Positions 1 to 64,000 of a stretch of DNA of 64,000 nucleotides are shown here, piece by piece. Location of the stretch: assembly GCA_019897865.1 (NCBI GenBank), contig GCA_019897865.1_4532.1; one strand, given 5' to 3'. The notes below the pieces were generated by a model that worked only from the letters and a program-made list of their open reading frames with translations, ran no database searches and had not been told where the DNA came from. The position numbers were made by a program, and so were the translations under genes. Source of the DNA: a phage. Every line of letters begins with the position of its first letter. The first letter of the stretch is position 1.

Positions 1-156
1 GAGAATAAAGCAGAATGGCATTACGAAATTGTTAAACTTCTTCGCAATCCGAACTATCGGGAAGATCGTGGCTTGTTCTTAGCGGAACATGTTCGAACAC
101 ATTATAATCTGGCAGATGCAAACGAATTGCGACGCCAGGTTATTGAAAGTTTGTAG
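1..156 (+). CDS. Partial CDS (3' end), paralog of the downstream glycosyltransferase-like protein
   Basis: Open frame to TAG at 154-156; C-terminus ...HVRTHYNLADANELRRQVIESL parallels the C-terminus of the next ORF (...YVRTHYHIDVLNERRRLLFEEL). Truncated by window edge. Confidence 0.35.
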   Translation, partial: ENKAEWHYEIVKLLRNPNYREDRGLFLAEHVRTHYNLADANELRRQVIESL

Positions 157-163
157 GTGAAGT

Positions 164-1108
164 ATGGGACAAATAATTCTTGACAATCGTAACGGAATCA
201 ATTATAGTGTCTGCGATTTCCATAGGGTAGTGCTGCCTTACTCAAGGCAGTTCTCTTCACAACCTAAACACAACGTTTTCGTTTTTAACGGAGTGCCAAC
301 AAAAGGTAAAGAGGGCTTTTTAGCCCTTAAAAACCTAGGCTTTAAAATGGTTATGGATTTGGATGACTCTTTAGTTATTCCAAAAGGACACATGTTAGAA
401 GGTATTTTTGAATCAGGTATTCGTGAACATTTAAAATGGTTTTTAGAGCACAGTGATCTTGTTACAACTACGACACCTGCCTTGCAAGTTGAACTTTCAC
501 AATACAATGATAATGTGCACATAATCCCTAATGGACTTCCTTACGATGAAGGTCAATTTGTGTTGACCCGTGACCGCTACTCCAAAACTCCATTAGTCTG
601 GGCTGGAAGTGAAACACATAAACAAGATTTGGCTATCTTGCCCGATTTTGGTAAAGATCTTACAATATGTGGTTTTCGTAGGGATTCTGAAGTTTTAAGT
701 AGTCGTGAATGGTCTGTAATTAGAGAAAATGTAGCACCAACTTGTGTTTATGAAGGTGTAAGACCATATGCCAACTACATGGAATCTTACGATGGTCATC
801 AAATCAGTCTTGCACCATTGATCGATAACGTGTTTAATAATGCAAAAAGCAATCTTAAAATTCTTGAGGCAGGTGCTAAGGGTTTACCTTTAATCTGCTC
901 TCCTCGTGAGAATTATCATACACAAGAGTTTAAAGATTTGTTATTCTTTGCTGAAACACCTTCCGAGTGGAAAGATATTACGGAATACTTATTAAGTGCT
1001 CCCGATGTTTGCATGGAGAAAGGATTAGCATTAGCTAAGTATGTCAGGACTCATTATCACATTGATGTGTTGAATGAGCGTCGTAGACTTTTATTTGAGG
1101 AGCTATAA
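164..1108 (+). CDS. Glycosyltransferase-like protein (GT-B fold, GT1/GT4-type C-terminal motif)
   Basis: 314 aa; C-terminal region ...SLAPLIDNVFNNAKSNLKILEAGAKGLPLICSP matches the classic GT-B motif (E-x7-E region, LEAxAxGxP). Recognised by eye, not by search. Confidence 0.5.
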   Translation: MGQIILDNRNGINYSVCDFHRVVLPYSRQFSSQPKHNVFVFNGVPTKGKEGFLALKNLGFKMVMDLDDSLVIPKGHMLEGIFESGIREHLKWFLEHSDLVTTTTPALQVELSQYNDNVHIIPNGLPYDEGQFVLTRDRYSKTPLVWAGSETHKQDLAILPDFGKDLTICGFRRDSEVLSSREWSVIRENVAPTCVYEGVRPYANYMESYDGHQISLAPLIDNVFNNAKSNLKILEAGAKGLPLICSPRENYHTQEFKDLLFFAETPSEWKDITEYLLSAPDVCMEKGLALAKYVRTHYHIDVLNERRRLLFEEL

Positions 1109-1386
1109 TGATTAACACTTTTGATTTTGAATACACCACTCGTAACGGGAAAGCCTTGGTCGTGGAGGTGGATTACTATTATGAAGAACCTAATCCACTT
1201 TCTCGTGAAAGCGATTGGGATTACCACGGAGGGCTTTTAATTGACGGTATTCGTTTTTATGAAGGATCTACAGAAGTTTTTGAAAAAGATTTAAATGTAA
1301 CTGTAGCAGAAATTGCTTTCCAATTTAGAAAGCACATGGAAGAACTAGAAGCAGAATATATGATGGAGACTAACGAACCATTTTAA
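1108..1386 (+). CDS. Hypothetical protein
   Basis: 92-aa ORF, start overlaps upstream stop (coupled). Confidence 0.45.
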   Translation: MINTFDFEYTTRNGKALVVEVDYYYEEPNPLSRESDWDYHGGLLIDGIRFYEGSTEVFEKDLNVTVAEIAFQFRKHMEELEAEYMMETNEPF

Positions 1387-1398
1387 CAGGAGAACAAA

Positions 1399-3177
1399 GT
1401 GTCGCACATTATAACTAAATATGGATTTGATGTTGATCTTAGCAAGGAAGGGCATACAGGTTGTCCGCGCTGCATGAAAAATGGCAAGGATCGCTCTCGT
1501 AATAACCTGATGGTTTATGGATTAGATTCTAATGGAGAGCATAAAGGTGCTAAGTGCTTTGCGTGTGAATACACTATTCCTAGCGTAGAATGGTTACGAG
1601 AAAATGGTGAAGTTTTAGAAGAAGAGGAGGAGATTGTGGGTTCGGAATTTAATAAACAGATTCATCGTAAAATTGTTCAAGAAACATCAACCAACCCACG
1701 TGGTTATCGAGGCATTAAAGAAAAAGTTTCATCTTTCTATGGTGTTCGTTATGAATACCGTCAGGAAGGGGATCAGATGGTAGTAGAAAGTTGTTTATAT
1801 CCGACTACCATCGGTAAAGAATTGGTTGGTTTTAAGCGTCGTATTCATCCTAAAGATTTCAGTAAACCTATTGGTCAAGTAGGTAAAGATGTAGATCTTT
1901 TTGGACAAATTCGTTTTGCAGACCGTTCTCATACTGTTGTAATTACAGGTGGTGAACACGATGCTCTGGCAGCTTATCAAATGCTATCTGAAAACTTGGA
2001 CAGTAAATATGAGCTTCCAGCCGTAGTAAGTGGCACAACTGGTGAAACCAGTATGTATAAACAAGTTCAGGCACAATATCCTTTCTTTGAAAAATTTAAG
2101 AAGATTATTGTTTGCATGGATAACGACAAAGCAGGTAATGAGGCATTTGAAAATATTGTTAAGGTGTTACCTCGTAACAAAGTCTACCGTATGCAGATGG
2201 ATCTTAAGGATGCCAATCAGTATCTGGAAGAAGGTCGTGCAAAAGATTTCGTAAAAGCTTTTTGGAGTGCTCGTCTATACACCCCAGCAGGTGTTTATGC
2301 TTCTAATGTCTTGTATGAAGCTGCATTGGAATGCTTGGAATCCAAGATGATTACCTTGCCTCCTTTTATGCGTGTTGCTGCAAATATGTTGGGGGGTGGT
2401 TTAGTAGAGGAAGAGATTACAGTCATCCTGGCAAAGACCAGTATCGGTAAAACTTTGATGGTGAACGAGATCACCAAACATATTATTGTTGCGCACCCAG
2501 AACATACCCTAGGTATTCTGTCCTTGGAAGCAACTTATAAGAAATATTCTCGTAACCTGTTGTCCTCGTTCCTGCATATTCCTCTACACAGGAAAACACC
2601 GGAAGAGAAATTTCAAATCTTGGAAGAGAATAAAGAAAAAATCCTAGATTTTTACGAAAGAGAAGATGGATCACCACGTTTTTATGTGTGTGATGATCGT
2701 GGAGCAGATGTGGAGTCTATCAAAGAAAAAGTTTTGGAGATGATCATCTATTTTGGAGTAACAATTCTTGTTATCGACCCTTATTCTGATTTGCTTTCTG
2801 GTATGGATGTTCAAGCCCAGGAAGAGTTAGCAACATGGTTGAAGCGCATCATGAAAGAGTATGCTATAACCATTATCGTCATCTCACACGTTAAGAAGTC
2901 GGCTAATGGTGGCAATGAACACTTAACAGAGGACGATGCAATGGGTAGTAGTTTCTTGGCTAAAGGTGCTGGTATTACCTTGGCTTTGGAACGAGATAAA
3001 GCCGCTGAAGACCCTGTAGAACGCAATACGACTCATTGCTTTATCCTAAAAAACCGTGAGTTCTCGGAAACTGGTCCGGCAGGGCAGTTTTACTATGACA
3101 TTAGAACTGCAACTCTGCATGACAAAGAGCAGTATTTCAACAATCCTGCTAATTTGCCTACGGATAGCAACTATTAA
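1399..3177 (+). CDS. Bifunctional DNA primase/helicase (T7 gp4-like)
   Basis: 592 aa, GTG start after AGGAG; N-terminal Cys4 zinc ribbon (CPRC...CFAC), TOPRIM-like acidic motifs (GGEHD, CMDNDKAGNEA), C-terminal DnaB/RecA-like P-loop (AKTSIGKT). Confidence 0.85.
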   Translation: MSHIITKYGFDVDLSKEGHTGCPRCMKNGKDRSRNNLMVYGLDSNGEHKGAKCFACEYTIPSVEWLRENGEVLEEEEEIVGSEFNKQIHRKIVQETSTNPRGYRGIKEKVSSFYGVRYEYRQEGDQMVVESCLYPTTIGKELVGFKRRIHPKDFSKPIGQVGKDVDLFGQIRFADRSHTVVITGGEHDALAAYQMLSENLDSKYELPAVVSGTTGETSMYKQVQAQYPFFEKFKKIIVCMDNDKAGNEAFENIVKVLPRNKVYRMQMDLKDANQYLEEGRAKDFVKAFWSARLYTPAGVYASNVLYEAALECLESKMITLPPFMRVAANMLGGGLVEEEITVILAKTSIGKTLMVNEITKHIIVAHPEHTLGILSLEATYKKYSRNLLSSFLHIPLHRKTPEEKFQILEENKEKILDFYEREDGSPRFYVCDDRGADVESIKEKVLEMIIYFGVTILVIDPYSDLLSGMDVQAQEELATWLKRIMKEYAITIIVISHVKKSANGGNEHLTEDDAMGSSFLAKGAGITLALERDKAAEDPVERNTTHCFILKNREFSETGPAGQFYYDIRTATLHDKEQYFNNPANLPTDSNY

Positions 3178-3196
3178 GGGCTTCGGCCCTTTTATT
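3177..3196 (+). terminator. Rho-independent terminator after primase-helicase
   Basis: AGGGC-TTCG-GCCCT hairpin followed by TTTTATT. Confidence 0.6.
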
Positions 3197-3207
3197 AAAA
3201 ATACCTG

Positions 3208-3236
3208 TTGACAACTTTACGGAAGGGACTTATACT
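3208..3236 (+). promoter_or_regulatory. Sigma70-like promoter
   Basis: TTGACA (3208-3213), 17-bp spacer, TATACT (3231-3236); AAGAGGAG RBS and ATG at 3270 downstream. Confidence 0.6.
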
Positions 3237-3269
3237 TGTCTCATCAACCAAACAAGAGGAGAAGTAAAA

Positions 3270-3701
3270 ATGCGTATGACAATCGATCTGAATGCAAAAG
3301 TTAAAGCTGCTGGTGCTCTGGGCGCTGGTGTTATTAAACACAAACAAGCGTTGGCATTTGCCATCCCACATATGATTGTTGAGGATCATCCTGAAGAGTT
3401 TGCTGTAAAAGTTGTTGAGAACAATGTCTCTGTTATTGAACATCTTCCAACTGGACGTTCTTACCGTGTTGTTTCTTCTAGAGGTTTCCGTTTCGATGTA
3501 AGCCCTTCTTTCACAAAAGGTGCTGGTCGTAGTAAAGTGGGTATTCTTTCTTACAAATATTATATCGATAAAGTTGCAGATGGTGTCGCATTCTGTCGTG
3601 TAAGTGAAGGTAAAGTAGATATCATCTTTAAAAATACCAAAAACATGGTTATTTCTGACGATGGGAAAGTTGACCTCACTATTGAGTTCGCTAACAACTA
3701 A
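3270..3701 (+). CDS. Hypothetical protein
   Basis: 143-aa ORF with strong promoter and RBS; no recognisable motif. Confidence 0.6.
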   Translation: MRMTIDLNAKVKAAGALGAGVIKHKQALAFAIPHMIVEDHPEEFAVKVVENNVSVIEHLPTGRSYRVVSSRGFRFDVSPSFTKGAGRSKVGILSYKYYIDKVADGVAFCRVSEGKVDIIFKNTKNMVISDDGKVDLTIEFANN

Positions 3702-3710
3702 GGAGGACTA

Positions 3711-4505
3711 TTGAGCAAGTTGAATACACTTGATCAATATTACACTAACCCCGCTTATGCGGGGTTCTTATGTGATAAGATCAAAGAAATTTTTGGAGAG
3801 GAAGCTAACTACGTAGAACCATCTGCGGGAGAAGGAGCTTTCTCTTCTTGTTTTAAAAACATAACTTCTTTTGATATTGACCCTAAGTTTGAAGATTGTA
3901 TTGAGGCAGATTTTTTAGCTCAATCTGTTGAGTCTGTTGGCAGTGTAACTGCTTTTGTCGGTAATCCTCCGTTTGGAAAAAATGCTAGTCTTGCCATTAA
4001 GTTCTTTAACCATTGTGCTGAAATGTTGGATAACGAAGGTGGTATTTGTTTTATCTTGCCTCGCACATTTCAAAAAATCTTTTTTGCACACAAACTAAAT
4101 CCCCACATGCATCTTCTTTACGAAGAAGAATGTCCAAAAGGATCTTTTATTCTTCATGGAGAACCTTGGGATGTTCCTTGTGTATTCCAGATATGGATTA
4201 AACGCAACGAGAAGCGTTCTCCCGTTGTTTTAGGAGAGAATCGACTGTTCGTATTAGGTAACAGTAAAGACTACGATATAGCCGTTAGGAGAGCGGGAGC
4301 AAGTGCAGGTAAAGTGTTATCAGAAGAAGATTCTTTATCTGAAGCATCTACCTATTTTTTAAAAGCCTTGACTTCTGATCTTAAAACGCGTATCATTGAG
4401 GCTTACCCGTTACTTAAAGCTGAAGCTAGTAAAACTGCGGGAGTAAGAAGTTTAAGTTTAAAAGAACTTCAGTGGGTTCTGGAGAACATTAGAAAGGAGG
4501 AATAG
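3711..4505 (+). CDS. DNA methyltransferase (N6-adenine/N4-cytosine class, orphan)
   Basis: 264 aa, TTG start; DQYYTNP near N-terminus, SAM-binding EPSAGEGAF (motif I), catalytic NPPF (motif IV). No adjacent restriction endonuclease seen. Confidence 0.7.
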   Translation: MSKLNTLDQYYTNPAYAGFLCDKIKEIFGEEANYVEPSAGEGAFSSCFKNITSFDIDPKFEDCIEADFLAQSVESVGSVTAFVGNPPFGKNASLAIKFFNHCAEMLDNEGGICFILPRTFQKIFFAHKLNPHMHLLYEEECPKGSFILHGEPWDVPCVFQIWIKRNEKRSPVVLGENRLFVLGNSKDYDIAVRRAGASAGKVLSEEDSLSEASTYFLKALTSDLKTRIIEAYPLLKAEASKTAGVRSLSLKELQWVLENIRKEE

Positions 4506-7102
4506 TGAGTAAGTTTACATGGGATATTGAAGCAAACGGATTGTTGAATAATGACACTATTGATTATTTAGCTAGTCCTTATCGTCTCAAAGACACATTT
4601 CAAATGCACTGTATTGTCTTAGAGAACCATGAAACAGGAGAAATAGTAGCTTTCCACGATGGCCCTAAATACATCTTTGATGGGCGTCCTTATGAAGAGT
4701 CAGATGGTAAATACACATATGTTCTTAAAGAGTATGTGGCGCAAGATTACACGCATTTTCAACTAAAAGATTTCCCAGACTTTATTAATCATGAAGGTTA
4801 TTTTAAAGACAAGCCTGAATATCTGGTTGAAATGGCTGTGGCTCACAACGGTATCAACTACGACTGGTTGGCTACAAAACTGTTTTATGGATTAGATTAC
4901 AGTGTTAAATATAATACGTGGGGCAAAAATAAGGTAAAACTTATTGACTCCTTGATTTTGAGTAAAGTGTTAAACCCAGATCGAAAGATTGAGGGCAAAT
5001 CAGGACATAGCTTGGCAGCACTTTCTCGAAAAGCAGGTGGTGATGTAAAAATAGATTTCCGTAAAGAGATTCCAGAAGAAGATCGATTTAAGACTTTTGC
5101 TGCGGATATGCTTTATTACTGTATCTATGACAACAAAGCCAATACGAGCGTATATAACTACCTTATGGAAGAATGGGGCGATTATGATAAATGGGAAGGT
5201 CCATTTGAACTTGAACAACGTGTAGCAGACATTATCACACGCCAAGAACACCGTGGGTTTGCTTTTAACATGAAGCAAGCAGAAGAGAACCTTGCTTTTT
5301 TGGATGCAGAAATGGAGCGTCTTCGTTTACTCGTTGAGCCTATTTTGCCACCTAAACCAGCAACAAAAGGCTATCTTAAGGCTTTTATTCCACCTAAGTT
5401 GCAAATTAAAAAGAACTTAGAGCCAACTAACCATATGATCAATTTTGCTAAGAAACATGATGGTCATTTGGAAGAGAGGGATGGCGATTGGTGGTTAGTT
5501 ATGTTGGGGAAAGAGTGGAAACTGCCAGTTGCAGCAGATGAACCTCTATGTGATCCTAACATCCCTGCAACATTGAACGATACAACCCATATTAAAAACT
5601 GGCTTGTAGGATTAGGTTGGGTACCGTCTGAATATAAAGATAAAGACTTGACCCTTAAATCTGGAACCAAGATTAAAAAGAGCGAGGAAGAACTTCAGAA
5701 AGGTATTCGAGCTTACGTTGAGCAAACTCTATCTTCTAATTTTTGTCAGGATCGTTGTGATCATCTGGAGTGCACACCGGAAACCTTGGAAAGGAAGATT
5801 CAAGAGCGTATAGCAAAAGGTAAAGGTCGCGGTCTTAAAGTATTGACTAACCCATGTTTTACCAAAGGTCAGGAAAAAGAAATTTGTCCTAACCTGCAAG
5901 CTTTGGGTGAGAAATTTCCTTATGCTACACAGATTGTAGAATACTTAACGTATAAACACCGTAGGAACTCTATTTTAGGTGGTGGTGCCGATTGGGAAGA
6001 AGACGAAGAAGATCAAGAATACGATAAAGGTTTCTTAGCCGCAGTAAGGGCGGATGGTCGTATTCCTACCCCAGCCGCTACATGTGATGCTGCAACCTCT
6101 CGTATGAAGCATAGATCTGTAGCTAATATTCCTCGTGTCACATCTTTGTTTGGATGGGAGATGCGTAACTTGTTTGGTGTGGAGGTTCCTAAATACTTCC
6201 AGATTGGTTATGACTTCGACTCTTTGGAAGCAAAGATTGAGTCACATTATTGTTGGCGCTACGAACCGGAGCCTCATGAATACTGTAACGCTCTCTTGTT
6301 AGAGAAGCCTAACGATGTTCATACCATGATGGCAAAACGTATTACAGACACTATTGGACGTAAGTTTGAACGTAGTCCAGCGAAATCTGTTAAATACGGG
6401 ATCACTTATGGTGCACAAGCAGACAAGGTTGCTAAAACAATTGGTAGCGATAAGTTTACAGGTCAGTTAGTGTTCGATGCTTTCTGGGAAGCTGCATTCC
6501 CACTGGCACGTCTTAAAGAACGTTTAAACGATTTCTGGGTTAAGACTGGTAAACAGTATGTTTTGGGTATTGACGGTCGTAAGGTTCCTACTCGTTCTGC
6601 TCACGCGATTCTTAACTCTCTGTTCCAAAGTGGTGGGGTTATCTGTGCTAAACGTGCAATGGTTATTTATGACGATATGATCGAAGAAGAAGGACTAAGT
6701 GTTGACTTCTTTAAAGATGACTGGAAGAATAAAGACTTCGTGCAACAAATGATTGCATACCACGATGAAGCCCAGCTTGAAGTTTCTCGTAACCTTGTAG
6801 AATTCAAATGGTTTTCACCTGAATCGTTAGGTTGGAAGAAAGTAGACGATCCTGAAGAACAAAAGAAAATTGATAAAGAATGCCTTGCTAAAGTTGAAGA
6901 ATGGAAGCATAATAAGGAAAAAGAGACGGGACAAATTTGGGCTAATATTCATGAATCTCCCAAAGGTGGATGGTTTACAGCCTATAGTCGGGCAGGTGAA
7001 CTTGCTGCCTTAGCTGTTACTAAGGCTGGAGAATTTTACAATCTTAATGTTCAGCTTACTGCCGGATATGACGTGGGTAATTCCTGGGCATCCTGTCATT
7101 GA
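4505..7102 (+). CDS. DNA polymerase, family A (T7 Pol-like) with 3'-5' exonuclease domain
   Basis: 865 aa; Exo I DIEANGL; polymerase motif A DFDSLEAKIESHY, motif B RSPAKSVKYGITYGAQ, motif C HDEAQLEV. Confidence 0.85.
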   Translation: MSKFTWDIEANGLLNNDTIDYLASPYRLKDTFQMHCIVLENHETGEIVAFHDGPKYIFDGRPYEESDGKYTYVLKEYVAQDYTHFQLKDFPDFINHEGYFKDKPEYLVEMAVAHNGINYDWLATKLFYGLDYSVKYNTWGKNKVKLIDSLILSKVLNPDRKIEGKSGHSLAALSRKAGGDVKIDFRKEIPEEDRFKTFAADMLYYCIYDNKANTSVYNYLMEEWGDYDKWEGPFELEQRVADIITRQEHRGFAFNMKQAEENLAFLDAEMERLRLLVEPILPPKPATKGYLKAFIPPKLQIKKNLEPTNHMINFAKKHDGHLEERDGDWWLVMLGKEWKLPVAADEPLCDPNIPATLNDTTHIKNWLVGLGWVPSEYKDKDLTLKSGTKIKKSEEELQKGIRAYVEQTLSSNFCQDRCDHLECTPETLERKIQERIAKGKGRGLKVLTNPCFTKGQEKEICPNLQALGEKFPYATQIVEYLTYKHRRNSILGGGADWEEDEEDQEYDKGFLAAVRADGRIPTPAATCDAATSRMKHRSVANIPRVTSLFGWEMRNLFGVEVPKYFQIGYDFDSLEAKIESHYCWRYEPEPHEYCNALLLEKPNDVHTMMAKRITDTIGRKFERSPAKSVKYGITYGAQADKVAKTIGSDKFTGQLVFDAFWEAAFPLARLKERLNDFWVKTGKQYVLGIDGRKVPTRSAHAILNSLFQSGGVICAKRAMVIYDDMIEEEGLSVDFFKDDWKNKDFVQQMIAYHDEAQLEVSRNLVEFKWFSPESLGWKKVDDPEEQKKIDKECLAKVEEWKHNKEKETGQIWANIHESPKGGWFTAYSRAGELAALAVTKAGEFYNLNVQLTAGYDVGNSWASCH

Positions 7103-7120
7103 TCTAACATGTTGTTTTAT

Positions 7121-7140
7121 AAGGGGCTTCTGCCCCTTTA
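7121..7140 (+). terminator. Terminator-like hairpin after DNA polymerase
   Basis: AAGGGGC-TTCT-GCCCCTT hairpin then T-rich TTTAT. Confidence 0.5.
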
Positions 7141-7151
7141 TAGGAGAAGAT

Positions 7152-7343
7152 ATGAGTTACGATTTAGATTATTTTGGTATGCCTTACCTACCAGATGAAT
7201 TTGAAGGTGAAGAAGAATGTGAATGGGACGATGGAGATATCCGTTGTTGGTCTTGTGGTAAAGATATGTCCTATGAACAACATATGCACAATGATGGTTT
7301 CTGCATACATTGTTATAATGAAATTGATCTGGAGGAAGATTAA
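7152..7343 (+). CDS. Small acidic zinc-ribbon protein
   Basis: In-frame ATG at 7152 preceded by GGAG; 63 aa with CWSC...CIHC. The track ORF from 7047 is probably an over-extension across the terminator. Confidence 0.5.
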   Translation: MSYDLDYFGMPYLPDEFEGEEECEWDDGDIRCWSCGKDMSYEQHMHNDGFCIHCYNEIDLEED

Positions 7344-7510
7344 TGGGAAATGGTATCATGATTTGCTATAAAATTGTGCGTATTGTCGGAGACGAAATTA
7401 CCACTCGGTATTTTATGATAGAGTCTCAAGCCGATGAGGTTTACAATGACTGGCTTGAAAAAGGTGGATACGATTTTGTATCTAAAGAAACTTTCCGTTT
7501 AGAGGTATAA
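7343..7510 (+). CDS. Small hypothetical protein (55 aa)
   Basis: ATG overlaps upstream stop (TAATG), GGAGG 7 nt upstream; below the ORF-track size cutoff. Confidence 0.4.
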   Translation: MGNGIMICYKIVRIVGDEITTRYFMIESQADEVYNDWLEKGGYDFVSKETFRLEV

Positions 7511-7520
7511 GGAGAAAACA

Positions 7521-7739
7521 ATGCGTAAACTAGTGAGCTTTAATGTTTCAATTCTTATTGATGAACAAAATGAAGATGTTATTAAAGGTCTTGCAAATAA
7601 GATTGCAGGTGGAATGACGGAAGCTGAAGTGTGGGAAGAATGTGCTCGACTTTATGAGGAAGGTGTTATTGAGGTCTTGGGGGATGAGATTAATATGGAC
7701 GATGTTGTAAAAGTAACTGTGGAGCGTATCAATGACTAA
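7521..7739 (+). CDS. Hypothetical protein
   Basis: 72-aa ORF with AAGGAGAA RBS. Confidence 0.5.
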   Translation: MRKLVSFNVSILIDEQNEDVIKGLANKIAGGMTEAEVWEECARLYEEGVIEVLGDEINMDDVVKVTVERIND

Positions 7740-8328
7740 ATCAAAACAAATCAATATTGCCAAAGAAATTCTTACCGTATTAAAGATCGCTGATCCTAAT
7801 TCTGTCTTGGCTGGCGGTGCTGTTCGTGATTGGCGTATTCTTGATATTGCTGGACGTGATCTGGATTTTTACACGTCTCTTCCTGCACATCGATCAGAAG
7901 AGCAAATACAAGACTTGATTGCATCTGCTTTGATGGGAACTAATATTCGTAAACTAGGAAACAAAGAGGCTTCTGATAACTACGAGGGTGTTACTGGTCT
8001 TAAACACGTTTTTGAATTTGAACGTGATGGTCAGCTTTGCAACCTTATGATTATGGACCCAAATGTAATGACAACCTTTCTGAATGAGTTTGATCTGTCC
8101 ATCTGCCAGGCTGCATTTGATGGAAAGGATTGTTATTACTCTAAAGATTTTGAAACAACTTTGGAAACAGGGATCTGCTTCTTGCACAAAGATGTTAGAG
8201 AAGATGCCAAACATGTTATTAAAATCGCTACGCGTTTCCCATATCTTCGCTTTGTTAAAGAGGTTAAGGTTCCACGTCCACCTCAAGTAGATACCAAATC
8301 GGAAGAAGAAGATGATATTCCTTGGTAA
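7732..8328 (+). CDS. Nucleotidyltransferase, CCA-adding/poly(A) polymerase head-domain type, with SSB-like acidic C-terminal tail
   Basis: 198 aa; LAGGAVRDWRILDIAGRDLDFY matches the GGxVRD...DxD signature of class II tRNA nucleotidyltransferases; C-terminus ...SEEEDDIPW resembles the SSB C-terminal tip. Confidence 0.5.
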   Translation: MTKSKQINIAKEILTVLKIADPNSVLAGGAVRDWRILDIAGRDLDFYTSLPAHRSEEQIQDLIASALMGTNIRKLGNKEASDNYEGVTGLKHVFEFERDGQLCNLMIMDPNVMTTFLNEFDLSICQAAFDGKDCYYSKDFETTLETGICFLHKDVREDAKHVIKIATRFPYLRFVKEVKVPRPPQVDTKSEEEDDIPW

Positions 8329-8335
8329 TTAAAGC

Positions 8336-8365
8336 TTGACAATATTAAACATTTTATGATAGGAT
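8336..8365 (+). promoter_or_regulatory. Promoter-like element (cTTGACAA family), possibly giving a near-leaderless transcript
   Basis: TTGACA 8336-8341, about 18-bp spacer, TAGGAT; ATG at 8374 has no SD. Spacer shares ...AAACATTTTATG... with tRNA promoter 2. Confidence 0.4.
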
Positions 8366-8373
8366 AGCATTCA

Positions 8374-8766
8374 ATGACTGAACGTTCTAAGATAGCTGTT
8401 GAAACTGTTTATGGAAACTATACCAGTTTGACACTAGTTGAGAAAAATGTTGTAGGTCTTGACAACTCTTTTTATTTTCAAATTTTGGTTATTCAAGGTG
8501 GAAACAAGAAGCTAACTGCTCGTGTTGAAACATCTGAAATAATTGAAACCACTGTTACAAACAAAGAATTCATTTCACTGCAAGATACAATCCGAAACGT
8601 TATAGACGAAGAAGGCAAAGCTGCCACAATTAAACTCGGAGGTTTCCCAGTGCAAATAGTTCATTTTCCTAATGGTGAAATTGGAGTTGGAATAGGTAAA
8701 GGTAAATACCTGTTAGAGCAAGATGATATGGAAAGACTCCGCTCTTTCTGTGCAAAATTAATGTAA
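8374..8766 (+). CDS. Hypothetical protein
   Basis: 130-aa ORF. Confidence 0.5.
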   Translation: MTERSKIAVETVYGNYTSLTLVEKNVVGLDNSFYFQILVIQGGNKKLTARVETSEIIETTVTNKEFISLQDTIRNVIDEEGKAATIKLGGFPVQIVHFPNGEIGVGIGKGKYLLEQDDMERLRSFCAKLM

Positions 8767-8782
8767 TGTAGAGGAGATAATA

Positions 8783-9670
8783 ATGTCCGTAATTAATACT
8801 GAAACTGATCGTAAAGGCAAAACCGTAACTTATGCAACTGGTATCGTAGACTACGTTAAACTGGATAAATTCGCTGAACCTAAAACTTTTCATTGGGAAG
8901 GAAAAACGATTGTTTCAACTCACCGAGCCTCTCTTGTTCTGAAAGAGAAAGGTGCTAAACCAGATGAGAAAGGTGTTTGGATTTCTCTTGGTGACATTGA
9001 ACTGAAAGAAGGTTATGAAAACCTGCAAGTCAAAGAAGGTGATAATTGGATCACTATTGAAAAAGGTGTAGAAGTAAGTATTGATATTGATCGCGTTGAT
9101 AATAAAGGCGGTAAAACTTACTACAATACTAAAAAATCTCGTATTACAGTATTGTCTACCGATGGTGTTCAGAAGTCTAACAAATCTTCTGGCAATAAAG
9201 GTTCCAACGATGCTGCTCCTAAGCAGTCCTATAAAAAACGTGATACTGTAGGTCTGGAAACTGGTCACGCAGTAAATGGTGCACTGGAACTGATTCGTAA
9301 TGGTGTTAAAGGCGATGCTTTCGATATCGCTGGGGTTGTTCAATCTGCAACTGTCACGCTGAAATCTGAAATTGCTGAATCTCGTGGCGTTGATATTAAT
9401 GATTATGATCTTGGGGCATCTGTTGGTCACGCTATTCTCAATGCTTGTAAAGACCATACCATTAAGACTGTCTCTGTAGAAGATCTGATTGAGTCTGCTC
9501 GTAAAGTTCTGGCTCTGTCTGATAAAGTTGCTGCTGCCATTCGTGGTTCCGCAGAACAGCCTAAGAAAGAAGAGAAGAAAGAAGTTAAGAAACCTGAACC
9601 ACAACCAGAACCAACTCCAAGTAATCAAGAAGAACCTCCAATGGACTTCGACGATGATATTCCATTCTGA
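8783..9670 (+). CDS. ssb: Single-stranded DNA-binding protein
   Basis: 295 aa ending ...MDFDDDIPF, identical in form to the bacterial SSB C-terminal protein-interaction tip, preceded by a Pro/Glu-rich linker. Confidence 0.7.
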   Translation: MSVINTETDRKGKTVTYATGIVDYVKLDKFAEPKTFHWEGKTIVSTHRASLVLKEKGAKPDEKGVWISLGDIELKEGYENLQVKEGDNWITIEKGVEVSIDIDRVDNKGGKTYYNTKKSRITVLSTDGVQKSNKSSGNKGSNDAAPKQSYKKRDTVGLETGHAVNGALELIRNGVKGDAFDIAGVVQSATVTLKSEIAESRGVDINDYDLGASVGHAILNACKDHTIKTVSVEDLIESARKVLALSDKVAAAIRGSAEQPKKEEKKEVKKPEPQPEPTPSNQEEPPMDFDDDIPF

Positions 9671-9700
9671 TCTTATTGATTTATAAAGAGTTTTTTATAA

Positions 9701-9736
9701 AAGAAAAGGGAACCTTTGCGGGTTCCCTTTTTTATT
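9701..9736. terminator. Bidirectional rho-independent terminator between convergent operons
   Basis: GGGAACC-TTTGCG-GGTTCCC hairpin flanked by A-run upstream and TTTTTTATT downstream; separates + strand SSB from the - strand tail-fiber operon. Confidence 0.65.
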
Positions 9737-12410
9737 AGTCGTAATATTTCAAACCTGTAATGAACTTCGATCCCCAATCCGCACTTGCGGCGGTGAACGT
9801 CAACATCCAAGTTGTAGCTGTACCAGTGAAGACCTCTCGTTGCACAGTACCATCAGTGTGGTAAATGTCCACGCCAGTATGTCCATTCTTAGGAATAGTG
9901 AAGGTAACAGCACTGGTAGTGTCTCGTGCATAAGAACAAACAAATGGTGTCCCCGCCCAAACTGGATTTGTCATATCACCCATCTCAAGCTGTGGAACCC
10001 AAGCAATAAGACCTGCCGTACCATCTCCTGCGAAAGTGTCTGATCCACTTGCATTCAAAGCTATAATCTCATAGGTTATAGATGCTTGTTTGGCAACTGT
10101 CACTTTGTGTAGAATTACACGATACCAACCATTCCCCATATCGATTATGTTTGCATCTGCACCTGTAAATGTTCCAGCTACAAGATCATAAGTCCCTTCG
10201 TTAATCTCATCTCCTGAAGTCAATTTGAGTTTCACTTTAGTGATCCCGTCTGGCTTCAAGAATACGGATGCCGCCCAGTGCTTACCTGCTGTAATATCAG
10301 AAGCTGTATTCACTGCTGATAAAATATGTTGTCCTGAAGTTGTAGAAGGTGTTAACTTGTAAGTGTTAGCCGTAGTTCCAACCGGAGAGTTGATTGTTGA
10401 TGCTGTGACTGTCAAGTTCGTCTTCAACCACGGGGAAGCTGTTGTCAAGTTATTGTTGATAAAGATATGTGTACGGTTGGCTGCTACAACACGTCTACCT
10501 TGTGGAGTTGTACCAACATATTCTAAAGGTGCTACGGGAGCAGAACTCTCTGTAGGTACAAGGATATCTCCAGAAGCCCTGGCATAACGGTTACTCCTAT
10601 TGACCTTTACATCCGTTGGAATAGTTTCTTGCGTCAAATCATAGTCCATCACAATCACCACAGCATTCACTGCGAGATAAGAACTATCTTCGGCAGTTAC
10701 CACACCTTGATAAGTTGCTCTACAACCGATACGACAATCCCCATCAGCAACCGCTGTAATAACGCCTGTAACGGGGTCAACTGTTGCTACCGTAGGGTCA
10801 TTAGAGAAATACTCAACAACCATACCAGGTAAGCTTGCTGCTCCTGTTGGTGTTATTTCTGCTACCATTGTTTGTGTTGTTCCTACATCCATCGCAGATA
10901 AGCTAGGGGTGTAAACGCTCAATGTTGAAGCATATCCTCCAGAGGTATCTGATAAAGTTGTTCCTTCAGCGTTTAAGGCTGTCATACCTGCATCAAAACC
11001 ACCTTCTGCATGGAAAGTCATTAAACCAGTAGATGATATTGTCATGTTTGCAGGGGCAGAAGAAGTGTATTTAATATTGAAAAGTTTACCTCCTTCTGGT
11101 CTAACAGAATGTGTCAACTGTTTAGTTCCACCTACAATACAAATTCCTAAAGAATCTGTAGTTAAGCCAGTTGCCAGAATATCGCCCGTAATCACGGAGC
11201 TTGCTATTGGTGTGAATTTATTATAGTTTAGACCACTATTGAACAGATACGAGGCTTTCCCATCTTTCCAAATACCGGAATAATACATATCTCCATTATA
11301 AACGAAAAAGGTTCCTTGATAACCTAATTGGTTAGTAACATCCATATTCAGCGTATGAACGCTTGTGAGCTTGTTTATATCCCAAGAACCCACTCCTTCA
11401 GGTTTAACTGGTTTTCCCACTTGGAGTGGATCTCCGCTCGCAGAATCATACCCCAAACCTAAGTTTGCAGTGTAGTTCTTACCAATAGCCCACAAGGAAT
11501 TATTGATCCCAACGAAAAAAGAGTGGCGGCTTGGTGGAAACTTCCATGTTGAGAAACCTGCTGCAAAGGTATCCAGTTTAGTGTAGGTTGTTTCTGTATT
11601 AGATCTAACATATAAGTAGTTTACTGTACCCGTGCCACCGGAGGTATCTCCTACAACTATTGTCTGGGAAACTGTATTGATGTAATCTTTGACATACACT
11701 GTTTCAGTAGCGGATATCTTGGCATTGACAAAAGCTGTTGTTGTGTTATTATTACCTGCTAAACCTTTACTAGCTCCACAAACACGCAAGGTTCCCACAT
11801 TGTTGACATAAGAACATTGGTTGTAACCTGCATCAAAAGCAACTGCTGCACTTGTTATCTGACGAGGAGTAGAAACTTCGTTAGTAGTACTTGCACCTAA
11901 ACTACCTACTGTGTTTTGACCTGATCCATAAAGAACACCACTATTCATTAACCAGAGAGTATTGTTATATCCTCCCTTAACCTCTTTAAGATTAGCTAAA
12001 GAGATAGTCCCTGTTATTACAGATGGAAAGCTGGTCCAAGTAGTTACACATGCGTCCGTACCACCTGCTGCTATAGATCCTACCAATCCTGCTGTCAATC
12101 CTGAATATTGCCATCCTCCACTGTTAGTTTTAATAACAAAACAACGATCTGCGGTAAACACATCCGCTACTACAGTAGAAGCTAAGTGGAAATTATTGAA
12201 TCGTGCACTACGAGTTCCATCTGCAATCTCACCAAAAAGGTTTGCGCCTTGAGTAAACAATCTACCATCATTAAGCAAAATTGCTAAACTGCTATTAGAA
12301 TTACCAGCATTATCTGGGTAATCTAAAGTGATTACTTTTTTAACAATACCTGCTGGCAGAGGAACGACACCAGTGCTGGTCATAATAGTAAATATTGGAA
12401 TTGGAAACAT
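9735..12410 (-). CDS. Tail fiber protein with bacterial Ig-like (Big_2-type) domain
   Basis: 891 aa, Gly/Thr/Ser/Asn-rich; segment DPTVATVDPVTGVITAVADGDCRIG... resembles Big_2; last gene of the - strand structural operon. Confidence 0.65.
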   Translation of the reverse strand: MFPIPIFTIMTSTGVVPLPAGIVKKVITLDYPDNAGNSNSSLAILLNDGRLFTQGANLFGEIADGTRSARFNNFHLASTVVADVFTADRCFVIKTNSGGWQYSGLTAGLVGSIAAGGTDACVTTWTSFPSVITGTISLANLKEVKGGYNNTLWLMNSGVLYGSGQNTVGSLGASTTNEVSTPRQITSAAVAFDAGYNQCSYVNNVGTLRVCGASKGLAGNNNTTTAFVNAKISATETVYVKDYINTVSQTIVVGDTSGGTGTVNYLYVRSNTETTYTKLDTFAAGFSTWKFPPSRHSFFVGINNSLWAIGKNYTANLGLGYDSASGDPLQVGKPVKPEGVGSWDINKLTSVHTLNMDVTNQLGYQGTFFVYNGDMYYSGIWKDGKASYLFNSGLNYNKFTPIASSVITGDILATGLTTDSLGICIVGGTKQLTHSVRPEGGKLFNIKYTSSAPANMTISSTGLMTFHAEGGFDAGMTALNAEGTTLSDTSGGYASTLSVYTPSLSAMDVGTTQTMVAEITPTGAASLPGMVVEYFSNDPTVATVDPVTGVITAVADGDCRIGCRATYQGVVTAEDSSYLAVNAVVIVMDYDLTQETIPTDVKVNRSNRYARASGDILVPTESSAPVAPLEYVGTTPQGRRVVAANRTHIFINNNLTTASPWLKTNLTVTASTINSPVGTTANTYKLTPSTTSGQHILSAVNTASDITAGKHWAASVFLKPDGITKVKLKLTSGDEINEGTYDLVAGTFTGADANIIDMGNGWYRVILHKVTVAKQASITYEIIALNASGSDTFAGDGTAGLIAWVPQLEMGDMTNPVWAGTPFVCSYARDTTSAVTFTIPKNGHTGVDIYHTDGTVQREVFTGTATTWMLTFTAASADWGSKFITGLKYYD

Positions 12411-12423
12411 TTAAACCCTCCAT

Positions 12424-12447
12424 AAAAAGAAAGCCCCTTTCGGGGCT
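12424..12447 (-). terminator. Terminator-like hairpin downstream of collagen-like fiber gene
   Basis: AGCCCC-TTTC-GGGGCT; on the - strand followed by TTCTTTTTT. Confidence 0.5.
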
Positions 12448-12451
12448 TCTG

Positions 12452-14476
12452 TTATCGTGTTACAACAACCATGTCCACGATATCACCCACACCAGGATAC
12501 GTTAATTGCAAAATTGTTACTGCGTTAGCAGTAGTTGCTATTTCTGTATCATTTAGTGCTCCATAAGACGCATCTAGTGTAACCGTGTGTCCCGTTGTAT
12601 CTTGAATCAAATAAATCATTGCTGAAAACGCTTTAGGTTTTGTAGAGCCAGTGACACCAGGCCATGCTCCAACTGTCAGAGCGTCAGTTACTGTAACAAC
12701 ATACATATTGGAAGTTCCAGAAGGAGTCCAAGATGCTCCAGAGTTGGCAGTAGTTGTTTCAAGTTCCATGAAACCTGCTGTAACTCTAGTTGGTGTTATA
12801 GCTTCCGTAGGATCTGATCCGGATATTTCGATCCAATTTCCATCAGACCTACCATACGTCAAGCCGTCTTGAGGGGCTTCTGGTATACTAGGAAGAGTGC
12901 CTATAAGCGTCCACGTAGAAGAATCTGTTTTCTTAAACACTGCTCCAGTGGTAGTATTGAAGGCGTAATCATTGATAACACCGTCTCCTGCGACTGGATT
13001 AGTTGTTGCTACAAACCACTGTGCGCCGTCCTTACCGTTGGTCCCATCAGTACCGTTGGTTCCGTTTGTTCCAGGATCACCCTTATCTCCTTTATCCCCT
13101 TTTTCACCTTTGTCGCCTTTAATACTTCCCATGTCAACAAAAGATGCGGAATTGGTGTCTTGATCGTAGGTATAGATGTAAAGATTACTAGTGTCTTCAG
13201 TTAAATAGGCATCACCGTAGTTATTATAAACAGGGAGAGCTTCACTGTTCGGAACATGACCTTTAGCTGTAATTGATGTTCCTCCAAGACTGCCAACATT
13301 CATCCATTCCGTAGCATCTTGAACCCAAACATACAAATCATTATTAATTTTATATGCATCACCTACTTCTCCAGTAGGAGGAAGTTCAGCTTCGCTGTTC
13401 AGAACCCCGATAATCTCTAAACCTGATCCTGTTGCACCCACTGGTCCTTGTGGACCTAGTTCACCTTGTGGACCTCGCTCTCCTTGATCACCCTTGTCTC
13501 CTTTTGGACCTTTAAGTGAGGCAATAAAATCTACTTCTGTCCCTTCATTACCAGCATCCAGCCAACTTTGATATGCAGATTTCCCTTCATCTCCATCTGT
13601 TCCATCTAGACCGTCTTTTCCTGCCTCGCCTTGTGGACCTTGAGGACCAACAATATTACCCATGTTGACCCAAGCTGTCCCATTAGAGACATAAAGATTA
13701 CCATTGATAGAATAAGCTTGGCTTACGTTTTCAGAGTTAGGTTGTGGTAAGTTACTTGTAGAAGGCAAATCTCCACGATAATCAAAACCGTTGGCGTTAA
13801 CACCAGGTGCTCCCTGTGGCCCTGTAGGACCAACATCGCCTTTATCACCTTTTATAGAGGTAAGGAAATCATAAACAGATCCTGTATTACCATCTGCCAA
13901 CCATACCTCGTAAGCTGATTTACCTTCTGGCCCAAGAGAAGAAATAAGTTTCCAAACAGAACCATCCCAAGCGTAGATTACATCACCTACGATATAACCA
14001 TCCCCTGCAACGTTACCTGTGGATGGTAGTTCACTAGTGCTTGCTAATGATCCTTTAATATTAAGTTGAGCACCAGTATCCCCTTTCAAAGAGGCAAGCC
14101 ACTGTGCTTCTGTTCCAACAAAACCATTATCAAGTGCGATCTGATAAGCCGATTTACCAGCTTCAGGTATTGTTTCCGACAGATCATCAATCTGTTGCTG
14201 CATTGCCGTAAACTTGGCATTGATAATTGCTATATCATCAGCGGTCCCAACACTTTGCCATGCAAGGGAAGAAATACCACCTGTGGTGGCTGGCGTAGAG
14301 TTTGCTGGAACCACTTTAGGAAAAGTTCCTTTCCATTGGTAATAATTCCCTTCTGCTGCTAACAGCAAAACTTCACGGGAATTACGTAATGTAAAACCTG
14401 CCTCAAAGCTGCGACGTTTTCGATAAGTAGCTTCTACCAGATCGGCTATCGCACTATTAGGTCTTGTTAAATTCAT
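12452..14476 (-). CDS. Tail fiber protein with collagen-like G-X-Y triple-helix repeats
   Basis: 674 aa with several G-X-Y runs (GPQGPQGEAGKDGLDGTDG; KGPKGDKGDQGERGPQGELGPQGPVG; KGDKGEKGDKGDKGDPGTNGTNGTDG); N-terminal motif W.G.FPK...STP..TGG shared with two tailspikes. Confidence 0.75.
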   Translation of the reverse strand: MNLTRPNSAIADLVEATYRKRRSFEAGFTLRNSREVLLLAAEGNYYQWKGTFPKVVPANSTPATTGGISSLAWQSVGTADDIAIINAKFTAMQQQIDDLSETIPEAGKSAYQIALDNGFVGTEAQWLASLKGDTGAQLNIKGSLASTSELPSTGNVAGDGYIVGDVIYAWDGSVWKLISSLGPEGKSAYEVWLADGNTGSVYDFLTSIKGDKGDVGPTGPQGAPGVNANGFDYRGDLPSTSNLPQPNSENVSQAYSINGNLYVSNGTAWVNMGNIVGPQGPQGEAGKDGLDGTDGDEGKSAYQSWLDAGNEGTEVDFIASLKGPKGDKGDQGERGPQGELGPQGPVGATGSGLEIIGVLNSEAELPPTGEVGDAYKINNDLYVWVQDATEWMNVGSLGGTSITAKGHVPNSEALPVYNNYGDAYLTEDTSNLYIYTYDQDTNSASFVDMGSIKGDKGEKGDKGDKGDPGTNGTNGTDGTNGKDGAQWFVATTNPVAGDGVINDYAFNTTTGAVFKKTDSSTWTLIGTLPSIPEAPQDGLTYGRSDGNWIEISGSDPTEAITPTRVTAGFMELETTTANSGASWTPSGTSNMYVVTVTDALTVGAWPGVTGSTKPKAFSAMIYLIQDTTGHTVTLDASYGALNDTEIATTANAVTILQLTYPGVGDIVDMVVVTR

Positions 14477-14538
14477 TTATCTCTCCTATCATTAGACCAT
14501 TCTATTGGAAGAAGAGGGGGAATCCCCCCTCTATTCCA

Positions 14539-17500
14539 TTAGGTTGTTGGCACATCTACTACTGGCGTTGGGCGAATAACCGCAGTATTACCTACAGAAA
14601 CATTACTGGAATCATTAGGTATGGTTTTAATTCTAACTCCAGCACTTGTAGGCGTTACAATTGGATCTGCAATGTCTATTTTAACTGGGTTAGTCCACGT
14701 ATCATTATCTTGATAAGGTGCACGAGTAATAACTGTGTCCAAATCTGCTCCACCTACGCCAGCACCAGGAATACGGATACGTGTCCCTGCTGACAGAGGG
14801 TAATGATACAACCAAGAAGCATTTGTTGCTGTCCCGTTAGGAGTCAAGTTCTGTGTCAGGAAGGTATCTCCTGCCTGTGTAGCTCGAATACCGAAAGCTG
14901 GGATATCTGGAATATATGCCCCACTTGTTGTTACAAGGAAGAACGTATTATCCGCTTTGACTATCATATCACCTTTGTCAAACTCTTTCCCTGTTGGGAA
15001 ATGCATTCCATCAATGTTTCGACTAGGATTAGGCTCTAAGTAATAAACTTTGCCCGTTGTCCCTACAATAGCTCCAATACCACCTGCGATATTGGTATAC
15101 ATATTAGCTTCAACATTACAGTTGACACGATGAATATCCGAGTAACGGCAACGGCTCCACTGTGGACGACCAGTAACCATCGTCTTGCCATCTGGGTAAC
15201 AGTTTACGTTAACCATTTCAAGAACAGATTTTTCTCTACGGAAGAATCCATCATAAAATGTTCCTGGACCAGATTCAGGTTGACCAACACAATCGAAGAT
15301 ATTACAGGTGATGTTAGACATTGAAAGCCAAGAAGCTATACCGAACAACTGCAATGCAGCGCAACGAATATTTTCAAAGCTAACTCTGTTTTCATAACCT
15401 GGCCCAGCGGAAACTCCCGCAAAAACACGCCCAGTTTTGGTGTGAATGTTACGAACAGAATAGTTAAAACATGGGTTTGAAGGTCTACCCTGTGCCGGAA
15501 CTACCGGATTACCCTCTTCGTCCAGAACTGCGTTAGTTCCCCACTCCAAATAAATCATACGGATATTACTTGCAAGTGTGCTACCGTCTGTTTTAGGCTC
15601 TCCATAAACACCGTCAATCGTAAAATCTTTACTTCCATACATTACAACTGCGCCAGTTGCCAAACCTGTCCCAACAGATACGGTTTGATCTGGATCGCCA
15701 TGAATGTTTTCGATAGAAATATTACGACCAACTTCTACGTGGACAATCTGACGGCAACGTTTTGCAAAAACGTTACGAATTGTAATATTCTTGCAATATT
15801 GATCATCAGGGATTCCGTAACCATATGGTCCTTTACCAGCTACACCGATACCGATACCCCAGTTGGACAGAGGAATAGGAGCGTTAGTCCCATCGATATT
15901 AGACAGGTAAATATTCTCAATCACACAACCATCATCATAATGTTTATTGATGACATTCAGTTCTATCGCATCACCTTGCATGTCCATGAAGGTAAGGTTA
16001 CGGAAGACACCGCGTGTTACTGGTTCTCCTGTCCCTTGTTGAAGGATGCCATATAACCCGTTTTTAAAAGTACAATTATCAATTTCAAAAGTACCTGATA
16101 TTGGGTTGCCTTGGAATACCAAGCTACCAACTTGACCTGCGCGAGGAGCACCGTCCCACAAACAATCGAACATGCGCACAGCACCACCCCAATACATAAC
16201 ACGAGAGTTACGGAAAGTTGTGCCTTCTACTGTAGCATTCTGCACACGATAGTCGCGTTGACCACGGAACACACCACCACGCAAAGTGATACCTTGAATA
16301 TCAAAAGAGCTTGTCGTGAAAGTCATATCGCAACCGTAAGCATCGAGAATCTTACTTTTCGAAGCTTTTGCTGCTAACAGTGCCGCCTGGAAAGCTGCTT
16401 CTGGTGTGGTATAGGTAGTTGTATTGTTAGCAAATTCTGACAAGTAGACAACATCGAATAAATCGTTGTATGTTCCACCACGAGGGGTTAACAGTCCTTC
16501 CGTATTAGTTAGAACCCATGCGTTTGGACCTAATCCACCGCTTGTCTCTAACGTGTCAGAGGCCAAAATACTTTTTGGTAAACTTCCAGCCCAACGATAA
16601 CGACCAGCACCACGTCCAATCGTCTGATTTTTAGCTGTCAGAGTTACATTATTACCAAAGCTTGTAGGCAAATGAACAAACTGTCCACGTTCAACAGCTA
16701 ATGCAGAAAGATCTACAGATCCGCCAGAATAAGTCATTACTCCAGAAACAGACAAAGATGTTAAAGTCCCTGTGATGTTAGGAGGCAATGTGTAGGAAGA
16801 TTGTGCTACTGGATCATACAGAGCTTTAATCCCTGTTAATGATTGACCCGCTGTTGCGTAAGCTACTTCATCATCCAACAAACCGTATTTACGAGCAATA
16901 GTTTGTAAAGGTACTTTATCCATGCTTTCTGTCAGTTCTTCAGTTTTTGTTTCTAAACTGACAAGACGGTTCTCTAGATTAGGATCTGTATCTGCTGAAG
17001 CTACGATTTTACCAATATAAGCGAAAAGCTTGTTTGGCAGTCCTGTTGCAGGATCGTGTCCCAAAGGTTCAGATAAGATGATCTTACTATCTTCTATACG
17101 GAAAGCTTCCCCCAGAACCTGAATAACACCATTGATCGTAACAATAGCACTATCAAAGATGTAAGGAGGACTGATTACTGTTTCATAACCAGTTGCACCA
17201 GAATATACCCAAGGTGTGACTTCTGTTGCCAATTGTTCTGTCTTCAATCCCCACAATACCCAGTTGTTATCTCCTACTGGAGTACCTTGCATAGGGATTG
17301 GGTTTACCAATGTAGCATTAGGAGCATAATAATAACCGCTCAATACCCCATTCTGAAAATAACGTAGTTGGTTAAAAACTGTTTCGTTTGTGCCTTGCGC
17401 CCAATCCAATGGGCTTTTAAAGAAAAAGTTGTCAACAAGGGCTTTTCTCAGGGTTGGTATCAACCCTGATTCTGTTTCAATACTCTCTGTAGCACTTCCA

Positions 17501-17592
17501 TTAATAACATCATGGAGTTGGTTAGATGAGAAAATAACCAGGTCTACGCCCTGTTCGAGAGACGTTGCTGGATATGTTGGGAATGTTGCCAT
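14539..17592 (-). CDS. Tailspike protein (right-handed parallel beta-helix, putative polysaccharide depolymerase)
   Basis: 1017 aa; repetitive beta-helix-like segments (NCTFKNGLYGIL..., NLTFMDMQGDAIEL...); shares YRWAGSLPK...GG...NAWV motif with 22273..24543 and 12452..14476. Confidence 0.7.
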   Translation of the reverse strand: MATFPTYPATSLEQGVDLVIFSSNQLHDVINGSATESIETESGLIPTLRKALVDNFFFKSPLDWAQGTNETVFNQLRYFQNGVLSGYYYAPNATLVNPIPMQGTPVGDNNWVLWGLKTEQLATEVTPWVYSGATGYETVISPPYIFDSAIVTINGVIQVLGEAFRIEDSKIILSEPLGHDPATGLPNKLFAYIGKIVASADTDPNLENRLVSLETKTEELTESMDKVPLQTIARKYGLLDDEVAYATAGQSLTGIKALYDPVAQSSYTLPPNITGTLTSLSVSGVMTYSGGSVDLSALAVERGQFVHLPTSFGNNVTLTAKNQTIGRGAGRYRWAGSLPKSILASDTLETSGGLGPNAWVLTNTEGLLTPRGGTYNDLFDVVYLSEFANNTTTYTTPEAAFQAALLAAKASKSKILDAYGCDMTFTTSSFDIQGITLRGGVFRGQRDYRVQNATVEGTTFRNSRVMYWGGAVRMFDCLWDGAPRAGQVGSLVFQGNPISGTFEIDNCTFKNGLYGILQQGTGEPVTRGVFRNLTFMDMQGDAIELNVINKHYDDGCVIENIYLSNIDGTNAPIPLSNWGIGIGVAGKGPYGYGIPDDQYCKNITIRNVFAKRCRQIVHVEVGRNISIENIHGDPDQTVSVGTGLATGAVVMYGSKDFTIDGVYGEPKTDGSTLASNIRMIYLEWGTNAVLDEEGNPVVPAQGRPSNPCFNYSVRNIHTKTGRVFAGVSAGPGYENRVSFENIRCAALQLFGIASWLSMSNITCNIFDCVGQPESGPGTFYDGFFRREKSVLEMVNVNCYPDGKTMVTGRPQWSRCRYSDIHRVNCNVEANMYTNIAGGIGAIVGTTGKVYYLEPNPSRNIDGMHFPTGKEFDKGDMIVKADNTFFLVTTSGAYIPDIPAFGIRATQAGDTFLTQNLTPNGTATNASWLYHYPLSAGTRIRIPGAGVGGADLDTVITRAPYQDNDTWTNPVKIDIADPIVTPTSAGVRIKTIPNDSSNVSVGNTAVIRPTPVVDVPTT

Positions 17593-17595
17593 TAA

Positions 17596-17931
17596 TTACC
17601 CCTTATTCTGTGTACGTTTAACTATGTCATCTAGCATCATTTGGATAGTCGCATTCTTGAGGTCCATAATCTTTTCAATTTTTTGCTCAAGGGTGTTATT
17701 ATTTGCCATTAATGTAGAGTTAATTTGATTTAGCATCTGGGTAAGTTCGGCTTTAGTTGCATAAGTTGATTCAACAAAGACCAACTTCTTCTCTAGCTCT
17801 CGACTTTTCTCCTCCATTTCCTCAAGATCAGAGCCGAATTTATCCATTTTTTGTTTGAAAAAGAACCAGATGACTCCGATTAAAGGGATTATTGCATCCT
17901 TTGCAAGTCCCCATGCTTCTTGAAATTCCAT
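17596..17931 (-). CDS. Small membrane/coiled-coil protein (function unknown)
   Basis: 111 aa, N-terminal hydrophobic helix (IIPLIGVIWFFF) then charged coiled-coil. Confidence 0.4.
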   Translation of the reverse strand: MEFQEAWGLAKDAIIPLIGVIWFFFKQKMDKFGSDLEEMEEKSRELEKKLVFVESTYATKAELTQMLNQINSTLMANNNTLEQKIEKIMDLKNATIQMMLDDIVKRTQNKG

Positions 17932-17940
17932 AGTGATCCC

Positions 17941-18486
17941 TTATTCTGTCGGTAATGTAGGCCAATCTATAGCGTAAGGATAGTCTTTTTGAAGCGGAAC
18001 ACGATTTAGTTTAACTACATAAACTTGAAGATTTTTAAGATAAGCTAATTCGTCTTCAGTAGCCATTTCTAAATCTTTAGCATACTGTAAAGGTGTTATA
18101 AGTGCTACCGCTGTTTCTTGTAAAGAGCGAATTTTTGCACTAGCTTGTGTCATCAACTCTTCACGGGAATACTCTTTATTCTTAAGAGTTAAGGTTTCTA
18201 AATCCAGAACCTTGTTCCTAATATCCTCAAAAGTATCTATGTTAAAGTCTACTTGTGCTATAGAAAGATCTTCAGGGCAAAGTAGTGTAGGATCAGTATT
18301 CCAAAACACAATACGATTTTGATCATCAAAAACGACTTTCATTTTATCGTTATTGAATTCTGTGCTACGTAAATCATACCAATCGTAACCTTGATCGCAA
18401 CGAAGAAAAAGAATGTTCTCTGCTTCTACCAATTCTTTTAGTTCAGGGTCTTCAGGAATATATTTTTTAAAGTTTGTAAATATCAT
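17941..18486 (-). CDS. Putative tail fiber assembly protein (Tfa/P2 gpG-like, positional)
   Basis: 181 aa immediately downstream of a tail fiber gene; size and position match the P2 H-G arrangement. Confidence 0.4.
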   Translation of the reverse strand: MIFTNFKKYIPEDPELKELVEAENILFLRCDQGYDWYDLRSTEFNNDKMKVVFDDQNRIVFWNTDPTLLCPEDLSIAQVDFNIDTFEDIRNKVLDLETLTLKNKEYSREELMTQASAKIRSLQETAVALITPLQYAKDLEMATEDELAYLKNLQVYVVKLNRVPLQKDYPYAIDWPTLPTE

Positions 18487-19548
18487 TTAGCCTCCAATAT
18501 CGTACCAGTTTCCGTTAACGTTGCGCTGGAGGCGTTTGAAGTAAACCCCACCGATGTTATCCGCAGAGCTACGTCCTGTTTCCTGTACGATAATACCAGA
18601 AAGAACATAACCAGAAGAACAGATATAAGTCCAAGAAACCTCGTTCCCTGGTGGATAATACACACCTTGGCTAGTATAACGAATATCTCTTACAAAGGTT
18701 CCGTTAGCATAGTTGTAGTTATTTGTAATCTGACTTTGATGATTACTTTCTACATTGTTTATACGAGAAGAGAGGTTGTTGTTAACATTATTCAAGTTGT
18801 TTTGAACAGTGTTAATATTCGTCTGCAATGTGTTCTGAAGGGAAGTCAAACGAGAGTTCAGATAATCTAAACGAACTAAAGCATTTCCGTTAGAAGTGTC
18901 TTGTCCACTGTTTGATCTTGGATTATCTATTAGAACATAACCTGCATCATATAAACGAACACCTGCCGATACACTACCTGTGCTAGGATTTCTACGATAG
19001 ATGTAAAGCTGACCTCCGCTTTGATACTCGGCAGAAATCTCACCATTCGTTTGTCCTGCAAAGTTTTTGAAGAACAGTGTTGCAGGATCTGTTGTGGAAG
19101 TACCGTTAACATAAACATCACCACCATAAATAGCACCACCCGCATCACGTTTTACCAACACGTTTGGTGTTACTGTTGAACTAGTGGCATCCGTAATGTT
19201 TGCCGACAAGTGATTATGACTGTTATCTTGAACCTGGATAGATAAAGTAACTTCTTTGTTACCGTTCCAAGTAGCCTCACCAGTAGCATCACCTGCCATT
19301 GTAATCTTAGTTCCCACTAAAGGCAAGTAGGTATTAGGTAAAGTTGGAAGAAAGTCATCCACCAAATAGCGAATCCATAAACCGATATTATTAAGAATCC
19401 AGTTCATTTCTTCGCAAGTCATGATTTGACCATAATCCATACCAACTGTGCGGATGGTTTCTTTAGGTCTAATTTTGTTTGTGTTTAAAGTTCCTGGGAG
19501 CGTTACAGTTTGTGTAGCCCAGTCAGGATAATATATTGGCTTCGCCAT
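18487..19548 (-). CDS. Tail fiber protein (P2 gpH-like position)
   Basis: 353 aa, Asn/Thr/Ser/Gly-rich; follows baseplate J/I-like genes. Confidence 0.5.
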   Translation of the reverse strand: MAKPIYYPDWATQTVTLPGTLNTNKIRPKETIRTVGMDYGQIMTCEEMNWILNNIGLWIRYLVDDFLPTLPNTYLPLVGTKITMAGDATGEATWNGNKEVTLSIQVQDNSHNHLSANITDATSSTVTPNVLVKRDAGGAIYGGDVYVNGTSTTDPATLFFKNFAGQTNGEISAEYQSGGQLYIYRRNPSTGSVSAGVRLYDAGYVLIDNPRSNSGQDTSNGNALVRLDYLNSRLTSLQNTLQTNINTVQNNLNNVNNNLSSRINNVESNHQSQITNNYNYANGTFVRDIRYTSQGVYYPPGNEVSWTYICSSGYVLSGIIVQETGRSSADNIGGVYFKRLQRNVNGNWYDIGG

Positions 19549-19557
19549 TTAAACTCC

Positions 19558-20187
19558 TTAATCTATTTGCTTGAGAAGCGTACACATGCGTCCTGTTTCA
19601 TCCCCAGTAGATTCCATGTACAGGGAACCTAAACCACCAATACCATGAGGCGGTTTGGTAGCATAATAAGAACTAAAACCAAAAGCTGATCCTGCTTTTG
19701 CTCCAAGACGGTAGCTACTAATAATAGGGAAAACACTTAGCAACTGCTCTAAAGCTTGATCAGATTGAAGACACAGGTTGTAGAAAAACACATCAAAGGT
19801 TTTATTCAAACCTACGTAAGTATTAAGCGTTTCACGCTCTGTTCCTGTGAAACGGGCGAAGATATCAATTATGTCACCACGAGTCCCCGATGAGGCTACG
19901 CGGTAAGCCCTGATTTTTAATATTGTTCTATACTCTTCATCATCAGAGCCATTACGTTCGATCCCCATTTCTTCTCCTAAGATATCTAGGTATTTGCCTG
20001 TGGCTGTGGAGATCAAGCGGTGTTTAGCAAGATAGATCATTGCCTGATCTATCTTTTGCTTTTCACTGGATACGATGTAGAGGAGCTTGACAATGTTAGG
20101 AGAAGATTTAAAATCTTCAATCAGAAGGTTTTTAACGTCTTCATTGATACTGGCCCAAGTTGTTACATGGTCAACACTCACTGCCAT
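19558..20187 (-). CDS. Baseplate protein (P2 gpI-like position)
   Basis: 209 aa directly downstream of the J-like gene. Confidence 0.4.
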   Translation of the reverse strand: MAVSVDHVTTWASINEDVKNLLIEDFKSSPNIVKLLYIVSSEKQKIDQAMIYLAKHRLISTATGKYLDILGEEMGIERNGSDDEEYRTILKIRAYRVASSGTRGDIIDIFARFTGTERETLNTYVGLNKTFDVFFYNLCLQSDQALEQLLSVFPIISSYRLGAKAGSAFGFSSYYATKPPHGIGGLGSLYMESTGDETGRMCTLLKQID

Positions 20188-20189
20188 TT

Positions 20190-21677
20190 TTACACTCCAT
20201 ACTCGTAAGAAATGTTATCAAGGTCAAAAGAAGGGACAACATTATAAGCAGGAACTATATTATTCTCTGTATATTTACTGTCATCCTCAGTATTAAGTTT
20301 AACATAAACACGAAGAGAAGTCAAGCGTCCAAAAGCAAGTGCTGCATAAATAACACCTTTGATTTGATCGTTCGTTACTGAAGAACCTAACTCAAAGTAA
20401 GCTTGCAGGTTTTGTAAAGCTTCTACGATGTTTTGTTTTTCTGTTCCACTTAAAGTTGTTCCGTTGACAGTTTGATAAACAAGTTTTACGGAATACATAG
20501 CAGAAGCACCAGGAGAGAAGCGAATAATTTCTTGTCCTCCATCTTCTGTTGTAACTGTTATGTTTGTTGTTCCGTGTGTCAAAGTGTTGATTGGTTTGGT
20601 TTTATAGATAACATTTGCAATTTCTTCTGCACTGCCACCATAAACTATAGTCTGGAAAGTCATAGCTGGAGCATGTTCTTGATCATGTAATGTAGGGTTA
20701 TCATAAATCTTCACCTTAGTAACACCATCTGTAAGTAGCAGAGCTTTCACAATAGCTGCTCGTGTCCCTGCGTTAGCTTCGTCAACGTTGTCATTGAAAC
20801 GAGAGCGGAATTCTGCGTCTGTCTCAACATCTCGACCAGGGGAAAATGAATAGAAGTTACCACTATCAAGATAACCTGTAAAGGTAGAAGATATCCCTGT
20901 AATAGACTCCACACCCACCGGATTGTATCCTTTCTCTGCTGCAACTACCGGAATTTCACTCCATTTGGTTCCAACTGGAACACTAGCATAAAATTTGATA
21001 GGAGTTACTAGTCCCACTGGAGTATCACTGGTTAAAGAAGTAAAACCAATTGACAAGTTACCAGAATCAGAAAATACAAGACTACGATCAGCCTCTGTTA
21101 AGTTTGCCTTGATAAAAGTTTCAAGATCGGCTATAAATGTAGAAGAACCAGGTGCAAGTGTTTTACTGTTTAGTCCTCCATCTATCGCACTTTGTGCATA
21201 AAAAGTAATATTTGGAACACCTGTAGCAGTTGCATTAGCACGAGAAATTTGATAAGCTGCAATCTTAGCATTCAACATAGTTGGTGTGCTAACATAGTAG
21301 TTCATATCGCTATCAGAGTTGAAATAAATATCTGTGCCTAACTCGTAAGTCCAAGCTGCTTTGTTATTACTTTTAACATATGCATATCCTGTACTTGCTG
21401 CCGCCCCTGCTCGATAGAAACCACGTTTAGAAAAGATTTCATCAAGATAAATACCTTCTGCACCATCCAGTGTTTGAGTATTATAAACCCCTTGCATACC
21501 TTCCCACAATGTGTAATCTGTGTATGCAATTATTCTAAACAGTTGTCCGATCACAGTATCTTCCGAAGTGGCTGCATCTGCACCAAATGTGTTTTTTACT
21601 GCTGTCATGTAGTTGTTTAAAACATCGTCAAAAGTCGGGATTACAAATCCCGCATCTGTCAAACCATATTCGTCCAT
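20190..21677 (-). CDS. Baseplate J-like (wedge) protein
   Basis: 495 aa; N-terminal region has baseplate J-like character; gene order J-I-H-G as in P2-like baseplates. Confidence 0.5.
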   Translation of the reverse strand: MDEYGLTDAGFVIPTFDDVLNNYMTAVKNTFGADAATSEDTVIGQLFRIIAYTDYTLWEGMQGVYNTQTLDGAEGIYLDEIFSKRGFYRAGAAASTGYAYVKSNNKAAWTYELGTDIYFNSDSDMNYYVSTPTMLNAKIAAYQISRANATATGVPNITFYAQSAIDGGLNSKTLAPGSSTFIADLETFIKANLTEADRSLVFSDSGNLSIGFTSLTSDTPVGLVTPIKFYASVPVGTKWSEIPVVAAEKGYNPVGVESITGISSTFTGYLDSGNFYSFSPGRDVETDAEFRSRFNDNVDEANAGTRAAIVKALLLTDGVTKVKIYDNPTLHDQEHAPAMTFQTIVYGGSAEEIANVIYKTKPINTLTHGTTNITVTTEDGGQEIIRFSPGASAMYSVKLVYQTVNGTTLSGTEKQNIVEALQNLQAYFELGSSVTNDQIKGVIYAALAFGRLTSLRVYVKLNTEDDSKYTENNIVPAYNVVPSFDLDNISYEYGV

Positions 21678-21919
21678 TAGTCATCCTCTTTGGTAGATTG
21701 TGATCTGCCCCAGCGTAAATCAATAAGATTTTTCATGAGGCGAGAAGGAGTTATCATGAAAACAAAAGCCCAACCCATCCATTCAGGAATTTCTTTTTCT
21801 ATTCCTAAAAAGATAAACATGCCTGTCATGGTTAGCATTCCCAGTGCGTTCCACACTTTAGTAGAACTGATTTTGTTGTTTGGATAAGTACAAAACATTC
21901 CGATTAAAAACTTTCTCAT
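21677..21919 (-). CDS. Small membrane protein (2 predicted TM helices)
   Basis: 80 aa with two hydrophobic stretches; holin-like topology but located in the tail module. Confidence 0.35.
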   Translation of the reverse strand: MRKFLIGMFCTYPNNKISSTKVWNALGMLTMTGMFIFLGIEKEIPEWMGWAFVFMITPSRLMKNLIDLRWGRSQSTKEDD

Positions 21920-22227
21920 GGTGCGTTCTCATTACTTTTTAAATCACGATATACAGCTAATTCCCCAAGGTCTACAGAACCCGCTGAATGCACAAGTACA
22001 GCAGCAGTACTAAGGCTTATAGCAGTAACCCCAGAACCAAGGTTAGCTGGTAAGGAGTAAGCACGCTGTGACACTTTGTCATAAATGACTTTGTAACCAC
22101 CTAAGTCTACACCTACAGCAAAGTAGACTACTTCATTCTGTTTAACACCAAACTTACGAGCAATGGCTTGTTTATTGGTAAGAATACCAGTGGAGCCTTT
22201 ACCACCTTGACTAAACATTTCGTTCAT
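21916..22227 (-). CDS. Small protein homologous to an internal module of the 1017-aa tailspike
   Basis: 103 aa; ARKFGVKQNEVVYFAVGV...SLPANLGSGVTAIS...SAGSVDLGELAVYRD aligns with ARKYGLLDDEVAYATAGQ...TLPPNITGTLTSLS...SGGSVDLSALAVERG of 14539..17592. Confidence 0.45.
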   Translation of the reverse strand: MNEMFSQGGKGSTGILTNKQAIARKFGVKQNEVVYFAVGVDLGGYKVIYDKVSQRAYSLPANLGSGVTAISLSTAAVLVHSAGSVDLGELAVYRDLKSNENAP

Positions 22228-22272
22228 ATGTACCTCAAATTATTTTACCCCCCTCCTTCGGGGGGTTTTTCA

Positions 22273-24543
22273 TTATCTGACTACGAATTTACCAAGGCTA
22301 ATATCGTTTATCAGAGTTGCAACGATGTTTGCCAGTTGGGTGGTTGTTAACGTGTTCACATCACCACCACGCAACTGTCCAGCGTTGGTGAACGGGAATT
22401 GTTGCGGGGTTGCGCTATTGGCAAACTGGTTGTTAGCCTCATAACGTTTTGTTGGTACAGGGTTGTACCCAATACTGCCTGTGGTTGTGTCAGGAGCCAC
22501 GCAGTTCGTAATATTCACTATAGCGGCAGAACCACTACCATTTGTATATATTGGCCTGTTAACCGTTCCGAATGGTTGCACAGCTACCAGTCTGTTAACA
22601 ATAACACTCTGTGAGGCTAGCGCCTGTAAATAAGATTCTGCGCTCCCGTTGCACCCCCTCAAGTTCACATTATCAACATCTATGTGGCGGCAGTTAATGA
22701 TGACGATATAATGCCCATTTTCTGTGTTAGGGTAAGCGCCTACTATGCGAACATTTTTTAATGTTAAATCCGTGGTTGGAACCGCAGCAGGCCCACCGTT
22801 GAAAACAAACCCTTTTGCACCATTTGCAAGTGCGTGTATCGTAATGCCGTCAAACTCGATGTCGGCAAGATTAGTCGTGGTATTGGCTGAGTTTGCCAAA
22901 AAATAAACAGCCTCAGCAGAGCAACCTGATATCAAGAAGTTAGAAAAACGCATCCTTGTGTTTTCTACCGGATAGAAGCGGCATAACAAACCCTGCGAGC
23001 AGTTACGAATAACAACGTTATCGTAGGATACGTCACTAGCTCCTTCAATTGCGACACCTGCGTTCGAACTTTCTACATATAGTCCAGTAACTACTCCATT
23101 ACGGAAATTCCCTCGAAGACCGTGGCTTTCACAGTTTTTGATTGTAACGGCGTTTATGTTAACTCTTGTGATAGCAGTGCCATCACCATAACCGTTCACA
23201 AGGTCGTCTGACTGAATACGCAAACCGTTACCACCAGAGGTATTAATGCTCACATCGTTAATCATAAGATTAAGCGTACGGTTTGGGCGACGTGATGAGA
23301 AGAACAAGGATGAGGCCCAAGTGTTTCTGCAACGGATATGATGGACGTGCGCCTCTGTGGGGTCGTTAACAATAATTGCCATGCCTTGACGATTGCTGCC
23401 GTCCGGCTGTTGGATTTTCCCACGTCCACAATCGTGTGAATACAGACTGTCAGCCAACGCCCAGCGACCATAATCCATTGTTACGTTACTGTTCCACGCA
23501 CCTTGTAATTCACACCCTGAAAGCTCAAGCGTGCCAGTGGATTGCATAGCTAGCCCAACCCCAGGGTCAAATGACGCATCCTGTCGGTAGAAATCGAACA
23601 GGAAGTTGCCAACAATGCGGATGTCATATGGCGTATAGTCATATTCCTGGTTTGTTTCGTTCCAGGTTCGTGGTGATCTCAACCAGAACTGACGTGAATC
23701 AACGGTTACTTTTGGCAGCAATGGCTTGAGTCGGATGTCTCCCTGAATAATGAAGATTCCTTCAACATTCACAGGAGAATAACCAATGTAGATATTACCA
23801 GCCTTTGGCAACAAACGAGTAAGCTGTGCATCATTCTGGGCAATCTTCCATCCAGTAACTACTTCGTTAAAAAATGATGCCGGGAATAGCTCGTATGTCT
23901 CATTAATTACAGTTTGATCAAAACTGGTCACAGTCACCGATGAAGTAAGTGCAGAATCTAGCATCATCAGTTTGCCATTCACCCTAATAAACATTACTCC
24001 GGACGGGATAACATCACCGACAGACAACGAACGATTGTTCTCTGTTGGGAAGCAGGAACCACCGTAAAAACCTGATGATACGTTGGTAGAAAAATCACTG
24101 TATTTCACCCAGGCATTTGACGATACTCCGCCAGTACTATCCGGAGTAGAATTATCAGAAATAGTTTTTGGGAAAGAGCCTGCCCAGGTGTAACACTGAC
24201 CCGCTGCGATATGCCAAACCGCATCCTCTTTACTGTTTACTGTAGCGCCTTCTTCAAAGCTACCATTGACAAGGGTTAACCCTGCCTCAGCAAGACTACG
24301 ACGCCACTGTTCACGATCATTAAGAAGATTGTTATTCAACTCTTCCTGAACAGTATTACCATTTGAGGATTGTATTAAATCTGCTCCATCTGTATCTTTC
24401 AACTGGGTGGCTAAAACCACCCCAATGTCAGTAAGAAAGTTGGAAACTGTGCTTTTAACAGTTTTATCAGGTTGATCTAAAACCAGGTAATCTGAACCAT
24501 TAACTTTTGATGTTTCGGGTAAATTAGTAATTGTAGTTGACAT
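22273..24543 (-). CDS. Tailspike protein (parallel beta-helix, pectate-lyase-like depolymerase)
   Basis: 756 aa; beta-helix repeats (NCESHGLRGNFRNGVVTGLYVESSNAGVAIEG..., NVVIRNCSQGL...); conserved anchor motif CYTWAGSFPKTISDNSTPDSTGG. Confidence 0.7.
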   Translation of the reverse strand: MSTTITNLPETSKVNGSDYLVLDQPDKTVKSTVSNFLTDIGVVLATQLKDTDGADLIQSSNGNTVQEELNNNLLNDREQWRRSLAEAGLTLVNGSFEEGATVNSKEDAVWHIAAGQCYTWAGSFPKTISDNSTPDSTGGVSSNAWVKYSDFSTNVSSGFYGGSCFPTENNRSLSVGDVIPSGVMFIRVNGKLMMLDSALTSSVTVTSFDQTVINETYELFPASFFNEVVTGWKIAQNDAQLTRLLPKAGNIYIGYSPVNVEGIFIIQGDIRLKPLLPKVTVDSRQFWLRSPRTWNETNQEYDYTPYDIRIVGNFLFDFYRQDASFDPGVGLAMQSTGTLELSGCELQGAWNSNVTMDYGRWALADSLYSHDCGRGKIQQPDGSNRQGMAIIVNDPTEAHVHHIRCRNTWASSLFFSSRRPNRTLNLMINDVSINTSGGNGLRIQSDDLVNGYGDGTAITRVNINAVTIKNCESHGLRGNFRNGVVTGLYVESSNAGVAIEGASDVSYDNVVIRNCSQGLLCRFYPVENTRMRFSNFLISGCSAEAVYFLANSANTTTNLADIEFDGITIHALANGAKGFVFNGGPAAVPTTDLTLKNVRIVGAYPNTENGHYIVIINCRHIDVDNVNLRGCNGSAESYLQALASQSVIVNRLVAVQPFGTVNRPIYTNGSGSAAIVNITNCVAPDTTTGSIGYNPVPTKRYEANNQFANSATPQQFPFTNAGQLRGGDVNTLTTTQLANIVATLINDISLGKFVVR

Positions 24544-24551
24544 TTTTACTC

Positions 24552-26705
24552 CTATATATAAAATTTTTGTGTTGTTACTAAATCTTCTCCAGATTTAGTG
24601 GCTAATGTAATTCCACTTATGGTGGCAATCTCAACATTTACCTGTTTAAGAGTGATATCCTGTAAATAAACGTTCAAAGGCACGTTACCCATATAGAAAA
24701 CTTGGGATTGAGAATTAACTACCGTGATAGAATCGTGCATTATTTGAGGATAGGCCCATATATATTGTGTAAGTCCGTCAAACTTATTGGCGTTCAACAC
24801 TATGTTACCTATAATCATTTTCCAAAGATACGTGCGGTAGTTTGATTCAGGATCAAAGCCATACAAAGGTGCAAGAGTAGCATCTGGAACAAAACCTGCA
24901 AGATAATGTATCTTATCATAACTAAAACCTAATTGTTCATTAGGTATTGTGATAGCGTCAAAAGATTTTTCCATCTTACCTTCCAACAACCAGTCATAAC
25001 ATTCTGAACAATAAAAGTCGAAGTTTTCTGGGATATAATAATCTTTAGGGAAGTTAACAAACTCCATCATACCGTTACCTAAAATGGATGGCACAAATGG
25101 TAATAATGTAACTTTAGCTCCAGGATAGGCTAATCTAGTATCTGTTGCAAACTTTGCAACTCTTAATCCTAGTTTACGAGACAAAAATGCATAGTATTCG
25201 TCAAACGGTGTTCCTGTTTTATAATTATCTATTGTTCCTACATCTTGTGCAAATAAACCTGTTTCTGTGTTGAATGCTAGTTTAGTAGTGTAATCGTATA
25301 TACAAGGCATTTTACTCGCTGTATTATACCACCACCAAGGCTCACCAATTTGAATGACAACTGGAATATTATTAGCTTGCGAAATAGATGCTATTTTATT
25401 AATAACATTTTGCAAATATTTCATACCTTCGTCAATAGTTGGAGACAACACGTAACTAGGAGGCTTATACCCTGTTGCTGCAAGAGCATCGTTCCAATCA
25501 TGCTGGACCCATTCAACAGGACAAACTGTGCTCATCAACTCAAAACTTAAAGAGTTCATTATTGTGTAACCCTTCTCGTTCGCTATAGAATGGAAACTAT
25601 TTAGCCAAGCTTCTGTAGCTGGATTCAGGAAGACAGATCTATTTAAAGCCCAAGATGTTCCGTTCCATGAGAACTCATAATAGTGAGACATTCCATTGTA
25701 ATGGTTAATCATTCCACGATAACCTAGCGCATATGTATTATAAATAACTCTCTCTGGAGTCAGATTATACATATCGTCATAAGATGTGCACATGCGAATA
25801 TCATGTTCAGGCTGGACAAGGTTACTGACTTTCATCATACTATAACCAGAAGTAGGTTCAAGAAGAGTGAAAGTAAACCAAGCCTCTTGACTATCAATAG
25901 GCACAATCTCTTCTATTTCTTCATACCTTGCTGTAATCAAAGAGAAGAAAATATTATCTACAGCACTCATGTCCAAAGGAATATCATTATTAGGACCAGA
26001 GAAGATATTACCAAAATCTAATTTGATTGTAGCTGTTTTACCATCTTCTGAAATATCTGAAGCATAAAATCCTAAACTAACATAGTGGACACTTTTATCC
26101 AAGAGAGTTACAGTCAAAGTTGGCACCAAAGGTTCTTCTTTAAAACCTGGCATGTTTTGACTAATTTCCATTTTAAACCAAAGTTTCTCTGAACTTAAAT
26201 CTGTGTGGGGTAAATACCCAACACCTTTATGGTCATATTTGTCAACTGTGCTCCAGATAACCCCTGCCAAACCTGCTGTTGTTCTGTTTACAAATCTTGC
26301 AGTAAAAGAGTCTCCATGAGATACAATAGAACAACTTTCCGTTGCTTGAGAATCTATTGTCCAATACATAGGAGAGAACATTTTAACGTCTTTTGTAGTC
26401 CAAGTTATTGGAGTAGTATTTTCTTGGATCGTAGTTATAATACAGTTGATGGTCGTTTCAACCATCATGTTATTTTGACTAATCCCTGAAACTTGGAGGG
26501 AGAAGTTAAGATCTATTGAGTTCTTTGGTCGTTCAAATACTTCAACCACAATGGTAGCAGAATCAGCATCATCAGGGAACACAAGTGTTCCCGATTTTGC
26601 AATATAATCTCTACCAGCGACTGCTGTTCCGTCAACAGTCGTGTAGTTAAATGAACTCGCATTTACTCTTTTGTCTCGCGTGACAGTAAATATAGCTTGT
26701 TTCAT
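24552..26705 (-). CDS. Tailspike/tail fiber protein with N-terminal Calx-beta-like domain
   Basis: 717 aa; N-terminus TVTRDKRVNASSFNYTTVDGTAVAGRDYIAKSGTLVFPDDADSATIVVEV fits the Calx-beta pattern. Confidence 0.6.
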   Translation of the reverse strand: MKQAIFTVTRDKRVNASSFNYTTVDGTAVAGRDYIAKSGTLVFPDDADSATIVVEVFERPKNSIDLNFSLQVSGISQNNMMVETTINCIITTIQENTTPITWTTKDVKMFSPMYWTIDSQATESCSIVSHGDSFTARFVNRTTAGLAGVIWSTVDKYDHKGVGYLPHTDLSSEKLWFKMEISQNMPGFKEEPLVPTLTVTLLDKSVHYVSLGFYASDISEDGKTATIKLDFGNIFSGPNNDIPLDMSAVDNIFFSLITARYEEIEEIVPIDSQEAWFTFTLLEPTSGYSMMKVSNLVQPEHDIRMCTSYDDMYNLTPERVIYNTYALGYRGMINHYNGMSHYYEFSWNGTSWALNRSVFLNPATEAWLNSFHSIANEKGYTIMNSLSFELMSTVCPVEWVQHDWNDALAATGYKPPSYVLSPTIDEGMKYLQNVINKIASISQANNIPVVIQIGEPWWWYNTASKMPCIYDYTTKLAFNTETGLFAQDVGTIDNYKTGTPFDEYYAFLSRKLGLRVAKFATDTRLAYPGAKVTLLPFVPSILGNGMMEFVNFPKDYYIPENFDFYCSECYDWLLEGKMEKSFDAITIPNEQLGFSYDKIHYLAGFVPDATLAPLYGFDPESNYRTYLWKMIIGNIVLNANKFDGLTQYIWAYPQIMHDSITVVNSQSQVFYMGNVPLNVYLQDITLKQVNVEIATISGITLATKSGEDLVTTQKFYI

Positions 26706-26713
26706 TTTACCCC

Positions 26714-29590
26714 TTACTCGGTAACGTCCACACTAATGTTTGCCATTGTCAAAACAGTAAGTGCAGGAATATTGCTCGAATCCAAAACAGGTAATGCATT
26801 TTGGGGATTAAGTTTTTTGTATAAAGCATACAACCCAAAACCACGTAACAACTCTCCAGCGTGGAAGCCAAAGAAGACTCCGTTATCACTATCTGGTCTA
26901 GGAGCGGCACTCCAACAACCATTCATGACGTGATTAGGACCAAGAACAATATAGTTTTCCTGAATAAGTTCAAAACAGCGGTCTGCTACTATTTTAATGT
27001 TAGGAATTTCTGAATCATATCCAGCCATCCCCATTATAGCACATCCCGCCATAAAGAGCGCAGACATGTGACTTGTAAAGTCATCTACAGGCGCAGCCAC
27101 TTCTCCATTGGGATAAAATATTGTTGGTGTTCTTCCTTCGTTGTTATCTTGGAACCATTTCAGATAGTTGATCCAGTTTTTACAAACTGTTAAAAGTTTT
27201 TCAGGAACTTCTGCTCCTCGTTGTTTCAGTTCGTATACTGTATGACACGCACAGAAGAATGCTCGTGCTTCATAACCATCCCAAGCTTTATCGTTCCAAT
27301 GATACATTGTGAACTCATTCTTGTTTCCGTATTTATGAGCATCCCAACGATCCCAAACATAAGCTTGTGCCATTGGTCCAGGCATCACAGGGGCAAACTT
27401 ATTATAAAACCACATTTGTGAATCATATAAAAAGTCTATACTGTTGTTCATACGAACCCAATCAATATCTCTCCCTTTAAAACAATATAAGGATGGGTAT
27501 TGATAACCTGGGTAAGGAATACCACGCCAACCGTCATATAAGGCTGTGTTAGGATCACTGATATTGGAAAATGGAATGATTCCTGGAGTATAATTCAAAC
27601 TGTTAAGTTTGTAGTCCAGTATTGTACAATCTCCAAGTTTTGCTGTATAAGGATTTTCAGATGAAACTGTAACCCTGAAATACATTGTGTAATCATCACC
27701 AGTGGCTGAAGAATACAAAGATGGGATATCGTTAACGCAATAAAAATCGATTGCCCCTGTCAAGCCATTTGCAGGTTCAGAATCCAATGCAATATTGATC
27801 TGATCAACAGCAGTCAGGTTTATTGACGAAGGTTTTGCCTCTGTGTCTTCGTGATTAGGTTGCCAAGTACTTAATTTGAAATCGGCAGGACTTAAAGCTT
27901 TAGTAACCCATGCAGAATTTGTTTTTTCTAACATGGCCCACCATCTCCAACCTGCAGAATCCGTAATAGTGATGTTAAAATCATCTGCGTATGAACGATA
28001 CGTAATAGATTTTAAATTGGCTGTTTTAGTTGGTGTTAACCAAAACCCAACAGTAAAACCACCATCTGAATCCATATTAGCAGAAACTATCTGATCACTA
28101 TTTGTCCCAGCAATACCAGTTGCATATTTATATTGTATCACAGTATTGCTTCCCCAGTCAACAATGATTCTAGGTTCAGCAATAATATATACACCACCTC
28201 CAGGAGGTTCGGTGCGCATAAAACTGGATAAAGGTATATCCATCTTAGTCATATTAGCTGCACCAAGAGGTAAGCCACAACGATATGTCACTGTGTCTGT
28301 TTCACTCTTAGTCTTGCTTAATTCTAACTCTGGACGGAAAAGAACACCTTCCCCTGCATCATCTACACCTTGAAACTCAATACGCAGTTTTGAATTCTGA
28401 TCCACTCTGAACCAAACTGCCTGTTGTTCTAGAGTTGTTTGTGCTGCAACATCTTGGCGAATTACTGTGTATCCTAATTCATCACGAGAATATTTAGGTA
28501 TTGCTGTAGATGGGTATGAGTAATCATACGAGATACCATCTGTAAAAGGAATTATTGCTGTCGTAGATCTACGGAAGAATTTATCAAACATATCGATGTT
28601 TGAGTAGTCTTGACACAACAATAAAGAAGATTGCCAGCAAAGCCAGTATTTTCTCTCTCCTGTGATCTGATACATCAAGTAGTTTGCATCACACCACCAC
28701 GTTTCAGCATCGGAAGCATTATCTTGATAACCTAACTCTACCGGAACGTTTACAGGACGGTTATGCCACATCTCATTACGCTTAAGCAGATATCCACCGT
28801 GTTCTACAGGGTTGCATGTAGCGTAGTTGAATTTATAATCACCGTTCACAGAAGCATTTTTAAGTTGCACTGTTCCATATTCTGCGAAGCTGTGACCTGT
28901 AGATAAAATGTTACCATCCCAATCAACTTTACGTCCTAGACGGTCTATAATCCATTCAACGTCCCACTGATCTCCATATTCTTTCCAGTTGGTTGAACCA
29001 TCTGGGTTAGTTGCATACACTGTTGCGTTAACAGAGTTCCAACCAAGATTACCATTGAAAGCAAACCAAGCTTTATCTAAGTATTCTCCCCAGTGTGGCG
29101 CACCTTTAGGAATAACAGTCCTTCCGTTAATCCAAGTCATCATGCTACCTTTGAACCCGCCGTGCGTAGGATATCCATCATCTGTGAGAGGGTAGTGTGC
29201 TAAACGTGGTTCTTTACCATTGATGATCCAGTTGGGACGATATTTAGCCGGAGGATCAGGAATAGGTTGGCCCCCGAAGAAGTGATCTATATAGGCTTGC
29301 CAATACTTCTCGGCAGATTCAAGATATTTTTTATCCCCTGTAGCCAAATATGCATAAGCAAAACCAGTGATAAGCACAGATTGACCTTCGGTAGTAGCGT
29401 CACCGTTTGGTTGCCCTTCCTGCGCTGTCCAGTTAATAAAGTGTCTGTTGTTCGCCAATACGTTTTGTGGGTTGATAATGTAGTGCTGAACCGTAGGATC
29501 TATAGTAAGCCCAGTATTTCTTTCCAGAAACTGAACCAACCCTTCAATCAACTGAAACGTGTTGTCAATATTGTGCTTAACTCTTGACAT
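26714..29590 (-). CDS. Large tailspike / receptor-binding protein (putative glycanase)
   Basis: 958 aa, aromatic-rich, positioned with the other tailspikes after the baseplate genes. Confidence 0.55.
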   Translation of the reverse strand: MSRVKHNIDNTFQLIEGLVQFLERNTGLTIDPTVQHYIINPQNVLANNRHFINWTAQEGQPNGDATTEGQSVLITGFAYAYLATGDKKYLESAEKYWQAYIDHFFGGQPIPDPPAKYRPNWIINGKEPRLAHYPLTDDGYPTHGGFKGSMMTWINGRTVIPKGAPHWGEYLDKAWFAFNGNLGWNSVNATVYATNPDGSTNWKEYGDQWDVEWIIDRLGRKVDWDGNILSTGHSFAEYGTVQLKNASVNGDYKFNYATCNPVEHGGYLLKRNEMWHNRPVNVPVELGYQDNASDAETWWCDANYLMYQITGERKYWLCWQSSLLLCQDYSNIDMFDKFFRRSTTAIIPFTDGISYDYSYPSTAIPKYSRDELGYTVIRQDVAAQTTLEQQAVWFRVDQNSKLRIEFQGVDDAGEGVLFRPELELSKTKSETDTVTYRCGLPLGAANMTKMDIPLSSFMRTEPPGGGVYIIAEPRIIVDWGSNTVIQYKYATGIAGTNSDQIVSANMDSDGGFTVGFWLTPTKTANLKSITYRSYADDFNITITDSAGWRWWAMLEKTNSAWVTKALSPADFKLSTWQPNHEDTEAKPSSINLTAVDQINIALDSEPANGLTGAIDFYCVNDIPSLYSSATGDDYTMYFRVTVSSENPYTAKLGDCTILDYKLNSLNYTPGIIPFSNISDPNTALYDGWRGIPYPGYQYPSLYCFKGRDIDWVRMNNSIDFLYDSQMWFYNKFAPVMPGPMAQAYVWDRWDAHKYGNKNEFTMYHWNDKAWDGYEARAFFCACHTVYELKQRGAEVPEKLLTVCKNWINYLKWFQDNNEGRTPTIFYPNGEVAAPVDDFTSHMSALFMAGCAIMGMAGYDSEIPNIKIVADRCFELIQENYIVLGPNHVMNGCWSAAPRPDSDNGVFFGFHAGELLRGFGLYALYKKLNPQNALPVLDSSNIPALTVLTMANISVDVTE

Positions 29591-30063
29591 TAAATAACTC
29601 CTGCTAAAACTAAGCTACCTGTCCAAGTTGCTCCATTATCATAACTGATAAACTCAAAAGTGTCTGTTGCACCTTGACGATAACTCAAAACTGGGGAACG
29701 ACCAAAACTCCATTTTACAGAAGAAGGCCATACGACTTTATTTGCACCACTTCCTTGACGCAAAGCTAAAGTAAAGTTTAAAACTGCATTTGTTGCTACT
29801 GGAATATTAGTAAAACTAATTGTGCACGTTGCAGAAGATAAAGTTGCTGAAAAATATTCTGCCGAACTAATATCTAATGCCAAGGTGCTAGTTACTGTTC
29901 CCCGTGCATTCAGACGGTTTCTAGTTACCCCTGCACCACTCAACAGCACTTTCAAAGAAGTTTTCTTTGTTATTCCAGCCTGATCTGTTACAAAGAAATC
30001 TGTATCAGACACAGAGGTTGTTTGTGTAAGATCAGAAATTTTGATCGTAGTTAAATCTGCCAT
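29590..30063 (-). CDS. Baseplate protein
   Basis: 157 aa, coupled within the baseplate cluster. Confidence 0.4.
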   Translation of the reverse strand: MADLTTIKISDLTQTTSVSDTDFFVTDQAGITKKTSLKVLLSGAGVTRNRLNARGTVTSTLALDISSAEYFSATLSSATCTISFTNIPVATNAVLNFTLALRQGSGANKVVWPSSVKWSFGRSPVLSYRQGATDTFEFISYDNGATWTGSLVLAGVI

Positions 30064-30689
30064 TACTCTTCTACTCCTGTCATAGCTGTTATACCGAAGT
30101 CATTGTTTGTAGCTAATGCATCACCTTTTTCGTTAACCATGATTCTTTCCACTGCTGACTCTGTAGACCATTCATTCCACCAAGTAGAGTAGGTATCACG
30201 TGGCAAACCAACAAAGTTGATAAAGCGATAAAGTCTATTCGAATTCTCAACAATACTGTAAGCTTCACAAATGATCGCTGCATTGTCTTCACCAGCTTCA
30301 GGGTAAATAAACTCTTCAGAAGGTTGAGTATTGAATATAGATGTTACTGTATCTGCTCCAACTGTGACCATAACTGTCATTGAGTAATAACGTTGATCCA
30401 TATCATAAGCAGATTTATAACTGTTTATTGTATCTATGTAAACGTTTTTGGCAATCTCTGCTAAAAATATTCTGTCTACAATATCTTTCTTTCTAGCAAC
30501 ACCAATAATCTCTTGTAAGTAAGGAACACCGAAGTTAGTATTTAAAAACCACTCCCCACGATACGTGTTCAGAGTTATCCCAAGAGTTTGTGCTGCAATT
30601 TCTGTTCTGGTTGTAGTGAGGACCAAATCCCCATCATCCATGATGAGGTCGTTGTTTGGCCCAAGTTTTAAGTCAAAAGGGATTCCCAT
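30063..30689 (-). CDS. Baseplate protein
   Basis: 208 aa, coupled within the baseplate cluster. Confidence 0.4.
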   Translation of the reverse strand: MGIPFDLKLGPNNDLIMDDGDLVLTTTRTEIAAQTLGITLNTYRGEWFLNTNFGVPYLQEIIGVARKKDIVDRIFLAEIAKNVYIDTINSYKSAYDMDQRYYSMTVMVTVGADTVTSIFNTQPSEEFIYPEAGEDNAAIICEAYSIVENSNRLYRFINFVGLPRDTYSTWWNEWSTESAVERIMVNEKGDALATNNDFGITAMTGVEE

Positions 30690-30690
30690 G

Positions 30691-31425
30691 TTAGGCTCCT
30701 GTTGGTTTTAAGGACTCGGCACTTGAGTTACCGCTCTGAATGTTACGAACCGTGTGCGTGTGAGTATGGAATCCGATGCCATTACCATCTGTCATCAAAC
30801 CGTTCTGGTCTATTTTAAGACCATTGATATCTGCCACGCCGCCTTTGAAAGTTAAATTACCACCTTTTAGATCCAAAGTCCCTGTGCCATCTGTAATAGT
30901 AATACCGGAGGTAGTAATATCTATTTTCATCCCTTGACTATTCCATATTGAAATATTACCTGTAGGGTCGAAAGAAGCGTACGTGTTTTTGTTATTAGAA
31001 ATAACTACCTTTTCAGAATCTACAGCTTCTGTTGAATCTGTTCCTGTAGCTATTTTGGGAATAAAACAAATAGGGTATAATCCACAAGGCTGCATAAAAG
31101 TGGATGATGAAGAGGTTTCTCCACTAGTTTGCAGTGCATTAGAAGGATCTCTTTCAGAAAATATAACAGTTCCTAAATCGCCAGCTTTAATAGGAAATGA
31201 GATTCTTCCTGTCCCACCCCCATTAACCATAAAAGGAACATCTTCAAAAGTAGGATAATCTATTTCATCTTCACTAGATCGTGTGTTTTTAACAATAGAT
31301 TCTAAAGTGACAGTTTTAGCACCATAATTAACGCCAGTCACACGGACTGGCAAGGCTGTATGGACTTCTGCTAATTGTTCTGTCATTAAGCCACGCATTG
31401 CTGTGACAAAATTCAATGCATCCAT
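30691..31425 (-). CDS. Baseplate central spike / assembly protein V-like
   Basis: 244 aa; Gly/Thr-rich C-terminal repeats (TTSGITITDGTGTLDLKGGNLTFKGGVADINGL) and HTHTHT near the C-terminus, typical of spike beta-helix tips. Confidence 0.5.
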   Translation of the reverse strand: MDALNFVTAMRGLMTEQLAEVHTALPVRVTGVNYGAKTVTLESIVKNTRSSEDEIDYPTFEDVPFMVNGGGTGRISFPIKAGDLGTVIFSERDPSNALQTSGETSSSSTFMQPCGLYPICFIPKIATGTDSTEAVDSEKVVISNNKNTYASFDPTGNISIWNSQGMKIDITTSGITITDGTGTLDLKGGNLTFKGGVADINGLKIDQNGLMTDGNGIGFHTHTHTVRNIQSGNSSAESLKPTGA

Positions 31426-32435
31426 TATTTCTCCTTAGTCATTATTTCAGACACGGATACACACTCCACCTCAGTAACCCACTCTTTACCCTCTTTATCA
31501 CCATTGTGAGAAACAGAAACAACCTTAAATGGACCATCATAATCTCGGCTTTTTAACCAGATTGTTTTTTCTGGTAATATTGCACCATTCATTTGGCATT
31601 TGAATTTAACACCGTCTGTAGGTTTCTTTGCCTTCTTAGAGGACTTGGTAACTTTTTTAGTAGGTTTTATATCGTTGTGGAATGGTTCTGGACTTCCTAT
31701 CAAACCAGTTTCAGGACTAATATAGGCGCTACGTGCACTAGACATTTGTGAACGAGGAGTGACATAAACAGATCCATCTTGTATTGACACATTGTGATCA
31801 ATACTTTTACAAATATGTTCTAGGTAATGTGAAGTGTTTCCACACATAGCTGTTGCTGAAGATAAGGTTTGATCATTATCTACGTGTATATTACCTTCTG
31901 TAGTTCCTAAATCCTTTACCAAATCTGTAACAACACGTTTGATTTTAGTTCCTTTTGGATAACTGCGGCTTGTTCTTGCTTCTGCAATGTTAATACCGCC
32001 ATCCAAACAGTGTAAAGTGGTTTTCCTGTCTACCGAGTCAAAAGTATCACTAACCCACTGGATAGTTCCTTTGAAGACCATAACCAACTCTTCACCTTCG
32101 TATCCTACCGCTAAAGCAACAGCCAAGTTATTTCGGATACCACGGTTTATATAGTTAACAGTATCATCCGAAAGGTTATAAACTACAATCTCTGCTTGGT
32201 TAGGATCTTTGTTATTATCTTTCTTAATGCTGAAGGTTATTTGATGGTCTTGCAACAAATACAAATTAGAAGAGGATTTTTCTGTTGTCCCTAACTTGGT
32301 ATCCAAATCTACCGTAGATTTAAATGCCGAGTTCTTAGTTCTCTTCTGTATTGTGTTTGTGGCAGAACCAATTAATAATTTGTATGCCCTGTTTAAATTA
32401 GGGGCAGGAGCTTTTGTATACTCTCTTTCTGCCAT
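31425..32435 (-). CDS. Baseplate hub / late tail protein (gpD-like position)
   Basis: 336 aa, immediately upstream of the spike gene. Confidence 0.45.
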   Translation of the reverse strand: MAEREYTKAPAPNLNRAYKLLIGSATNTIQKRTKNSAFKSTVDLDTKLGTTEKSSSNLYLLQDHQITFSIKKDNNKDPNQAEIVVYNLSDDTVNYINRGIRNNLAVALAVGYEGEELVMVFKGTIQWVSDTFDSVDRKTTLHCLDGGINIAEARTSRSYPKGTKIKRVVTDLVKDLGTTEGNIHVDNDQTLSSATAMCGNTSHYLEHICKSIDHNVSIQDGSVYVTPRSQMSSARSAYISPETGLIGSPEPFHNDIKPTKKVTKSSKKAKKPTDGVKFKCQMNGAILPEKTIWLKSRDYDGPFKVVSVSHNGDKEGKEWVTEVECVSVSEIMTKEK

Positions 32436-32444
32436 ATTATCTCC

Positions 32445-32858
32445 TTACGCCTGATTAGGTTTGTTATCAATATAAACCAATACAAAACGTTTATCTCGAC
32501 CCGTAGTTGTATACCCAGGACGACCATTAATCTTAACTGTATCTACTATATATAATTGACCATCTGGCACACTTTCAAGATATTTATAAGGTTTAAGAAG
32601 ATCTAAACCATTTGTAACTTTGAAACTTATACTTGGATCATCTCCAGATAATCCAATCTGACATTGCCAAGACTCGTCCCTAGTGTTCCACCTTAAACGA
32701 ATGTCATAATCAACTCCATCCAATGTAACTGTATATGTTTGATCAGGGTACTCTTCAGTTTTCAGGTACCATGCAAAATAAGTAGAATGGTCCTCTAGAT
32801 AAACTGCACTGTAGCCTGTATTACTTGTAGACCTTGTTGTTTTAGAATAAGTTGTCAC
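32445..32858 (-). CDS. Tail/baseplate assembly protein
   Basis: 137 aa, between tape measure and hub. Confidence 0.4.
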   Translation of the reverse strand: MTTYSKTTRSTSNTGYSAVYLEDHSTYFAWYLKTEEYPDQTYTVTLDGVDYDIRLRWNTRDESWQCQIGLSGDDPSISFKVTNGLDLLKPYKYLESVPDGQLYIVDTVKINGRPGYTTTGRDKRFVLVYIDNKPNQA

Positions 32859-32860
32859 TA

Positions 32861-33562
32861 TTAACCTCCGTTGTTTGTTGGGGTATTAGTAGCTTCAGCA
32901 GTTCTTACTGTAATATCTGACTTAGGACCATTAGAAGCGACTTGACCTTTCACATCACCACCAGTTGACTTATTTGGTGCTGTTTTTACAGCAATAGCAT
33001 TAGTAGTGGCCTTAGAGACTAGACGAATTTGTTCGAACTCTAAATCAAATTGCATAGCAAATTCAGATTTATAATCATAAGAGTAGCCTTTCAGAATAAC
33101 ATTTTCAAAAGTCCTGTGTTCTGTCAAAAGAACTATTGGTTGTCTTGACTCAAATATTTGGTCTAGATATTCTATTGCTTGAGAAATCCTTGCACCATTT
33201 ACACCTGCACTGTATAATTGATCTCGCATAAGCCGAATTGGTGTTTCGGTAATTATACCTGAAAGTTTAAATCTGTTGTTTTTTATTTGAACGTGGTCAC
33301 TTACATCCGATCCTGATTCTACTGGAAAACTTGTAACATCTGCCTCACGAGTTACACCTACTTCAGGGACCGAATCGAAAGTAATTGCTTTAAAGTTTTG
33401 AATGTATTGATCACTTGAACTATTATAAACACTTGCTAAAATGCAGAAACCATTATCACCCTTTACAGTAGATGCCGAGGTATTTTTATTCTCGGTAGAG
33501 TTGATTTCCTGTTCTGCCTTATAGACGGCTCTCACCGACTGTTGTGGAGTCATTGCTGCCAT
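32861..33562 (-). CDS. Tail/baseplate assembly protein
   Basis: 233 aa, follows the tape measure gene. Confidence 0.4.
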   Translation of the reverse strand: MAAMTPQQSVRAVYKAEQEINSTENKNTSASTVKGDNGFCILASVYNSSSDQYIQNFKAITFDSVPEVGVTREADVTSFPVESGSDVSDHVQIKNNRFKLSGIITETPIRLMRDQLYSAGVNGARISQAIEYLDQIFESRQPIVLLTEHRTFENVILKGYSYDYKSEFAMQFDLEFEQIRLVSKATTNAIAVKTAPNKSTGGDVKGQVASNGPKSDITVRTAEATNTPTNNGG

Positions 33563-33688
33563 GATAACCTCGTAGTAATGATAATGCCAAAAGGAAGATG
33601 CAAGATCTTCCCATATTGATTATTGTAACACATATAGAAACTTCGTGTCAAGGGAAACGAAAAAACCCCGCCGAAGCGAGGTATTTTA

Positions 33689-35677
33689 TTAACCACCAGT
33701 GTTAGATTGTCCACTTAGAGTTGAAAGAGATAAACGTTGGAAAATGCTATTTCCGCTATTTTGAATTCTTGCATCAAGAATATTTCCAAACTCTGAAGAA
33801 GGGCTGATCGTAACTTTGATAAGATCACTTGGTATTGCTACCGTATTCTCAACAACAGGTTGATTACGAGCCAAACTTACGTTAGGTGTATAGGCTGATT
33901 CACGTAAATCTTCAAGAGGATTACCAAATCCAAAAGCACGTGTCCTTGTTTGTTCTCCTCTCCACATGCGACCAATATCTTGTGTATCAATACCTGTTAA
34001 ATTGTACAACCAATCTGCTACAGGATTGCTGTCTCCACTTTGCGTTGCCTCGTATGCTTTTTGTGCCATAGATTTATTAGGATCTGTGTTGTCTCCGAAT
34101 GTATCTGGGAATGTTTCTTTAAGCCAATTGGTAAAAGATCCGAAACCATCTCCCAATTCTTTAGCAAAACCTCCTAATTGAACTGTTGTCTTACCGAGTT
34201 CTTCACCTAAATCTTTGGCAAACTGATCTAGCACTTTAACGTTATCCAACCAAGAATCATCTTTAGGTAAGGCTTTCACAAAACCCTCTAAGAAGTGGTT
34301 CTGCATACCTTGACCTACAAGCTGAACTGTTGCAGCAAAACGAGTAAACTCTTTAGAAGCATCTATTTGTTCTTGAGTTAATGTTGCACCTGTTCTTTGA
34401 AGCATTTTCAATACTTCATTATACCCTTCGCCGTTTTTACTAAACATACGTTGGTAGTGCATAAGGTCATCACCAAGGTTTTCAAGAAGTCGCCCGATTT
34501 GAGCAGAGTTCATACCTCGACGCTCACCTTCATTAACAGTAGCCTGAATAAAAGCTAAAGGATCGTTCTGTAAAGGTTTAAGCTGTTCTGGATTCCATCC
34601 AAACAAGTTCATAATGTCAGTTATGCCATTATCACCGCCTTTCCACTTCCCTTCTTTCTCATTCCACTTTGCAGCTAAAACGGTATTACCAAGACGTTCA
34701 CGAACGTCTTTAATATTATCTATTGATTTAATAATATTTGCAGAGTCTACACCGTTCTGTTCACCCCAAGCTGTCATTGCCAAAATAGCGTTGGCGTTTG
34801 TCTGAACGTTTTCAGCACCACGACTTACAAGTTTAATTCTTTCGTTAGTATTCATCAACGTGTTACCAACTACAGAACCACCTGCAAACAGCCCAGCACC
34901 TATCAAAGAGGATGCAATCATGCGTGGATTAAGACCTGCTGCACCTTCTTTTAATTGTCCGTATCTACGATCACGATCACGTTTTTGTTGAGCTAATTCA
35001 CGCTTACGGTTGCGTTCTATATCTCTAAGTTCACGATTTCGCATACGTATACGCATTTTAGCTTCTGCTTCTAGCTCTCTACGAATACGGCGACGACCGC
35101 GAACCTCGTCTTCTATTTCAGCATTCTTTTCACGATGAGATCTGCGTAAAGCATCCAACTGGTGAGCAAGAGCTTGGTTCATACGTTGAAGAGTTATTTC
35201 ACCCTTTTTGTATTGCTCTACAGCTTTACCCATAACGTCTCTAGCTTCTTGCATAGCACCAGGACTTGCTTTACTAAATGCTCTTGCTCGGTAGTTAAAG
35301 TTCTGTAAACGAAGATTACCTAAGTCTTCCCTACGTGCTGCTGCTTTAGCTTCTCGTTCAGCCGCTTTACGAGCTTTTTCTTCTTCTCTACCTTGTGGGG
35401 TTTTAGGAGTTCTAGGTCTACCAGAACCACCTACAGGAGCACCCGCTCCAGCGGGAGTAGGTGCTCGCATAGGTTTTTGGCTTTGAGTTTGAGCTTTCTT
35501 AAGTTCACGCTCAATCTCTTTCATTTGTTGTCTAAACTTGGTCATGTTCATAGTGGGTTGCATTTTATTTGCAAACTTCTGAACACTCAACACGGCATCT
35601 TTTGCTTCCTTGAGACTGTTCTTGTCCACCTTAAACGTAACCACGTTACTAATTCTGGAGGCGTTAATTTCTAACAA
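33689..35677 (-). CDS. Tail tape measure protein
   Basis: 662 aa, long charged coiled-coil region (RREDLGNLRLQNFNYRARAF..., Arg/Glu/Lys repeats), located after the chaperone pair. Confidence 0.7.
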   Translation of the reverse strand: MLEINASRISNVVTFKVDKNSLKEAKDAVLSVQKFANKMQPTMNMTKFRQQMKEIERELKKAQTQSQKPMRAPTPAGAGAPVGGSGRPRTPKTPQGREEEKARKAAEREAKAAARREDLGNLRLQNFNYRARAFSKASPGAMQEARDVMGKAVEQYKKGEITLQRMNQALAHQLDALRRSHREKNAEIEDEVRGRRRIRRELEAEAKMRIRMRNRELRDIERNRKRELAQQKRDRDRRYGQLKEGAAGLNPRMIASSLIGAGLFAGGSVVGNTLMNTNERIKLVSRGAENVQTNANAILAMTAWGEQNGVDSANIIKSIDNIKDVRERLGNTVLAAKWNEKEGKWKGGDNGITDIMNLFGWNPEQLKPLQNDPLAFIQATVNEGERRGMNSAQIGRLLENLGDDLMHYQRMFSKNGEGYNEVLKMLQRTGATLTQEQIDASKEFTRFAATVQLVGQGMQNHFLEGFVKALPKDDSWLDNVKVLDQFAKDLGEELGKTTVQLGGFAKELGDGFGSFTNWLKETFPDTFGDNTDPNKSMAQKAYEATQSGDSNPVADWLYNLTGIDTQDIGRMWRGEQTRTRAFGFGNPLEDLRESAYTPNVSLARNQPVVENTVAIPSDLIKVTISPSSEFGNILDARIQNSGNSIFQRLSLSTLSGQSNTGG

Positions 35678-35697
35678 AGTATGTTCCTCGTGTTGGA

Positions 35698-35916
35698 TTA
35701 AACAAGTTTCTTAAACAAATCTGACATTTTATTTGTCTGGTTTTGATGTTTTCTCTTTATTGAAGTGTCTTTAACATACATGGCTTCAACATACTCTTCG
35801 TATGTTAAATACTCATATAGTTTTAAAAGATAATCTACACCGTAGTTATCTAATGTTTTCAGTGTTTCCGAGGTATCTTTAACGACTTTGCAAAGAATAA
35901 CCTCATACCACTTCAA
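35698..35916 (-). CDS. Tail assembly chaperone -1 frameshift extension (gpGT-like)
   Basis: -1 frame is open from the slippery site T_TTT_TTC (+ strand 36027-36033) to the stop at 35698; the frameshifted read reaches ...TLKWYEVILCKVVKDTSE... of this ORF without stops. Confidence 0.5.
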   Translation of the reverse strand: MKWYEVILCKVVKDTSETLKTLDNYGVDYLLKLYEYLTYEEYVEAMYVKDTSIKRKHQNQTNKMSDLFKKLV

Positions 35917-35963
35917 AGTAAGGGTTTTCGTTGCTGTGTCGATAGCATGTTCAATCGCAGGTG

Positions 35964-36446
35964 TTAATTTGCTGCTAAACTCGTCATCGCCTGAAGCTGT
36001 GTGAACAGTTTTCCGAAACCTCGTTTGAAAAAAGGGCCGTAGTTTACCTCCAGAACTTTAGCAGTAAGATCTAACACTAGTTCTGGGTGAGCCATAAATA
36101 ATTCATCAAAATTTTCTGCAACGTTATAACCGTCTTGGGTATAAACCTCATCTAAAATTTTACGCAAAAAGACAGTTAAATTCTTTTCTTCCAAACCTGC
36201 AAAAAGTTGGATCAGTGCCATAGCAATACGTGACTCAAGGTCTTCGTCTGCGGACATTGTTGCTGTGCTATACATAGTCATAGGAACAACCAGAACACTA
36301 CCTAATTCTGGAATCCTGTCAAACACTTTAGATGGACTCCACTTCATAATACGGAAAGTAACAGATCTGTTTCCATCTAACGGAATCTCAACTACTTCTT
36401 CTGGTCGAGCATATTTTTGAATTGTGTTATCTTGTTCTTGTGACAT
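35964..36446 (-). CDS. Tail assembly chaperone (gpG-like), upstream frame
   Basis: 160 aa between tail tube and tape measure; ends just after the slippery site. Confidence 0.6.
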   Translation of the reverse strand: MSQEQDNTIQKYARPEEVVEIPLDGNRSVTFRIMKWSPSKVFDRIPELGSVLVVPMTMYSTATMSADEDLESRIAMALIQLFAGLEEKNLTVFLRKILDEVYTQDGYNVAENFDELFMAHPELVLDLTAKVLEVNYGPFFKRGFGKLFTQLQAMTSLAAN

Positions 36447-36456
36447 ATTTTCCTCT

Positions 36457-36481
36457 CTAATGATAAAAAGGGCATTTCTGC
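36457..36481 (-). terminator. Rho-independent terminator after tail tube gene
   Basis: AGGGCA/TGCCCT hairpin; on the - strand followed by TTTTTATC. Confidence 0.55.
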
Positions 36482-36491
36482 CCTTTATTTA

Positions 36492-36971
36492 TTATTGAAT
36501 TGTCAGAGCAGAGATTGAGTTAAGGGTGCTCAAACCTACACCAACTTCATTACGCAGAAGGCTTGCATCTTTAAGACCAATAACCCATTGGTTCTCTGTA
36601 ATCATTTCGCCAATAGTATCTTCAGGCTGACTTTGAATCCATCCAATCGTGCTAATGTAATAGCCACGTGGGTCTTCCAAGTAAACACTGAATGCTACTT
36701 GACGAGTAGAATACATTGTTTGTGCATATGTTGCAAGTACTTCGTTAGCTGGAGATGTGCGTTGCAAAGACATTGTGAGTGTTCCCAAACGGTTACGACT
36801 CAAAGCTAATGAAACGTCCCCATCAGTCCCTGAATAAGGGTTGATAATATCGTTAGATTTAGCAATAACGATTTTAGTATCAGCCGCAAAACCCCACGGT
36901 TCCCAACCACCTAATGAAAGGATAACTTGAGATGGGTCGTAGGCCATTACGCCAGTAAGCATTTTATCCAT
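36492..36971 (-). CDS. Tail tube protein
   Basis: 159 aa directly downstream of the sheath gene, then terminator and chaperone pair. Confidence 0.65.
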   Translation of the reverse strand: MDKMLTGVMAYDPSQVILSLGGWEPWGFAADTKIVIAKSNDIINPYSGTDGDVSLALSRNRLGTLTMSLQRTSPANEVLATYAQTMYSTRQVAFSVYLEDPRGYYISTIGWIQSQPEDTIGEMITENQWVIGLKDASLLRNEVGVGLSTLNSISALTIQ

Positions 36972-37017
36972 TATAGATCCTCTTTATTTTGATAACGGGG
37001 GCTTAACCCCCGCCGTA

Positions 37018-38391
37018 TTAGTTTGCAGTACGGTTAGTCAGGACGTTGACCTGAACTTTAACGTAATGGAAGAAGCCAGCGTAAACATATTCAATCTTCA
37101 TCCCATCAACCAGACGAGCATTGATTTGCGCATCGGTCATATCGGCACGAGAAGGAATATAAACTATAGGTTTCAGATCGACACGCAAACCAGTCTCTTC
37201 AGAAGTAACAACTTCATTAGCGATGGAACCGTTGAGGATACCTACTTGGATCGGGTTAGCCAGAACAGCTTGTCGAATCAAAGCCAGACCGTTTGAAGTA
37301 GCACGAACACCACCACCCAGCATAGACTGTTGTTTAAACAGTGTAAACAGTGATTCTTCTGTGCGAGCTTTAAACCACAAAGCATGAACAACATAGTCAA
37401 CAAAGAAACCGCTAACCATCAATCCGTCACGATAGAACAGAGTTCCATGCTCTTTACGATAGATGTTACCGTTCTGTTGAACAATATTGTTTTCCGAAGT
37501 CTGATCCAGTTTCTCGATCTCTACACCTACCAGTGTTTTACCGTGAAGAGTAGTCAAACCAGGTTGACGAGAACAGATTGCACCAACAACTGCTGCTTCT
37601 GGGAATACAGAATCTGCATCGGTCATCCACAAAGCAAAGCAAGTGTTATTATAACCGAGGTCATTCAGTCGTTCCAGAACGTTGTCTTCTGCTTTCGTTT
37701 TAATTCCAGGTTCAGAGCTAGAGAAGAAGTAAACTTTATCATTCTCTTCTACCCATGCAGCCAAAGCTAGAACATCTTCTGTTTCATGGGAATCTGAAAG
37801 GGTCCAGAACCAGCTACTATCAATATCATGCAGAGCAGCAATATCTTCCGTAATAGCATTAGCATAGACAGTTTCTTGAGTGAAACCTGTGCTGTCAATA
37901 GAACCAAACTTACCTTCTACTGGAGTGAAAGTCATTGCAGCGCCGTTGTTAGCTACTGTAAACAGTGGGCCATAAACAAGATCTGCATTGATCATTTCAG
38001 TCAGACCAACTACAATCTCTTGTGCAGTTGCAGTGTCATCAGCAATGAATTTAAATTCTTTTTTCTTGGTACCATTTTTGATGGTAATTGTGTAAGTTGC
38101 ACTATCTTCTACGATTGGAGTTAGAGTAAAGTTTGTAACTTCACGCTTACCAACCATGACTTGATCTGGTGGGAACAAACCATTAAACAGTTTGACTGCC
38201 ATAATATACGCTGGATCATTTAATCCATAACCTGCTTCCAAAAGTGCATCGGAAGAAGAGTAATATTGAATCGCTTCGCCAGTTACGTTCTGACCTGTAA
38301 GGATCAGGGGAATATCGAACTGGGTTTCACGAATTGATGTAGCACCATACAGTAAAGTTACGGTTGCTACCTTTTCACGAAAAGTTGCCAT
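37018..38391 (-). CDS. Tail sheath protein
   Basis: 457 aa; sheath-tube-chaperone-tape measure order diagnostic of contractile tails. Confidence 0.75.
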   Translation of the reverse strand: MATFREKVATVTLLYGATSIRETQFDIPLILTGQNVTGEAIQYYSSSDALLEAGYGLNDPAYIMAVKLFNGLFPPDQVMVGKREVTNFTLTPIVEDSATYTITIKNGTKKKEFKFIADDTATAQEIVVGLTEMINADLVYGPLFTVANNGAAMTFTPVEGKFGSIDSTGFTQETVYANAITEDIAALHDIDSSWFWTLSDSHETEDVLALAAWVEENDKVYFFSSSEPGIKTKAEDNVLERLNDLGYNNTCFALWMTDADSVFPEAAVVGAICSRQPGLTTLHGKTLVGVEIEKLDQTSENNIVQQNGNIYRKEHGTLFYRDGLMVSGFFVDYVVHALWFKARTEESLFTLFKQQSMLGGGVRATSNGLALIRQAVLANPIQVGILNGSIANEVVTSEETGLRVDLKPIVYIPSRADMTDAQINARLVDGMKIEYVYAGFFHYVKVQVNVLTNRTAN

Positions 38392-38425
38392 TTATGCTCC
38401 TGTTAGAAACTTAATTCCAATGAGT

Positions 38426-39085
38426 TTATTCGGTAGGGTTGTTAAATAATGATCCATTTTGATTGACTGACGAGTATTCGCCTGGAACCAAAGTAATTGC
38501 ATAAACCCTGTTTAGAATTAAATCTAAAGGGATAGGATCATTGTAACTATCTCTGAATGAACGGATGTGCATGTTGATTGCTTCTATTGGTGTAGTAGCA
38601 ATATCTTCAATACTCATACGAGTGTTGAACGTCATAACCATACGCGCTCTTAATTCAGTCTTATCTCCGTCTACAATTGTATTGGCTTGAGCTATATTAG
38701 AGGCTCCTAAAAAACCAAGACCTTTAGAATAGAGATGTTTGTATTTTAATTCCTCTGCACCACGGAGAGCAGCCAGAACATAGCTCATCAAAGTGGTAGG
38801 TCTTCCACGATAGGCTACAAGTTCAATCTCGTAGGTATTATCCATCTCGTAGGAATACATATCATTTTGAATAGAACTTCGGTAAGACCAACCTCCAGAA
38901 TCGCTGGAAGTGATAATACGTAGTGCTAGGTAAGGAGTATCCGGTTTAATGAATGGCTTATCCATAACATAGACTGGCAACCCCACTAATTCTTGAAGGA
39001 AGCCACCTATATTTAAGTAGATGGCATTTTCGTATGCTTCTATTTGTTGGTAAATATTAGCCAAAGTTTCCTCCTTCTGTTCCAT
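38426..39085 (-). CDS. Head-tail joining / tail completion protein
   Basis: 219 aa between capsid and sheath genes. Confidence 0.4.
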   Translation of the reverse strand: MEQKEETLANIYQQIEAYENAIYLNIGGFLQELVGLPVYVMDKPFIKPDTPYLALRIITSSDSGGWSYRSSIQNDMYSYEMDNTYEIELVAYRGRPTTLMSYVLAALRGAEELKYKHLYSKGLGFLGASNIAQANTIVDGDKTELRARMVMTFNTRMSIEDIATTPIEAINMHIRSFRDSYNDPIPLDLILNRVYAITLVPGEYSSVNQNGSLFNNPTE

Positions 39086-39506
39086 AAGACCAGGAGTTGT
39101 TTTGATCGTCTAATATTGCAACACAGTGATGATGGACTAAGAAAGATGTTCTGGTCCAATCTTTAAGGGAATAAACAGAATACCATTTACCATCTATCAA
39201 TATCTGATCTGATAACTGTTCTGTTCCTTGTTGTAACCCCTTCATTTCTGTTTTAGTCCAGAAACTATATTGAGCCTTAGATCTGTAACCTTCAGGTAGT
39301 GCATTTAGTGTTTTACCAGATATCGGTTGTAAGCTTGCAGCTTCAATAGTAAATGGTTCATATTCTACACTACTTTCTAAGTTAGCAATAACTGAACCAA
39401 CGGCCTCTTTGTAGACTCGTCTACGACCTTGGTATTCAGTTAGATCAAGGAGAGTAAATTGATCTAGTAACACTTGTATCTCCTTTTTAGTATACATCAA
39501 AAACAA
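39057..39506 (-). CDS. Head-tail joining protein
   Basis: 149 aa, overlaps neighbour. Confidence 0.4.
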   Translation of the reverse strand: MFLMYTKKEIQVLLDQFTLLDLTEYQGRRRVYKEAVGSVIANLESSVEYEPFTIEAASLQPISGKTLNALPEGYRSKAQYSFWTKTEMKGLQQGTEQLSDQILIDGKWYSVYSLKDWTRTSFLVHHHCVAILDDQNNSWSYGTEGGNFG

Positions 39507-39518
39507 AGTTTATGCAAG

Positions 39519-40007
39519 TTATTTTTTAGACCTGCTTTTTGTGATTTTTGTTTCGATTGCATTTATCATATATGCCGTATCTATTAAGATATGATTAGAA
39601 TAGTTGCCTTTATCTTGTCGTATCTTAATTGTCACAGGAGATAAAGGACGATAACGTTGCATTGCAATCGCTTGAGCTATTCCTTCTCTAGAGGCTCTCG
39701 CTATAGGCTCAAAAACAGCCAACCCAACATTGTTCATTAGGTAATTTGCAAAAACCTGCTTCATCTTTTTAGCGATATTGTTCTGTGAGATAACAGCACC
39801 ATCTGTTATAAAAGGGCGAGCAGGTATGTTGTTTGTTTCATTACCATATTGTTGAATAGCTGCTATTGCAGGAATAGTGAGATCTGATTCAGGATGCCTT
39901 TTGTTTGTTAAAAAACCAGCTTCGATTTGAACTTGTTCAAGGTCCATCATCTTTTTGATAATGGTTTCCCAATCTGTATCGTCACCTGGTAAGATCTCAC
40001 TTTCCAT
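39519..40007 (-). CDS. Head-tail joining protein
   Basis: 162 aa. Confidence 0.4.
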   Translation of the reverse strand: MESEILPGDDTDWETIIKKMMDLEQVQIEAGFLTNKRHPESDLTIPAIAAIQQYGNETNNIPARPFITDGAVISQNNIAKKMKQVFANYLMNNVGLAVFEPIARASREGIAQAIAMQRYRPLSPVTIKIRQDKGNYSNHILIDTAYMINAIETKITKSRSKK

Positions 40008-40555
40008 TATTTGTCCCTACGATAAAAAGAAACAGGTCCGTAATTTCGCAAATAATTAACGTTGCGGGTATTACGATCAACACTTGCAACATTACCAAGA
40101 CCATTTACAGAGTTAGGATCACTGTTTACTCGATCAATCTCACGAGCATCAACACCACCAATAAGAACTTTACTGGTTGCTCCCCGTCCTGCCGTGCACC
40201 CAGGAATGACCATAAGACCATTTAAATAGTTATGATAGATATCTTCCCACGGAGACTTATAAGTTACTTGACCGTTGTTAAATTTAACTTCAACTTCGAC
40301 TTCACCCATCTTTTCTCTGCGGGACATAGCTCCTCCTGTTTGAGTATTGTTATTAAGAACATCGTTGTTCCATAAATACTCTAAAACAGAAATCAAGCTG
40401 TTCCACAATACTGCACACTTATCCTTATCTTCATTCCCTATAATATCAATCCAAGTTTGGATGATCTGAATCAGCATTGCATCTGGCAATACTTCTTGAG
40501 AAGGGTTATAAACAAGAATTCGGATCAGTGGTGCCAACTCTACCGCATTCAGCAT
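40007..40555 (-). CDS. Head-tail connector/adaptor protein
   Basis: 182 aa, coupled. Confidence 0.4.
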   Translation of the reverse strand: MLNAVELAPLIRILVYNPSQEVLPDAMLIQIIQTWIDIIGNEDKDKCAVLWNSLISVLEYLWNNDVLNNNTQTGGAMSRREKMGEVEVEVKFNNGQVTYKSPWEDIYHNYLNGLMVIPGCTAGRGATSKVLIGGVDAREIDRVNSDPNSVNGLGNVASVDRNTRNVNYLRNYGPVSFYRRDK

Positions 40556-40962
40556 AAGCCCACCTTATTTTTACGAAGGGAACGTTTTTTAGCTGGAGTG
40601 TCTACCGCTTCTACTTTTAAAACTTCTTCTTTGATTTTTACAGGTGCATAGTCTTCGTAACTTACAAGATAGTAACCCATGTGTTCTTCACTTGCAAAAG
40701 GATGCACAAGAATACCTGTTTCTTCTCTCAAACGCGTGAGGAAGTGAATGAAGTTTCCACCTAATGCAATACGACCATCTTTCAGATAGAAAGACATTGG
40801 TGGCGCAGATACTAATGTTTTATCAGCATCAATCAGTGGTGAAAGCGATTCGAAATCACGAATCATTTCGTGATAACTAAAGTAACGTTTCAATTCTGGG
40901 TTTGACATATCAATCTCCTCGTTGTAAACTCTTATTGTAAACAGAAAAGGCTCGCCCATCAC
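40549..40962 (-). CDS. Head completion protein
   Basis: 137 aa, first gene after the capsid terminator. Confidence 0.4.
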   Translation of the reverse strand: MMGEPFLFTIRVYNEEIDMSNPELKRYFSYHEMIRDFESLSPLIDADKTLVSAPPMSFYLKDGRIALGGNFIHFLTRLREETGILVHPFASEEHMGYYLVSYEDYAPVKIKEEVLKVEAVDTPAKKRSLRKNKVGLC

Positions 40963-40972
40963 GGACGAGCCT
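40941..40972 (-). terminator. Rho-independent terminator after major capsid gene
   Basis: AGGCTCG/CGAGCCT 7-bp stem with 11-nt loop; on the - strand followed by TTTTCTGTTT. Confidence 0.55.
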
Positions 40973-40992
40973 CTAATCTTAACAGAGTTCTA

Positions 40993-41994
40993 TTAAGCCG
41001 TAGTCAGTTTAACTACCAGTTCTGGACGGGTGTTAACTGCGAGCAGCGAGAATTCAGACTGAAGCTGAATAGTGCGGTGCTGGCTGATCATGAAGGTATA
41101 CAGTTCACGAGCCTGGGTGTTAGCCAGTTCTGGAGTATCCGCAGGAGCGTAGTGCGCCTGGAACATACCTTCGATACCCATAGGCAGAACATATGCTTCA
41201 CCAGCAGGGATGTTACCGTGGATATCTTCAATGTAAGTTACACCGTTCCATTCGAACACCTGAACATCCATGTTACCGCTAAGGCGGTCACGCAGAAGGT
41301 TAGGAGTTCCCTGGAAATACTGATACGCCTGGCGAACAAATGGAGAGTTAACCAGAGATGCGAAAAATTCACGAGAACACAGAGCTACGATACGGGTAGC
41401 GGTAGAGCCATCTTGTTTAGTATCGATGATGTAAGCACGAGCTTCTTGTTCGATAGTGGCTGCTGGAGAAACAGTGGTAGAAGCAAAGTCTACAGCAACA
41501 GATTTCTGGGTAGCACCCCATTCGGTATACCAGTTGTATGCAGAGTTAGCTGCACCACCTACGCCGTTATAGGCACGACCCATAACTGCTTCTGCAAAGA
41601 TTTTCTCTTTGGTTTTTGCTACGTCACGCAGAATCTGGGACATATAACGGTTAACAACTTCAGCGTCTGTGCGCAGAGAGTCATTGATTCCTGCCATTGC
41701 AAAGCTACGGAAAGATTGAATATCTTGAGCTTTGATGTTTTTATCCAGAGGGAAGAACGGAATGCGGAACGCTTTCAGTTCTGGATTTTTCATGGTCAGG
41801 AAGTTACGCTCACCACCACGCTCACGAGCGGAGATCAGAGCATCTTCAGCTTTTTCTTTACCGATTTCAATAGCGGTAGTTGAATGATAGTCAACGCTGA
41901 ACAGATTCAGGCTGGCAATCAGTGTATCAGGGGAATCCTGAAGTTCGATCATAGGGCTGAAATCTACAACCTGATCTAAAATTACTGCTGGCAT
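40993..41994 (-). CDS. Major capsid protein (lambda gpE-like)
   Basis: 333 aa; C-terminal ...NTQARELYTFMISQHRTIQLQSEF... parallels lambda E ...NTQARGLRTYGCIQDADAQ...; follows the decoration gene as in lambda D-E. Confidence 0.75.
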   Translation of the reverse strand: MPAVILDQVVDFSPMIELQDSPDTLIASLNLFSVDYHSTTAIEIGKEKAEDALISARERGGERNFLTMKNPELKAFRIPFFPLDKNIKAQDIQSFRSFAMAGINDSLRTDAEVVNRYMSQILRDVAKTKEKIFAEAVMGRAYNGVGGAANSAYNWYTEWGATQKSVAVDFASTTVSPAATIEQEARAYIIDTKQDGSTATRIVALCSREFFASLVNSPFVRQAYQYFQGTPNLLRDRLSGNMDVQVFEWNGVTYIEDIHGNIPAGEAYVLPMGIEGMFQAHYAPADTPELANTQARELYTFMISQHRTIQLQSEFSLLAVNTRPELVVKLTTA

Positions 41995-42015
41995 TATATT
42001 AATCTCCTATTAAAA

Positions 42016-42414
42016 TTAAGAAGTGAAAACGACTTTTTCGGTCAGTTTCAGATCATGTGTTTCCAGTGCTGCTACGCCAGCGTCATCTACCAGGGAGCCA
42101 TCTTTGTAGTATACTGCAAAGCGGTTCAGAGTAAGATCACGTACGCCAACAACTGCGGTGAAAGTGTCACCTACTGCTACATCATCAATACCGAACAGAG
42201 CATCAGTCCAAATCAGAACTTTAGCAGCATCGGCAGCTTCAGCTTTAGCAGCTTCAGTGTTGTCAGCTTTCAGGATAGAACCAATTTTCATGGTTGCTGT
42301 TTTAACCAGGTTAACTTCACGTACACAGTGTCCAAGGTCAGAGCTAAACACTCCACCCAGAACCAGGTGTCCGAATTCCTGGCGAGAGTTAGATAAAGTA
42401 ATTCCTTTAGCCAT
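42016..42414 (-). CDS. Head decoration protein (lambda gpD-like)
   Basis: 132 aa immediately upstream of the capsid gene. Confidence 0.5.
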   Translation of the reverse strand: MAKGITLSNSRQEFGHLVLGGVFSSDLGHCVREVNLVKTATMKIGSILKADNTEAAKAEAADAAKVLIWTDALFGIDDVAVGDTFTAVVGVRDLTLNRFAVYYKDGSLVDDAGVAALETHDLKLTEKVVFTS

Positions 42415-42433
42415 TTAATTTAATCTCCTAAGA

Positions 42434-43549
42434 TTATTGTTTCTGGGCTTTTTTAAGTTCAGCAGCTTTCTGACTAATCAGTTCAGAAGAAGATTTAGCT
42501 ACAGGTTGAGTATTGATCACATCAACACCACGTTCTGTTCCAAATTCTTTCTTAACTGCGTCCACTTCTGCACGTGCTTTTTCGAATGCTTTGACGATAG
42601 TTTCAGCGATATCTTTATTGTCTACCAGATATTTAACGAGAGCTTCAACTTTGTCTTCTTCTACGAAAGAATAGGATTTAACAACAGTTGTATATTCTTC
42701 TTCGATACGAGCTTGTTCAGCTTTACGAAGTTCTTCTGCTTCCTGTTCTGCCTTAGCGATTTTTTCCTGTGCTTCAAGTTCTGCGGCTGCACGTGCATCT
42801 GCGGCTGCTTTTTCTACAGCTTCAGCGATCTGTGCTTTCATCAGTTCTTGGAATTCAGCAGATTTCAGGAATTCTTCTTTGTTGATATTTTCCAAAGGGG
42901 TTTCTCCTTTATTGATTCCAGTTGTGTTTGCAGATTTATCACCTGCGGGGTTAGCCTCTGCATCCACAGAGTTTGTATTAGCTTTAGCGTGAGCTTTCAC
43001 TAAATAATCTTTAACTTGACTTTGTTTCAAGGAACTCTTAACGAGATTACTCAAAGCATCGTCTAAAACGTCCTCAAAGAAATCAATGGAGATCATTACA
43101 TCACCATCAACAACTTGATAATCAGTAACACGAACAACAGGTTTAGCAACCTCTTCAACTTCAACATTCAGTCCGTCAACTTTAAAGCCAACAGAGAACA
43201 TACCGTTATCTGAACAGAAAATTGCAACGTTCGCATCGAAGTCAGCATCAATAACGTAAACCCAATCCCAACCAGCTTCAAATTTTTCACGCACTTTTTC
43301 AGAAATGCGATCCATCACTTGTTGAATATAGCTTTTACGTAACTCTGTAACATCTTCTCCCATTTTAGTGAGAGCTTCTAACTTTTCAAAAGTTATGTCT
43401 GGAGATCCGTCTGACTTAAATAAAAGGGGGGTATTATAACCAGATGCCGCTCCACCTTGAAAATCAAAAGTGTAAGCAATATGAGCACCTAGTGACTCTT
43501 CCGTAGCTTTTCCTGAAAAGTCTACGTTAGTTAAATACGTATTTGCCAC
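42434..43549 (-). CDS. Head scaffolding protein
   Basis: 371 aa; C-terminal half is Ala/Glu/Lys-rich coiled-coil (AAADARAAAELEAQEKIAKAEQEAEELRKAEQ); between portal and capsid. Confidence 0.55.
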   Translation of the reverse strand: MANTYLTNVDFSGKATEESLGAHIAYTFDFQGGAASGYNTPLLFKSDGSPDITFEKLEALTKMGEDVTELRKSYIQQVMDRISEKVREKFEAGWDWVYVIDADFDANVAIFCSDNGMFSVGFKVDGLNVEVEEVAKPVVRVTDYQVVDGDVMISIDFFEDVLDDALSNLVKSSLKQSQVKDYLVKAHAKANTNSVDAEANPAGDKSANTTGINKGETPLENINKEEFLKSAEFQELMKAQIAEAVEKAAADARAAAELEAQEKIAKAEQEAEELRKAEQARIEEEYTTVVKSYSFVEEDKVEALVKYLVDNKDIAETIVKAFEKARAEVDAVKKEFGTERGVDVINTQPVAKSSSELISQKAAELKKAQKQ

Positions 43550-43551
43550 GA

Positions 43552-44031
43552 TTAGTCCTTCTTGACTTTAACGCCCATTGCGCCTATACTCAAACCTTTA
43601 AGAACGCCGTCTTTACGAGCTTGATATAATTCAGGGTCGTTGAATTGGATTTTAACGAGGGGAGTTCCTTCCACAACGAGTTCGTCACCAATGTAACAAT
43701 CGACTTCATTTACCCAAGCTTTAATTGGAGAAAACTTATCGGTGTTCTTCATGTGACCAAGATTACCACTAATGTTGGTAATATTCTCATTGAAGTTGTC
43801 AACCATCTTCCTGATTTCCAAATCAGACATGCGCTCTCCGTGGAGATCGTCTTCTTCAGGTGGACAATACAAGACCTCAATAACCTGCATCTTTTCTTCA
43901 TCAAATTTATTTTGTTTGACTAGAGTTTCAGGTTTTTGAGATGGTATAGAATCTTGTTGGGATTCAGAATTCTCTTTAAAACCAGCGAAGGTTTTGAAGA
44001 GTTCCCACAGTGTATCTTTATTGAGTTCCAT
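43552..44031 (-). CDS. Head morphogenesis protein (possible prohead protease/accessory)
   Basis: 159 aa directly after the portal gene, AAGAGG RBS. Confidence 0.4.
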   Translation of the reverse strand: MELNKDTLWELFKTFAGFKENSESQQDSIPSQKPETLVKQNKFDEEKMQVIEVLYCPPEEDDLHGERMSDLEIRKMVDNFNENITNISGNLGHMKNTDKFSPIKAWVNEVDCYIGDELVVEGTPLVKIQFNDPELYQARKDGVLKGLSIGAMGVKVKKD

Positions 44032-44067
44032 TTGAAACCTCTTAAAAACAGATATCCCATAAATCTT

Positions 44068-44096
44068 AGTCTACAGGATATTTGTTGTTTTGTCAA
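44068..44096 (-). promoter_or_regulatory. Promoter (CTATTGACAA family) upstream of head genes
   Basis: - strand CTATTGACAA with TTGACA at 44096..44091, 17-bp spacer, TAGACT. Confidence 0.45.
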
Positions 44097-44124
44097 TAGA
44101 AAAATTAAAAAATATTAAATATTT

Positions 44125-45690
44125 TTAATTCGACAGGTTTTGTGCTGAAGGATCTAAAGCAGAAACAGTATCAGACGTTCCAGTTCCCGCTGTAGCTAAA
44201 CCATCTCCTGATCGTGAAGTTTTGTCAGGCATATAGTTATCCATGAATTCAAAGAATTTCTCTTTATTGGCAACAATATCGTCAGGGATACGATATTCAA
44301 AACCAATTTTTTCAAGGAACTCGTTAATAACTTCTGGGGTTAAAGGTATTGCACCAGAGGCTACCAACTGCTGAATAGCTTTAGCATTTACTTCAATATC
44401 AGGATCACCCATTTCACCACTGACAAACTTAGGCATATCTTCATCAGAAAGGAAGATATTGTTTAGTCGTAGTGTTTGAGGGATCAGTTGAGAGTTTATA
44501 GCTTCTACAACAATATCTACATCTCGCTCAATAAAATGAGACAATAGTGTTTGTTTGTTGTCAGAAAGCGCAAAACTTCCTGCATCACCATCACCCATAA
44601 TCAACACACCCGCACCAAAGCGGTTATAAATATCTAGCTTGCGTTGTTTGATTAGTGCTTGAGTGTCAAACTGTTTACCCGTGCCATCAACACCTTGGAA
44701 TACAAGATCGTATTGACGCATCACTGTGCCTTCATAAACGTCCGAAGGCAATACCATGTAGGCTTGCTCACCAGAGTGCAGGTTAGCGATGTTGGCTTGG
44801 AGAACTCGAAGAGATTGTGCTTCATCCCCAGCAGGATCTAAAGATGCCCTGTTTAGAATGTCACTTGGAACCTTAAGAACTGGCATACCGCCTAAATCTT
44901 TAGATACCCCAATAACCTCAAATTCCTGAATAAGAGATTTTTCACGCCAGCTACGATATACAGCTAAAAGCGGACTAACTCCTAGTGGGTTATTCTCTGT
45001 AATGTTACTACCAACAAATAAAACTTTACTGAAAGGAATTTCTTTAATACCAGTTTCTAAAGTTGTATTACCTGGAGCTAACATTGTATTGGTGATATTC
45101 TGGTTAACAGATAGAATAGAACGTCCGTCTGCCGAATATGTAAAAGGTTGAGCCATGTGAAGAGTGTCTTGTGGTCTAAAAGCCAGTTTGGTCAATCGCC
45201 AATACCCAAAGTAAGGACTTTTAGGATCTTCATCCAACTCATAAACTTTCTCTGCGAATGCAAAACCATATTGCTTATATGTCAAAAGTGATCTAACATA
45301 TTGACGTAGAGGGGCTTGCATATTGCGTAACATGTAATCAATAAACTTAGCAGCTTTTCTTGACTTTGCCGAGTTTACATTGTATTTTATCTTGAAATCA
45401 AAGAATGCTCTATCTACAAAGATATATGTAGCGTCAAGAGCAGTAGCTACATCAGGGTCTTCACCCATCTCTTTAAAAGTGCGAATACATTCTGGGAAAC
45501 GAGTCTCATAAGGTTGCATGAAATTCGTAAATGCTTTGATTGAGTTTAATCCGATCGTTCCTATTTCAGGTGACAGGAGTAACGTTTTCTCTTTCTCTGC
45601 CTCTTTTGTTGGAGAGAGAGCAGCTTTATTTGCAGCACCTTTGTCCCAGTATTCTGACTTTTTAGTGTACGTTCTTTTTCCTGTTGACAC
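44125..45690 (-). CDS. Portal protein
   Basis: 521 aa directly downstream of terminase large subunit; GTG start with GGAGG RBS. Confidence 0.65.
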   Translation of the reverse strand: MSTGKRTYTKKSEYWDKGAANKAALSPTKEAEKEKTLLLSPEIGTIGLNSIKAFTNFMQPYETRFPECIRTFKEMGEDPDVATALDATYIFVDRAFFDFKIKYNVNSAKSRKAAKFIDYMLRNMQAPLRQYVRSLLTYKQYGFAFAEKVYELDEDPKSPYFGYWRLTKLAFRPQDTLHMAQPFTYSADGRSILSVNQNITNTMLAPGNTTLETGIKEIPFSKVLFVGSNITENNPLGVSPLLAVYRSWREKSLIQEFEVIGVSKDLGGMPVLKVPSDILNRASLDPAGDEAQSLRVLQANIANLHSGEQAYMVLPSDVYEGTVMRQYDLVFQGVDGTGKQFDTQALIKQRKLDIYNRFGAGVLIMGDGDAGSFALSDNKQTLLSHFIERDVDIVVEAINSQLIPQTLRLNNIFLSDEDMPKFVSGEMGDPDIEVNAKAIQQLVASGAIPLTPEVINEFLEKIGFEYRIPDDIVANKEKFFEFMDNYMPDKTSRSGDGLATAGTGTSDTVSALDPSAQNLSN

Positions 45691-45759
45691 TTGTTCCTCC
45701 AGTCAGGTATAAAATCGTTAAGGCAAGGCTGTATTATATACAACCTCACCTATCTAGTT

Positions 45760-45788
45760 ATAATACACTTTAAAGTGACTTTTGTCAA
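45760..45788 (-). promoter_or_regulatory. Sigma70-like promoter upstream of portal gene
   Basis: - strand TTGACA (45788..45783), 17-bp spacer, TATTAT (45765..45760). Confidence 0.5.
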
Positions 45789-45791
45789 CAA

Positions 45792-47867
45792 TTATCTTTT
45801 ACGGACACTATACGGTTGGTGAAATCCGCTGTTCATTCTACTGTATCCTGTAGGAGCATTTGTTGTTGCAGGGATAGCTACTGCTTTGAAAGTATTCTCT
45901 TTTGACAGAGTATTGAAACAAGAAGCAGCAGCATCGGGAATGTCATCTTTAATAGTGGCTGTAGATCTTTCACCATTGAAAGATTCCAATTCTTTATAAA
46001 AGTGGGTTAAAGTTTCCACATTAGGGAAAGAATCTTCAACAATATAAACAAAACCGTTTTGACACGCACTACTAAAAGGCATAAAACGCTGAAGCTTTTT
46101 CTTGTTGCCTGGCATAGCATCTGGTTTAACAACAAAACCCTCTAGAATAAGTTTCTTTGCAGACTCTGTATATTCTATTGTCCCAGCACCAGATGGGTCT
46201 TTAGGAAGAACTACTGTAACTTCTGGTCCATCAATCTTACATTGATTTAGAATCAGGTTATCCCTTTCCCCAGGTAATCTTCGAAACCTTCCGAAAATTT
46301 TACTTTTCTCATCCACAGCATCATAATCATAGTCACCAAAGATGTAGATATTACCATCTTGGTCTTTACCCATTTTGACAGATGTTGTATAGTCTGGATA
46401 ACGATAAGTTTCTGTAGGAACTGAAACAGCTTTATCCCATGCTCGCATTAGTTTAAGATTATTAGGAACATCTTTATAAGATATCTTATGCAACCATTCA
46501 CGTTGGAAGAAAGACTCTTTCTGTATACGTGCAAACCAACAGCCGTCCAAGAGTTGTGCTCTTTTGATTGCTGTTTGTGATTTAAGCTGTGCTAAATAAT
46601 TAGGGTTAAGCCTAATCAATTCTGGGTTATCAAATATTGTCCCACCGATAAATACGAAAGTTTGTGGTTCAATAACAACTGTCTCCCCTGTATTAGGGTT
46701 TTCCATGAAACAGTTTTCTGGATATTTTTCTTTCAGTTCTTCAGGTGTGTCAGCAAAAACAGGTTCATCGTTAACAATGATGAAATATTTTTGTTTACCA
46801 CACATATCTTCTCTAGGATAACCGCCCTCATCGAGATAAGGTAATACCCAATTCAAAACCCAACTATCTGCATCGGGGTTACATGTGCACAACATGAAGC
46901 TTGTTTCTGACTCTGAACGCATACGTCCCAGAAGATAGAGCATTTCATATTGCGTGAAGTGGGTTAACTCATCAAAACCTACCATTGAATACTGTGTACC
47001 CTGATGGTTTGTTTCTGCTGTTACGTTATCATTTTCCAAATGGTCAAATTTGAGGGTTCCGCCACCAGTGGCTTCAAAAATGATATCCATTGTACTTTCT
47101 TTTACGTGCGGTTGTAAAGGAAGATACAAACGTTTTGCTTCTGTAAACAGACCACCTGGTTTACGGTGAGCAGTGGTGTTCTTACGGAAAAGTATTCCAC
47201 CAAACAAAGGGTCTTTGTAGGCGTATTTTAAAGCTTTCAGCAATAGCAGACGAGACTTGCCGCTATTCCCAGTAACGAAGCAGTGATCGCCACGTCTAAA
47301 GACAATATAGCTGCTTGGAGTCTCAAAACAATATTTCTTATCATCTGTTGAAATAACCTCGTGTATTTTTAAGTAAGTGCTCTTTTTACCAGGTATGTTA
47401 AAAGGAACACGTTTACCGAATGGATTTTCTACATAACCTTGCAGGGGTTTTCCTATTTGCTGTAATGCAATAAGATCTCCTACAAGAATCTCGAAATGTT
47501 TCTTTGATTTCTTTTTCTTATAGAATACAAAACGGTGTTCCATACTAAGTTCTTGGAACAATCCTACACCATTTGTTATTCTGTATAGATTATCTCCATT
47601 TAAATCGTATTCTACAAAGTAAGGTGTTACCAATTCTAAACGCTTATTCTTAGGGTTGTATTGGTAAATATCCTCTCCCGAATATTCACTAATCTGTTTC
47701 CAACCATCTTTTGTAAGATATTCCGTTTCAGCAGAAACACATCCAGCGGCACCACCATAAATCATAACTTCTGGCATTAAATCCATTGCAAGAGTCTGTT
47801 TACCTGGTTGAGCCTTTACTTCAATATCTACTCCAGCTAAACTACCTGCTGCCTTTTTCTTTGCCAC
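45792..47867 (-). CDS. Terminase large subunit, interrupted by a mini-intein in the Walker A P-loop
   Basis: 691 aa; N-terminal ...IYGGAAG|C...N|SGKSRLLLL gives the P-loop GGAAGSGKS only after removing 159 residues; remaining length and position fit TerL. Confidence 0.8.
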   Translation of the reverse strand: MAKKKAAGSLAGVDIEVKAQPGKQTLAMDLMPEVMIYGGAAGCVSAETEYLTKDGWKQISEYSGEDIYQYNPKNKRLELVTPYFVEYDLNGDNLYRITNGVGLFQELSMEHRFVFYKKKKSKKHFEILVGDLIALQQIGKPLQGYVENPFGKRVPFNIPGKKSTYLKIHEVISTDDKKYCFETPSSYIVFRRGDHCFVTGNSGKSRLLLLKALKYAYKDPLFGGILFRKNTTAHRKPGGLFTEAKRLYLPLQPHVKESTMDIIFEATGGGTLKFDHLENDNVTAETNHQGTQYSMVGFDELTHFTQYEMLYLLGRMRSESETSFMLCTCNPDADSWVLNWVLPYLDEGGYPREDMCGKQKYFIIVNDEPVFADTPEELKEKYPENCFMENPNTGETVVIEPQTFVFIGGTIFDNPELIRLNPNYLAQLKSQTAIKRAQLLDGCWFARIQKESFFQREWLHKISYKDVPNNLKLMRAWDKAVSVPTETYRYPDYTTSVKMGKDQDGNIYIFGDYDYDAVDEKSKIFGRFRRLPGERDNLILNQCKIDGPEVTVVLPKDPSGAGTIEYTESAKKLILEGFVVKPDAMPGNKKKLQRFMPFSSACQNGFVYIVEDSFPNVETLTHFYKELESFNGERSTATIKDDIPDAAASCFNTLSKENTFKAVAIPATTNAPTGYSRMNSGFHQPYSVRKR
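47265..47741 (-). other. Mini-intein (159 aa, no homing endonuclease domain) within TerL
   Basis: Starts CVSAETEYLT (block A-like, Cys1), internal SMEHRFVF (block B TxxH), ends ...RRGDHCFVTGN (block F/G-like, terminal Asn), +1 residue Ser. Confidence 0.65.
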
Positions 47868-47876
47868 ATTCCCTCC

Positions 47877-48221
47877 TTATTCAGCAATAATACCTTTTTC
47901 TTGCAGTGTTTTAATATATGTTTGTAAACCTAAAACCTTTCGTCTATCTCGCTCCCAAAGAGCGTTGTTTTGAGTTTGGTTGTTAACAACTTCAGATCTA
48001 CTAACCCCTTTTGCAATTTGATTTTTAGTGTATGGCACAGGTGTCGATACTTTATCCATCAAATCCGAATCTGGACCTTTAACCTTTTCTATGGCTACAG
48101 CCTTACACTCATCAATAAGAACTGGGGAAGCTTTTGTTGATGATGAACAACCCGTCATCATTAGGGGCAAAGCAAGACATACTGCCAGAATTAGTTTTTG
48201 CATAATTCGTTGTATCCTCAT
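47877..48221 (-). CDS. Outer-membrane spanin (Rz1-like lipoprotein)
   Basis: Signal peptide with lipobox (LPLMMTG-C); begins in a different frame inside the 3' part of the i-spanin gene. Confidence 0.55.
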   Translation of the reverse strand: MRIQRIMQKLILAVCLALPLMMTGCSSSTKASPVLIDECKAVAIEKVKGPDSDLMDKVSTPVPYTKNQIAKGVSRSEVVNNQTQNNALWERDRRKVLGLQTYIKTLQEKGIIAE

Positions 48222-48504
48222 TGATCGTTTGTTTCTTCTTCTCTAAATCTGCTTTTAATTGTGCATTGTTTTTAGACAAGTTGTTTATTTGGGTATTTAA
48301 TAATGCTCTTTCTTCATCTGCTCTTTTTTGAAGAACATCAAAATCCTGTTTTGCTTTTGCTTGGGCTGCTTGATATAATTGCGTTTGATAGGCAACACCA
48401 TCTTTGTAGCCAGACTCATGTATCTTGTTATAAGCAAACATTCCGACAAGAATAAGAACAACAATTAAAACAAAACCTAATACAGTTTTAGTCTTTAGAT
48501 TCAT
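48112..48504 (-). CDS. Inner-membrane spanin (Rz-like)
   Basis: 130 aa; N-terminal TM helix (VLGFVLIVVLILVGMFAY) then coiled-coil periplasmic domain; overlaps Rz1-like gene by about 110 nt. Confidence 0.6.
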   Translation of the reverse strand: MNLKTKTVLGFVLIVVLILVGMFAYNKIHESGYKDGVAYQTQLYQAAQAKAKQDFDVLQKRADEERALLNTQINNLSKNNAQLKADLEKKKQTINEDTTNYAKTNSGSMSCFAPNDDGLFIINKSFPSSY

Positions 48505-48625
48505 TATCTTCTACTTCCTCGTAAAATTTTATTTTAGGAAGAGAAGGGGCATTATTAACTATCTTCTTCACTTCCATCGGTTGAGCCTCCGCTAGGATCT
48601 CTTCCCACGTCTTCTCTGTCATCAT
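48488..48625 (-). CDS. Small hypothetical protein (45 aa)
   Basis: ATG at 48625 with GGAGG 9 nt upstream; stop overlaps i-spanin start. Alternative overlapping 56-aa frame exists (48555..48725). Confidence 0.3.
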   Translation of the reverse strand: MMTEKTWEEILAEAQPMEVKKIVNNAPSLPKIKFYEEVEDNESKD

Positions 48626-48783
48626 AAAGTTCTTCCTCCAAGTTCCAAGCCCGTGTGTAATCATTCTTTTTATCTTTATGATAAGAAGAACGGTTAAAAT
48701 CATTTTTAACTACAAAATTGCGCATATTTTATCCTCCTCATATCTGATCTTATCACAAAAGTATATACAATTGCAAGTATTAA

Positions 48784-48817
48784 AAATAAAAAAGCCCCTA
48801 ACCTTTCGGAGAGGGGT
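48784..48817 (-). terminator. Rho-independent terminator
   Basis: On the - strand: CCCCTCTCC-GAAA-GGTTAGGGG hairpin followed by CTTTTTTATTTTT. Confidence 0.6.
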
Positions 48818-48865
48818 GTTAAAAATAACAAGGAGGAGGGGCAAAGCCCCAAGAGAGGAGAGGGA

Positions 48866-49162
48866 TTAGATTACGATCTTTTTAGGAACGTCATCTGTAT
48901 TCTGCACGGCAGGGGTTTCTTCTTCCATAGCTTCATAATGTTCTTCTAACCATTCTTCTACTTGCTCTTTAATAGCTTTAGCTGCTTGGAAGCGGAGAGG
49001 TTTTGCTGCATCCTTATCATTAACAAGTTCAACAATATACCGCATAGCTTCTAAATAATGCTCTGCAAATAATTCTTTTACACTTGCTTGCGCCGCATCC
49101 ATTGCGTAAATCTGTTGCATTTCGGCTGTTGGTCTTCCACGACCACGTTTTAGTTTAGGCAT
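48866..49162 (-). CDS. Small DNA-binding-like protein with AT-hook-like motif (monocistronic unit)
   Basis: 98 aa; N-terminal KRGRGRP motif; own promoter (TTGACT-17-TAAGAT at 49212..49184), strong AGGAGG RBS, own terminator. Confidence 0.45.
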   Translation of the reverse strand: MPKLKRGRGRPTAEMQQIYAMDAAQASVKELFAEHYLEAMRYIVELVNDKDAAKPLRFQAAKAIKEQVEEWLEEHYEAMEEETPAVQNTDDVPKKIVI

Positions 49163-49234
49163 AATAAAATCCTCCTAAACTTTATCTTAACATATAAAAA
49201 ATAATAAGTCAAGTTTTATTCAATAGATAGCAAA

Positions 49235-49260
49235 AAGCCTCCAATAAGGAGGCCAATAAA
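49235..49260 (-). terminator. Rho-independent terminator at the end of the tRNA array
   Basis: GCCTCC-TTATT-GGAGGC hairpin followed on the - strand by TTTTTGC. Confidence 0.55.
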
Positions 49261-49369
49261 TACTGTTAATTTGAAATGCTTTATTATGATTGTGCGTTAA
49301 GGAGTCGCACCCCTCCATCTTAGAAGGAACCAGGCAAGGTCTTCAAAGATACCACTGGCAAGCGATATT

Positions 49370-49448
49370 TGGAGGCGGGAATTGGATTTGAACCAATGAT
49401 CTCCAGCATATGAAACTGGCGAGGACGACCAAACTCCTCTATCCCGCT
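49370..49448 (-). tRNA. tRNA-Met (anticodon CAT); initiator/elongator/Ile-lysidine not resolved
   Basis: Hand-folded cloverleaf: T-arm ATTGG-TTCAAAT-CCAAT, anticodon loop TTCATAT, encoded CCA; A1-C72 mismatch at acceptor top. Confidence 0.6.
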
Positions 49449-49454
49449 ATTATG

Positions 49455-49526
49455 TATCCCGTGCTGGATTCGAACCAGCGTCACAAGAAATTGTGGATCT
49501 CTTATCCTGTAAGTCTAACGGGAAAC
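49455..49526 (-). ncRNA. tRNA-like element (canonical T-arm and acceptor, no canonical anticodon arm)
   Basis: T-arm GCTGG-TTCGAAT-CCAGC and near-complementary acceptor strands, but the central region forms CACAA-TTTC-TTGTG instead of a 5-bp/7-nt anticodon arm. Confidence 0.3.
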
Positions 49527-49600
49527 TGGTTGTTTCGACAAGAATCGAACTTGTGTCTCACGATTATCAGTCGTGGGTTCTACCATTGAACTACGAAACA
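49527..49600 (-). tRNA. tRNA-Ile (anticodon GAT)
   Basis: Perfect cloverleaf: acceptor TGTTTCG/CGAAACA, D GTTC/GAAC, anticodon stem CACGA/TCGTG with loop CTGATAA, T-arm ACAAG-TTCGATT-CTTGT, encoded CCA. Confidence 0.75.
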
Positions 49601-49606
49601 TTTAAT

Positions 49607-49683
49607 TGGTCGGAATTGCAGGATTCGAACCTGCGACCCTACGCTCCCAAAGCGTATGCTCTACCAAACTGAGCTAAATTCCG
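49607..49683 (-). tRNA. tRNA-Pro (anticodon TGG)
   Basis: Acceptor CGGAATT/AATTCCG, D GCTC/GAGC, anticodon stem TACGC/GCGTA with loop TTTGGGA, T-arm GCAGG-TTCGAAT-CCTGC, CCA. Confidence 0.75.
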
Positions 49684-49688
49684 TTATA

Positions 49689-49764
49689 TGGCTGGTCTGT
49701 CTGGATTTGAACCAAACCTACGACAGTCAAAGTGTCGTGTGCTACCGGACTACACTACAAACCA
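49689..49764 (-). tRNA. tRNA-Gln (anticodon TTG)
   Basis: Acceptor TGGTTTG/CAGACCA (U1-A72, G73), anticodon stem CGACA/TGTCG with loop CTTTGAC, T-arm TTTGG-TTCAAAT-CCAGA, CCA. Confidence 0.7.
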
Positions 49765-49862
49765 ATAAATCATTTAATGAAGGGCAACCAGAAGAGGTGT
49801 GAGAGAAGGAGAAAACCATGAGTAAAAGAGAAAGTTTTCTGGCAACCCTTTATTAAATAATT

Positions 49863-49936
49863 TGGAGCGTTCTACGAGGATCGAACTCGTGCCGCCGACT
49901 TGGAAGGACGGAATGCTACCGCTACACCAAGAACGC
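49863..49936 (-). tRNA. tRNA-Gly (anticodon TCC)
   Basis: Acceptor GCGTTCT/AGAACGC, anticodon loop CTTCCAA, T-arm ACGAG-TTCGATC-CTCGT, discriminator U, CCA; one mismatch in anticodon stem. Confidence 0.65.
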
Positions 49937-49947
49937 CCTACATCTTT

Positions 49948-49977
49948 ACTATACTACATTTTACTATTGATTGTCAA
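49948..49977 (-). promoter_or_regulatory. Promoter (CTATTGACAA family) for downstream tRNA block
   Basis: - strand CTATTGACAA with TTGACA at 49977..49972, about 18-bp spacer, TATAGT; ends about 12 nt before tRNA-Gly. Confidence 0.5.
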
Positions 49978-50250
49978 TAGTTTTATTGAGTGGGACAGTG
50001 ACGAGTATCCCATTGGGTGACTAGCCCTACGTTCGGTAAGCTAACTTAAAATAATACAAAACCAAAGTCAAATATTATTCTTCGTTGCTGTCGATGGGAG
50101 AGCCGCTTCTTCTTTTGCCCCATCCAACCCTACTCCGGTCAAGTTTCAGGTAACTCTTTTTGTGATCAACACAATACTAAGAACACTGTCTTTCGAACAG
50201 ACCTTGTGCACAGGATACGACGATCAATCACAGTGCCCTTAATGTTGTGT

Positions 50251-50325
50251 TGGTGCTCCCACTCTGAATCGAACAGAGATCCACGGATTACAAAACCGTT
50301 GTAATAGCCATTATACTATAGGAGC
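50251..50325 (-). tRNA. tRNA-Thr (anticodon TGT)
   Basis: Acceptor GCTCCTA/TGGGAGC, anticodon loop TTTGTAA, T-arm CTCTG-TTCGATT-CAGAG, A73, CCA; loop-closing pair mismatched. Confidence 0.6.
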
Positions 50326-50331
50326 AAAGCT

Positions 50332-50408
50332 GGGACTCGGCAGGATTCGATACCTGCAATTCCAGAAGCCTCTTGGCGACTGGGGGTTTACCTTAACTCT
50401 ACAAGTCC
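50332..50408 (-). ncRNA. tRNA-like element with extended central hairpin in place of the anticodon arm
   Basis: Good acceptor (GGACTTG/CGAGTCC) and T-arm-like GCAGG...CCTGC (8-nt loop), but middle forms CCAGTCGCC-AAGA-GGCTTCTGG; no CCA. Confidence 0.3.
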
Positions 50409-50415
50409 ATAATTC

Positions 50416-50501
50416 TGGCGATGAGTATAGGATTTGAACCTATATCGTTCTTTCGAACACGGATTAACAGTCCGCCGCTTAAACCATTCAGCCAACTCAT
50501 C
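50416..50501 (-). tRNA. Class II (long variable arm) tRNA with anticodon GTT (Asn codons)
   Basis: 86 nt: acceptor GATGAGT/ACTCATC, 3-bp D stem, anticodon stem GCGGA/TCCGT with loop CTGTTAA, variable arm GTTC-GAAA-GAAC, T-arm ATAGG-TTCAAAT-CCTAT, G73, CCA. Confidence 0.55.
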
Positions 50502-50507
50502 TTAATT

Positions 50508-50595
50508 TGGTGGTGAGTGATGGAGTCGAACCACCCGAATCGCAATGATAACAGATTTACAGTCTGCCCCGCTACCCCTACGGAATTAACTCACC
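50508..50595 (-). tRNA. tRNA-Tyr (anticodon GTA), class II
   Basis: 88 nt: acceptor GGTGAGT/ACTCACC, anticodon stem GCAGA/TCTGT with loop CTGTAAA, long variable region, T-arm GGTGG-TTCGACT-CCATC, A73, CCA. Confidence 0.65.
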
Positions 50596-50725
50596 TAAAT
50601 ACTAATATTTAAATTCTTTTTAAAATAGCCAGTGTTCACACCACTAACTATGATTTATCGGTAAGATGGTGGGGGCCATCTGCCGAAAGTTTACTCTATT
50701 AAAGTAAGCCATATTAAAAAGAACT

Positions 50726-50811
50726 TGGCGGTAGATGTAGGACTCGAACCTACACGCCGTTTCCGACTACAGTTTAGCAAACTGTCGTGGCTACCATTTC
50801 ACCAATCTACC
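50726..50811 (-). tRNA. tRNA-Ser (anticodon GCT), class II
   Basis: 86 nt: acceptor GGTAGAT/ATCTACC, anticodon stem ACAGT/ACTGT with loop TTGCTAA, variable arm GTCG-GAAA-CGGC, T-arm GTAGG-TTCGAGT-CCTAC, G73, CCA. Confidence 0.7.
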
Positions 50812-50816
50812 TAATC

Positions 50817-50907
50817 TGGCGGAAGGAGGGAGAGTCGAACTCCCAAGGCTCTTTCAAGCTCGGCGGTTTTCAAGACCGTTTTCGTCGCCACGTCGATTTG
50901 CCCTTCC
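50817..50907 (-). tRNA. tRNA-Ser (anticodon TGA), class II
   Basis: About 91 nt: acceptor GGAAGGG/TCCTTCC, anticodon loop CTTGAAA, variable arm GCTT-GAAA-GAGC, T-arm GGGAG-TTCGACT-CTCCC, G73, CCA. Confidence 0.65.
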
Positions 50908-50911
50908 ATAC

Positions 50912-50945
50912 TTATAATCTAACATAAAATAATGTTTGTTGTCAA
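50912..50945 (-). promoter_or_regulatory. Promoter (CTATTGACAA family) for the tRNA-Ser block
   Basis: - strand CTATTGACAA (TTGACA 50945..50940), 18-bp spacer ...AAACATTATTTTATGT, TAGATT, then tRNA-Ser about 9 nt downstream. Confidence 0.5.
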
Positions 50946-51141
50946 TAGTTTTTTAAAACATTTTACCATGAATGGTGACTCCACCAACCCCCGTTCTCCA
51001 CGAACGGTGCTCTTCGAGCATTTATGTCTTCTAATATAACCGTGGCCTTTGTTTATAATGTCTGACATATTTGCCTCATTCTCTGCCACCATGATCAGTA
51101 GTGGGTTCAAATCACTTGAGCTAATTCATGTTAAAATGTTC

Positions 51142-51216
51142 TGGTGTCTTTACAAGGAATCGAACCTTGACTAAGAGTTTAGAAGACTCCTGTGCTATCC
51201 ATTACACCATAAAGAC
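51142..51216 (-). tRNA. tRNA-Arg (anticodon TCT)
   Basis: Acceptor GTCTTTA/TAAAGAC, D GTGT/GCAC, anticodon stem GGAGT/ACTCT with loop CTTCTAA, T-arm CAAGG-TTCGATT-CCTTG, CCA. Confidence 0.7.
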
Positions 51217-51218
51217 TT

Positions 51219-51293
51219 TGGTGGCCCTGGCTGGTTTCGATCCAGCTACCTATCGGTTATGAGCCGACAGCTCTCCCATTGAGCTACAGGGCC
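51219..51293 (-). tRNA. tRNA-Met (anticodon CAT), elongator-type; unusual T-loop ATCGAAA
   Basis: Acceptor GGCCCTG/CAGGGCC, D GCTC/GAGC, anticodon stem GTCGG/CCGAT with loop CTCATAA, T-arm GCTGG-ATCGAAA-CCAGC, A73, CCA. Confidence 0.65.
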
Positions 51294-51497
51294 ATAAATG
51301 TGGTAACAGAGACGCTGACGATTGTAGAGAACCGCTACATTCTCTAAGACCAAGCCCAACTTTCAGCGTAAAAGTTCTTGAGCCGAGACTATTCCTTTTC
51401 CTCTTTGGTAGCTAACCTCTGAAGAAGTAGTCTCTAACACTACCGCAGTGCAAGCCCCTCTTAACAAAAGTCAACGACCCTGTTACCACACTTGATG

Positions 51498-51532
51498 AAC
51501 GTATCCTAACATATGAAGGATACGTTTGTCAA
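51498..51532 (-). repeat. 29-bp near-perfect palindrome abutting a third CTATTGACAA motif
   Basis: AACGTATCCT-aaCATATGa-AGGATACGTT (10-bp arms, 51498-51526) directly next to tgtcaa (51527-51532); about 200 nt upstream of tRNA-Met. Confidence 0.5.
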
Positions 51533-51539
51533 TAGTTAT

Positions 51540-51788
51540 TTAAGCATATTCTGCTACTTCTTCACTATCTTTCTTTTCCAGAAGAGCAACAACCAAAGCT
51601 TCTGCGTTAAAAGTGTTAATTTCAAGATCCATCTCTCGCATCAGAGCCAAGAAATCAATAACTTTAACATCTTTAGTTATTACAATAGAAGTTGTACCAT
51701 TGTTTTCAGATGTGTATTTTTCTGGATGGAAAAGAAAAACTGCATTGCCGTTACCATCTTCAAACACGTGTTTTTCTAATAGAGACAT
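51540..51788 (-). CDS. Hypothetical protein (82 aa)
   Basis: ATG at 51788 preceded by AGGAGG (5-nt spacer); the track ORF 51540..51854 is probably an N-terminal over-extension. Confidence 0.5.
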   Translation of the reverse strand: MSLLEKHVFEDGNGNAVFLFHPEKYTSENNGTTSIVITKDVKVIDFLALMREMDLEINTFNAEALVVALLEKKDSEEVAEYA

Positions 51789-51796
51789 TGTTCCTC

Positions 51797-52048
51797 CTAA
51801 TCTGTTAGTTGTTCGTCCTCTACCAAGTTTGACACGAGAACGTCTGTTATACATTGATGCTGATAAACCCTTTCGGGACTATCATCAAAAGCCAAACCTG
51901 TGCAAATAGAACAGAGGTCTGATTCCTTGATGACTCCATTTTTATCACGTCTGGAGTGGTTTGTCAAATGCCTATTACAAGCACGGCACCTAAAATAAAA
52001 GCTATTTTGCATATATCCTTCGAACCCCAAATGGGGAGTGATCGGCAT
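51797..52048 (-). CDS. Small zinc-ribbon protein
   Basis: 83 aa with CRAC...CSIC; stop adjacent to RBS of the next gene. Confidence 0.45.
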   Translation of the reverse strand: MPITPHLGFEGYMQNSFYFRCRACNRHLTNHSRRDKNGVIKESDLCSICTGLAFDDSPERVYQHQCITDVLVSNLVEDEQLTD

Positions 52049-52085
52049 CTCCTCACTTCTAGTTTAGCACGAAGGATATCTTAAG

Positions 52086-60843: not shown

Positions 60844-61722
60844 ATGTTTGTAAAATCTTTTAAATCCGCTCTGCCTATGGTTGTTGGTGACAATGCTTCT
60901 GTAGCATCCCTTAACAGCATTACAGATATTCCTCTGGAATTTGTAACAGCAGAAGGCTCCCAGTCACACACTATCGGTCTTGTTCGTTTCGAAGATGACT
61001 CTAAATTTGTAAAAGAGTTTTCAGATCTTGAACTGCTTAATGTAGGTCAATCTGTGAAGAAGGTAGATAAAAAGAAAGTTAAACGTATTCTGAATGAACG
61101 TCTAGAAGAAATGCGTCAGGACATGGAGAGCGAAGGTAAAGAGTTTTATGTCGATAAAGAAGTAGTCAAAGCAATGAAAGAAGATATTGAATTTGCACTA
61201 TTGCCTGAAACAGAACCTGAAGATTTCTTTAACTATGTTGTCTTGGATAAAACTACGAATCTTCTTTATGTTCTTAATGGAAGTAAAAAGGTTGCAGAAG
61301 AGATTACTTCTTTCCTCCGTTCCGTCCTGGGGACTTTCCCTTCGGTAGGTTTTAGTGTGCACGAAGAAGCTATTGTAAAAGGTTTTGGTGAATTGCTGGA
61401 GAATCACGAAGCAGATCGTATTACTCTCGGAAATTATATCAAAATGGAGGATAGCGAGGGCGTTGTTGTTTGGAGTAAAGAATCTCTATACGAGTCTAAA
61501 GCTGTCGAACTAAAAGAAGATGGTAAAGATGTTGTTGCAATCGGTCTTGAATATGACGGTGTTGTAGATTTTGTAGTGGATAAAGAGTTTAAACTTTCTA
61601 AACTACGTTTTCCGAAATATTTTGCAGACGAAGAAGGTAGTATTGAAGCTTCAGTCCTTCTGTGCTTCAATGAGATTCGAGGTCTGATGGAAGATTTAAC
61701 CAAAGCAACAATCCTTAAATAA
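60844..61722 (+). CDS. RdgC-like recombination-associated protein
   Basis: 292 aa; ...NLLYVLNGSKKVAEEITSFLRSVLGTFPSVGFS... parallels E. coli RdgC ...[34 protein letters not shown]... Confidence 0.6.
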   Translation: MFVKSFKSALPMVVGDNASVASLNSITDIPLEFVTAEGSQSHTIGLVRFEDDSKFVKEFSDLELLNVGQSVKKVDKKKVKRILNERLEEMRQDMESEGKEFYVDKEVVKAMKEDIEFALLPETEPEDFFNYVVLDKTTNLLYVLNGSKKVAEEITSFLRSVLGTFPSVGFSVHEEAIVKGFGELLENHEADRITLGNYIKMEDSEGVVVWSKESLYESKAVELKEDGKDVVAIGLEYDGVVDFVVDKEFKLSKLRFPKYFADEEGSIEASVLLCFNEIRGLMEDLTKATILK

Positions 61723-61726
61723 GTTC

Positions 61727-61755
61727 TTGACTTGCGGGATTAGTTATGATATTAT
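61727..61755 (+). promoter_or_regulatory. Strong sigma70-like promoter
   Basis: TTGACT (61727-61732), 17-bp spacer, TATTAT (61750-61755). Confidence 0.6.
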
Positions 61756-61784
61756 GCCTACCTACTTAATGAGGTAGGCTTTTT
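61756..61784 (+). terminator. Rho-independent terminator overlapping the promoter discriminator/+1 region
   Basis: GCCTACCT-ACTTAATG-AGGTAGGC (8-bp stem) followed by TTTTT, immediately before the AGGAGG RBS of the next gene. Confidence 0.6.
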
Positions 61785-61794
61785 AGGAGGCGTT

Positions 61795-62004
61795 ATGAAA
61801 AAGATTCTGACAGTCGTTCTTTTAGCTTTTAGTTTCACAGTAGCAGCAGGTCAAATTACTTTAATCTTGTCTGATTCTGAAGTTAATGGCAACACAAAAT
61901 ATTGCTACTATTCTAACGCTAACCAAGATGAAGTTATAGCAATCCCGAAAAGTCGTCAATGTCCGTATACTAAAACATTCTCAACAGAGGATGACGATGA
62001 ATAA
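61795..62004 (+). CDS. Small secreted protein (signal peptide)
   Basis: 69 aa; N-terminal MKKILTVVLLAFSFTVAA signal-peptide-like; acidic C-terminus; AGGAGG RBS. Confidence 0.55.
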   Translation: MKKILTVVLLAFSFTVAAGQITLILSDSEVNGNTKYCYYSNANQDEVIAIPKSRQCPYTKTFSTEDDDE

Positions 62005-62445
62005 TTAGGGGGAAATATTAGCGGTTATATTTTAATTAAACCTGAAGATCTTCATTTATATGTCAACGAAGAAACAATAGCTGCAATTGATTATGATCAG
62101 ATCGCTTTCCAAGCAGCGTCTGCATTAGAGAAAAGAACAATCATTGCGAAGCACATCCCTTCAGGTGCTCAAAAGGAATTTAAAAATAAGACAGAGTTTT
62201 GGGGTAAAAGCAAGACTAAAATTGGAGGTTGGCTAGGAGATACAAATGCAGAAAGAGCCTCCAAAAACAAACGTCCCTTCACAAAGGAAGAGTTCGAAAT
62301 CATTGATAAGCAATATCCGCCAGAAGATATCGGACACACCTTCCAAGCAGCTAAAACAAAAGTCTTAGGTATTCTAAAACATCTACGTTTAGAAAAATAT
62401 TGCGGAGTTATTGGCGTAGGAAAAACTTTCAGACACGCCTTCAAA

Positions 62446-63135
62446 ATGCCTGTAGAATATAAATCTGAACGATTAGATATCAAACCACTCCAGCTTTCAG
62501 AAACCAAAGATTATCTTGTGGAGTTCCACAATGGTGATGTTGTTACTGTAATAGAAGCTGATGATGAGTTAGAGAAGTATGGTTTCCAAGGTTATAAAGA
62601 TTATAAAAGGACGGGTAAATTTTCTTATATCGTTGTATCTATAGATAAAGATAGTTTACATACTCCTAGTATCCTTTTTAATTTCTACAAAGAGGATGGA
62701 GTATTTAAAAATCCAGATATAATTCTTATTGACGAGTCTATTGGCGACATATGGATCGTAGATAAAGGTAAAAAGAAAGAAGTTAAAGGTTGGGGCAGTT
62801 ACTGGTTAGCATATCAGATGCTAATGGGAGATAAAACAGATAGTATCCGACCTTATCAAGATTTTGATATTAAGTTCGGAGATATTACTTGTTTTAATCT
62901 TCTTTCAGCTTGTAAAACTCAAGCAGAACTTTTCCAAACAGTTAAAGATACTTACTACTCATGGTTCCCAGATGGTGTTAATTTTACTTCTTGGGATGGA
63001 GAAGAAGTCCATATGACAACAGATGAATGGATAGAAACAATTTTCCAGTTGGTATACATGAAACGCTGGGATAATGACGATACAACATTTGAGAGTATGC
63101 TTCAGTCATACATCTCGCAACAGGAGGCAGAGTGA
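62446..63135 (+). CDS. Hypothetical protein; frame stays open upstream to 62005 with no canonical start
   Basis: First in-frame ATG at 62446 has no RBS; the same frame is open from 62005, directly after the TAA of the secreted-protein gene, with a GGGGGA SD-like element at 62007-62013. Confidence 0.4.
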   Translation: MPVEYKSERLDIKPLQLSETKDYLVEFHNGDVVTVIEADDELEKYGFQGYKDYKRTGKFSYIVVSIDKDSLHTPSILFNFYKEDGVFKNPDIILIDESIGDIWIVDKGKKKEVKGWGSYWLAYQMLMGDKTDSIRPYQDFDIKFGDITCFNLLSACKTQAELFQTVKDTYYSWFPDGVNFTSWDGEEVHMTTDEWIETIFQLVYMKRWDNDDTTFESMLQSYISQQEAE

Positions 63136-64000
63136 GCAGATTAACAGAAGAGCAGAAAGCAGATATCCTTAGTATGAGTGCAGAGGGTATGTCTTCTCGC
63201 AATATTGCAGCAATTGTTTTAGGTAGTCCAACAAGAAAAAGCACAGTGAACGATTTCCTTGCACGATTCGGAGCAAGTAAACAAGAGCCAGTTAAAAAGA
63301 AACAACCAGTTATTAAAATTATTGATGTTGAAACTGCACCAGAGATTGCATATACTTTCCGTCGATTCAAAGCCTTCATTTCTCCAGATCAAGTAATTCG
63401 TAGGGGTTATTTGTTATCTTACTCTTCTGCCGACCTGTATACTGGTGAAGTGGAAGGTAAGAACTTGTCTTCTTATCCTCTTTTTGATATTGATCATACA
63501 GATGATTGGGAGCTTTGCCAAGATCTTTGGAACCTTCTGAATGAGGCAGATGTAGTTGTGGCACACAACGGATATAAGTTTGACCGTGCATACATTAACC
63601 AACGATTTGCATATCACGATATGGCTCCTCCTTCTAATTATGTAGTTGTTGATACATTGAAGGCAGCTAAGAAACAATTTGCACTTCCTTCCAACTCCCT
63701 TAAAGAAATGGGAGCATATTTCGAAACAGAAAGTGAAAAACTGGATAACGAGGGGTTCCCTTTATGGAAAGCATGTTGTGAAGGTGATCGTGATGCTTTT
63801 GAACGTATGCAGATTTACAATGATGGTGATGTTGTTTCGCTCCGTGATTTGTATATGAAAATCCTTCCGTGGATTCCACAGCATCCTAACTTATCCGCTT
63901 ATTACACAGATGAGAAGGTCCGTTGTTCTCGTTGTGGCAGTGATCACGTTCACGTTGTTACTGGTAAACAATACCACACTGCGGTAAGTTCTTTCGATAT
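63132..64000 (+). CDS. DnaQ-like DEDD 3'-5' exonuclease with N-terminal HTH-like region (partial, 3' end beyond window)
   Basis: Exo I VIKIIDVETAP, Exo II VVVAHNGYKFDRAYI, Exo III YNDGDVVSLRDLY; putative GTG start at 63132 after AGGAGG; runs off the window. Confidence 0.55.
   Translation, partial: MSRLTEEQKADILSMSAEGMSSRNIAAIVLGSPTRKSTVNDFLARFGASKQEPVKKKQPVIKIIDVETAPEIAYTFRRFKAFISPDQVIRRGYLLSYSSADLYTGEVEGKNLSSYPLFDIDHTDDWELCQDLWNLLNEADVVVAHNGYKFDRAYINQRFAYHDMAPPSNYVVVDTLKAAKKQFALPSNSLKEMGAYFETESEKLDNEGFPLWKACCEGDRDAFERMQIYNDGDVVSLRDLYMKILPWIPQHPNLSAYYTDEKVRCSRCGSDHVHVVTGKQYHTAVSSFD

Follow-up and report, generated by a model that had tools for sequence, protein, structure and literature searches.

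Glycosyltransferase cassette and methyltransferase genes set into the replication gene block of an Escherichia coli Phapecoctavirus

Glycosyltransferase genes and an adenine methyltransferase gene lying among the replication genes of a phage raise the question whether their products act together on the phage DNA or belong to separate systems. The first-pass annotation of the 64,000-nucleotide DNA analysed here (the window) had noted this combination at positions 1-4505 and had read it as a possible sign of DNA glycosylated and methylated for restriction evasion. The window is Phapecoctavirus DNA with 98.7% identity to phage ESCO13, and at least 80% of positions 1-8000 was covered in 68 phage records. 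The host phage is a known virulent E. coli myophage of the genus Phapecoctavirus (phAPEC8 group). The elements named in the first-pass annotation were all found where it had placed them, far above chance; the genes at 1-4505 are real, they have been annotated already in dozens of relatives, and the finding is an ordinary one. The features of positions 1-7102 are as follows.

1..156, + strand, 3' end (51 codons and stop) of glycosyltransferase GT-a; frame 1 translation ENKAEWHYEIV...RRQVIESL, then stop, the C-terminus of ESCO13 gp232
164..1108, + strand, glycosyltransferase GT-b, 314 aa (PHROG 7162, PF13524, AlphaFold2 model, Foldseek)
1108..1386, + strand, acidic protein, 92 aa, pI 4.2 (PHROG 4240)
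1399..3177, + strand, primase-helicase with Toprim and DnaB-like C-terminal domains (PF13155, PF03796; PHROG 239, E 1.7e-164)
3208..3236, + strand, sigma-70-like promoter match TTGACA-17-TATACT, 11/12 (consensus match only)
3270..3701, + strand, ORF143, basic protein, 143 aa, pI 9.2 (homologs beside methyltransferase genes)
3711..4505, + strand, gamma-class N6-adenine methyltransferase of the Mtase_EDM2 type, 264 aa, TTG start (motifs, 43-sequence alignment, model, Foldseek)
4505..7102, + strand, family A DNA polymerase PolA, GTG start (Pfam PF00476, PHROG 17)

The location inside the replication block was borne out. We consider it reasonably likely that two independent accessory modules have been set into this block, namely a glycosyltransferase cassette and the pair of ORF143 and methyltransferase; this grade applies to the explanation as a whole, including both modules, their independence, a non-DNA acceptor for the glycan, and adenine methylation of DNA. 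The observations comprise the identities of the genes, their folds and motifs, their synteny, their distribution across the phylogeny, and the lack of a hydroxymethylase. Since no experiment on the cassette glycosyltransferases or the methyltransferase was found in the searchable literature, we infer their substrates and biological roles.

The two adjacent GT-B-type paralogs were confirmed, full-length GT-a and GT-b being 42% identical over 303 aa (E 2e-78). The description as a pair needed correction, since their genes close a row of four that encode glycosyltransferases. Four consecutive glycosyltransferases are annotated in ESCO13 and likewise in Bas61, and the first two cassette genes, just upstream of the window, encode small GT-A-like proteins with DxD motifs. 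The ESCO5 record has an annotated CDS at 1-156. GT-a is orthologous to ESCO13 gp232, and the full-length protein was 40-51% identical to temperate-phage homologs; within the cassette, GT-a represents the ancestral type of GT-B protein and GT-b is a lineage-specific duplicate of GT-a. No transmembrane segments were found in the cassette glycosyltransferases, and all four cassette proteins are soluble and cytoplasmic.

GT-b matched PHROG 7162 'glycosyltransferase' with an E value of 1.9e-145, and its score for Pfam PF13524 (Glyco_trans_1_2, CgeB-like) was 25.2 bits, just over the gathering cut-off of 25. In its AlphaFold2 model (pLDDT 93.6), GT-b is a soluble protein of GT-B fold and GT4/CgeB-like type. 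The best Foldseek matches of the model were PglA, GlgM, BshA, MshA, GtfC, PimA and TarM (E about 3e-9, TM about 0.6), and the closest enzymes were of the GT4 kind, whose substrates are lipid-linked sugars, small molecules, proteins or teichoic acid. Compared with the GT4-type GT-B enzymes as a group (PglA, BshA, MshA, GlgM, PimA, GtfC/Gtf3, TarM, SdgB), GT-b shares the two-Rossmann GT-B fold over about 300 residues (E 3e-9 to 1e-7, TM about 0.6) and likewise keeps the C-terminal KSNLKILEAGAKG nucleotide-sugar-binding region. However, it is only 11-17% identical to any solved enzyme of this kind and had no PDB match by sequence, it is shorter (314 aa), and its family is confined to phages and prophages. 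The closest viral structures were group-1, RfaG and CgeB-like glycosyltransferases.

If the glycosyltransferases act on phage DNA bases, perhaps with rhamnose from the rml genes, they could form a restriction shield together with adenine methylation. The cassette adjoins primase-helicase and polymerase genes, as do b-gt and gene 42 in T4, and T4 beta-glucosyltransferase (BGT) also has a GT-B fold. The GT-A-like protein gp231 weakly matched the TET-associated glycosyltransferase (TAGT) family PF20691 (40 residues, E 1e-3) and the PHROG of T-even beta-glucosyl-HMC alpha-glucosyltransferases (40 residues, E 5e-6), so that a faint link to DNA glycosyltransferases persists. Moreover, the mobility of the cassette agrees with an acceptor of generic kind, for which DNA would qualify, and a possible rhamnosylation of hydroxymethylated nucleotides in these phages was raised by Olsen et al. 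Nevertheless, the T-even glucosylation system comprises the gp42 dCMP hydroxymethylase and alpha- and beta-glucosyltransferases, and no ThyA-family pyrimidine hydroxymethylase was detected in ESCO13 and the window (profile HMM, 817 six-frame ORFs, best E 0.9), nor was a ThyA-type one found in Bas61. The genome carries a canonical ThyX instead, and the hand-curated Bas61 record has no annotated dioxygenase. GT-b is GT4-like and acidic (pI 5.7, with 4.9 for gp231 and 9.05 for T4 BGT) and is not similar to BGT in sequence; its 50 best PDB matches included no recognised T-even DNA glucosyltransferase, nor did the named ones among its 50 best viral structure matches, of which several are nameless.

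The behaviour of related phage DNA argues in the same direction. Exceptional sensitivity to restriction-modification was reported for the phi92-like phages (Bas60-62), carriers of the cassette and rml genes; the sensitivity data were obtained on Justusliebigvirus, the sister genus, and on Vequintavirus rather than on a Phapecoctavirus. Bas61 and Bas62 are targeted by defence systems, which were suggested by the authors to recognise unmodified DNA. Phapecoctavirus DNA itself was cut by HincII, as was Justusliebigvirus DNA, and only the T-even phages resisted. Furthermore, the core pair of the cassette occurs in lambdoid temperate phages, on whose contigs no nucleotide-modification genes lie near the cassette, and the glycosyltransferases are phylogenetically uncoupled from the methyltransferase. 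With no ThyA-type hydroxymethylase, a GT4-like fold, a restriction-sensitive sister group, HincII cutting and uncoupled modules, the proposed glycosylation and methylation of DNA for restriction evasion was not supported, and we regard it as very improbable.

The uncoupling is apparent in whole genomes. Bas61 has both GT-B paralogs, yet neither an EDM2-type methyltransferase nor an ORF143 homolog was present in its whole genome; rV5-like phages have the methyltransferase (54% identity) and were absent among the glycosyltransferase matches. The cassette and the methyltransferase occur independently in related genera. The glycosyltransferase family is tiny (35 clusters in 5.8 billion proteins) and was seen in phages and prophages only. 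In the Stephanstirmvirinae the cassette lies beside replication genes, not late genes; among temperate phages, lambdoid, P22-like and HK97-like ones also have its core pair, in their late or structural regions. A pair of a gp231-like GT-A and a GT-a-like protein was seen in three temperate-phage settings: in a Serratia prophage it lies between lysis genes and terminase, on lambdoid contigs between the Q antiterminator region and holin/lysozyme, and on a P22/Sf6-like contig it is flanked by terminase and portal. A cassette that moves among the genomes of myo-, sipho- and podoviruses is easier to reconcile with a generic acceptor, either host glycan or DNA, than with one specific virion protein.

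The cassette enzymes may add sugars stepwise from nucleotide sugars, and would thus build a short glycan on a non-DNA acceptor. The sugar donors may include dTDP-L-rhamnose from the phage's own rmlABCD genes. Bas61 carries rmlABCD along with the same four-gene cassette; the rml genes lie about 70 kb away from the cassette, and in ESCO37 the glycosyltransferases are kept and part of the rml pathway is missing. Our single best guess for the acceptor, a tentative one, is a protein of the phage virion, which would receive the glycan late in infection. Virion glycosylation is known from mycobacteriophage capsids and tails and from giant-virus fibrils, and a comparable case is the CgeB of the Bacillus spore crust with its sps/rml genes. 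The feature shared with such systems is the combination of virus-encoded soluble glycosyltransferases with a virus-encoded deoxy-sugar nucleotide pathway; in addition, CgeB-like glycosyltransferases of giant viruses and cyanophages were among the structural neighbours of GT-b, and the temperate relatives have the cassette in late or structural operons. In contrast to those systems, the virion proteins of these phages have not been reported to be glycosylated, and the cassette is far from the rml genes.

Almost as likely as a virion protein is an acceptor in the host envelope, either a glycolipid or a glycan intermediate, in line with the surface-glycan alternative named in the first-pass annotation. 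The soluble glycosyltransferases may modify lipid-linked intermediates of LPS core, O-unit or exopolysaccharide at the cytoplasmic face, a possibility we hold only tentatively; altered receptors would then exclude superinfecting phages or let fewer progeny be lost on cell debris. TarP of S. aureus, a prophage-encoded soluble glycosyltransferase, is a precedent. The GT4 structural neighbours PglA, PimA and TarM work on lipid-linked or wall polymers, the cassette moves among unrelated virion types sharing enterobacterial hosts, and surface glycans and LPS outer-core glucose serve these phages as receptors. Surface-polysaccharide modification impeding superinfection was also proposed by the authors of the ZCKP1 paper. 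However, the temperate-phage cassette lies in late or structural operons and not by integrase or immunity genes, the usual site of conversion genes, and in the course of a lytic cycle the change would presumably reach only those envelope molecules that are newly made. The cassette resembles the prophage Gtr systems of O-antigen glucosylation (GtrABC/GtrABS), which change surface glycans and adsorption, in being phage-borne glycosyltransferases of enterobacterial phages. Gtr systems need a flippase and integral-membrane transferases, whereas the cassette has no flippase or membrane Gtr-type partner, and its proteins are without transmembrane segments, belong to other families and lie outside a lysogeny module.

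For the second module, an N6-adenine-type methyltransferase was confirmed by the motifs DQYYTNP (residues 8-14), EPSAGEGAF (36-44) and NPPF (85-88), the motif residues being invariant or nearly so in an alignment of 43 homologs (family motif set DQYYTNP, EPSAGxGxF, GNPPFG). Its TTG start is preceded by an AGGAGG ribosome-binding site. The reported coupling to the DNA polymerase gene also held, as the TAG that ends the methyltransferase gene (4503-4505) shares one base with the GTG start of PolA (4505-4507), whose ribosome-binding site falls within the 3' end of the methyltransferase gene; the two genes would be translationally coupled. Among the 2465 homologs some, close ones included, were tagged PF26055 (Mtase_EDM2), a family to which the window methyltransferase had no match in the local Pfam scan. 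The label of orphan enzyme stood in part: no partner endonuclease adjoins the methyltransferase among the ORFs, the minus-strand ORFs of 1-4505 being short and embedded in genes, but the gene is not strictly solitary and has a conserved neighbour, the 143-aa ORF143.

The methyltransferase probably methylates adenine in DNA. Its model (pLDDT 93.6) consists of a Rossmann catalytic domain and a C-terminal domain of about 100 aa, and the best Foldseek matches were all DNA adenine methyltransferases (M.BseCI, CamA, HsdM and M.TaqI; catalytic domain E about 1e-7, query-normalised TM 0.42-0.56). The motif order from N-terminal (D/G)Q(Y/F)(Y/F)T through EPxxGxGxF to NPPF is common to the gamma-class N6-adenine DNA methyltransferases, and CamA is likewise an orphan with no adjoining endonuclease. 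In contrast, those four enzymes are of 380-580 aa, their target-recognition domains were not matched by the small C-terminal domain, and the conserved small basic partner ORF143 sets the window enzyme apart.

Methyltransferases with (N/D)PP(F/Y) motifs also act on RNA and on protein glutamine, so that the enzyme could instead methylate RNA (phage or host tRNA or rRNA) or protein. The RNA methyltransferases TrmN, Trm5 and KsgA were among the fold matches, with scores only about ten-fold worse than those of the DNA methyltransferases, and the enzyme is acidic (pI 5.3). Some homologs are named 'predicted RNA methylase' by JGI, some cellular homologs lie among translation-related genes, one of them between the PTH2 and NusG genes without restriction genes nearby, and the phage has genes for tRNAs and for a tRNA nucleotidyltransferase-like protein. 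We nevertheless consider a non-DNA substrate unlikely. Besides the best structural matches, the N-terminal DQYYTNP, which resembles the (G)Q(F/Y)(F/Y)TP motif of HsdM/Eco57I-type DNA enzymes, argues against it, as do weak Pfam and NCBIfam matches to the Eco57I and Alw26I DNA methyltransferase families, the embedding of the gene between primase-helicase and DNA polymerase genes, and a Poseidonibacter homolog that adjoins a type I methyltransferase/specificity gene pair.

If DNA is the substrate, the methyltransferase would act on newly replicated phage DNA at a sequence motif, with ORF143 as a putative DNA-binding or specificity helper, and methylation would give motif-specific protection or self-marking only, not general restriction resistance. 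ORF143 was homologous to rV5 gp097 (E 2e-13), whose gene overlaps the rV5 methyltransferase gene; at the loci L022 and L023, ORF143 homologs lie directly upstream of methyltransferase homologs. Four phage lineages have such a homolog directly beside the methyltransferase gene or overlapping it, and in one case the two genes stand in the reverse order. Among 1.8 billion proteins this family counts about 13 true members, and P33, P79, S80, K83, G84 and R87 are invariant. No invariant D, E or H was found in the family alignment. A nuclease role for ORF143 was rejected, as was that of a glutamine-methylation substrate, Q26 not being conserved.

The promoter match at 3208..3236 precedes ORF143, the methyltransferase and PolA and occupies the one gap of any size between genes of the block, in a region whose total of promoter matches was not above shuffle expectation; it probably drives transcription of ORF143 and the methyltransferase. 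The start of the 92-aa acidic protein gene (1108..1386) overlaps the GT-b stop (TAATG). Bas61 has a 63% identical homolog at the same location and L022 an 86-aa ORF at the matching one, and this protein possibly belongs to the glycosyltransferase cassette.

Window positions 1-8000 exhibited 98.7% identity to Escherichia phage ESCO13 and 98% identity to phAPEC8, and 68 phage records covered at least 80% of this interval. Since the identity to these two phages is so high and so many records cover the interval, the window is assigned by sequence comparison to Phapecoctavirus (Stephanstirmvirinae), virulent E. coli myophages of approximately 150 kb. ESCO13 served as the coordinate-matched reference (window x = L001 x + 12000, L001 being ESCO13 sequence). 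The genes considered here are an ordinary, already known genome feature. GenBank records since phAPEC8 carry the identical annotation: in phAPEC8 and approximately 65 near-identical phages, the genes are entered as glycosyltransferases and as a putative N6-adenine methyltransferase. For this phage group, rhamnose on DNA or glycosylated DNA has been speculated on by Olsen et al., and surface-glycan modification was suggested by the ZCKP1 authors. The searchable literature yielded no experimental data on these proteins (glycosyltransferases, Stephanstirmvirinae DNA modification, Vequintavirus methylomes); a broad search on virion glycosylation returned eukaryotic-virus papers only, and that on EDM2 a domain description only. 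The new points are modest: the core pair of the glycosyltransferase cassette is a mobile module that temperate enterobacterial phages also carry, a hydroxymethylase is absent from the genome, cassette and methyltransferase occur uncoupled, and the methyltransferase has a small, basic, conserved partner.

ESCO13 and the Justusliebigvirus Bas61 (EmilieFrey) have four consecutive annotated glycosyltransferases, the last two of which open the window. The cassette and the genes that follow it are:

Cassette gene 1, 187 aa, RDTD motif, PHROG 14179
Cassette gene 2, 227 aa, GT-A-like, FDDD motif, PHROG 2456
1-156, cassette gene 3, glycosyltransferase GT-a (3' end)
164-1108, cassette gene 4, glycosyltransferase GT-b, 314 aa
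1108-1386, acidic 92-aa ORF, pI 4.2, start overlapping the GT-b stop (TAATG; translational coupling)
3270-3701, + strand, ORF143, small basic protein, pI 9.2
3711-4505, methyltransferase, TTG start after AGGAGG
4505-7102, DNA polymerase gene PolA

The first-pass annotation had described two paralogous glycosyltransferases with matching C-termini, the first cut by the window edge, and this was borne out. Read in frame 1, positions 1-156 give the 51 C-terminal residues of GT-a, in agreement with the C-terminus of ESCO13 gp232, and GT-b shared 42% identity with the complete GT-a across 303 residues, C-termini included (E 2e-78). GT-b matched PHROG 7162 'glycosyltransferase' (E 1.9e-145) and, at the borderline, Pfam PF13524 (Glyco_trans_1_2; 25.2 bits, cut-off 25), a tag precomputed on most of its homologs. 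The AlphaFold2 model of GT-b (pLDDT 93.6, pTM 0.91) displayed a GT-B fold, with two Rossmann-like domains and an interdomain cleft. It gave 249 PDB matches at E<=1e-3, the best 50 of which were all GT-B enzymes; the closest were of the GT4 type, namely PglA, GlgM, BshA, MshA, GtfC/Gtf3, PimA, TarM and SdgB (E 3e-9 to 1e-7, TM approximately 0.6). The viral-structure matches named among the top 50 came from uncultured phages, cyanophages and giant viruses and were of the group-1, RfaG and CgeB-like kinds. In the region that may correspond to the GT4 E-x7-E nucleotide-sugar motif, one of the two glutamates, E235 in LKILEAGAKG, is nearly invariant, and the position eight residues upstream is K or S. 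PDB sequence searches with GT-b and the ESCO13 proteins gp230 and gp231 (the latter GT-A-like) returned nothing significant. As judged from the model, GT-b is a GT-B fold glycosyltransferase of the GT4 / Glyco_trans_1_2-like type with predicted transferase activity. Since temperate-phage homologs are closer to GT-a than to GT-b, the latter is read from the alignments as a lineage-specific duplicate.

Very few proteins belong to this GT-B family, 35 clusters out of 5.8 billion proteins, and all of its examined contexts were phage or prophage. By tblastn, GT-b homologs were found in Phapecoctavirus (95-100% identity, mostly >=99%), Justusliebigvirus (approximately 76%), Citrobacter phage Tr1 and a few Klebsiella phages, and none in Vequintavirus. 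A GT-A-like protein paired with a GT-a-type GT-B protein (40-51% identity) was found in three temperate-phage settings: a Serratia sp. M24T3 prophage, where lysis genes and terminase flank the pair and a homolog of the 187-aa protein is also present; lambdoid contigs, with the antiterminator/HicAB region on one side and holin-lysozyme on the other; and a P22/Sf6-like contig, between terminase and portal. The 92-aa ORF may be part of the cassette; a 63% identical homolog occupies the same position in Bas61, and a similar-sized ORF lies there in the more distant Stephanstirm-like contig L022. No transmembrane helix was detected in the four glycosyltransferases or the 92-aa ORF (maximal 19-residue Kyte-Doolittle mean <=1.65, in charged beta-strand segments), and the membrane flippase or integral-membrane glycosyltransferase of a Gtr-type serotype-conversion module was not found among them.

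Upstream of the cassette, on the same strand, ESCO13 carries the tellurite-resistance-type genes Macro, TerC, SprT-like, TelA, vWA-TerF and TerD (L001 244-8639); the corresponding set of Bas61 (L027 6875-9090) has an additional phosphoribosyltransferase and a HAD protein. The set resembles the Ter-linked 'nucleoside-like metabolite' module of Anantharaman, Iyer and Aravind. A complete rmlABCD-like dTDP-L-rhamnose pathway lies approximately 70 kb from the cassette (ESCO13 gp085-088, L002 33046-36324, just past the far end of the window; L028 16028-19289 in Bas61). According to the literature, ESCO37 lacks the first two rml genes, rmlA and rmlB, and keeps the glycosyltransferases; therefore, the rml pathway is accessory.

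Glycosylated and methylated DNA that evades restriction had been suggested for this phage in the first-pass annotation, a reading that the genome content and the published phenotypes of relatives argue against. A hydroxymethylase profile HMM combined E. coli ThyA and T4 gp42 with two annotated hydroxymethylases, the ThyA homolog of Okubovirus Adastra and the Xp12 enzyme; it was searched against all six-frame ORFs of at least 60 aa from the window, from the remainder of ESCO13 and from the complete Bas61 genome. Only noise was obtained for this ThyA family, with best E values of 0.9 in ESCO13 and the window and 0.41 in Bas61, so that no such hydroxymethylase was found, upstream of the window or elsewhere; in the phage collection, the ThyA query alone does pick up hydroxymethylases, at 24-28% identity. 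Instead, a canonical flavin-dependent ThyX is encoded, 53% identical to that of rV5. A TET/JBP dioxygenase would be an alternative source of hydroxymethyl bases; the annotations of ESCO13 and of the curated Bas61 record list no dioxygenase.

The location of the cassette hints weakly at DNA as the acceptor of the sugars, since it adjoins replication genes as b-gt and gene 42 do in T4, and so do short matches of gp231 (36-40 residues) to PF20691 (TAGT; 19.2 bits, below the cut-off of 27.5) and to PHROG 842, the T-even beta-glucosyl-HMC alpha-glucosyltransferase, which however span the generic nucleotide-sugar/DxD region only. T4 BGT itself found no homolog in the genome (phmmer, best E 2.6), and none of the top 50 PDB matches or the named top 50 viral matches of the GT-b model was recognisable as a T-even DNA glucosyltransferase. 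GT-b and gp231 are both acidic (pI 5.7 and 4.9), whereas T4 BGT has a pI of 9.05. Maffei et al. described Vequintavirinae and phi92-like phages as 'exceptionally susceptible' to restriction-modification, 'despite a putative dTDP glycosylation machinery'; Bas61, one of these, carries all four glycosyltransferases and rmlABCD. Druantia III and ARMADA II target Bas61 and Bas62, and the authors of that work suggest that unmodified DNA is recognised. Furthermore, HincII cut the whole phage collection, Phapecoctavirus (ESCO5, ESCO13, ESCO37) and Justusliebigvirus included, except for three T-even phages. On the published record, the virion DNA of this phage group is not refractory to restriction. 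DNA is a very improbable acceptor; should it be one, the chemistry may be hydroxymethylase-free and too sparse to block EcoRI, EcoRV and HincII.

The soluble glycosyltransferases would rather attach sugars one after another to an acceptor other than DNA. Our best single guess, a tentative one, is virion proteins, because the cassette sits among late or structural genes in the three temperate settings, the family is CgeB-like and the phage has an rml pathway. The analogies for virion glycosylation are to CgeB and to giant viruses. Almost equal in probability to virion proteins is an intermediate of the host envelope, and a small molecule or a host protein could also serve.

The glycosyltransferases and the methyltransferase had been taken as a combined system; they occur apart in related genera. 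In profile searches, the Bas61 genome contained both GT-B paralogs (E 1e-148 and 6e-133) and no ortholog of the EDM2-type methyltransferase, the sole match (15 bits) apparently being to the unrelated 169-aa methyltransferase-like protein. The syntenic spot between the primase-helicase and polymerase genes of Bas61 is occupied by an unrelated 131-aa ORF. In our reading, the region consists of two independent accessory modules.

The N6-adenine-type motifs noted at 3711-4505 (DQYYTNP, EPSAGEGAF and NPPF) are present. In an alignment of 43 sequences, E36, P37, A39, G40, G42, N85, P86, P87 and G89 were invariant and F44 and F88 nearly so. The SAM-binding motif I (ExxxGxGxF) precedes the catalytic motif IV ((N/D)PP(F/Y)), the order of the gamma class. 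The model (pLDDT 93.6) displayed a class I Rossmann fold, with M.BseCI, CamA, HsdM and M.TaqI as best matches; since RNA methyltransferases scored about ten-fold weaker than DNA m6A enzymes, the preference for DNA is modest. PF26055 (Mtase_EDM2) was precomputed on homologs at 38-53% identity, while a local Pfam scan of the window protein and five homologs gave no PF26055. The PDB sequence search with the methyltransferase returned nothing significant, and none of the proteins encoded in the block matched an NCBIfam family. Homologs were found in Phapecoctavirus (97-99.6%) and Vequintavirus such as rV5 (approximately 54%), and none at 60-95% identity. Coupling to the DNA polymerase gene was confirmed: the TAG stop overlaps the GTG start of PolA by one base, and the ribosome-binding site of PolA sits within the methyltransferase gene. 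The absence of a partner endonuclease also stood, as none of the neighbours (primase-helicase, ORF143 and PolA) is endonuclease-like. Beside four distant homologs (40-43%) on cellular or unclassified contigs, no conserved neighbour or endonuclease was seen; one distant homolog lies in a defence-like island, adjoining a type I methyltransferase/specificity gene pair.

On these sequence features, the enzyme is probably an orphan DNA adenine methyltransferase, which would act on replicating phage DNA at some motif. Any protection must be motif-specific, because rV5-like phages with a homolog are restriction-sensitive. An RNA or protein substrate is rather unlikely. A 40%-identical homolog, P0056 on metagenome contigs L010/L011, has translation-related genes around it, PTH2 on one side and NusG/KOW on the other, and restriction genes are absent from its vicinity; thus, part of the Mtase_EDM2 family may be housekeeping, possibly RNA-directed.

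ORF143 accompanies the methyltransferase in several phages. The gene of its homolog rV5 gp097 (E 2e-13) overlaps that of the rV5 methyltransferase at the 3' end of the latter; the adjacency is preserved despite the inverted gene order in rV5. In L022, a 141-aa homolog overlaps the methyltransferase start, and in L023, an unrelated phage contig, a 136-aa homolog beside nrdD/nrdG abuts the methyltransferase homolog. An exhaustive HMMER search retrieved 17 representatives at E<=1e-3, including two long Ig-like repeat proteins, P0162 and P0171, treated as spurious. No ORF143 homolog was found beside the distant bacterial methyltransferase homologs or, by profile search, in the complete Bas61 genome. 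The Bas61 'Dam-like' methyltransferase and its 143-aa neighbour were considered as an equivalent pair and are not homologous.

In 13 aligned members, P33, P79, S80, K83, G84 and R87 were invariant. ORF143 was rejected as the missing restriction endonuclease because the family has no invariant D, E or H, as a conventional nuclease would; no Pfam or NCBIfam match was obtained either. It was likewise rejected as a substrate of HemK-like glutamine methylation at the 'GQ' of residue 26, Q26 being replaced by S/T in three members. ORF143 could possibly be a DNA-binding or specificity helper of the methyltransferase. Genes are otherwise closely spaced in the block, overlapping by 1 nt at 1108 and 4505, and its only sizeable gap is the 92 bp between primase-helicase and ORF143. 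Because a sigma-70-like promoter match (11/12, TTGACA-17-TATACT, 3208-3236) lies in this gap, the sequence suggests a single transcription unit of ORF143, the methyltransferase and PolA; in the promoter/terminator scan, counts were not above the shuffle expectation, and this match was the sole noteworthy one.

We speculate, at low confidence, that the GT-A and GT-a-like pair (four genes here) is a horizontally mobile, phage-specific glycosylation system with a phage component as acceptor (virion proteins or, less likely, DNA), and, in parallel, that ORF143 and the EDM2 enzyme are a two-component adenine methyltransferase. If true, with virion proteins as acceptor, this would be the first virion glycosylation system in enterobacterial phages, possibly with phage-made dTDP-rhamnose. 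The finding is of modest importance because broad-host-range phages of this group go into cocktails for therapy and biocontrol; their sensitivity to host restriction systems is easier to predict if their DNA is, as seems probable, not hypermodified.

Further methyltransferase-like genes were observed in ESCO13 (gp060 and gp077, L002 22032-22715 and 29126-29635) and Bas61 (L026 35999-36730, L028 5966-6955). They include a PHROG 757 enzyme, a 169-aa protein with only a gamma-class catalytic domain, and Dam-like and Dcm-like enzymes in Bas61; therefore, several independent methylation functions may exist in these phages. ESCO13 gp077 was rejected as a paralog of the window methyltransferase, the similarity being at motif level only (E 0.027). 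Sir2-like genes are also present.

In ESCO5, AV125, ZCKP1 and further relatives, the DNA polymerase gene exceeds that of the window by 735 bp, with the frame kept (1110 aa vs 865 aa; compare L025 4505-7837). The extra stretch may be an intein-like element or another in-frame insertion and is missing from the phage of the window. Downstream, a nucleotidyltransferase-like protein (7732-8328) ends in ...EEEDDIPW and an SSB-like protein (8783-9670) in ...DFDDDIPF. Because both acidic tails resemble the C-terminal tip of bacterial SSB, the two sequences suggest shared docking partners. Several GenBank records labelled as Campylobacter phages with C. jejuni as host (MG065635, MG065647, MG065656, MG065674 and others) encode proteins 54-76% identical to those of the window phage, and their genomes are sized like Vequintavirus and Justusliebigvirus; since both features match E. 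coli phages of these types, the host label looks doubtful.

Follow-up and report, generated by a model that had tools for sequence, protein, structure and literature searches.

What does a small nucleotidyltransferase with an SSB-like C-terminal tip do in a phage, where its gene lies one gene away from that of a protein carrying the exact tip of Escherichia coli SSB? The window (the whole 64,000-nucleotide stretch analyzed here) derives from a phAPEC8-like E. coli myophage (Phapecoctavirus), and the nucleotidyltransferase (NTase) gene lies among the following features.

1399-3177, plus strand: primase/replicative helicase gene, in the same replication module
4505-7102, plus strand: family A DNA polymerase, 865 aa, directly upstream of the NTase gene and in the same orientation
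7521-7739, plus strand: 72-aa ORF (phrog_25475), overlapping the NTase start
7732-8328, plus strand: NTase gene, ATG start, 198 aa; PHROG 10174/1614; minimal class II-type nucleotidyltransferase
8336-8365, plus strand: match to a sigma-70-like promoter (TTGACA-18-TAGGAT with TG) in the interval between the NTase and 130-aa genes; a consensus match only
8374-8766, plus strand: 130-aa ORF (phrog_16560), between the NTase and SSB-like genes
8783-9670, plus strand: SSB-like gene, 295 aa; labeled SSB in some GenBank records
9704-9731, strand unspecified: stem-loop terminator that parts the convergent replication and tail-fiber transcription units

Family, genomic context, and predicted fold

The gene order DNA polymerase, NTase, SSB-like protein is kept in the Stephanstirmvirinae, in which the 130-aa ORF invariably lies between the NTase and SSB-like genes. 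The upstream 72-aa ORF overlaps the NTase start by 8 nt, and a small ORF of 69 to 87 aa adjoins that start in most related lineages. The terminator is likewise annotated in related phages, and the count of sigma-70-like sites in the region did not rise above the shuffled expectation.

The NTase is a direct member of a family labeled “nucleotidyltransferase” by similarity only (phrog_10174, E = 5.5e-63, aa 1 to 128; phrog_1614, E = 7.6e-12, aa 4 to 193), with 1038 related clusters in a 50%-identity library. GenBank describes it as a “putative tRNA nucleotidyl transferase / poly(A) polymerase.” The annotation of the gene is old; the tail is present in some lineages only, and no report of it was found in the literature. 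We found no experimentally characterized member of the PHROG 10174/1614 family, and literature searches returned nothing relevant on the gene, phage CCA-type enzymes in defense, the protein of PDB entry 2la3, or natural mimics of the SSB C-terminal tip (SSB-Ct). Longer members (257 to 400 aa), scanned for fusions, comprised the NTase and unannotated extensions only. A PF26128 tag that had been precomputed on some homologs was not reproduced by a local Pfam scan at E values up to 10.

Across phages, the family is found near genes for DNA replication rather than RNA repair. Of the 46 viral loci that remained after dereplication, 34 had a replication gene (primase-helicase, DNA polymerase, FEN, ligase, or SSB-like) no more than 4 kb from the NTase, with a primase-helicase nearby at 26 and PolA at 22; this neighborhood was missing in 12. 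The actual job of the NTase family is therefore probably linked to DNA replication.

The ORF had been described from the sequence alone as a 198-aa protein with the GGAVRD...DLD signature of class II nucleotidyltransferases, and closer analysis bore this out, with GGAVRD at aa 28 to 33 and DLD at aa 43 to 45.

7813-7866, plus strand: active-site motif A, from GGAVRDW (aa 28 to 34) through DLD (aa 43 to 45)

Among 186 family members, G28, G29, D43, and D45 are 100% invariant, and R32 (181/186), W34 (185/186), Y84, and K164 are conserved in at least 97%; position 95 is Glu or Asp in 70%. The AlphaFold2 (AF2) model (pLDDT, 86.5; pTM, 0.80) has the Pol beta-like fold of a class II NTase head domain, so structure prediction agrees with the assignment made from the motif. 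The GG and DxD elements of motif A align with the GGAVRD...DxD of CCA-adding enzymes 6ibp and 1miv, and the family profile matches solely CCA/PAP chains. When the single NTase sequence was compared with the PDB, only noise was returned (an abscisic-acid receptor, E = 0.07), and a profile and structure were needed instead. An hhalign comparison of the family with E. coli Cca placed aa 130 to 177 on the motif C/D region, and only that region, with 34% probability. The initial annotation had called the protein a head domain only; the body and tail domains are indeed missing, but the model also spans a stub of the neck. On the basis of its sequence, the NTase is predicted to be a catalytically competent, minimal, template-independent class II enzyme of the poly(A)/CCA-enzyme lineage that consists of the head and a neck stub.

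C-terminal tips of the NTase and its SSB-like neighbor

8266-8310, plus strand: linker, aa 179 to 193, variable and predicted disordered
8311-8325, plus strand: tip DDIPW, aa 194 to 198, followed by the stop codon; proposed docking motif
9632-9667, plus strand: tip of the SSB-like protein, EPPMDFDDDIPF; last 12 residues identical to those of E. coli SSB (PDB 1eqq chain sequence)

The NTase ends in SEEEDDIPW, and the resemblance to an SSB tip that had been noticed in it is real. In the AF2 model, residues 179 to 198 are coil and pLDDT drops to 58 and then 42 in the last two 10-residue blocks, so that the tip sits at the extreme C terminus after a disordered linker. Within the Phapecoctavirus clade, mean pairwise identity is 0.71 in the core, 0.28 in the linker (which varies in length), and 0.92 in the 5-residue tip, as is typical of short linear motifs that serve in docking. 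The tip is kept in 10 of 10 clade members, which are 58 to 97% identical overall, despite indels just before it. Conservation in homologs down to 58% identity supports the initial annotation on a point that it had named as critical.

The tip does not match the SSB-Ct consensus D-D-D-[IL]-P-F; it reads E-D-D-I-P-W, and the final residue is Trp throughout the clade. The replacement of Phe by Trp weakens the view that the tail is an SSB-Ct and leaves untouched the view that it works like one; judged by its residues, the tip is a relative of the SSB-Ct and not a copy. It is absent from 229 of 265 family sequences, including the NTase of the sister genus Justusliebigvirus, which ends in NNEEFKI, and is therefore an accessory feature of the family, not a core one. 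Tip-like endings (DIPW, DFPW, IPF, IPY, or acidic residues followed by F or W) occur in at least 6 other family lineages whose nearest relatives are untipped, with IPF or IPY found in members P0198, P0149, L041, and L021. One distant homolog that bears a tip (P0018) lies beside UvrD, TerC, and rhamnose genes, which do not form a replication module, and an adjacent tipped SSB, which we sought at this locus, was not found.

We set aside the idea that the tip binds its own catalytic domain. The core is acidic (pI 5.4), making it unlikely that an acidic tail binds in cis, and AF2 leaves the tail undocked.

The 295-aa downstream protein ends in EPPMDFDDDIPF, so the exact SSB tip attributed to it was confirmed, over 12 residues, by comparison with E. 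coli SSB. Its description as a phage SSB holds for the tail, but the N-terminal beta domain gave only weak matches to an OB fold (Foldseek E = 0.03 to 0.1) and there was no Pfam SSB match. The protein consists of a beta-rich N domain (aa 1 to 125), a disordered linker, a four-helix domain (aa 156 to 253), and a disordered K/E/P-rich tail, which alone accounts for the matches to NCBIfam PRK09010 and to the SSB PHROGs. Neither the NTase, nor the 130-aa protein, nor the body of the SSB-like protein could be assigned to a family by Pfam, NCBIfam, or PADLOC scans. Among 36 SSB-like homologs, D290, P294, and F295 do not vary, and DDDIPF is the commonest ending among 120 homolog clusters. All tip-ending SSB-like homologs end in PF, and Trp was never seen.

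Some SSB-like alleles carry a 15-aa extension after DDDIPF that masks the tip. Intron read-through was considered as its source and rejected, as there was no Rfam match and DNA comparison placed the extension at the 5' edge of an HNH homing-endonuclease cassette by which the stop codon has been replaced. The masked tips of these phages put in question whether tip-mediated docking is necessary.

Comparable tips occur on other phage replication proteins. At locus L081, a gp4-like helicase fragment (ending in DDRVPF) and a gp2.5-like protein (ending in DEDVPF) share a common tip, and phrog_862 proteins, which are placed in replication modules and resemble SSB analogs, end in DDVPW, KDIPW, or EDTPW.

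A docking model and its competitors

Based on these observations, we propose that the linker of ∼15 disordered residues and the acidic DDIPW tip may act as a short linear docking motif, in the manner of the bacterial SSB-Ct and of the acidic, aromatic-ended T7 gp2.5 and gp4 tails. The tip would tether an acidic catalytic domain that binds nucleic acid poorly, in trans, to a partner at the replication fork that presents both a hydrophobic pocket and a basic ridge. Candidate partners are the phage polymerase or primase-helicase and/or host SSB-interacting proteins, and docking onto the latter, as was initially suggested, is plausible in our analysis. Once docked, the NTase would add nucleotides to a nucleic acid 3' end, whether of DNA or of an RNA primer. 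The NTase is probably recruited to the replication machinery and does not act as a tRNA repair enzyme; the complete reading, in which a minimal NTase is tethered through DDIPW to a replisome or SSB-hub partner and extends a 3' end, we advance tentatively, at a little less than an even chance of being correct. A wider proposal, that the NTase family is an accessory subunit of T7-type phage replisomes and that several lineages have gained an SSB-Ct-like tip that plugs it into the SSB hub, is conceivable but doubtful.

There are precedents for such an arrangement. T7 gp4, the primase-helicase, reportedly docks on T7 DNA polymerase through an acidic, Phe-terminated tail, according to work from the Richardson laboratory. 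As with T7 gp2.5 and gp4, more than one protein of the replication module here has an acidic, aromatic-ended tail that could address a shared partner, and the NTase family typically sits beside T7-type primase-helicase and PolA genes. Unlike them, the NTase lacks sequence homology to either protein, and T7 has no NTase counterpart. In gp2.5, the C-terminal Phe is essential, and the acidic tail that it ends binds to a basic patch on T7 DNA polymerase (PMC12339929). Partners of the SSB-Ct receive its terminal aromatic side chain in a hydrophobic pocket, its alpha-carboxylate on a basic residue, and its Asp residues along a basic ridge (PMC3159472). Like the bacterial SSB-Ct, the NTase tip occupies the extreme C terminus, where a stretch of acidic residues leads through Ile-Pro to a final aromatic residue whose carboxylate is free. 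It differs in that it is carried by an enzyme and not by an OB-fold single-stranded DNA binder, ends in Trp instead of Phe, and follows a linker of about 15 aa, compared with about 56 aa in SSB.

Several observations run counter to parts of this model, among them the absence of the tip from most of the family, the masked SSB tips, and the loci lacking replication neighbors. The NTase tip ends in Trp and that of the SSB-like protein in Phe, so the two may occupy different pockets. Furthermore, the acidic core has no evident nucleic acid-binding surface, and the substrate could instead be a protein or a small molecule.

If the docking model is correct, short linear motifs of the SSB-Ct type extend beyond the SSBs themselves, and phages could exploit them to bring enzymes to the hub of replication and repair. 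Under the wider proposal, the NTase would be the first natural enzyme to borrow the SSB docking code, which would imply a step of 3'-end nucleotide addition at phage replication forks. A docking code of this kind would bear on the SSB interactome, itself a target for antibacterials, and on phage genome annotation, in which the catalytic domain represents about 1000 phage sequence clusters labeled by similarity alone.

The tip could also serve against the host. The NTase may be an anti-host or antidefense factor instead of a replisome component, with a tip that mimics the SSB-Ct and targets SSB-interacting proteins of the host (among them ExoI, RecQ, RecJ, PriA, chi, and RNase HI), for which it would compete with host SSB or which it would inactivate by nucleotidylation. 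The features that SSB-Ct recognition requires are retained in the tip (the acidic run, Ile-Pro, and the terminal aromatic residue with its free carboxylate), the copying of the host tip over 12 residues by the SSB-like protein suggests that this phage addresses host SSB partners, and the acidic core looks poorly suited to bind nucleic acid alone. However, Trp, which no SSB-like homolog has, takes the place of the invariant Phe, and the gene is in a replication operon and not among early host-takeover genes. No PADLOC model matched, and no literature link to defense or antidefense was found. Most members lack the tip yet have an invariant active site, and their catalytic job is therefore independent of host-hub targeting. 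We consider such hijacking or decoying of the host hub unlikely.

Alternatively, the PW tip could be a motif private to phages and functionally unrelated to the SSB-Ct, its resemblance to DDDIPF being merely compositional convergence. Candidate partners would then include the 130-aa protein, the 72-aa protein, and the SSB-like protein through its helical domain, or the tip could control the stability of the enzyme. The strict partition of Trp to the NTases and Phe to the SSB-like proteins over a long divergence fits this explanation, as does the constant adjacency of the 130-aa gene, and the PW endings of phrog_862 suggest a separate “PW” class. Those same phrog_862 proteins, however, occur in replication modules and look like SSB analogs, and the four members with IPF or IPY endings bridge the Trp and Phe classes. 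The presence of the small upstream ORFs did not covary with that of the tip across lineages. On balance, a private motif seems improbable.

Comparison with CCA-adding enzymes and chance resemblance

In keeping with the GenBank label, it had also been suggested that the NTase is a minimal tRNA 3'-end repair enzyme that complements the RNA repair cassette. We considered this role together with RNA tailing of the poly(A) type, in either of which the NTase would act alongside the phage tRNAs and the cassette. The closest structural and sequence relatives of the NTase are CCA-adding enzymes and poly(A) polymerases, and the phage has 10 tRNA genes and a kinase/Rnl1/phosphoesterase cassette. Closer inspection did not support this suggestion. 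The Pfam search that had been proposed did return PF01743 (PolyA_pol), at 15.2 bits and an E value of 0.028, but this is below the gathering cutoff of 23 bits, and the NCBIfam CCA model TIGR02692 scored 12.3 bits against a cutoff of 438.8. At 198 aa, the NTase is half the size of class II enzymes such as CCA-adding enzymes, A-adding enzymes, and PcnB (about 400 aa; about 370 to 420 aa in CCA enzymes), and it lacks their body and tail domains, which bind the acceptor/TPsiC arm of the tRNA.

The motifs tell the same story. Positions 119 to 121, which by our reading of the DFTINA-like segment FDLSICQA are equivalent to motif B (RRD), which discriminates the ribose 2'-OH, are E-F-D in the NTase, and the family has no Arg there (N, H, D, S, or E at 119 and F at 120). 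At motif D (EDxxR), the amino acid template for C/A selection, the alignment sets R-E-D-A-K-H of the NTase against EDPLRV of E. coli Cca; the family conserves neither position 157 nor position 158 and has His or Tyr where the Arg would be. Instead, the family has its own conserved W34, Y84, and K164. All 10 phage tRNA genes (10/10) encode CCA, which counts against a need for CCA addition by the phage. The cassette, at about 53.5 to 55.4 kb and beside the tRNA cluster, is separated by 45 kb from the NTase, and cassette and tRNAs together lie 41 to 47 kb from the NTase, whose own neighbors are DNA replication genes and which, unlike the class II enzymes, has a proposed docking tail. We conclude that the NTase family is probably mislabeled as “tRNA nucleotidyltransferase / poly(A) polymerase” and that a role in tRNA repair or RNA tailing is very unlikely.

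A comparable stand-alone protein is Streptococcus pneumoniae NP_344798.1 (PDB 2la3; 191 aa), described as a “CCA-adding enzyme head domain.” It shares 13% identity with the NTase and is bacterial, not phage; we found no paper on it and no report of an SSB-like tail in it.

That the C-terminal DDIPW is a functionless product of chance is scarcely credible: the motif has only five residues and is absent from many family members, but it stands at 92% identity beside a linker at 28%, persists despite nearby indels, follows a pattern seen in just two neighboring proteins of a 151-kb genome, and is enriched in NTases, and on these sequence patterns we regard a chance origin as disfavored. In the window, only the NTase and SSB-like ORFs end in acidic residues followed by IP[FW]. 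The close relative Schickermooser gave the same result over its entire 151-kb genome, for which 570 ORFs of 40 aa or longer were compared; one of these, 63 aa in length, ends in LQRLPF. Across 84 loci, the pattern was present in 6 of 64 NTases and 13 of 1518 other ORFs (Fisher P = 6e-5 for loci that were not dereplicated). The 13 other ORFs comprised 11 SSB-like proteins, 1 helicase fragment, and 1 acidic 138-aa protein.

A truncated class II-type nucleotidyltransferase

At 97 to 99% identity across 7000-9800, the region matches Phapecoctavirus genomes (phAPEC8, Schickermooser, ESCO13, and others), which are Stephanstirmvirinae, E. coli myophages of ~150 kb. Its elements are as follows.

7732-8328 (+), nucleotidyltransferase (NTase), 198 aa; GGAVRD at aa 28-33, DLD at aa 43-45; C terminus ...SEEEDDIPW
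8336-8365 (+), good sigma-70-like promoter match (TTGACA-18-TAGGAT, upstream TG) between the NTase and 130-aa genes
8374-8766, 130-aa ORF separating the NTase from the SSB-like gene
8783-9670 (+), SSB-like protein, 295 aa; C terminus ...EPPMDFDDDIPF
9704-9731, stem-loop terminator between the replication unit and the convergent tail-fiber genes

The sequence confirmed the NTase ORF as initially described: its length, its GGAVRD...DLD signature, and its EEEDDIPW end. Because related records already annotate this ORF (several as “putative tRNA nucleotidyl transferase / poly(A) polymerase,” RefSeq as “nucleotidyltransferase”), the gene call and label were known, and the addition of the initial annotation is the tail. 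Literature searches found no report of this tail, no natural enzyme-borne tips resembling that of bacterial SSB (SSB-Ct, a docking motif for partner proteins), and no experiment on any NTase family member. The labels of about a thousand phage protein clusters could change, and the question is easy to test.

The Pfam search suggested in the initial annotation gave a PolyA_pol score of 15.2 bits, below the cut-off of 23; an NCBIfam scan returned no usable match, and a PDB search with the single sequence returned none. A precomputed tag on many homologues (PF26128.2; P0009, P0015, P0017, and others) was not reproduced by a local Pfam-A scan even at E 10. The NTase strongly matched PHROGs 10174 and 1614 (“nucleotidyltransferase”), and the PDB chains matched by its family profile were exclusively CCA/PAP enzymes, via motif A (best E value, 1.4e-3). 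Structure prediction, also suggested at the outset, yielded an NTase fold (AlphaFold2 with an alignment of 44 homologues; mean pLDDT, 86.5; pTM, 0.80) in which residues 179-198 were unstructured and of low confidence. A low-probability hhalign alignment paired aa 130-177 with the stretch of E. coli Cca that holds motifs C and D. Overall, this is a transferase of the class II lineage made up of a head and the stub of a neck; its earlier description as a head domain only was roughly right.

The family comprises 1038 clusters at 50% identity (E <= 1e-3), mostly of 170-230 aa. Across 186 aligned members, G28, G29, D43, and D45 are invariant and W34, Y84, K164, and R32 are >= 97% conserved, a pattern from which we would expect an active enzyme. 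Position 95, which is E or D in 70% of these members, is likely the third carboxylate. The homologue in Vibrio phage ICP1 (L034, 5956-6369) is only 137 aa, matching query aa 4-127, and ICP1 isolates seem to carry the gene in truncated or split form.

Conservation and spread of the tail

Among ORFs of the 64-kb window, only the NTase and the 295-aa protein combine an acidic run with an IP[FW] ending. The same two ORFs alone do so in the complete 151-kb Schickermooser genome (570 ORFs), where the nearest other is a 63-aa ORF ending ...LQRLPF. In ten members of the clade, which share 58-97% identity with the window NTase, the sequence closes with the five residues DDIPW; one has DSFPW, and the Tr1 protein ends ...KDIPW. 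The preceding linker varies in sequence and length among the ten, and mean pairwise identity in the clade is 0.92 for the tip, 0.28 for the linker, and 0.71 for the core. Judged from sequence, such a pattern marks a short linear docking motif. The initial annotation had made its proposal depend on an NTase fold and a conserved tail, and both were found.

More distant family members end in ...NDFPW, ...PDDIPW, ...SNDIPW, ...DDGIPF, ...KPIPF, ...ESIPY, or ...NNIPF; such tips and acidic F/W-terminal endings appear in distant lineages whose nearest relatives are without them. The last residue is aromatic in 27 of 146 family representatives, about 13 of which are acidic there. Since the NTase core is itself acidic (pI 5.4) and the tail is not docked on it in the AlphaFold2 model, a partner in trans seems more likely than autoinhibition.

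The SSB-like neighbor and the proposed docking role

Over its last 12 residues, the 295-aa protein matches the E. coli SSB C terminus (1eqq) exactly, bearing out the canonical tip first noticed there. Naming it the phage SSB went further than this: “SSB-like” is reasonable, and “SSB” is not proven. The protein has a beta-rich N-domain and a four-helix domain, with a disordered linker between them and a disordered, K/E/P-rich tail at the end, and genome annotations include no second SSB. Its exact copy of the host tip suggests that this phage engages the partners of host SSB, or else proteins of its own that read the same code.

Of 120 clusters of homologues of this protein, about 20 do not end at DDDIPF; 14-17 further residues follow (APIGLQYGRNFLHCF, APIGLQYGMNLLHAMP, SPLGLQYPNHSMYALYA, and others) and mask the free terminal Phe needed for SSB-Ct recognition. 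The extension is absent from the window (9668-9703); examples are as follows.

L089, 4731-4783, phage nieznany
L003, 5026-5973, phage muut
L002, 5064-6035, phage Tr1

For nieznany, the added residues correspond to the 5' edge of an HNH homing-endonuclease cassette (roughly 0.5 kb) that takes the place of the stop codon; inside this extension, in a different frame, is the endonuclease start codon. The nieznany NTase retains DDIPW. Rfam gave no intron match for the extension.

Partners of bacterial SSB-Ct hold its terminal Phe side chain in a hydrophobic pocket, contact the alpha-carboxylate with a basic residue, and meet the Asp residues with a basic ridge (PMC3159472). In phage T7, a basic patch on the DNA polymerase is bound by the acidic gp2.5 tail, in which the C-terminal Phe is essential (PMC12339929 and references therein). 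The NTase tip fits this general rule but ends in Trp in every Stephanstirmvirinae-like member, whereas among SSB-like family homologues that end at the tip the last residue is always Phe, making it akin to SSB-Ct rather than a copy; its pocket or affinity may differ. T7 gp4 carries a tail similar to that of gp2.5, for the same polymerase. A T7-type precedent exists within our data: on L081, which also bears an NTase family member (1481-2227), a gp4-like helicase fragment (3062-3904) ends ...ERADDRVPF and a gp2.5-like 183-aa protein (6199-6750) ends ...DLDEDVPF, one tip common to two replication proteins. PW tips also exist beyond the NTase, on the acidic tails of phrog_862 proteins of 223-245 aa in replication modules of other NTase-bearing phage contigs (...DDVPW, ...KDIPW, ...EDTPW; L025 727-1416, L031 3134-3805, L042 7807-8544). 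At L078 (569-985), 1.5 kb upstream of a member of the NTase family, an acidic protein of 138 aa in which no OB fold is obvious ends ...YDIIFDDDIPF and may be another non-SSB carrier of the exact SSB-type tip.

Tentatively, we favor a picture in which the NTase would be a minimal, catalytically active transferase that its tip brings to the replisome or an SSB-hub partner, there to add nucleotides to a 3' end. Of this picture, the data show the fold, the invariant active site, the disordered and conserved tail, and the link to replication modules, while the docking role, partner, and substrate are inferred. Counting against it are the lack of a tip in most family members, including that of Justusliebigvirus (...NNEEFKI), the masked SSB tip in some phages, replication-module synteny that is not universal, and an acidic core with no hint of nucleic-acid binding. 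Hijacking of the host hub, or a decoy for it, is an unlikely explanation, compatible with the exact host tip next door and less so with the terminal Trp of the NTase. We are equally doubtful of a phage-private PW motif for a different partner, which would suit that Trp and less so the Phe- or Tyr-ending tips of distant family members.

Replication-gene context and the tRNA alternative

The module runs primase/helicase, 143-aa ORF, methyltransferase-like ORF, DNA polymerase, three small ORFs, NTase, 130-aa ORF, SSB-like gene, and terminator; the order from polymerase through NTase and 130-aa ORF to SSB-like gene is conserved in Justusliebigvirus, Citrobacter phage Tr1, and the divergent phiWec181. 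We clustered neighboring ORFs at 80 viral-contig loci from the family alignment and annotated the top clusters, which were T7-type primase-helicase, family A DNA polymerase, a second polymerase family, FEN-type exonuclease, ATP-dependent DNA ligase, and HNH endonucleases; RNA-repair genes were absent among them. A replication gene lies <= 4 kb from the NTase in 34 of 46 lineages dereplicated at 70% identity (primase-helicase in 26, PolA in 22). As an exception, one tip-bearing homologue sits amid UvrD, TerC, and rhamnose genes. The association of the NTase is with DNA replication, not tRNA.

49370-51293 (-), ten phage tRNA genes
~53470-55360 (about 53.5-55.4 kb), RNA-repair cassette (pseT-like kinase, Rnl1-type RNA ligase, metallophosphoesterase), mapped from the Schickermooser annotation

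The tRNA 3'-end repair offered as an alternative in the initial annotation found no support. CCA-adding enzymes have RRD in motif B, ED and a templating Arg in motif D, and body and tail domains, several defining features that the NTase family does not keep: in the 186 aligned members, arginine is absent at the positions equivalent to motif B, conservation of the motif D ED is lacking, and His or Tyr stands in for the templating Arg; the tRNA-binding body and tail domains are missing. All 10 tRNA genes encode their 3' CCA, and the repair cassette adjoins the tRNA cluster 45 kb from the NTase. The annotated tRNA- or RNA-tailing role, despite its database label, is improbable. Chance resemblance of the tip is scarcely credible: the pattern [DE]-x(0-2)-[ILVMF]-P-[FWY]-end is carried by 6 of 64 NTases versus 13 of 1518 other ORFs (84 loci, not dereplicated; Fisher p = 6e-5), and those 13 are 11 SSB-like proteins, a gp4-like helicase fragment, and an uncharacterized acidic 138-aa protein.

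Directly upstream of the primase/helicase, an acidic 92-aa ORF (1108-1386, +; pI 4.2) without Pfam or NCBIfam matches ends ...YMMETNEPF, a weaker proline-Phe ending, and could give the module a third tail-bearing protein. Directly upstream of the replication module, Schickermooser (RefSeq) carries four consecutive glycosyltransferase genes, whose target may be DNA, LPS, or a protein and the last of which is inside the window (~164-1108, +), and a dTDP-rhamnose pathway is present elsewhere in the genome.

Follow-up and report, generated by a model that had tools for sequence, protein, structure and literature searches.

The window analysed here, a 64,000-nucleotide stretch of phage DNA, carries seven large genes for putative tail fibres or tailspikes, and the question raised by this locus is whether they amount to an unusually large receptor-binding arsenal, held together by a common attachment or branching module and directed against several capsular or O-antigen types, as the original prediction had it. 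All seven ORFs were found at exactly the coordinates predicted, all on the minus strand (Table 1). The window is from a Phapecoctavirus (Stephanstirmvirinae), a phAPEC8-like myovirus. The 19.9 kb locus is ~97% identical at the nucleotide level, over 86–90% of its length, to TSP7_1, Ro121c4YLVW, phAPEC8 and others; 54 database records cover at least 80% of it and more than 50 deposited phages are ~97% identical to the window. Gene order was matched in five relatives (Ro121c4YLVW, phAPEC8, ZCKP1, EF1-1 and the phi92-like PaulScherrer) and runs from hub, spike, W-like protein, p157, p958, p717 and a variable slot through J, I, short fibre and chaperone to lipoprotein, colanidase, collagen fibre and the last large fibre gene.

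The arsenal is not unusual in its size, as every Stephanstirmvirinae genome examined carries the identical locus, which has been described before. The same gene order is already present and annotated in phAPEC8 and phi92-like phages. The 'multivalent adsorption apparatus' of phi92-like phages has been in the literature since 2012 (Schwarzer et al. 2012 J Virol). The BASEL study (PMC8594841) attributes three co-expressed fibre sets and a glycan-hydrolase repertoire to this phage group, the Eryne genome announcement also deals with its fibre sets and glycan-hydrolase repertoire, and the Wecvirus paper lists fibre proteins of 958, 890/891, 353 and 157 aa, sizes which match p958, p891, p353 and p157, together with two others of 681 and 235 aa. 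The locus is thus the already known 'nanosized Swiss army knife' set, ordinary for phi92/phAPEC8-type E. coli phages, and the only newly shuffled part of it is one spike, p756. Homologies, folds, synteny, the pattern of conservation and recombination boundaries together make it very probable that the region serves a phAPEC8-like myovirus as its host-adsorption module, corresponding to the known multivalent apparatus of phi92-type phages; the multivalent character originally proposed for it is supported.

A P2-type J-I-H-G unit is present in order (PF04865, PF11041, the phrog_4465 fibre and PF02413), and the gene predicted to be P2 H-like is indeed a short tail fibre followed by a Caudo_TAP chaperone. 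The fibre genes had been placed as one block between the baseplate spike genes and this unit. One block of four large genes does lie between the spike and W-like genes and this unit, but three of the seven genes are located downstream of the unit. From the hub and spike genes through the last large fibre gene, the arrangement is that of phi92 and phAPEC8, with a colanidase homologous to phi92 gp150 and a short fibre equivalent to fiber III. In the cryo-EM study of phi92 (PMC13450770) the wedge is described, gp139, the positional counterpart of p208, is the sheath initiator, fiber III is gp147 and the fibre candidates include gp140, the equivalent of p157. The short fibre has been described as a homologue of Mu gpS and probable binder of the LPS core (PMC8594841). 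Assembly of several fibre sets on one virion has been shown by cryo-EM for phi92 alone (PMC13450770).

Table 1. Features of the adsorption module, listed by position in the window.
Feature	Coordinates	Strand	Domains and evidence
Terminator-like hairpin closing the module	9704..9731	-	phAPEC8 has a terminator annotated at the same place
p891, last module gene	9735..12410	-	RCC1-like beta-propeller, two Big_2 Ig-like domains, C-terminal domain like RcGTA head-spike fibre (6tb9_F3, E=3.8e-14)
Similar hairpins after p674 and p1017	12430-12449 and 14517-14529		
p674, collagen-like tail fibre	12452..14476	-	opens directly with TD2 (aa 12-77); PF18668 E=1.3e-19, Collagen E=3.3e-12
p1017, predicted colanic-acid-degrading tailspike	14539..17592	-	conserved anchor aa 1-~200, coiled coil, TD1 230-300, TD2 302-361, colanidase beta-helix 426-1000
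Small protein, lipoprotein by annotation in relatives	17596..17931	-	100% conserved in genus
gpG/gpU-type tail-fibre assembly chaperone	17941..18486	-	PF02413 Caudo_TAP E=5.3e-13
p353, short tail fibre (phi92 gp147 'fiber III' equivalent; Mu gpS / P2 gpH type)	18487..19548	-	phrog_4465 E=3.4e-108
gpI-position baseplate wedge protein	19558..20187	-	PF11041 DUF2612, 28.8 bits against a cut-off of 23.5
P2 gpJ-like baseplate wedge protein	20190..21677	-	PF04865 Baseplate_J E=3.1e-8; 99-100% conserved
p80, small protein annotated as membrane protein	21677..21919	-	89-100% identity in genus; ATGA overlap with p103 stop
p103, stand-alone TD1 (D1 head) ORF, part of exchanged cassette	21916..22227	-	matches aa 1-95 of many full-length spikes
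GC-rich, terminator-like stem-loop between p756 and p103	22247..22266	.	-18.7 kcal/mol, z=-3.6
p756, hypervariable tailspike	22273..24543	-	genus-specific N-terminus aa 1-~75, TD2 aa 92-149, right-handed beta-helix receptor-binding domain; PF18668 E=2.5e-16
p717, homologue of phage N4 gp64/gp65	24552..26705	-	Calx-beta + NCTSP_N + TIM barrel; PF23845 E=1.7e-79, PF23844 E=3.7e-16, PF03160 E=7.6e-11
p958, conserved (alpha/alpha)6 glycoside-hydrolase-fold protein with beta-sandwich inserts	26714..29590	-	
p157, small fibre-like protein (phi92 gp140 / 'TfpS3' equivalent)	29590..30063	-	phrog_9017 tail fiber E=2.7e-68; 99-100% conserved in genus
p208, W/gp25-like baseplate wedge or sheath initiator	30063..30689	-	phrog_120 baseplate wedge subunit E=6e-20
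Central baseplate spike (P2 gpV / phi92 type), upstream boundary of the module	30691..31425	-	Pfam spike N- and C-terminal (beta-helical trimerisation) domains, E=8.5e-32

The pattern of conservation does not fit with the proposal that the set as a whole is directed against several capsular or O-antigen types. Of the large proteins, six out of seven are 96–100% identical in most of the compared members of the genus, with p891 as a partial exception, and within-genus variation is confined to p756, p103 and partly p891, p756 being the sole hypervariable slot among the seven. The conserved proteins therefore probably target conserved glycans, for which colanic acid, the NGR/ECA-type glycan and the LPS core are the probable candidates by analogy with related phages. 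The collagen-like p674 is 99–100% conserved and its C-terminus matches the tail fibre 9cuy_g (E=4e-8), while p891 shows moderate variation (86% in ZCKP1, split in Ro121lw) and its match to the phi92-like phage is limited to aa 586–891 (63%). The domain labels first given to these proteins mostly stand, namely Ig-like for p891 (Big_2), collagen for p674, beta-helix for p1017 and p756 and Calx-beta for p717; the RCC1-like propeller of p891 had gone unmentioned.

The motif shared by three of the proteins reflects real homology rather than a coincidence of composition. By profile comparison it is the 'head' domain known as TD2/D2 in tailspikes of the CBA120 type, Pfam PF18668 (Tail_spike_N), with scores of 70.5 bits in p674, 37.6 in p1017 and 60.0 in p756, all above the Pfam gathering cut-off of 25. 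The three segments are 40–47% identical in pairs (E=9e-10, 1e-5 and 6e-3) and match the D2 range of solved tailspikes (4oj5, 5w6f, 5w6h, 4qnl, 8x8m and 9vvr). When an HMM of the three segments was run against 580 six-frame segments of the window no fourth copy was found, the next best hit having E=0.066.

Identification of the motif as TD2 bears directly on its proposed role as a common attachment or branching module, in which the spikes would form a branched complex of the CBA120/G7C type with the motif-bearing proteins docking on one another. The motif domain is part of the CBA120 D1-D2 'head', which takes part in XD3 docking, p674 begins at TD2 and its gene adjoins that of p1017, and aa 128–372 of p1017 align with aa 224–465 of G7C gp66, spanning XD3-D1-D2 (E=2e-15). 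There are also weak hints of a single gp10-like jellyroll at aa ~136–180 of p1017 (hhalign E=2.8e-4, probability 41%; 7y22_e adaptor E=0.003). However, in those CBA120 and G7C complexes that have been characterised it is the N-terminal face of TD1/D1, and not TD2, that docks onto the gp10-like XD3, and the XD-like signal alone is marginal (BLASTP against gp66 XD2, E=0.03). The locus shares TD1 and TD2 heads with CBA120 and G7C (4oj5, 5w6f, 5w6h, 4qnl), but is without clear gp10-like XD2/XD3 scaffold domains and carries instead the anchors of rV5/phi92-type myoviruses. None of the full-length spikes here has TD1 free at its N-terminus; TD1 is found only inside p1017 or as p103, which is without a receptor-binding domain. 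Moreover, the three TD2 proteins have three different, unrelated N-termini, and the phi92-like homologue of p1017 retains its anchor though it is without TD1-TD2. Docking through the motif is thus quite unlikely. TD2 appears rather to travel with receptor-binding cassettes and to mark the seam where recombination grafts them onto lineage-specific anchors, as suggested by one breakpoint against one relative and by domain boundaries across phage families: compared with its nearest relative, p756 diverges at aa ~121, within the TD2 motif beginning at aa 117.

The exchanged stretch has defined boundaries. Divergence from the nearest relative is limited to positions 22237–24182, and the p756 region has a GC content of 0.449 as compared to ~0.39 in the flanks. 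In phi92 and phAPEC8 the variable slot is filled by an endosialidase, whereas here it contains a beta-helix receptor-binding domain of the G7C gp66 type, with aa 75–756 being 74% identical to aa 382–1063 of podovirus G7C gp66. The domain is 71–72% identical to spikes of Ackermannviridae (MK-13 and fGh-Ecl02, third position of the spike array), and its nearest relatives are spikes of P22-like E. coli prophages (88–89% amino acid identity over 98% of the domain), whose anchor is the P22 head-binding domain PF09008, in contrast to the Phapecoctavirus N-terminus and TD2 of p756. The same receptor-binding domain sits on four different anchors in four phage groups. Among 5,426 complete E. coli genomes, 27 carry it at ~90% nucleotide identity. 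In the phage collection searched, no record covers at least 80% of p756 at more than ~75% identity. Homologues of p756 carry PF13229, and its AlphaFold2 model is a beta-helix (pLDDT 81) which matches, at a Foldseek probability of 1.0, CBA120 TSP3/1/4, the HK620 and Sf6 spikes, polygalacturonase and GH87.

Downstream of p756 the junction with p103 is laid out like that of G7C gp66 and gp63.1, with a stop codon, a GC hairpin, an RBS and, in G7C, ATGAACGAAATG; such a hairpin junction has been proposed as a recombination boundary in G7C-like phages. The 103-residue p103 is 86% identical to aa 1–94 (TD1) of G7C gp63.1 and is missing where the slot is empty or holds an endosialidase. It may be a non-functional scar, that is, the 5' remnant of a gp63.1-like spike gene that arrived together with a gp66-like cassette and lost the rest of its length once, in an ancestor. 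The order of the genes, gp66 followed by gp63.1, is as in G7C. When five Stephanstirmvirinae copies were compared, four had the same truncation tail, ...LAVYRDLKSNENAP, and the fifth, that of Ro121c4YLVW, had a slightly changed one, which argues for a single event. In addition, dN/dS is ~1 among ZCKP1, EF1-1 and Ro121c4YLVW, although from no more than a handful of substitutions. The ORF is nevertheless intact in both genera of the subfamily, with its own RBS and an ATGA overlap with the downstream gene, and dN/dS between divergent copies is 0.07–0.15 at dS ~1, a signal which may be inherited from full-length donors by recombination. The scar is therefore a tentative reading, to which we give somewhat less than an even chance. 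Unlikely, though worth stating, is a second possibility, in which a portable cassette (TD2, receptor-binding domain, hairpin, TD1), with p103 and the TD2 motif as its homology arms, recombines among four unrelated phage groups, N4-like podoviruses, Ackermannviridae, P22-like prophages and Stephanstirmvirinae myoviruses, with p103 possibly also expressed and occupying or regulating a TD1 docking site, e.g. the possible XD-like domain of the colanidase spike. If true, p103 would be a previously undescribed 'headless' docking subunit.

Along with p756, p1017 bears out the prediction of two beta-helix spikes of the depolymerase type. It matches the structure of the phi92 gp150 colanidase (PDB 6e0v) with E=1.4e-79, and glycan-degrading activity has been published for gp150. 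Its heads match CBA120 TSP1/3/4 and G7C gp63.1 with E=1e-26 to 1e-30. In Phapecoctavirus TD1-TD2 are located between the anchor and the beta-helix of the colanidase, unlike in the phi92-like homologue.

Two proteins thought to be fibres turned out to have enzyme-like folds. An (alpha/alpha)6 toroid was found in p958, resembling GH8, GH76 and GH105 at only 9–12% sequence identity and with invariant acidic residues (D64, E68, D294, E296, D336, E388, D750 and E913); this glycoside-hydrolase fold led us to reject p958 as a fibre. In p717, Calx-beta (aa 4–82) is followed by an N4 gp64/gp65-like TIM barrel (PF23844 59.3 bits and PF23845 267.8 bits, cut-off 27; PDB 9lc0_M gp64 E=4.4e-30 and, for the gp65 segment, 9lc0_I gp65 E=2e-12). 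N4 gp64 and gp65 are subunits of a non-contractile sheath (PDB 9lc0, 9yf4; PMC13434306), whereas p717 is one chain of 717 aa with an N-terminal Calx-beta in a myovirus with a contractile sheath, and it lacks the greater part of the ten domains of gp65, among them the plug-binding D9-D10. Since the phage is contractile-tailed and gp65 D9-D10 are lacking, an N4-type six-fold sheath around a podovirus tail tube, with plug gating by p717, is implausible. On its sequence p717 is filed as a homologue of the N4 sheath proteins and not as their functional equivalent. BASEL (PMC8594841) ties homology of the p717 type to ECA/NGR dependence in relatives.

The number of separate adhesins may be smaller than the number of genes. 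In a composite arrangement p958, p717, p756 and perhaps p157 would form one L-shaped 'fiber I' and p1017, p674 and p891 a second, giving an effective valency of ~3 with one strain-specific tip. Cryo-EM of phi92 resolves no more than three fibre types per wedge, and the tip of the L-shaped fiber I is the variable-slot protein (PMC13450770). Natural Rosetta-stone fusions join gpI to p958-like proteins and p958-like to p717-like (NCTSP/TIM) proteins, the genes outside the variable slot are near-invariant in the genus, and the conservation of p958 at 43–55% across very different hosts is atypical of a specificity determinant. On the other hand, the enzyme-type folds of p958, p717 and p1017 suggest more than scaffolding, the BASEL genetics (PMC8594841) indicate that relatives use a conserved glycan besides strain-specific ones, and phi92 fiber II has been matched to no candidate gene, the assignment of genes to density being incomplete (PMC13450770). 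We regard composite fibres as having just under an even chance; they refine the preferred reading of the locus as a multivalent adsorption module and do not contradict it. Probably p958 is a wedge-proximal scaffold or enzyme of a composite fibre, and although p958 and p717 are folded like enzymes, both could have a structural role only.

From these data we infer receptor identities, the placement of the proteins on one another and enzymatic activities as follows. A P2/Mu-type core of hub, iron-tipped spike, W-like initiator, J/I-like wedge, short tail fibre and chaperone would carry two blocks of glycan-directed accessory proteins. The first, encoded between the W-like and J-like genes, comprises p157, p958 (probably proximal to the wedge), p717 (probably on p958) and the variable slot with p756 and p103; the second, whose genes follow that of the chaperone, comprises the predicted colanic-acid depolymerase spike p1017, the collagen-like fibre p674 and the propeller/Ig protein p891. 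The enzymatic spikes would bind and process surface glycans, bringing the baseplate to the outer membrane, with p1017 acting on colanic acid as does phi92 gp150, p756 on a strain-specific O-antigen or capsule and, by analogy with the genetics of BASEL relatives, p717/p958 on a conserved glycan of the NGR/ECA type. Next, the short fibre p353 would bind the LPS core, and a rearrangement like that seen for phi92 would trigger contraction.

The locus as a whole adds nothing new, as multivalent recognition by phi92/phAPEC8-type phages is established and is used in discussions of phage therapy. Its p958 and p717 are candidates for the recognition of the conserved NGR/ECA-type glycan reported genetically for relatives. 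Strain specificity lies in one slot, bounded by the TD2 seam upstream and by the hairpin and the TD1 ORF downstream, and a single bounded specificity slot of this kind is a natural site for host-range engineering. The target O-type of p756 could be predicted by serotyping the lysogens that carry the P22-like prophages.

The 19.9-kb adsorption module (9735-29590) shares ~97% identity over 86-90% of its length with dozens of deposited Phapecoctavirus (Stephanstirmvirinae) phages, and its close relatives include phAPEC8, Ro121c4YLVW, TSP7_1 and ESCO13. Gene for gene, the same order is present in Ro121c4YLVW, phAPEC8, ZCKP1, EF1-1 and the phi92-like phage PaulScherrer. In the direction of transcription it runs from the tape measure, tube initiator, hub, spike and W-like protein through p157, p958, p717 (proteins are named by their length in amino acids) and the variable spike to the J-like and I-like proteins, the short fibre, a chaperone and a lipoprotein, and it ends with the colanidase, the collagen fibre and the last large fibre gene. 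The BASEL study (PMC8594841) labelled the counterparts of these proteins in PaulScherrer lateral tail fibre proteins, with domains of the glycosidase or deacetylase type, and among the Stephanstirmvirinae fibre proteins given in a 2025 paper are some of 958, 890/891, 353 and 157 aa, which are the sizes of p958, p891, p353 and p157 in the window. A 2026 cryo-EM study of phi92 (PMC13450770) resolved three fibre types per wedge, where endosialidase gp143, the occupant of the variable slot, was assigned to fiber I and the short fibre gp147 to fiber III, while no gene was given for fiber II. Since the same arrangement is found in five syntenic relatives and already in the literature, the receptor-binding arsenal, originally predicted to be unusually large, is the ordinary, published state of the phi92/phAPEC8-type group. 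The adsorption module is already known as a feature; new here are solely one further shuffled spike allele and a description of how its cassette is laid out (TD2, receptor-binding domain, hairpin, TD1).

All seven large ORFs of the original prediction are real and begin and end exactly where predicted, all on the minus strand, and the labels Ig-like (p891, where Big_2 domains are present), collagen (p674) and Calx-beta (p717) are correct. Matches to sigma-70 promoters are at background level (53 found versus 51.5 expected). The region 9670-9735 is a convergent transcription boundary, where the replication genes (plus strand) stop at 9670 and the adsorption module (minus strand) stops at 9735. 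A strong hairpin is located within it (9704-9731), and phAPEC8 carries an annotated terminator at the equivalent place.

Features of the adsorption module, with domain content from homology and fold searches
Feature	Position	Strand	Description
p891	9735-12410	minus	Big_2 Ig-like domains; N-terminal RCC1-like beta-propeller; C-terminus like the RcGTA head-spike fibre
p674	12452-14476	minus	11 residues, then TD2; collagen repeats
p1017	14539-17592	minus	~200-aa anchor, coiled coil, TD1 (aa 230-300), TD2 (aa 302-361), colanidase beta-helix
p353	18487-19548	minus	short fibre
p103	21916-22227	minus	103 aa, stand-alone TD1
Hairpin	22247-22266 (within 22228-22272, between p756 and p103)		GC-rich stem-loop, -18.7 kcal/mol, z=-3.6
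p756	22273-24543	minus	genus-specific ~75-aa N-terminus, TD2, beta-helix receptor-binding domain
p717	24552-26705	minus	N-terminal Calx-beta, NCTSP_N, TIM barrel
p958	26714-29590	minus	(alpha/alpha)6 glycoside-hydrolase-type fold

The motif Y/W-x-W-x-G-x-F/L-P-K ... S/T-G-G ... A-W is common to p674, p756 and p1017, and it reflects real homology, as all three proteins score above the gathering score of Pfam PF18668 (Tail_spike_N). They are pairwise 40-47% identical in this region and match the D2 domain (TD2) of solved tailspikes. An HMM built from the three segments recovered no fourth copy in the 64-kb window, which was searched as 580 six-frame segments. The motif had been read as consistent with a common attachment or branching module. 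In CBA120 TSP1-4 and in G7C gp66 and gp63.1, the head is made up of D1/TD1 and D2/TD2, and TD1 docks through its N-terminal face on XD3, a gp10-like domain in a scaffold spike. The motif corresponds to TD2, whereas docking in these complexes is by TD1, which argues against a role as the attachment module. The three TD2 proteins also differ in what precedes the domain, namely 11 residues in p674, a genus-specific stretch of ~75 aa in p756 and a 200-aa anchor with TD1 in p1017. Signals for a gp10-like XD domain in p1017 are weak (BLASTP E=0.03; hhalign probability 41%, E=2.8e-4; a faint match to an adaptor protein), and a homolog search with its N-terminus, which returned at least 19 distant proteins, defines an anchor family and does not prove an XD domain. 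Among the full-length proteins of the module, none has a free N-terminal TD1. Because the signals for a gp10-like XD domain are marginal and no full-length protein carries a free N-terminal TD1, a branched complex of the CBA120 type is not supported and seems unlikely.

Comparison with relatives suggests a different significance for TD2. The sole segment diverging from the nearest relative is 22237-24182, and its upstream breakpoint falls at about residue 121 of p756, within the motif, which starts at residue 117. Homology of the receptor-binding part across families begins at residues 67-77, just upstream of TD2. Judged by this one breakpoint against one relative and by the cross-family homology boundaries, TD2 marks a predicted recombination seam.

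The beta-helix predicted for p1017 is borne out by strong homology to the solved colanidase gp150 of phi92 (PDB 6e0v, E=1.4e-79). Its conserved anchor of ~200 aa is common to many spikes and fibres whose C-termini are unrelated. In the phi92-like ortholog (L004, 22504-24918) the anchor is 75% identical over residues 1-215 and leads directly into the beta-helix, whereas the Phapecoctavirus colanidase has a coiled coil and TD1-TD2 in between. Since the ortholog possesses the anchor without TD1-TD2, the domain order suggests that p1017 is a resident anchor onto which a complete TSP1-type spike has been grafted.

The variable slot, which separates p717 from the J-like gene, occurs in three states. 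It is empty in Ro121lw, holds an endosialidase in phAPEC8 (and likewise in phi92), and is occupied by a beta-helix spike followed by an ORF of 101-103 aa in the window, Ro121c4YLVW, EF1-1, ZCKP1 and PaulScherrer. The annotation of ZCKP1 has a shorter p80 ORF and an additional ORF of 52 aa. The beta-helix of the spike p756, likewise as predicted, is seen in an AlphaFold2 model (pLDDT 81) whose best Foldseek matches are the CBA120 TSP3/TSP1/TSP4, HK620 and Sf6 spikes, polygalacturonases and GH87. A p756 profile matched only N-terminal domains in the PDB, and therefore its receptor-binding family has no solved structure. This domain is 74% identical to residues 382-1063 of G7C gp66, 71-72% to the third-position spike in the arrays of Agtrevirus MK-13 and Kuttervirus fGh-Ecl02, and 88-89% to spikes of P22-like E. 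coli prophages, which bear a P22 head-binding domain. A search of 5,426 complete E. coli genomes also located it in 27 of them, at ~90% identity on the nucleotide level. The GC content of 0.449 at 22000-24000, against ~0.38-0.41 in the flanks, coincides with this imported domain. Literature on gp66 yielded no substrate for it. The p756 chimera is absent from all records of the searched phage collection; NCBI nevertheless already lists the exact p756 and p103 under the title 'hypothetical protein [Escherichia coli]' (EOQ8023335.1, EIB5655919.1). Both entries lie on a single 152,759-bp contig, a complete lytic-phage-sized genome within an E. coli isolate assembly and not a phage record.

The stand-alone TD1 protein p103 shares 86% identity with the N-terminal 94 residues of G7C gp63.1, and 81-86% with the N-termini of full-length spikes of the Ackermannviridae type. 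These spikes run on into TD2 at the point where the tail of p103 (...LAVYRDLKSNENAP) begins, and since the same tail is present in four of the five Stephanstirmvirinae copies compared (it is slightly altered in Ro121c4YLVW), p103 looks like the product of a single ancestral truncation. The phage LHE287 was considered as a relative with a full-length spike at the p103 position and was rejected; its neighbours form an Ackermannviridae-type array (a run of spike genes, then a VriC-like gene), and therefore it serves only as a donor-type TD1 sequence. p103 is present only where a beta-helix spike fills the slot. Its nucleotide identity to sister phages is ~80% as compared to 97-100% in the flanks, which places it within the exchanged cassette. 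The junction between p756 and p103 consists of a stop codon, the GC-rich hairpin, an RBS and ATGAACGAAATG, the same layout as between G7C gp66 and gp63.1, where the hairpin has been proposed to delimit module exchange. p103 may be a functional docking subunit, or else it may be a conserved recombination arm or scar. Codon alignment gives it a dN/dS of 0.07-0.15, a value confounded by recombination from full-length donors, from which the low ratio could have been inherited.

Among the seven proteins predicted to be fibres or tailspikes, p958 and p717 are neither by fold, although the ORFs themselves are sound. Sequence and profile searches with p958 gave no Pfam or PDB match (best PDB hit GH76, E=0.16), and it was resolved by fold search alone, from a confident model (pLDDT 86, pTM 0.81, 30-sequence alignment). 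Its relatives are proteins of ~940 aa with 43-55% identity in phages and prophages of Enterobacter, Pseudomonas, Stenotrophomonas and marine bacteria. Two kinds of natural fusion occur in different homologs (P0097 and P0089 are examples): in one, P2 gpI is joined to the N-terminus of a p958-like protein, and in the other, a p717-like NCTSP_N plus TIM barrel is joined to the C-terminus. These Rosetta-stone fusions suggest a physical chain from the wedge to p958 and on to p717. p717 aligns with two sheath subunits of phage N4, gp64 (E=4e-30) and gp65, and the BASEL study (PMC8594841) tied such homology to a requirement of these phages for a conserved glycan, which was interpreted initially as ECA and subsequently as NGR. 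Instead of seven independent binders, the seven genes probably give rise to about three composite fibre sets.

Within the genus, protein identity is 96-100% for every large gene except p756 beyond about residue 150 and, in part, p891; p103, adjoining p756, is at 85-88%. p891 ranks second in the module for variability: it shows 86% identity to its counterpart in ZCKP1, matches that of EF1-1 over residues 1-584 only and that of the phi92-like phage over the C-terminal 300 aa only (63%), and in Ro121lw it is divided between two ORFs. Its C-terminal domain is similar to Rcc01080, the head-spike fibre of RcGTA, and resemblance to a head spike has also been reported for phi92 gp140/gp151. The idea of a multivalent apparatus is supported; its proposed targeting of several capsular or O-antigen types is not, since just one slot (p756) appears strain-specific and the other large genes, p891 in part excepted, are near-invariant. 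Taken as a whole, the original interpretation is supported in part.

From the homologies, folds, synteny, conservation pattern and recombination boundaries, which are directly supported, we infer the following receptor and activity steps. The enzymatic spikes and enzyme-fold proteins would bind or process surface glycans, with p1017 acting on colanic acid, p756 on a strain-specific O-antigen or capsule, and p717 and p958 probably on a conserved glycan. These interactions would bring the baseplate to the outer membrane, where the short fibre p353 may bind the LPS core and, by its rearrangement, trigger contraction, a step proposed earlier for phi92 and, in the BASEL study (PMC8594841), for rV5-like phages.

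Follow-up and report, generated by a model that had tools for sequence, protein, structure and literature searches.

A 103-aa open reading frame beside the variable tailspike gene of a phAPEC8-like phage is probably a relic of tailspike exchange and a homology arm for later swaps

What is a short open reading frame (ORF) of 103 codons doing between the variable tailspike gene and the baseplate genes of a contractile-tailed phage, when its product resembles an internal segment of a 1017-aa spike encoded nearby? The ORF could be a free copy of a spike domain with a use of its own, a piece of a neighbouring spike, a folding aid, or what is left after an exchange of tailspike genes. Data from the present analysis of a 64,000-nt stretch of phage DNA (the window) suggest the last of these, and with a probability of roughly 0.78 the ORF is a gene relic, namely the cut-off start of a tailspike gene of the gp63.1/TSP1 type. 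Such a relic is a genuine trace of tailspikes being swapped between unrelated phages, and probably no working part of the virus.

The window is assigned to a phAPEC8-like myophage of the genus Phapecoctavirus, subfamily Stephanstirmvirinae (phAPEC8, phi92); nucleotide identity is 98–99% to phAPEC8-type phages in the replication region and 94–97% to ZCKP1, ukendt and others in the tail region. All tail genes of the window lie on the minus strand (Table 1), and in transcription order they encode a gp65-like protein, the 756-aa spike, the 103-aa ORF, an 80-aa membrane protein, baseplate J, a 209-aa baseplate protein, a tail fibre, an assembly protein, a 111-aa protein, the 1017-aa spike and a 674-aa fibre. 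The ORF exists as described in the earlier note, which did not give its strand (minus), and it has the position claimed there, 3′ of the 756-aa spike gene and 5′ of the genes for the 80-aa membrane protein and baseplate J. The first tail gene in transcription order encodes a 717-aa protein that combines a Calx-beta domain with two domains of the N4 gp65-type sheath protein (N-terminal and TIM-barrel), i.e. a gp65-type ‘non-contractile tail sheath’ gene adjoins the spike locus in a contractile-tailed phage. Elsewhere in the window, 10 tRNA genes are found at 49370–51293 on the minus strand (Met twice, Ile, Pro, Gln, Gly, Thr, Asn, Ser and Arg).

Table 1. Features of the tail locus, with positions in the window
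Feature	Position	Strand	Remark
N4 gp65-like ‘non-contractile tail sheath’ protein	24552–26705	minus	first in transcription order
756-aa variable tailspike gene	22273–24543	minus	chimera of anchor and gp66-like body
N-terminal anchor of variable spike (aa 1–74)	24322–24543	minus	Stephanstirmvirinae-specific, kept in all relatives
D2 and body of 756-aa spike (aa 75–756)	22273–24321	minus	homologous to G7C gp66 aa 382–1063
Intergenic spacer	22228–22272	minus	stem-loop and ribosome-binding site; probably came with the cassette
G+C-rich stem-loop	22247–22266		in the spacer between the 756-aa spike gene and the 103-aa ORF
Ribosome-binding site GAGGT	22232–22236		4 nt 5′ of the ATG of the 103-aa ORF
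103-aa ORF, ATG start	21916–22227	minus	probable truncated 5′ end of a gp63.1/TSP1-type tailspike gene: D1 and 9-residue non-native tail
Codons 1–94, D1 homology	21946–22227	minus	PDB sequence, DNA and AF2 model comparisons
Donor-type 5′ part (about nt 1–210), mosaic	22018–22227	minus	30-nt identity bins
Resident relic 3′ part (about nt 225–312)	21916–22003	minus	common to all relic alleles; 30-nt bins
Nine extra codons DLKSNENAP and TGA	21916–21945	minus	leader comparison with 118_SA_NWU
80-aa membrane-protein gene	21677–21919	minus	start is the sharp right border of the putative recombination patch
Baseplate J	20190–21677	minus	
1017-aa colanic-acid-degrading spike	14539–17592	minus	XD-like (about aa 125–200), D1, D2, beta-helix body
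Internal D1 domain (aa 230–302) of 1017-aa spike	16687–16905	minus	paralogue of the 103-aa ORF

The ORF product carries the head domain of known tailspikes. With PHROG profiles, its aa 1–95 correspond to positions 1–95 of many tailspike families (E 1e-24 to 1e-62) and also to internal positions 327–420 of a 1163-aa spike family. PDB sequences were matched for CBA120 TSP1 (4OJ5, aa 1–95, E 5e-47), G7C gp63.1 (4QNL, aa 1–94, E 5e-45) and phage B2 gp48 (9D84, aa 1–94), with weaker matches to TSP3, TSP4 and TSP2, and residues 1–94 are 82–87% identical to CBA120 TSP1 and G7C gp63.1. In the AlphaFold (AF2) model aa 16–91 are folded (pLDDT 78–88) and aa 1–15 and 92–103 are disordered, and Foldseek placed the model on the D1 domains of 4QNL, 4OJ5 and 5W6F with an rmsd of 0.9–1.4 Å over 81–86 aa. 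The structure prediction proposed as a check in the earlier note was thereby carried out on the ORF, and the predicted fold is that of D1, an N-terminal helix with a small beta-sandwich. An exhaustive profile search (182 representative matches) located D1 at aa 1–95 in >100 distinct full-length spikes of 500–900 aa with unrelated bodies. A few XD-first spikes have the domain further inside the chain; in one of them, a 1016-aa protein, D1 lies at aa 230–303, the same place as in the 1017-aa spike of the window.

Comparison with characterized spikes indicates what is missing. Gp63.1 of Gamaleyavirus G7C (86% identity over aa 1–94 of both proteins, predicted fold at 0.9 Å) goes on to D2, a neck and an esterase body to a length of 851 aa and docks on XD3 of gp66, whereas the ORF stops past D1. 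The D1 heads of Ackermannviridae (CBA120 TSP1 4OJ5, TSP3 5W6F/6NW9, TSP4 5W6H and TSP2 6W4Q) are of the same family and fold as the ORF, with ∼82% identity to TSP1 over the Foldseek-aligned residues. In those phages D1 is always within a full spike and, together with D2, binds the XD domains of TSP4 or TSP2, whereas in the window D1 stands alone, in a myovirus of another subfamily without a D1-headed full-length spike. Shigella phage B2 gp48 (9D84, 9D80) has the same D1 start and is the best Foldseek match to the ORF (76% identity); gp48 is purified together with gp49, an adaptor that is a protein of its own (PMC11654681), thus D1 heads dock on a partner from a neighbouring gene. Gp48 is a full 777-aa esterase spike, and the window ORF is a predicted docking head only. 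No D2 (Pfam Tail_spike_N), neck or body was found after D1 in the ORF, which ends nine codons later and has no Pfam match. Because D2 and body are lacking, the ORF product is best described as a member of the D1 family and not as a functional tailspike or receptor-binding protein. No match to chaperone or assembly families (Caudo_TAP, Peptidase_S74 and similar) was obtained in Pfam or PHROGs.

The resemblance to the resident 1017-aa spike, which had drawn attention to the ORF, is real. In BLASTP, aa 20–94 of the ORF align with aa 230–302 of this spike with 36 of 75 residues identical (48%, E = 1e-18). The score is 67.8 bits without composition correction, against 16.4 on average (sd 2.4, highest 27.3) when the ORF was shuffled 500 times, and chance similarity is rejected by this shuffled control, a check that the earlier note had called for. 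The motif blocks listed there were roughly right and in fact read ARKFG/ARKYG, YSLPAN/YTLPPN, SAGSVDL/SGGSVDL and ELAV/ALAV. A six-frame search of the window found only two copies of the D1 module, in the ORF and in the 1017-aa spike. Due to the fact that D1 heads many unrelated spikes, the likeness reflects paralogy within one widespread domain, and the two copies appear to be distant paralogues only. As for the suggestion that the ORF is a copy of the 1017-aa spike module, the likeness stands and the source does not. Copying from the resident spike was rejected, since the ORF is 82–87% identical to foreign tailspike N-termini against 48% to the resident domain, and has kept a foreign upstream context.

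The 1017-aa spike itself deserves a description. Its aa 128–372 align with aa 224–465 of gp66 (XD3-D1-D2) at 27% identity, and in this phage a D1 head has no other candidate docking site than the XD-like domain of this spike, which could in principle accept such a head. The layout is gp66/TSP4-like, and aa 11–124 match a 793-aa ‘putative tail fiber protein’ in the cryo-EM entries 9CUY and 9MJN; together these suggest, by analogy, a branched receptor-binding complex like those of CBA120 and G7C in this myovirus. Just downstream, the 674-aa collagen-repeat fibre (12452–14476, minus strand) starts with a D2-type domain (Pfam Tail_spike_N, aa 12–77) with no D1 or other anchor in front of it, and may be attached via the XD-like domain of the 1017-aa spike, whose gene directly precedes that of the fibre.

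Where does the D1 fragment end, and what follows it? For every full-length spike compared, D1 homology ends after ‘...GELAVYR’, and in DNA searches the match of the ORF to full-length spike genes ends at about codon 91–95. After nine further codons, the TGA of the ORF overlaps the ATG of the membrane-protein gene (ATGA). The leader of this gene is aagtaaggagaacgcaccATG in the D1-less relative 118_SA_NWU and aagtaatgagaacgcaccATG in the window, and approximately the last six of the nine extra codons are this native leader. The D1 fragment joins the leader ∼20 nt before the ATG of the membrane-protein gene, and therefore the frame continues for nine codons to a TGA. From the likeness of the two leaders, the ORF frame simply runs into the leader and ends at the TGA of the ATGA overlap, and DLKSNENAP with its stop is not spike sequence. 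The Shine–Dalgarno sequence of the membrane-protein gene (window 21920–21940, minus strand) is AATGAG in relic carriers and AAGGAG in a relic-less relative (L021, 3000–3018); the weaker AATGAG site coincides with the ATGA overlap, and the membrane gene could depend on translation of the relic ORF.

On the other side of the ORF, the terminator scan detected the stem-loop of the spacer, but its T-run is on the plus strand and the tail on the coding strand is merely TAAAATAATTT; we therefore claim no functional terminator before the 103-aa ORF. Having no clean T-run on the coding strand, the stem-loop may not terminate transcription. Its sequence differs from that of the g66–g63.1 stem-loop of G7C, with a G+C-rich hairpin retained.

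The upstream context points to the donor. In the 756-aa spike, aa 75–756 are 74% identical to G7C gp66 aa 382–1063 over 685 aa, and the gp66-like spike of the window has lost the XD domains and D1 of gp66 and has a Stephanstirmvirinae anchor instead. In G7C, gp63.1 starts 47 nt past the gp66 stop. The DNA of the window and of G7C is collinear through the 3′ end of gp66, its stop codon, the stem-loop, GAGGT, the ATG and D1 up to ‘...ELAV.R’ (codon 94), where similarity ends. This collinearity spans ∼2.4 kb at 52–89% nucleotide identity, and therefore the donor would be G7C-like rather than G7C itself. When blastn was run against all phages, Kuttervirus and G7C-like genomes matched from ∼10 nt 5′ of the ATG to codon 91–95. 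The g66–g63.1 stem-loop of G7C-like phages has been reported as a bound of g66 exchanges (bioRxiv 10.1101/542787).

Eight records in the phage collection matched the gp66-like spike body, including G7C, Shigella phages MK-13, Ag3 and Gloob, and Enterobacter phage fGh-Ecl02. None of the eight is from Stephanstirmvirinae, thus the spike combination of this phage appears to be new to that collection. Other alleles in which the body and D1 come from one adjacent donor pair were sought in L019, L020 and iGC and were not found: in L019 a patch derived from Kuttervirus/Aglimvirinae comprises D1 and 95 nt upstream and excludes the body, and L020 and iGC have internal crossovers only. The window appears to be the one clear case found of a spike body carrying D1 as a passenger.

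The same short ORF (101–103 aa) is present at the same place in ZCKP1, nieznany, iGC_PHA_EC001, PD06, BME3, PaulScherrer and others. The ORF family comprises 143 member sequences in 13 protein clusters, and the window allele is at most 91% identical to any database protein. The 102-aa CDSs annotated as ‘tail protein’ or ‘tail spike protein’ (ZCKP1 gp113, nieznany_223, BME3, PaulScherrer and others) are orthologous relics at this locus, compared with which the window copy is a new allele with a G7C-like 5′ part, paired with a gp66-like spike body. Reading such a short CDS as a relic was not found in the literature searched; nor was virion proteomics covering the ORF, the BME3 paper being without mass spectrometry.

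All copies share the breakpoint at codon 94 and the nearly invariant last ∼90 nt, and at least four N-terminal types (MNEMFSQGGKGS, MNKMFTQPTGPV, MISQFNQPRGST and MNQDFTQPTLVT) are joined to the same C-terminal 40 codons. In the window ORF, nt 121–210 are 80–90% identical to G7C gp63.1 versus 62–77% to the ZCKP1 allele, whereas from about nt 225 to nt 312 the identity is 100% to the ZCKP1 allele and 46–67% to G7C; the crossover lies at about 21988–22017, i.e. about nt 211–240 of the ORF. Over 150 nt the L019 allele matches the spike gene of an Aglimvirinae phage (ZQ1) at 100%, and from there to nt 210 at 90–93%; it is relic-type from nt 211, and its upstream 95 nt are Kuttervirus-like. Other alleles switch at about nt 181 (L020), nt 151 (iGC) and nt 121 (SF1-1). 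The survey of homologous phages proposed in the earlier note thus found that presence, breakpoints and 5′ parts at this locus vary among relatives.

Identity also changes abruptly along the locus. Compared with ZCKP1, the flanking core genes of the window are 96–100% identical, whereas D1 codons 1–62 are only 70–77% identical; compared with Justusliebigvirus-like loci, the core is 75–79%, D1 codons 63–94 are 87–89% and the tail is 100% identical. On these contrasts we take the 103-aa ORF to be a recombination patch whose right border falls sharply at the ATG of the membrane gene. Such a patch is in line with homologous recombination at the conserved 5′ ends of tsp genes, as has been proposed (PMC11414711), and with the stem-loop-bounded exchanges of g66 (bioRxiv 10.1101/542787). 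In some relatives the variable spike and the relic are separated by 300–650 bp with two to three small ORFs of unassigned origin, e.g. L001 4357–4982 (ZCKP1) and L002 4495–4927 (nieznany), as further cargo of the exchange locus.

Is the ORF maintained? Among 25 Stephanstirmvirinae rows evenly spaced in the blastn ranking, five had a full and five a partial copy, and 15 were without the ORF. In GenBank blastn only 30 records covered at least 80% of the ORF query. No copy of the ORF was found in phAPEC8 and phi92, and no trace in the distant relatives L010–L017. A scan of IMG/VR with the membrane protein gave only 10 loci, a number too small for statistics; the frequencies used here are those of the GenBank sample (25 rows). 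Decay took several forms: frameshifts in SF1-1 (at a C-run, which could be a sequencing error) and in protein P0024, a 1-nt insertion in L008, in-frame internal deletions in UAB_1 (49 aa), P0027 and P0028, 5′ truncations with new starts in ALITA (63 aa) and P0034, and a fusion in P0035. Due to its absence from ∼60% and erosion in ∼20% of sampled relatives, the ORF is dispensable to the phage. In these relatives D1 occupies only two places, the relic and the internal copy of the colanidase spike, and no full-length D1-headed spike was found in these phages.

Sequence constraint is less easily read. At all 51 positions with at least 90% conservation among 61 full-length spikes the window copy is unchanged, and a foldable D1 protein may well be produced from it for this reason. 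In violations at conserved positions the relic set is not clearly worse than the 61 full-length spikes; its 5′ parts have been repeatedly overwritten from functional donors, and its 3′ part is nearly invariant in nucleotides, synonymous sites included. Repeated overwriting from functional donors would itself yield an intact, ‘healthy’ D1, so conservation cannot separate selection from such refreshing.

In the sequence of events that we propose, the ORF would consist of the first 94 codons of a gp63.1/TSP1-type gene together with its native stem-loop, ribosome-binding site and ATG. The donor would be of G7C or Ackermannviridae type, with the gp63.1/TSP1-type gene directly 3′ of a gp66-type tailspike gene, and the D1 fragment would have entered a phAPEC8-like phage with a borrowed tailspike, the gp66-like body being the cargo. 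Since all copies share one breakpoint and the last ∼90 nt and their 5′ parts are mosaics from different donors, there is strong reason to hold that spike exchange later used the relic as its right-hand homology arm. Any D1-headed tailspike gene would find ∼280 bp of homology in it, and the left-hand arm would be the anchor/D2 region, conserved at the N-terminus of the variable spike. Double crossovers with foreign tandem tailspike clusters would then swap the spike body and put donor sequence in place of the relic's 5′ part, and the last ∼90 nt would stay. The newest event in the window would have brought in the gp66-like body together with D1 codons of gp63.1 type, the crossover lying at about nt 211–240 of the ORF. 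The product, if made, would be an isolated D1 of 11 kDa with disordered ends, without the trimerising D2-neck-body, and not needed by the phage. We class the ORF as an ordinary gene relic of modular exchange, and the idea of a remnant of spike-module shuffling, one of those raised in the earlier note, is borne out by donor synteny, truncation, mosaicism and patchy distribution.

Some observations weigh against a relic. The ORF is intact in ∼30 GenBank genomes and ∼143 database member sequences, and it has a good ribosome-binding site and ATGA coupling to the next gene. These same features, and the full conservation of D1 in the window, would be expected of a functional free docking module, expressed late and trimeric, that caps the XD-like site of the 1017-aa spike or another XD. 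Such a D1 would act as a cap, placeholder or assembly aid, standing in for the full tailspike bound at this place in CBA120 and G7C; as a body-less ‘blank’ spike it would keep both the socket and a recombination landing pad ready. In CBA120 the D1-D2 head of TSP1 binds XD3 of TSP4, gp63.1 needs XD3 of gp66 (PMC8825819), these two pairs being the ones established by experiment, and the 1017-aa spike has a gp66-XD3-like domain. Against this, phAPEC8 and phi92 have the same XD-bearing spike without the ORF, as part of the majority of sampled relatives in which it is absent or eroded. Moreover, D2, neck and body are missing, and even the D1-D2-neck fragment of TSP1 needed Zn2+ to trimerise in vitro (PMC8825819). 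The C-terminal tail of the ORF is accidental read-through into a leader, and functional donors that overwrote the ORF time and again account for its intact state. We consider a free structural role improbable, though the best placed of the alternatives. Hence, of the proposed free copy of a spike attachment domain, the domain was right, D1 being a docking head, and use as a free protein is unlikely for an ORF that is absent or decayed in most relatives.

Far less probable is that the ORF and the 756-aa CDS are two halves of one split spike, for which a frameshift or an assembly artefact would look alike. Several records carry the label ‘tail spike’ on both CDSs, and the BME3 locus was described as ‘a tail spike consisting of two CDSs of 102 and 552 aa’ (PMC12210895). 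The order, however, is wrong for a split gene, since the D1 ORF lies 3′ of a complete spike gene, which has its own conserved anchor and stop codon followed by a stem-loop; nothing spike-like comes after the D1 ORF, where the next gene encodes a membrane protein, and each part has a donor gene of its own, gp66 for the spike and gp63.1 for the D1 ORF. A chaperone or decoy mimicking D1 of the 1017-aa spike to aid or regulate its folding, as the earlier note had also suggested, draws on the 48% similarity to that internal D1 only and is the least credible reading, because no chaperone or assembly family is matched by what is an ordinary D1 sequence, the ORF is far closer to foreign spike N-termini (82–87%) than to the resident spike, it is patchy while the 1017-aa spike is conserved, and a tail fibre assembly gene is already present at the locus (17941–18486).

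For a gene relic that has served as a homology arm, the kind is known, a gene fragment from modular exchange of receptor-binding proteins; the record that it gives of exchange across phage families, and of the use of the relic as a homology arm, is unusually legible. For annotation, the ∼100-aa CDS called ‘tail protein’ or ‘tail spike protein’ in these phages is to be counted neither as a receptor-binding protein nor as half of a split spike. If free D1 were nevertheless present in virions, this would bear on how the docking sockets of branched spike complexes stay occupied, and if it acted there as a structural cap, this would be the first natural case of a stand-alone tailspike head with such a role in a branched receptor-binding complex. 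How tailspike cassettes move among unrelated groups, here N4-like podoviruses, Ackermannviridae and phAPEC8/phi92-like myoviruses, is cleanly recorded at this natural locus. Sequences that act as crossover arms are visible in it, and the D1 module, the D1/D2 boundary and the g66–g63.1 stem-loop are readable as borders of exchange, a help for host-range engineering in broad-host ‘Swiss-army-knife’ phages.
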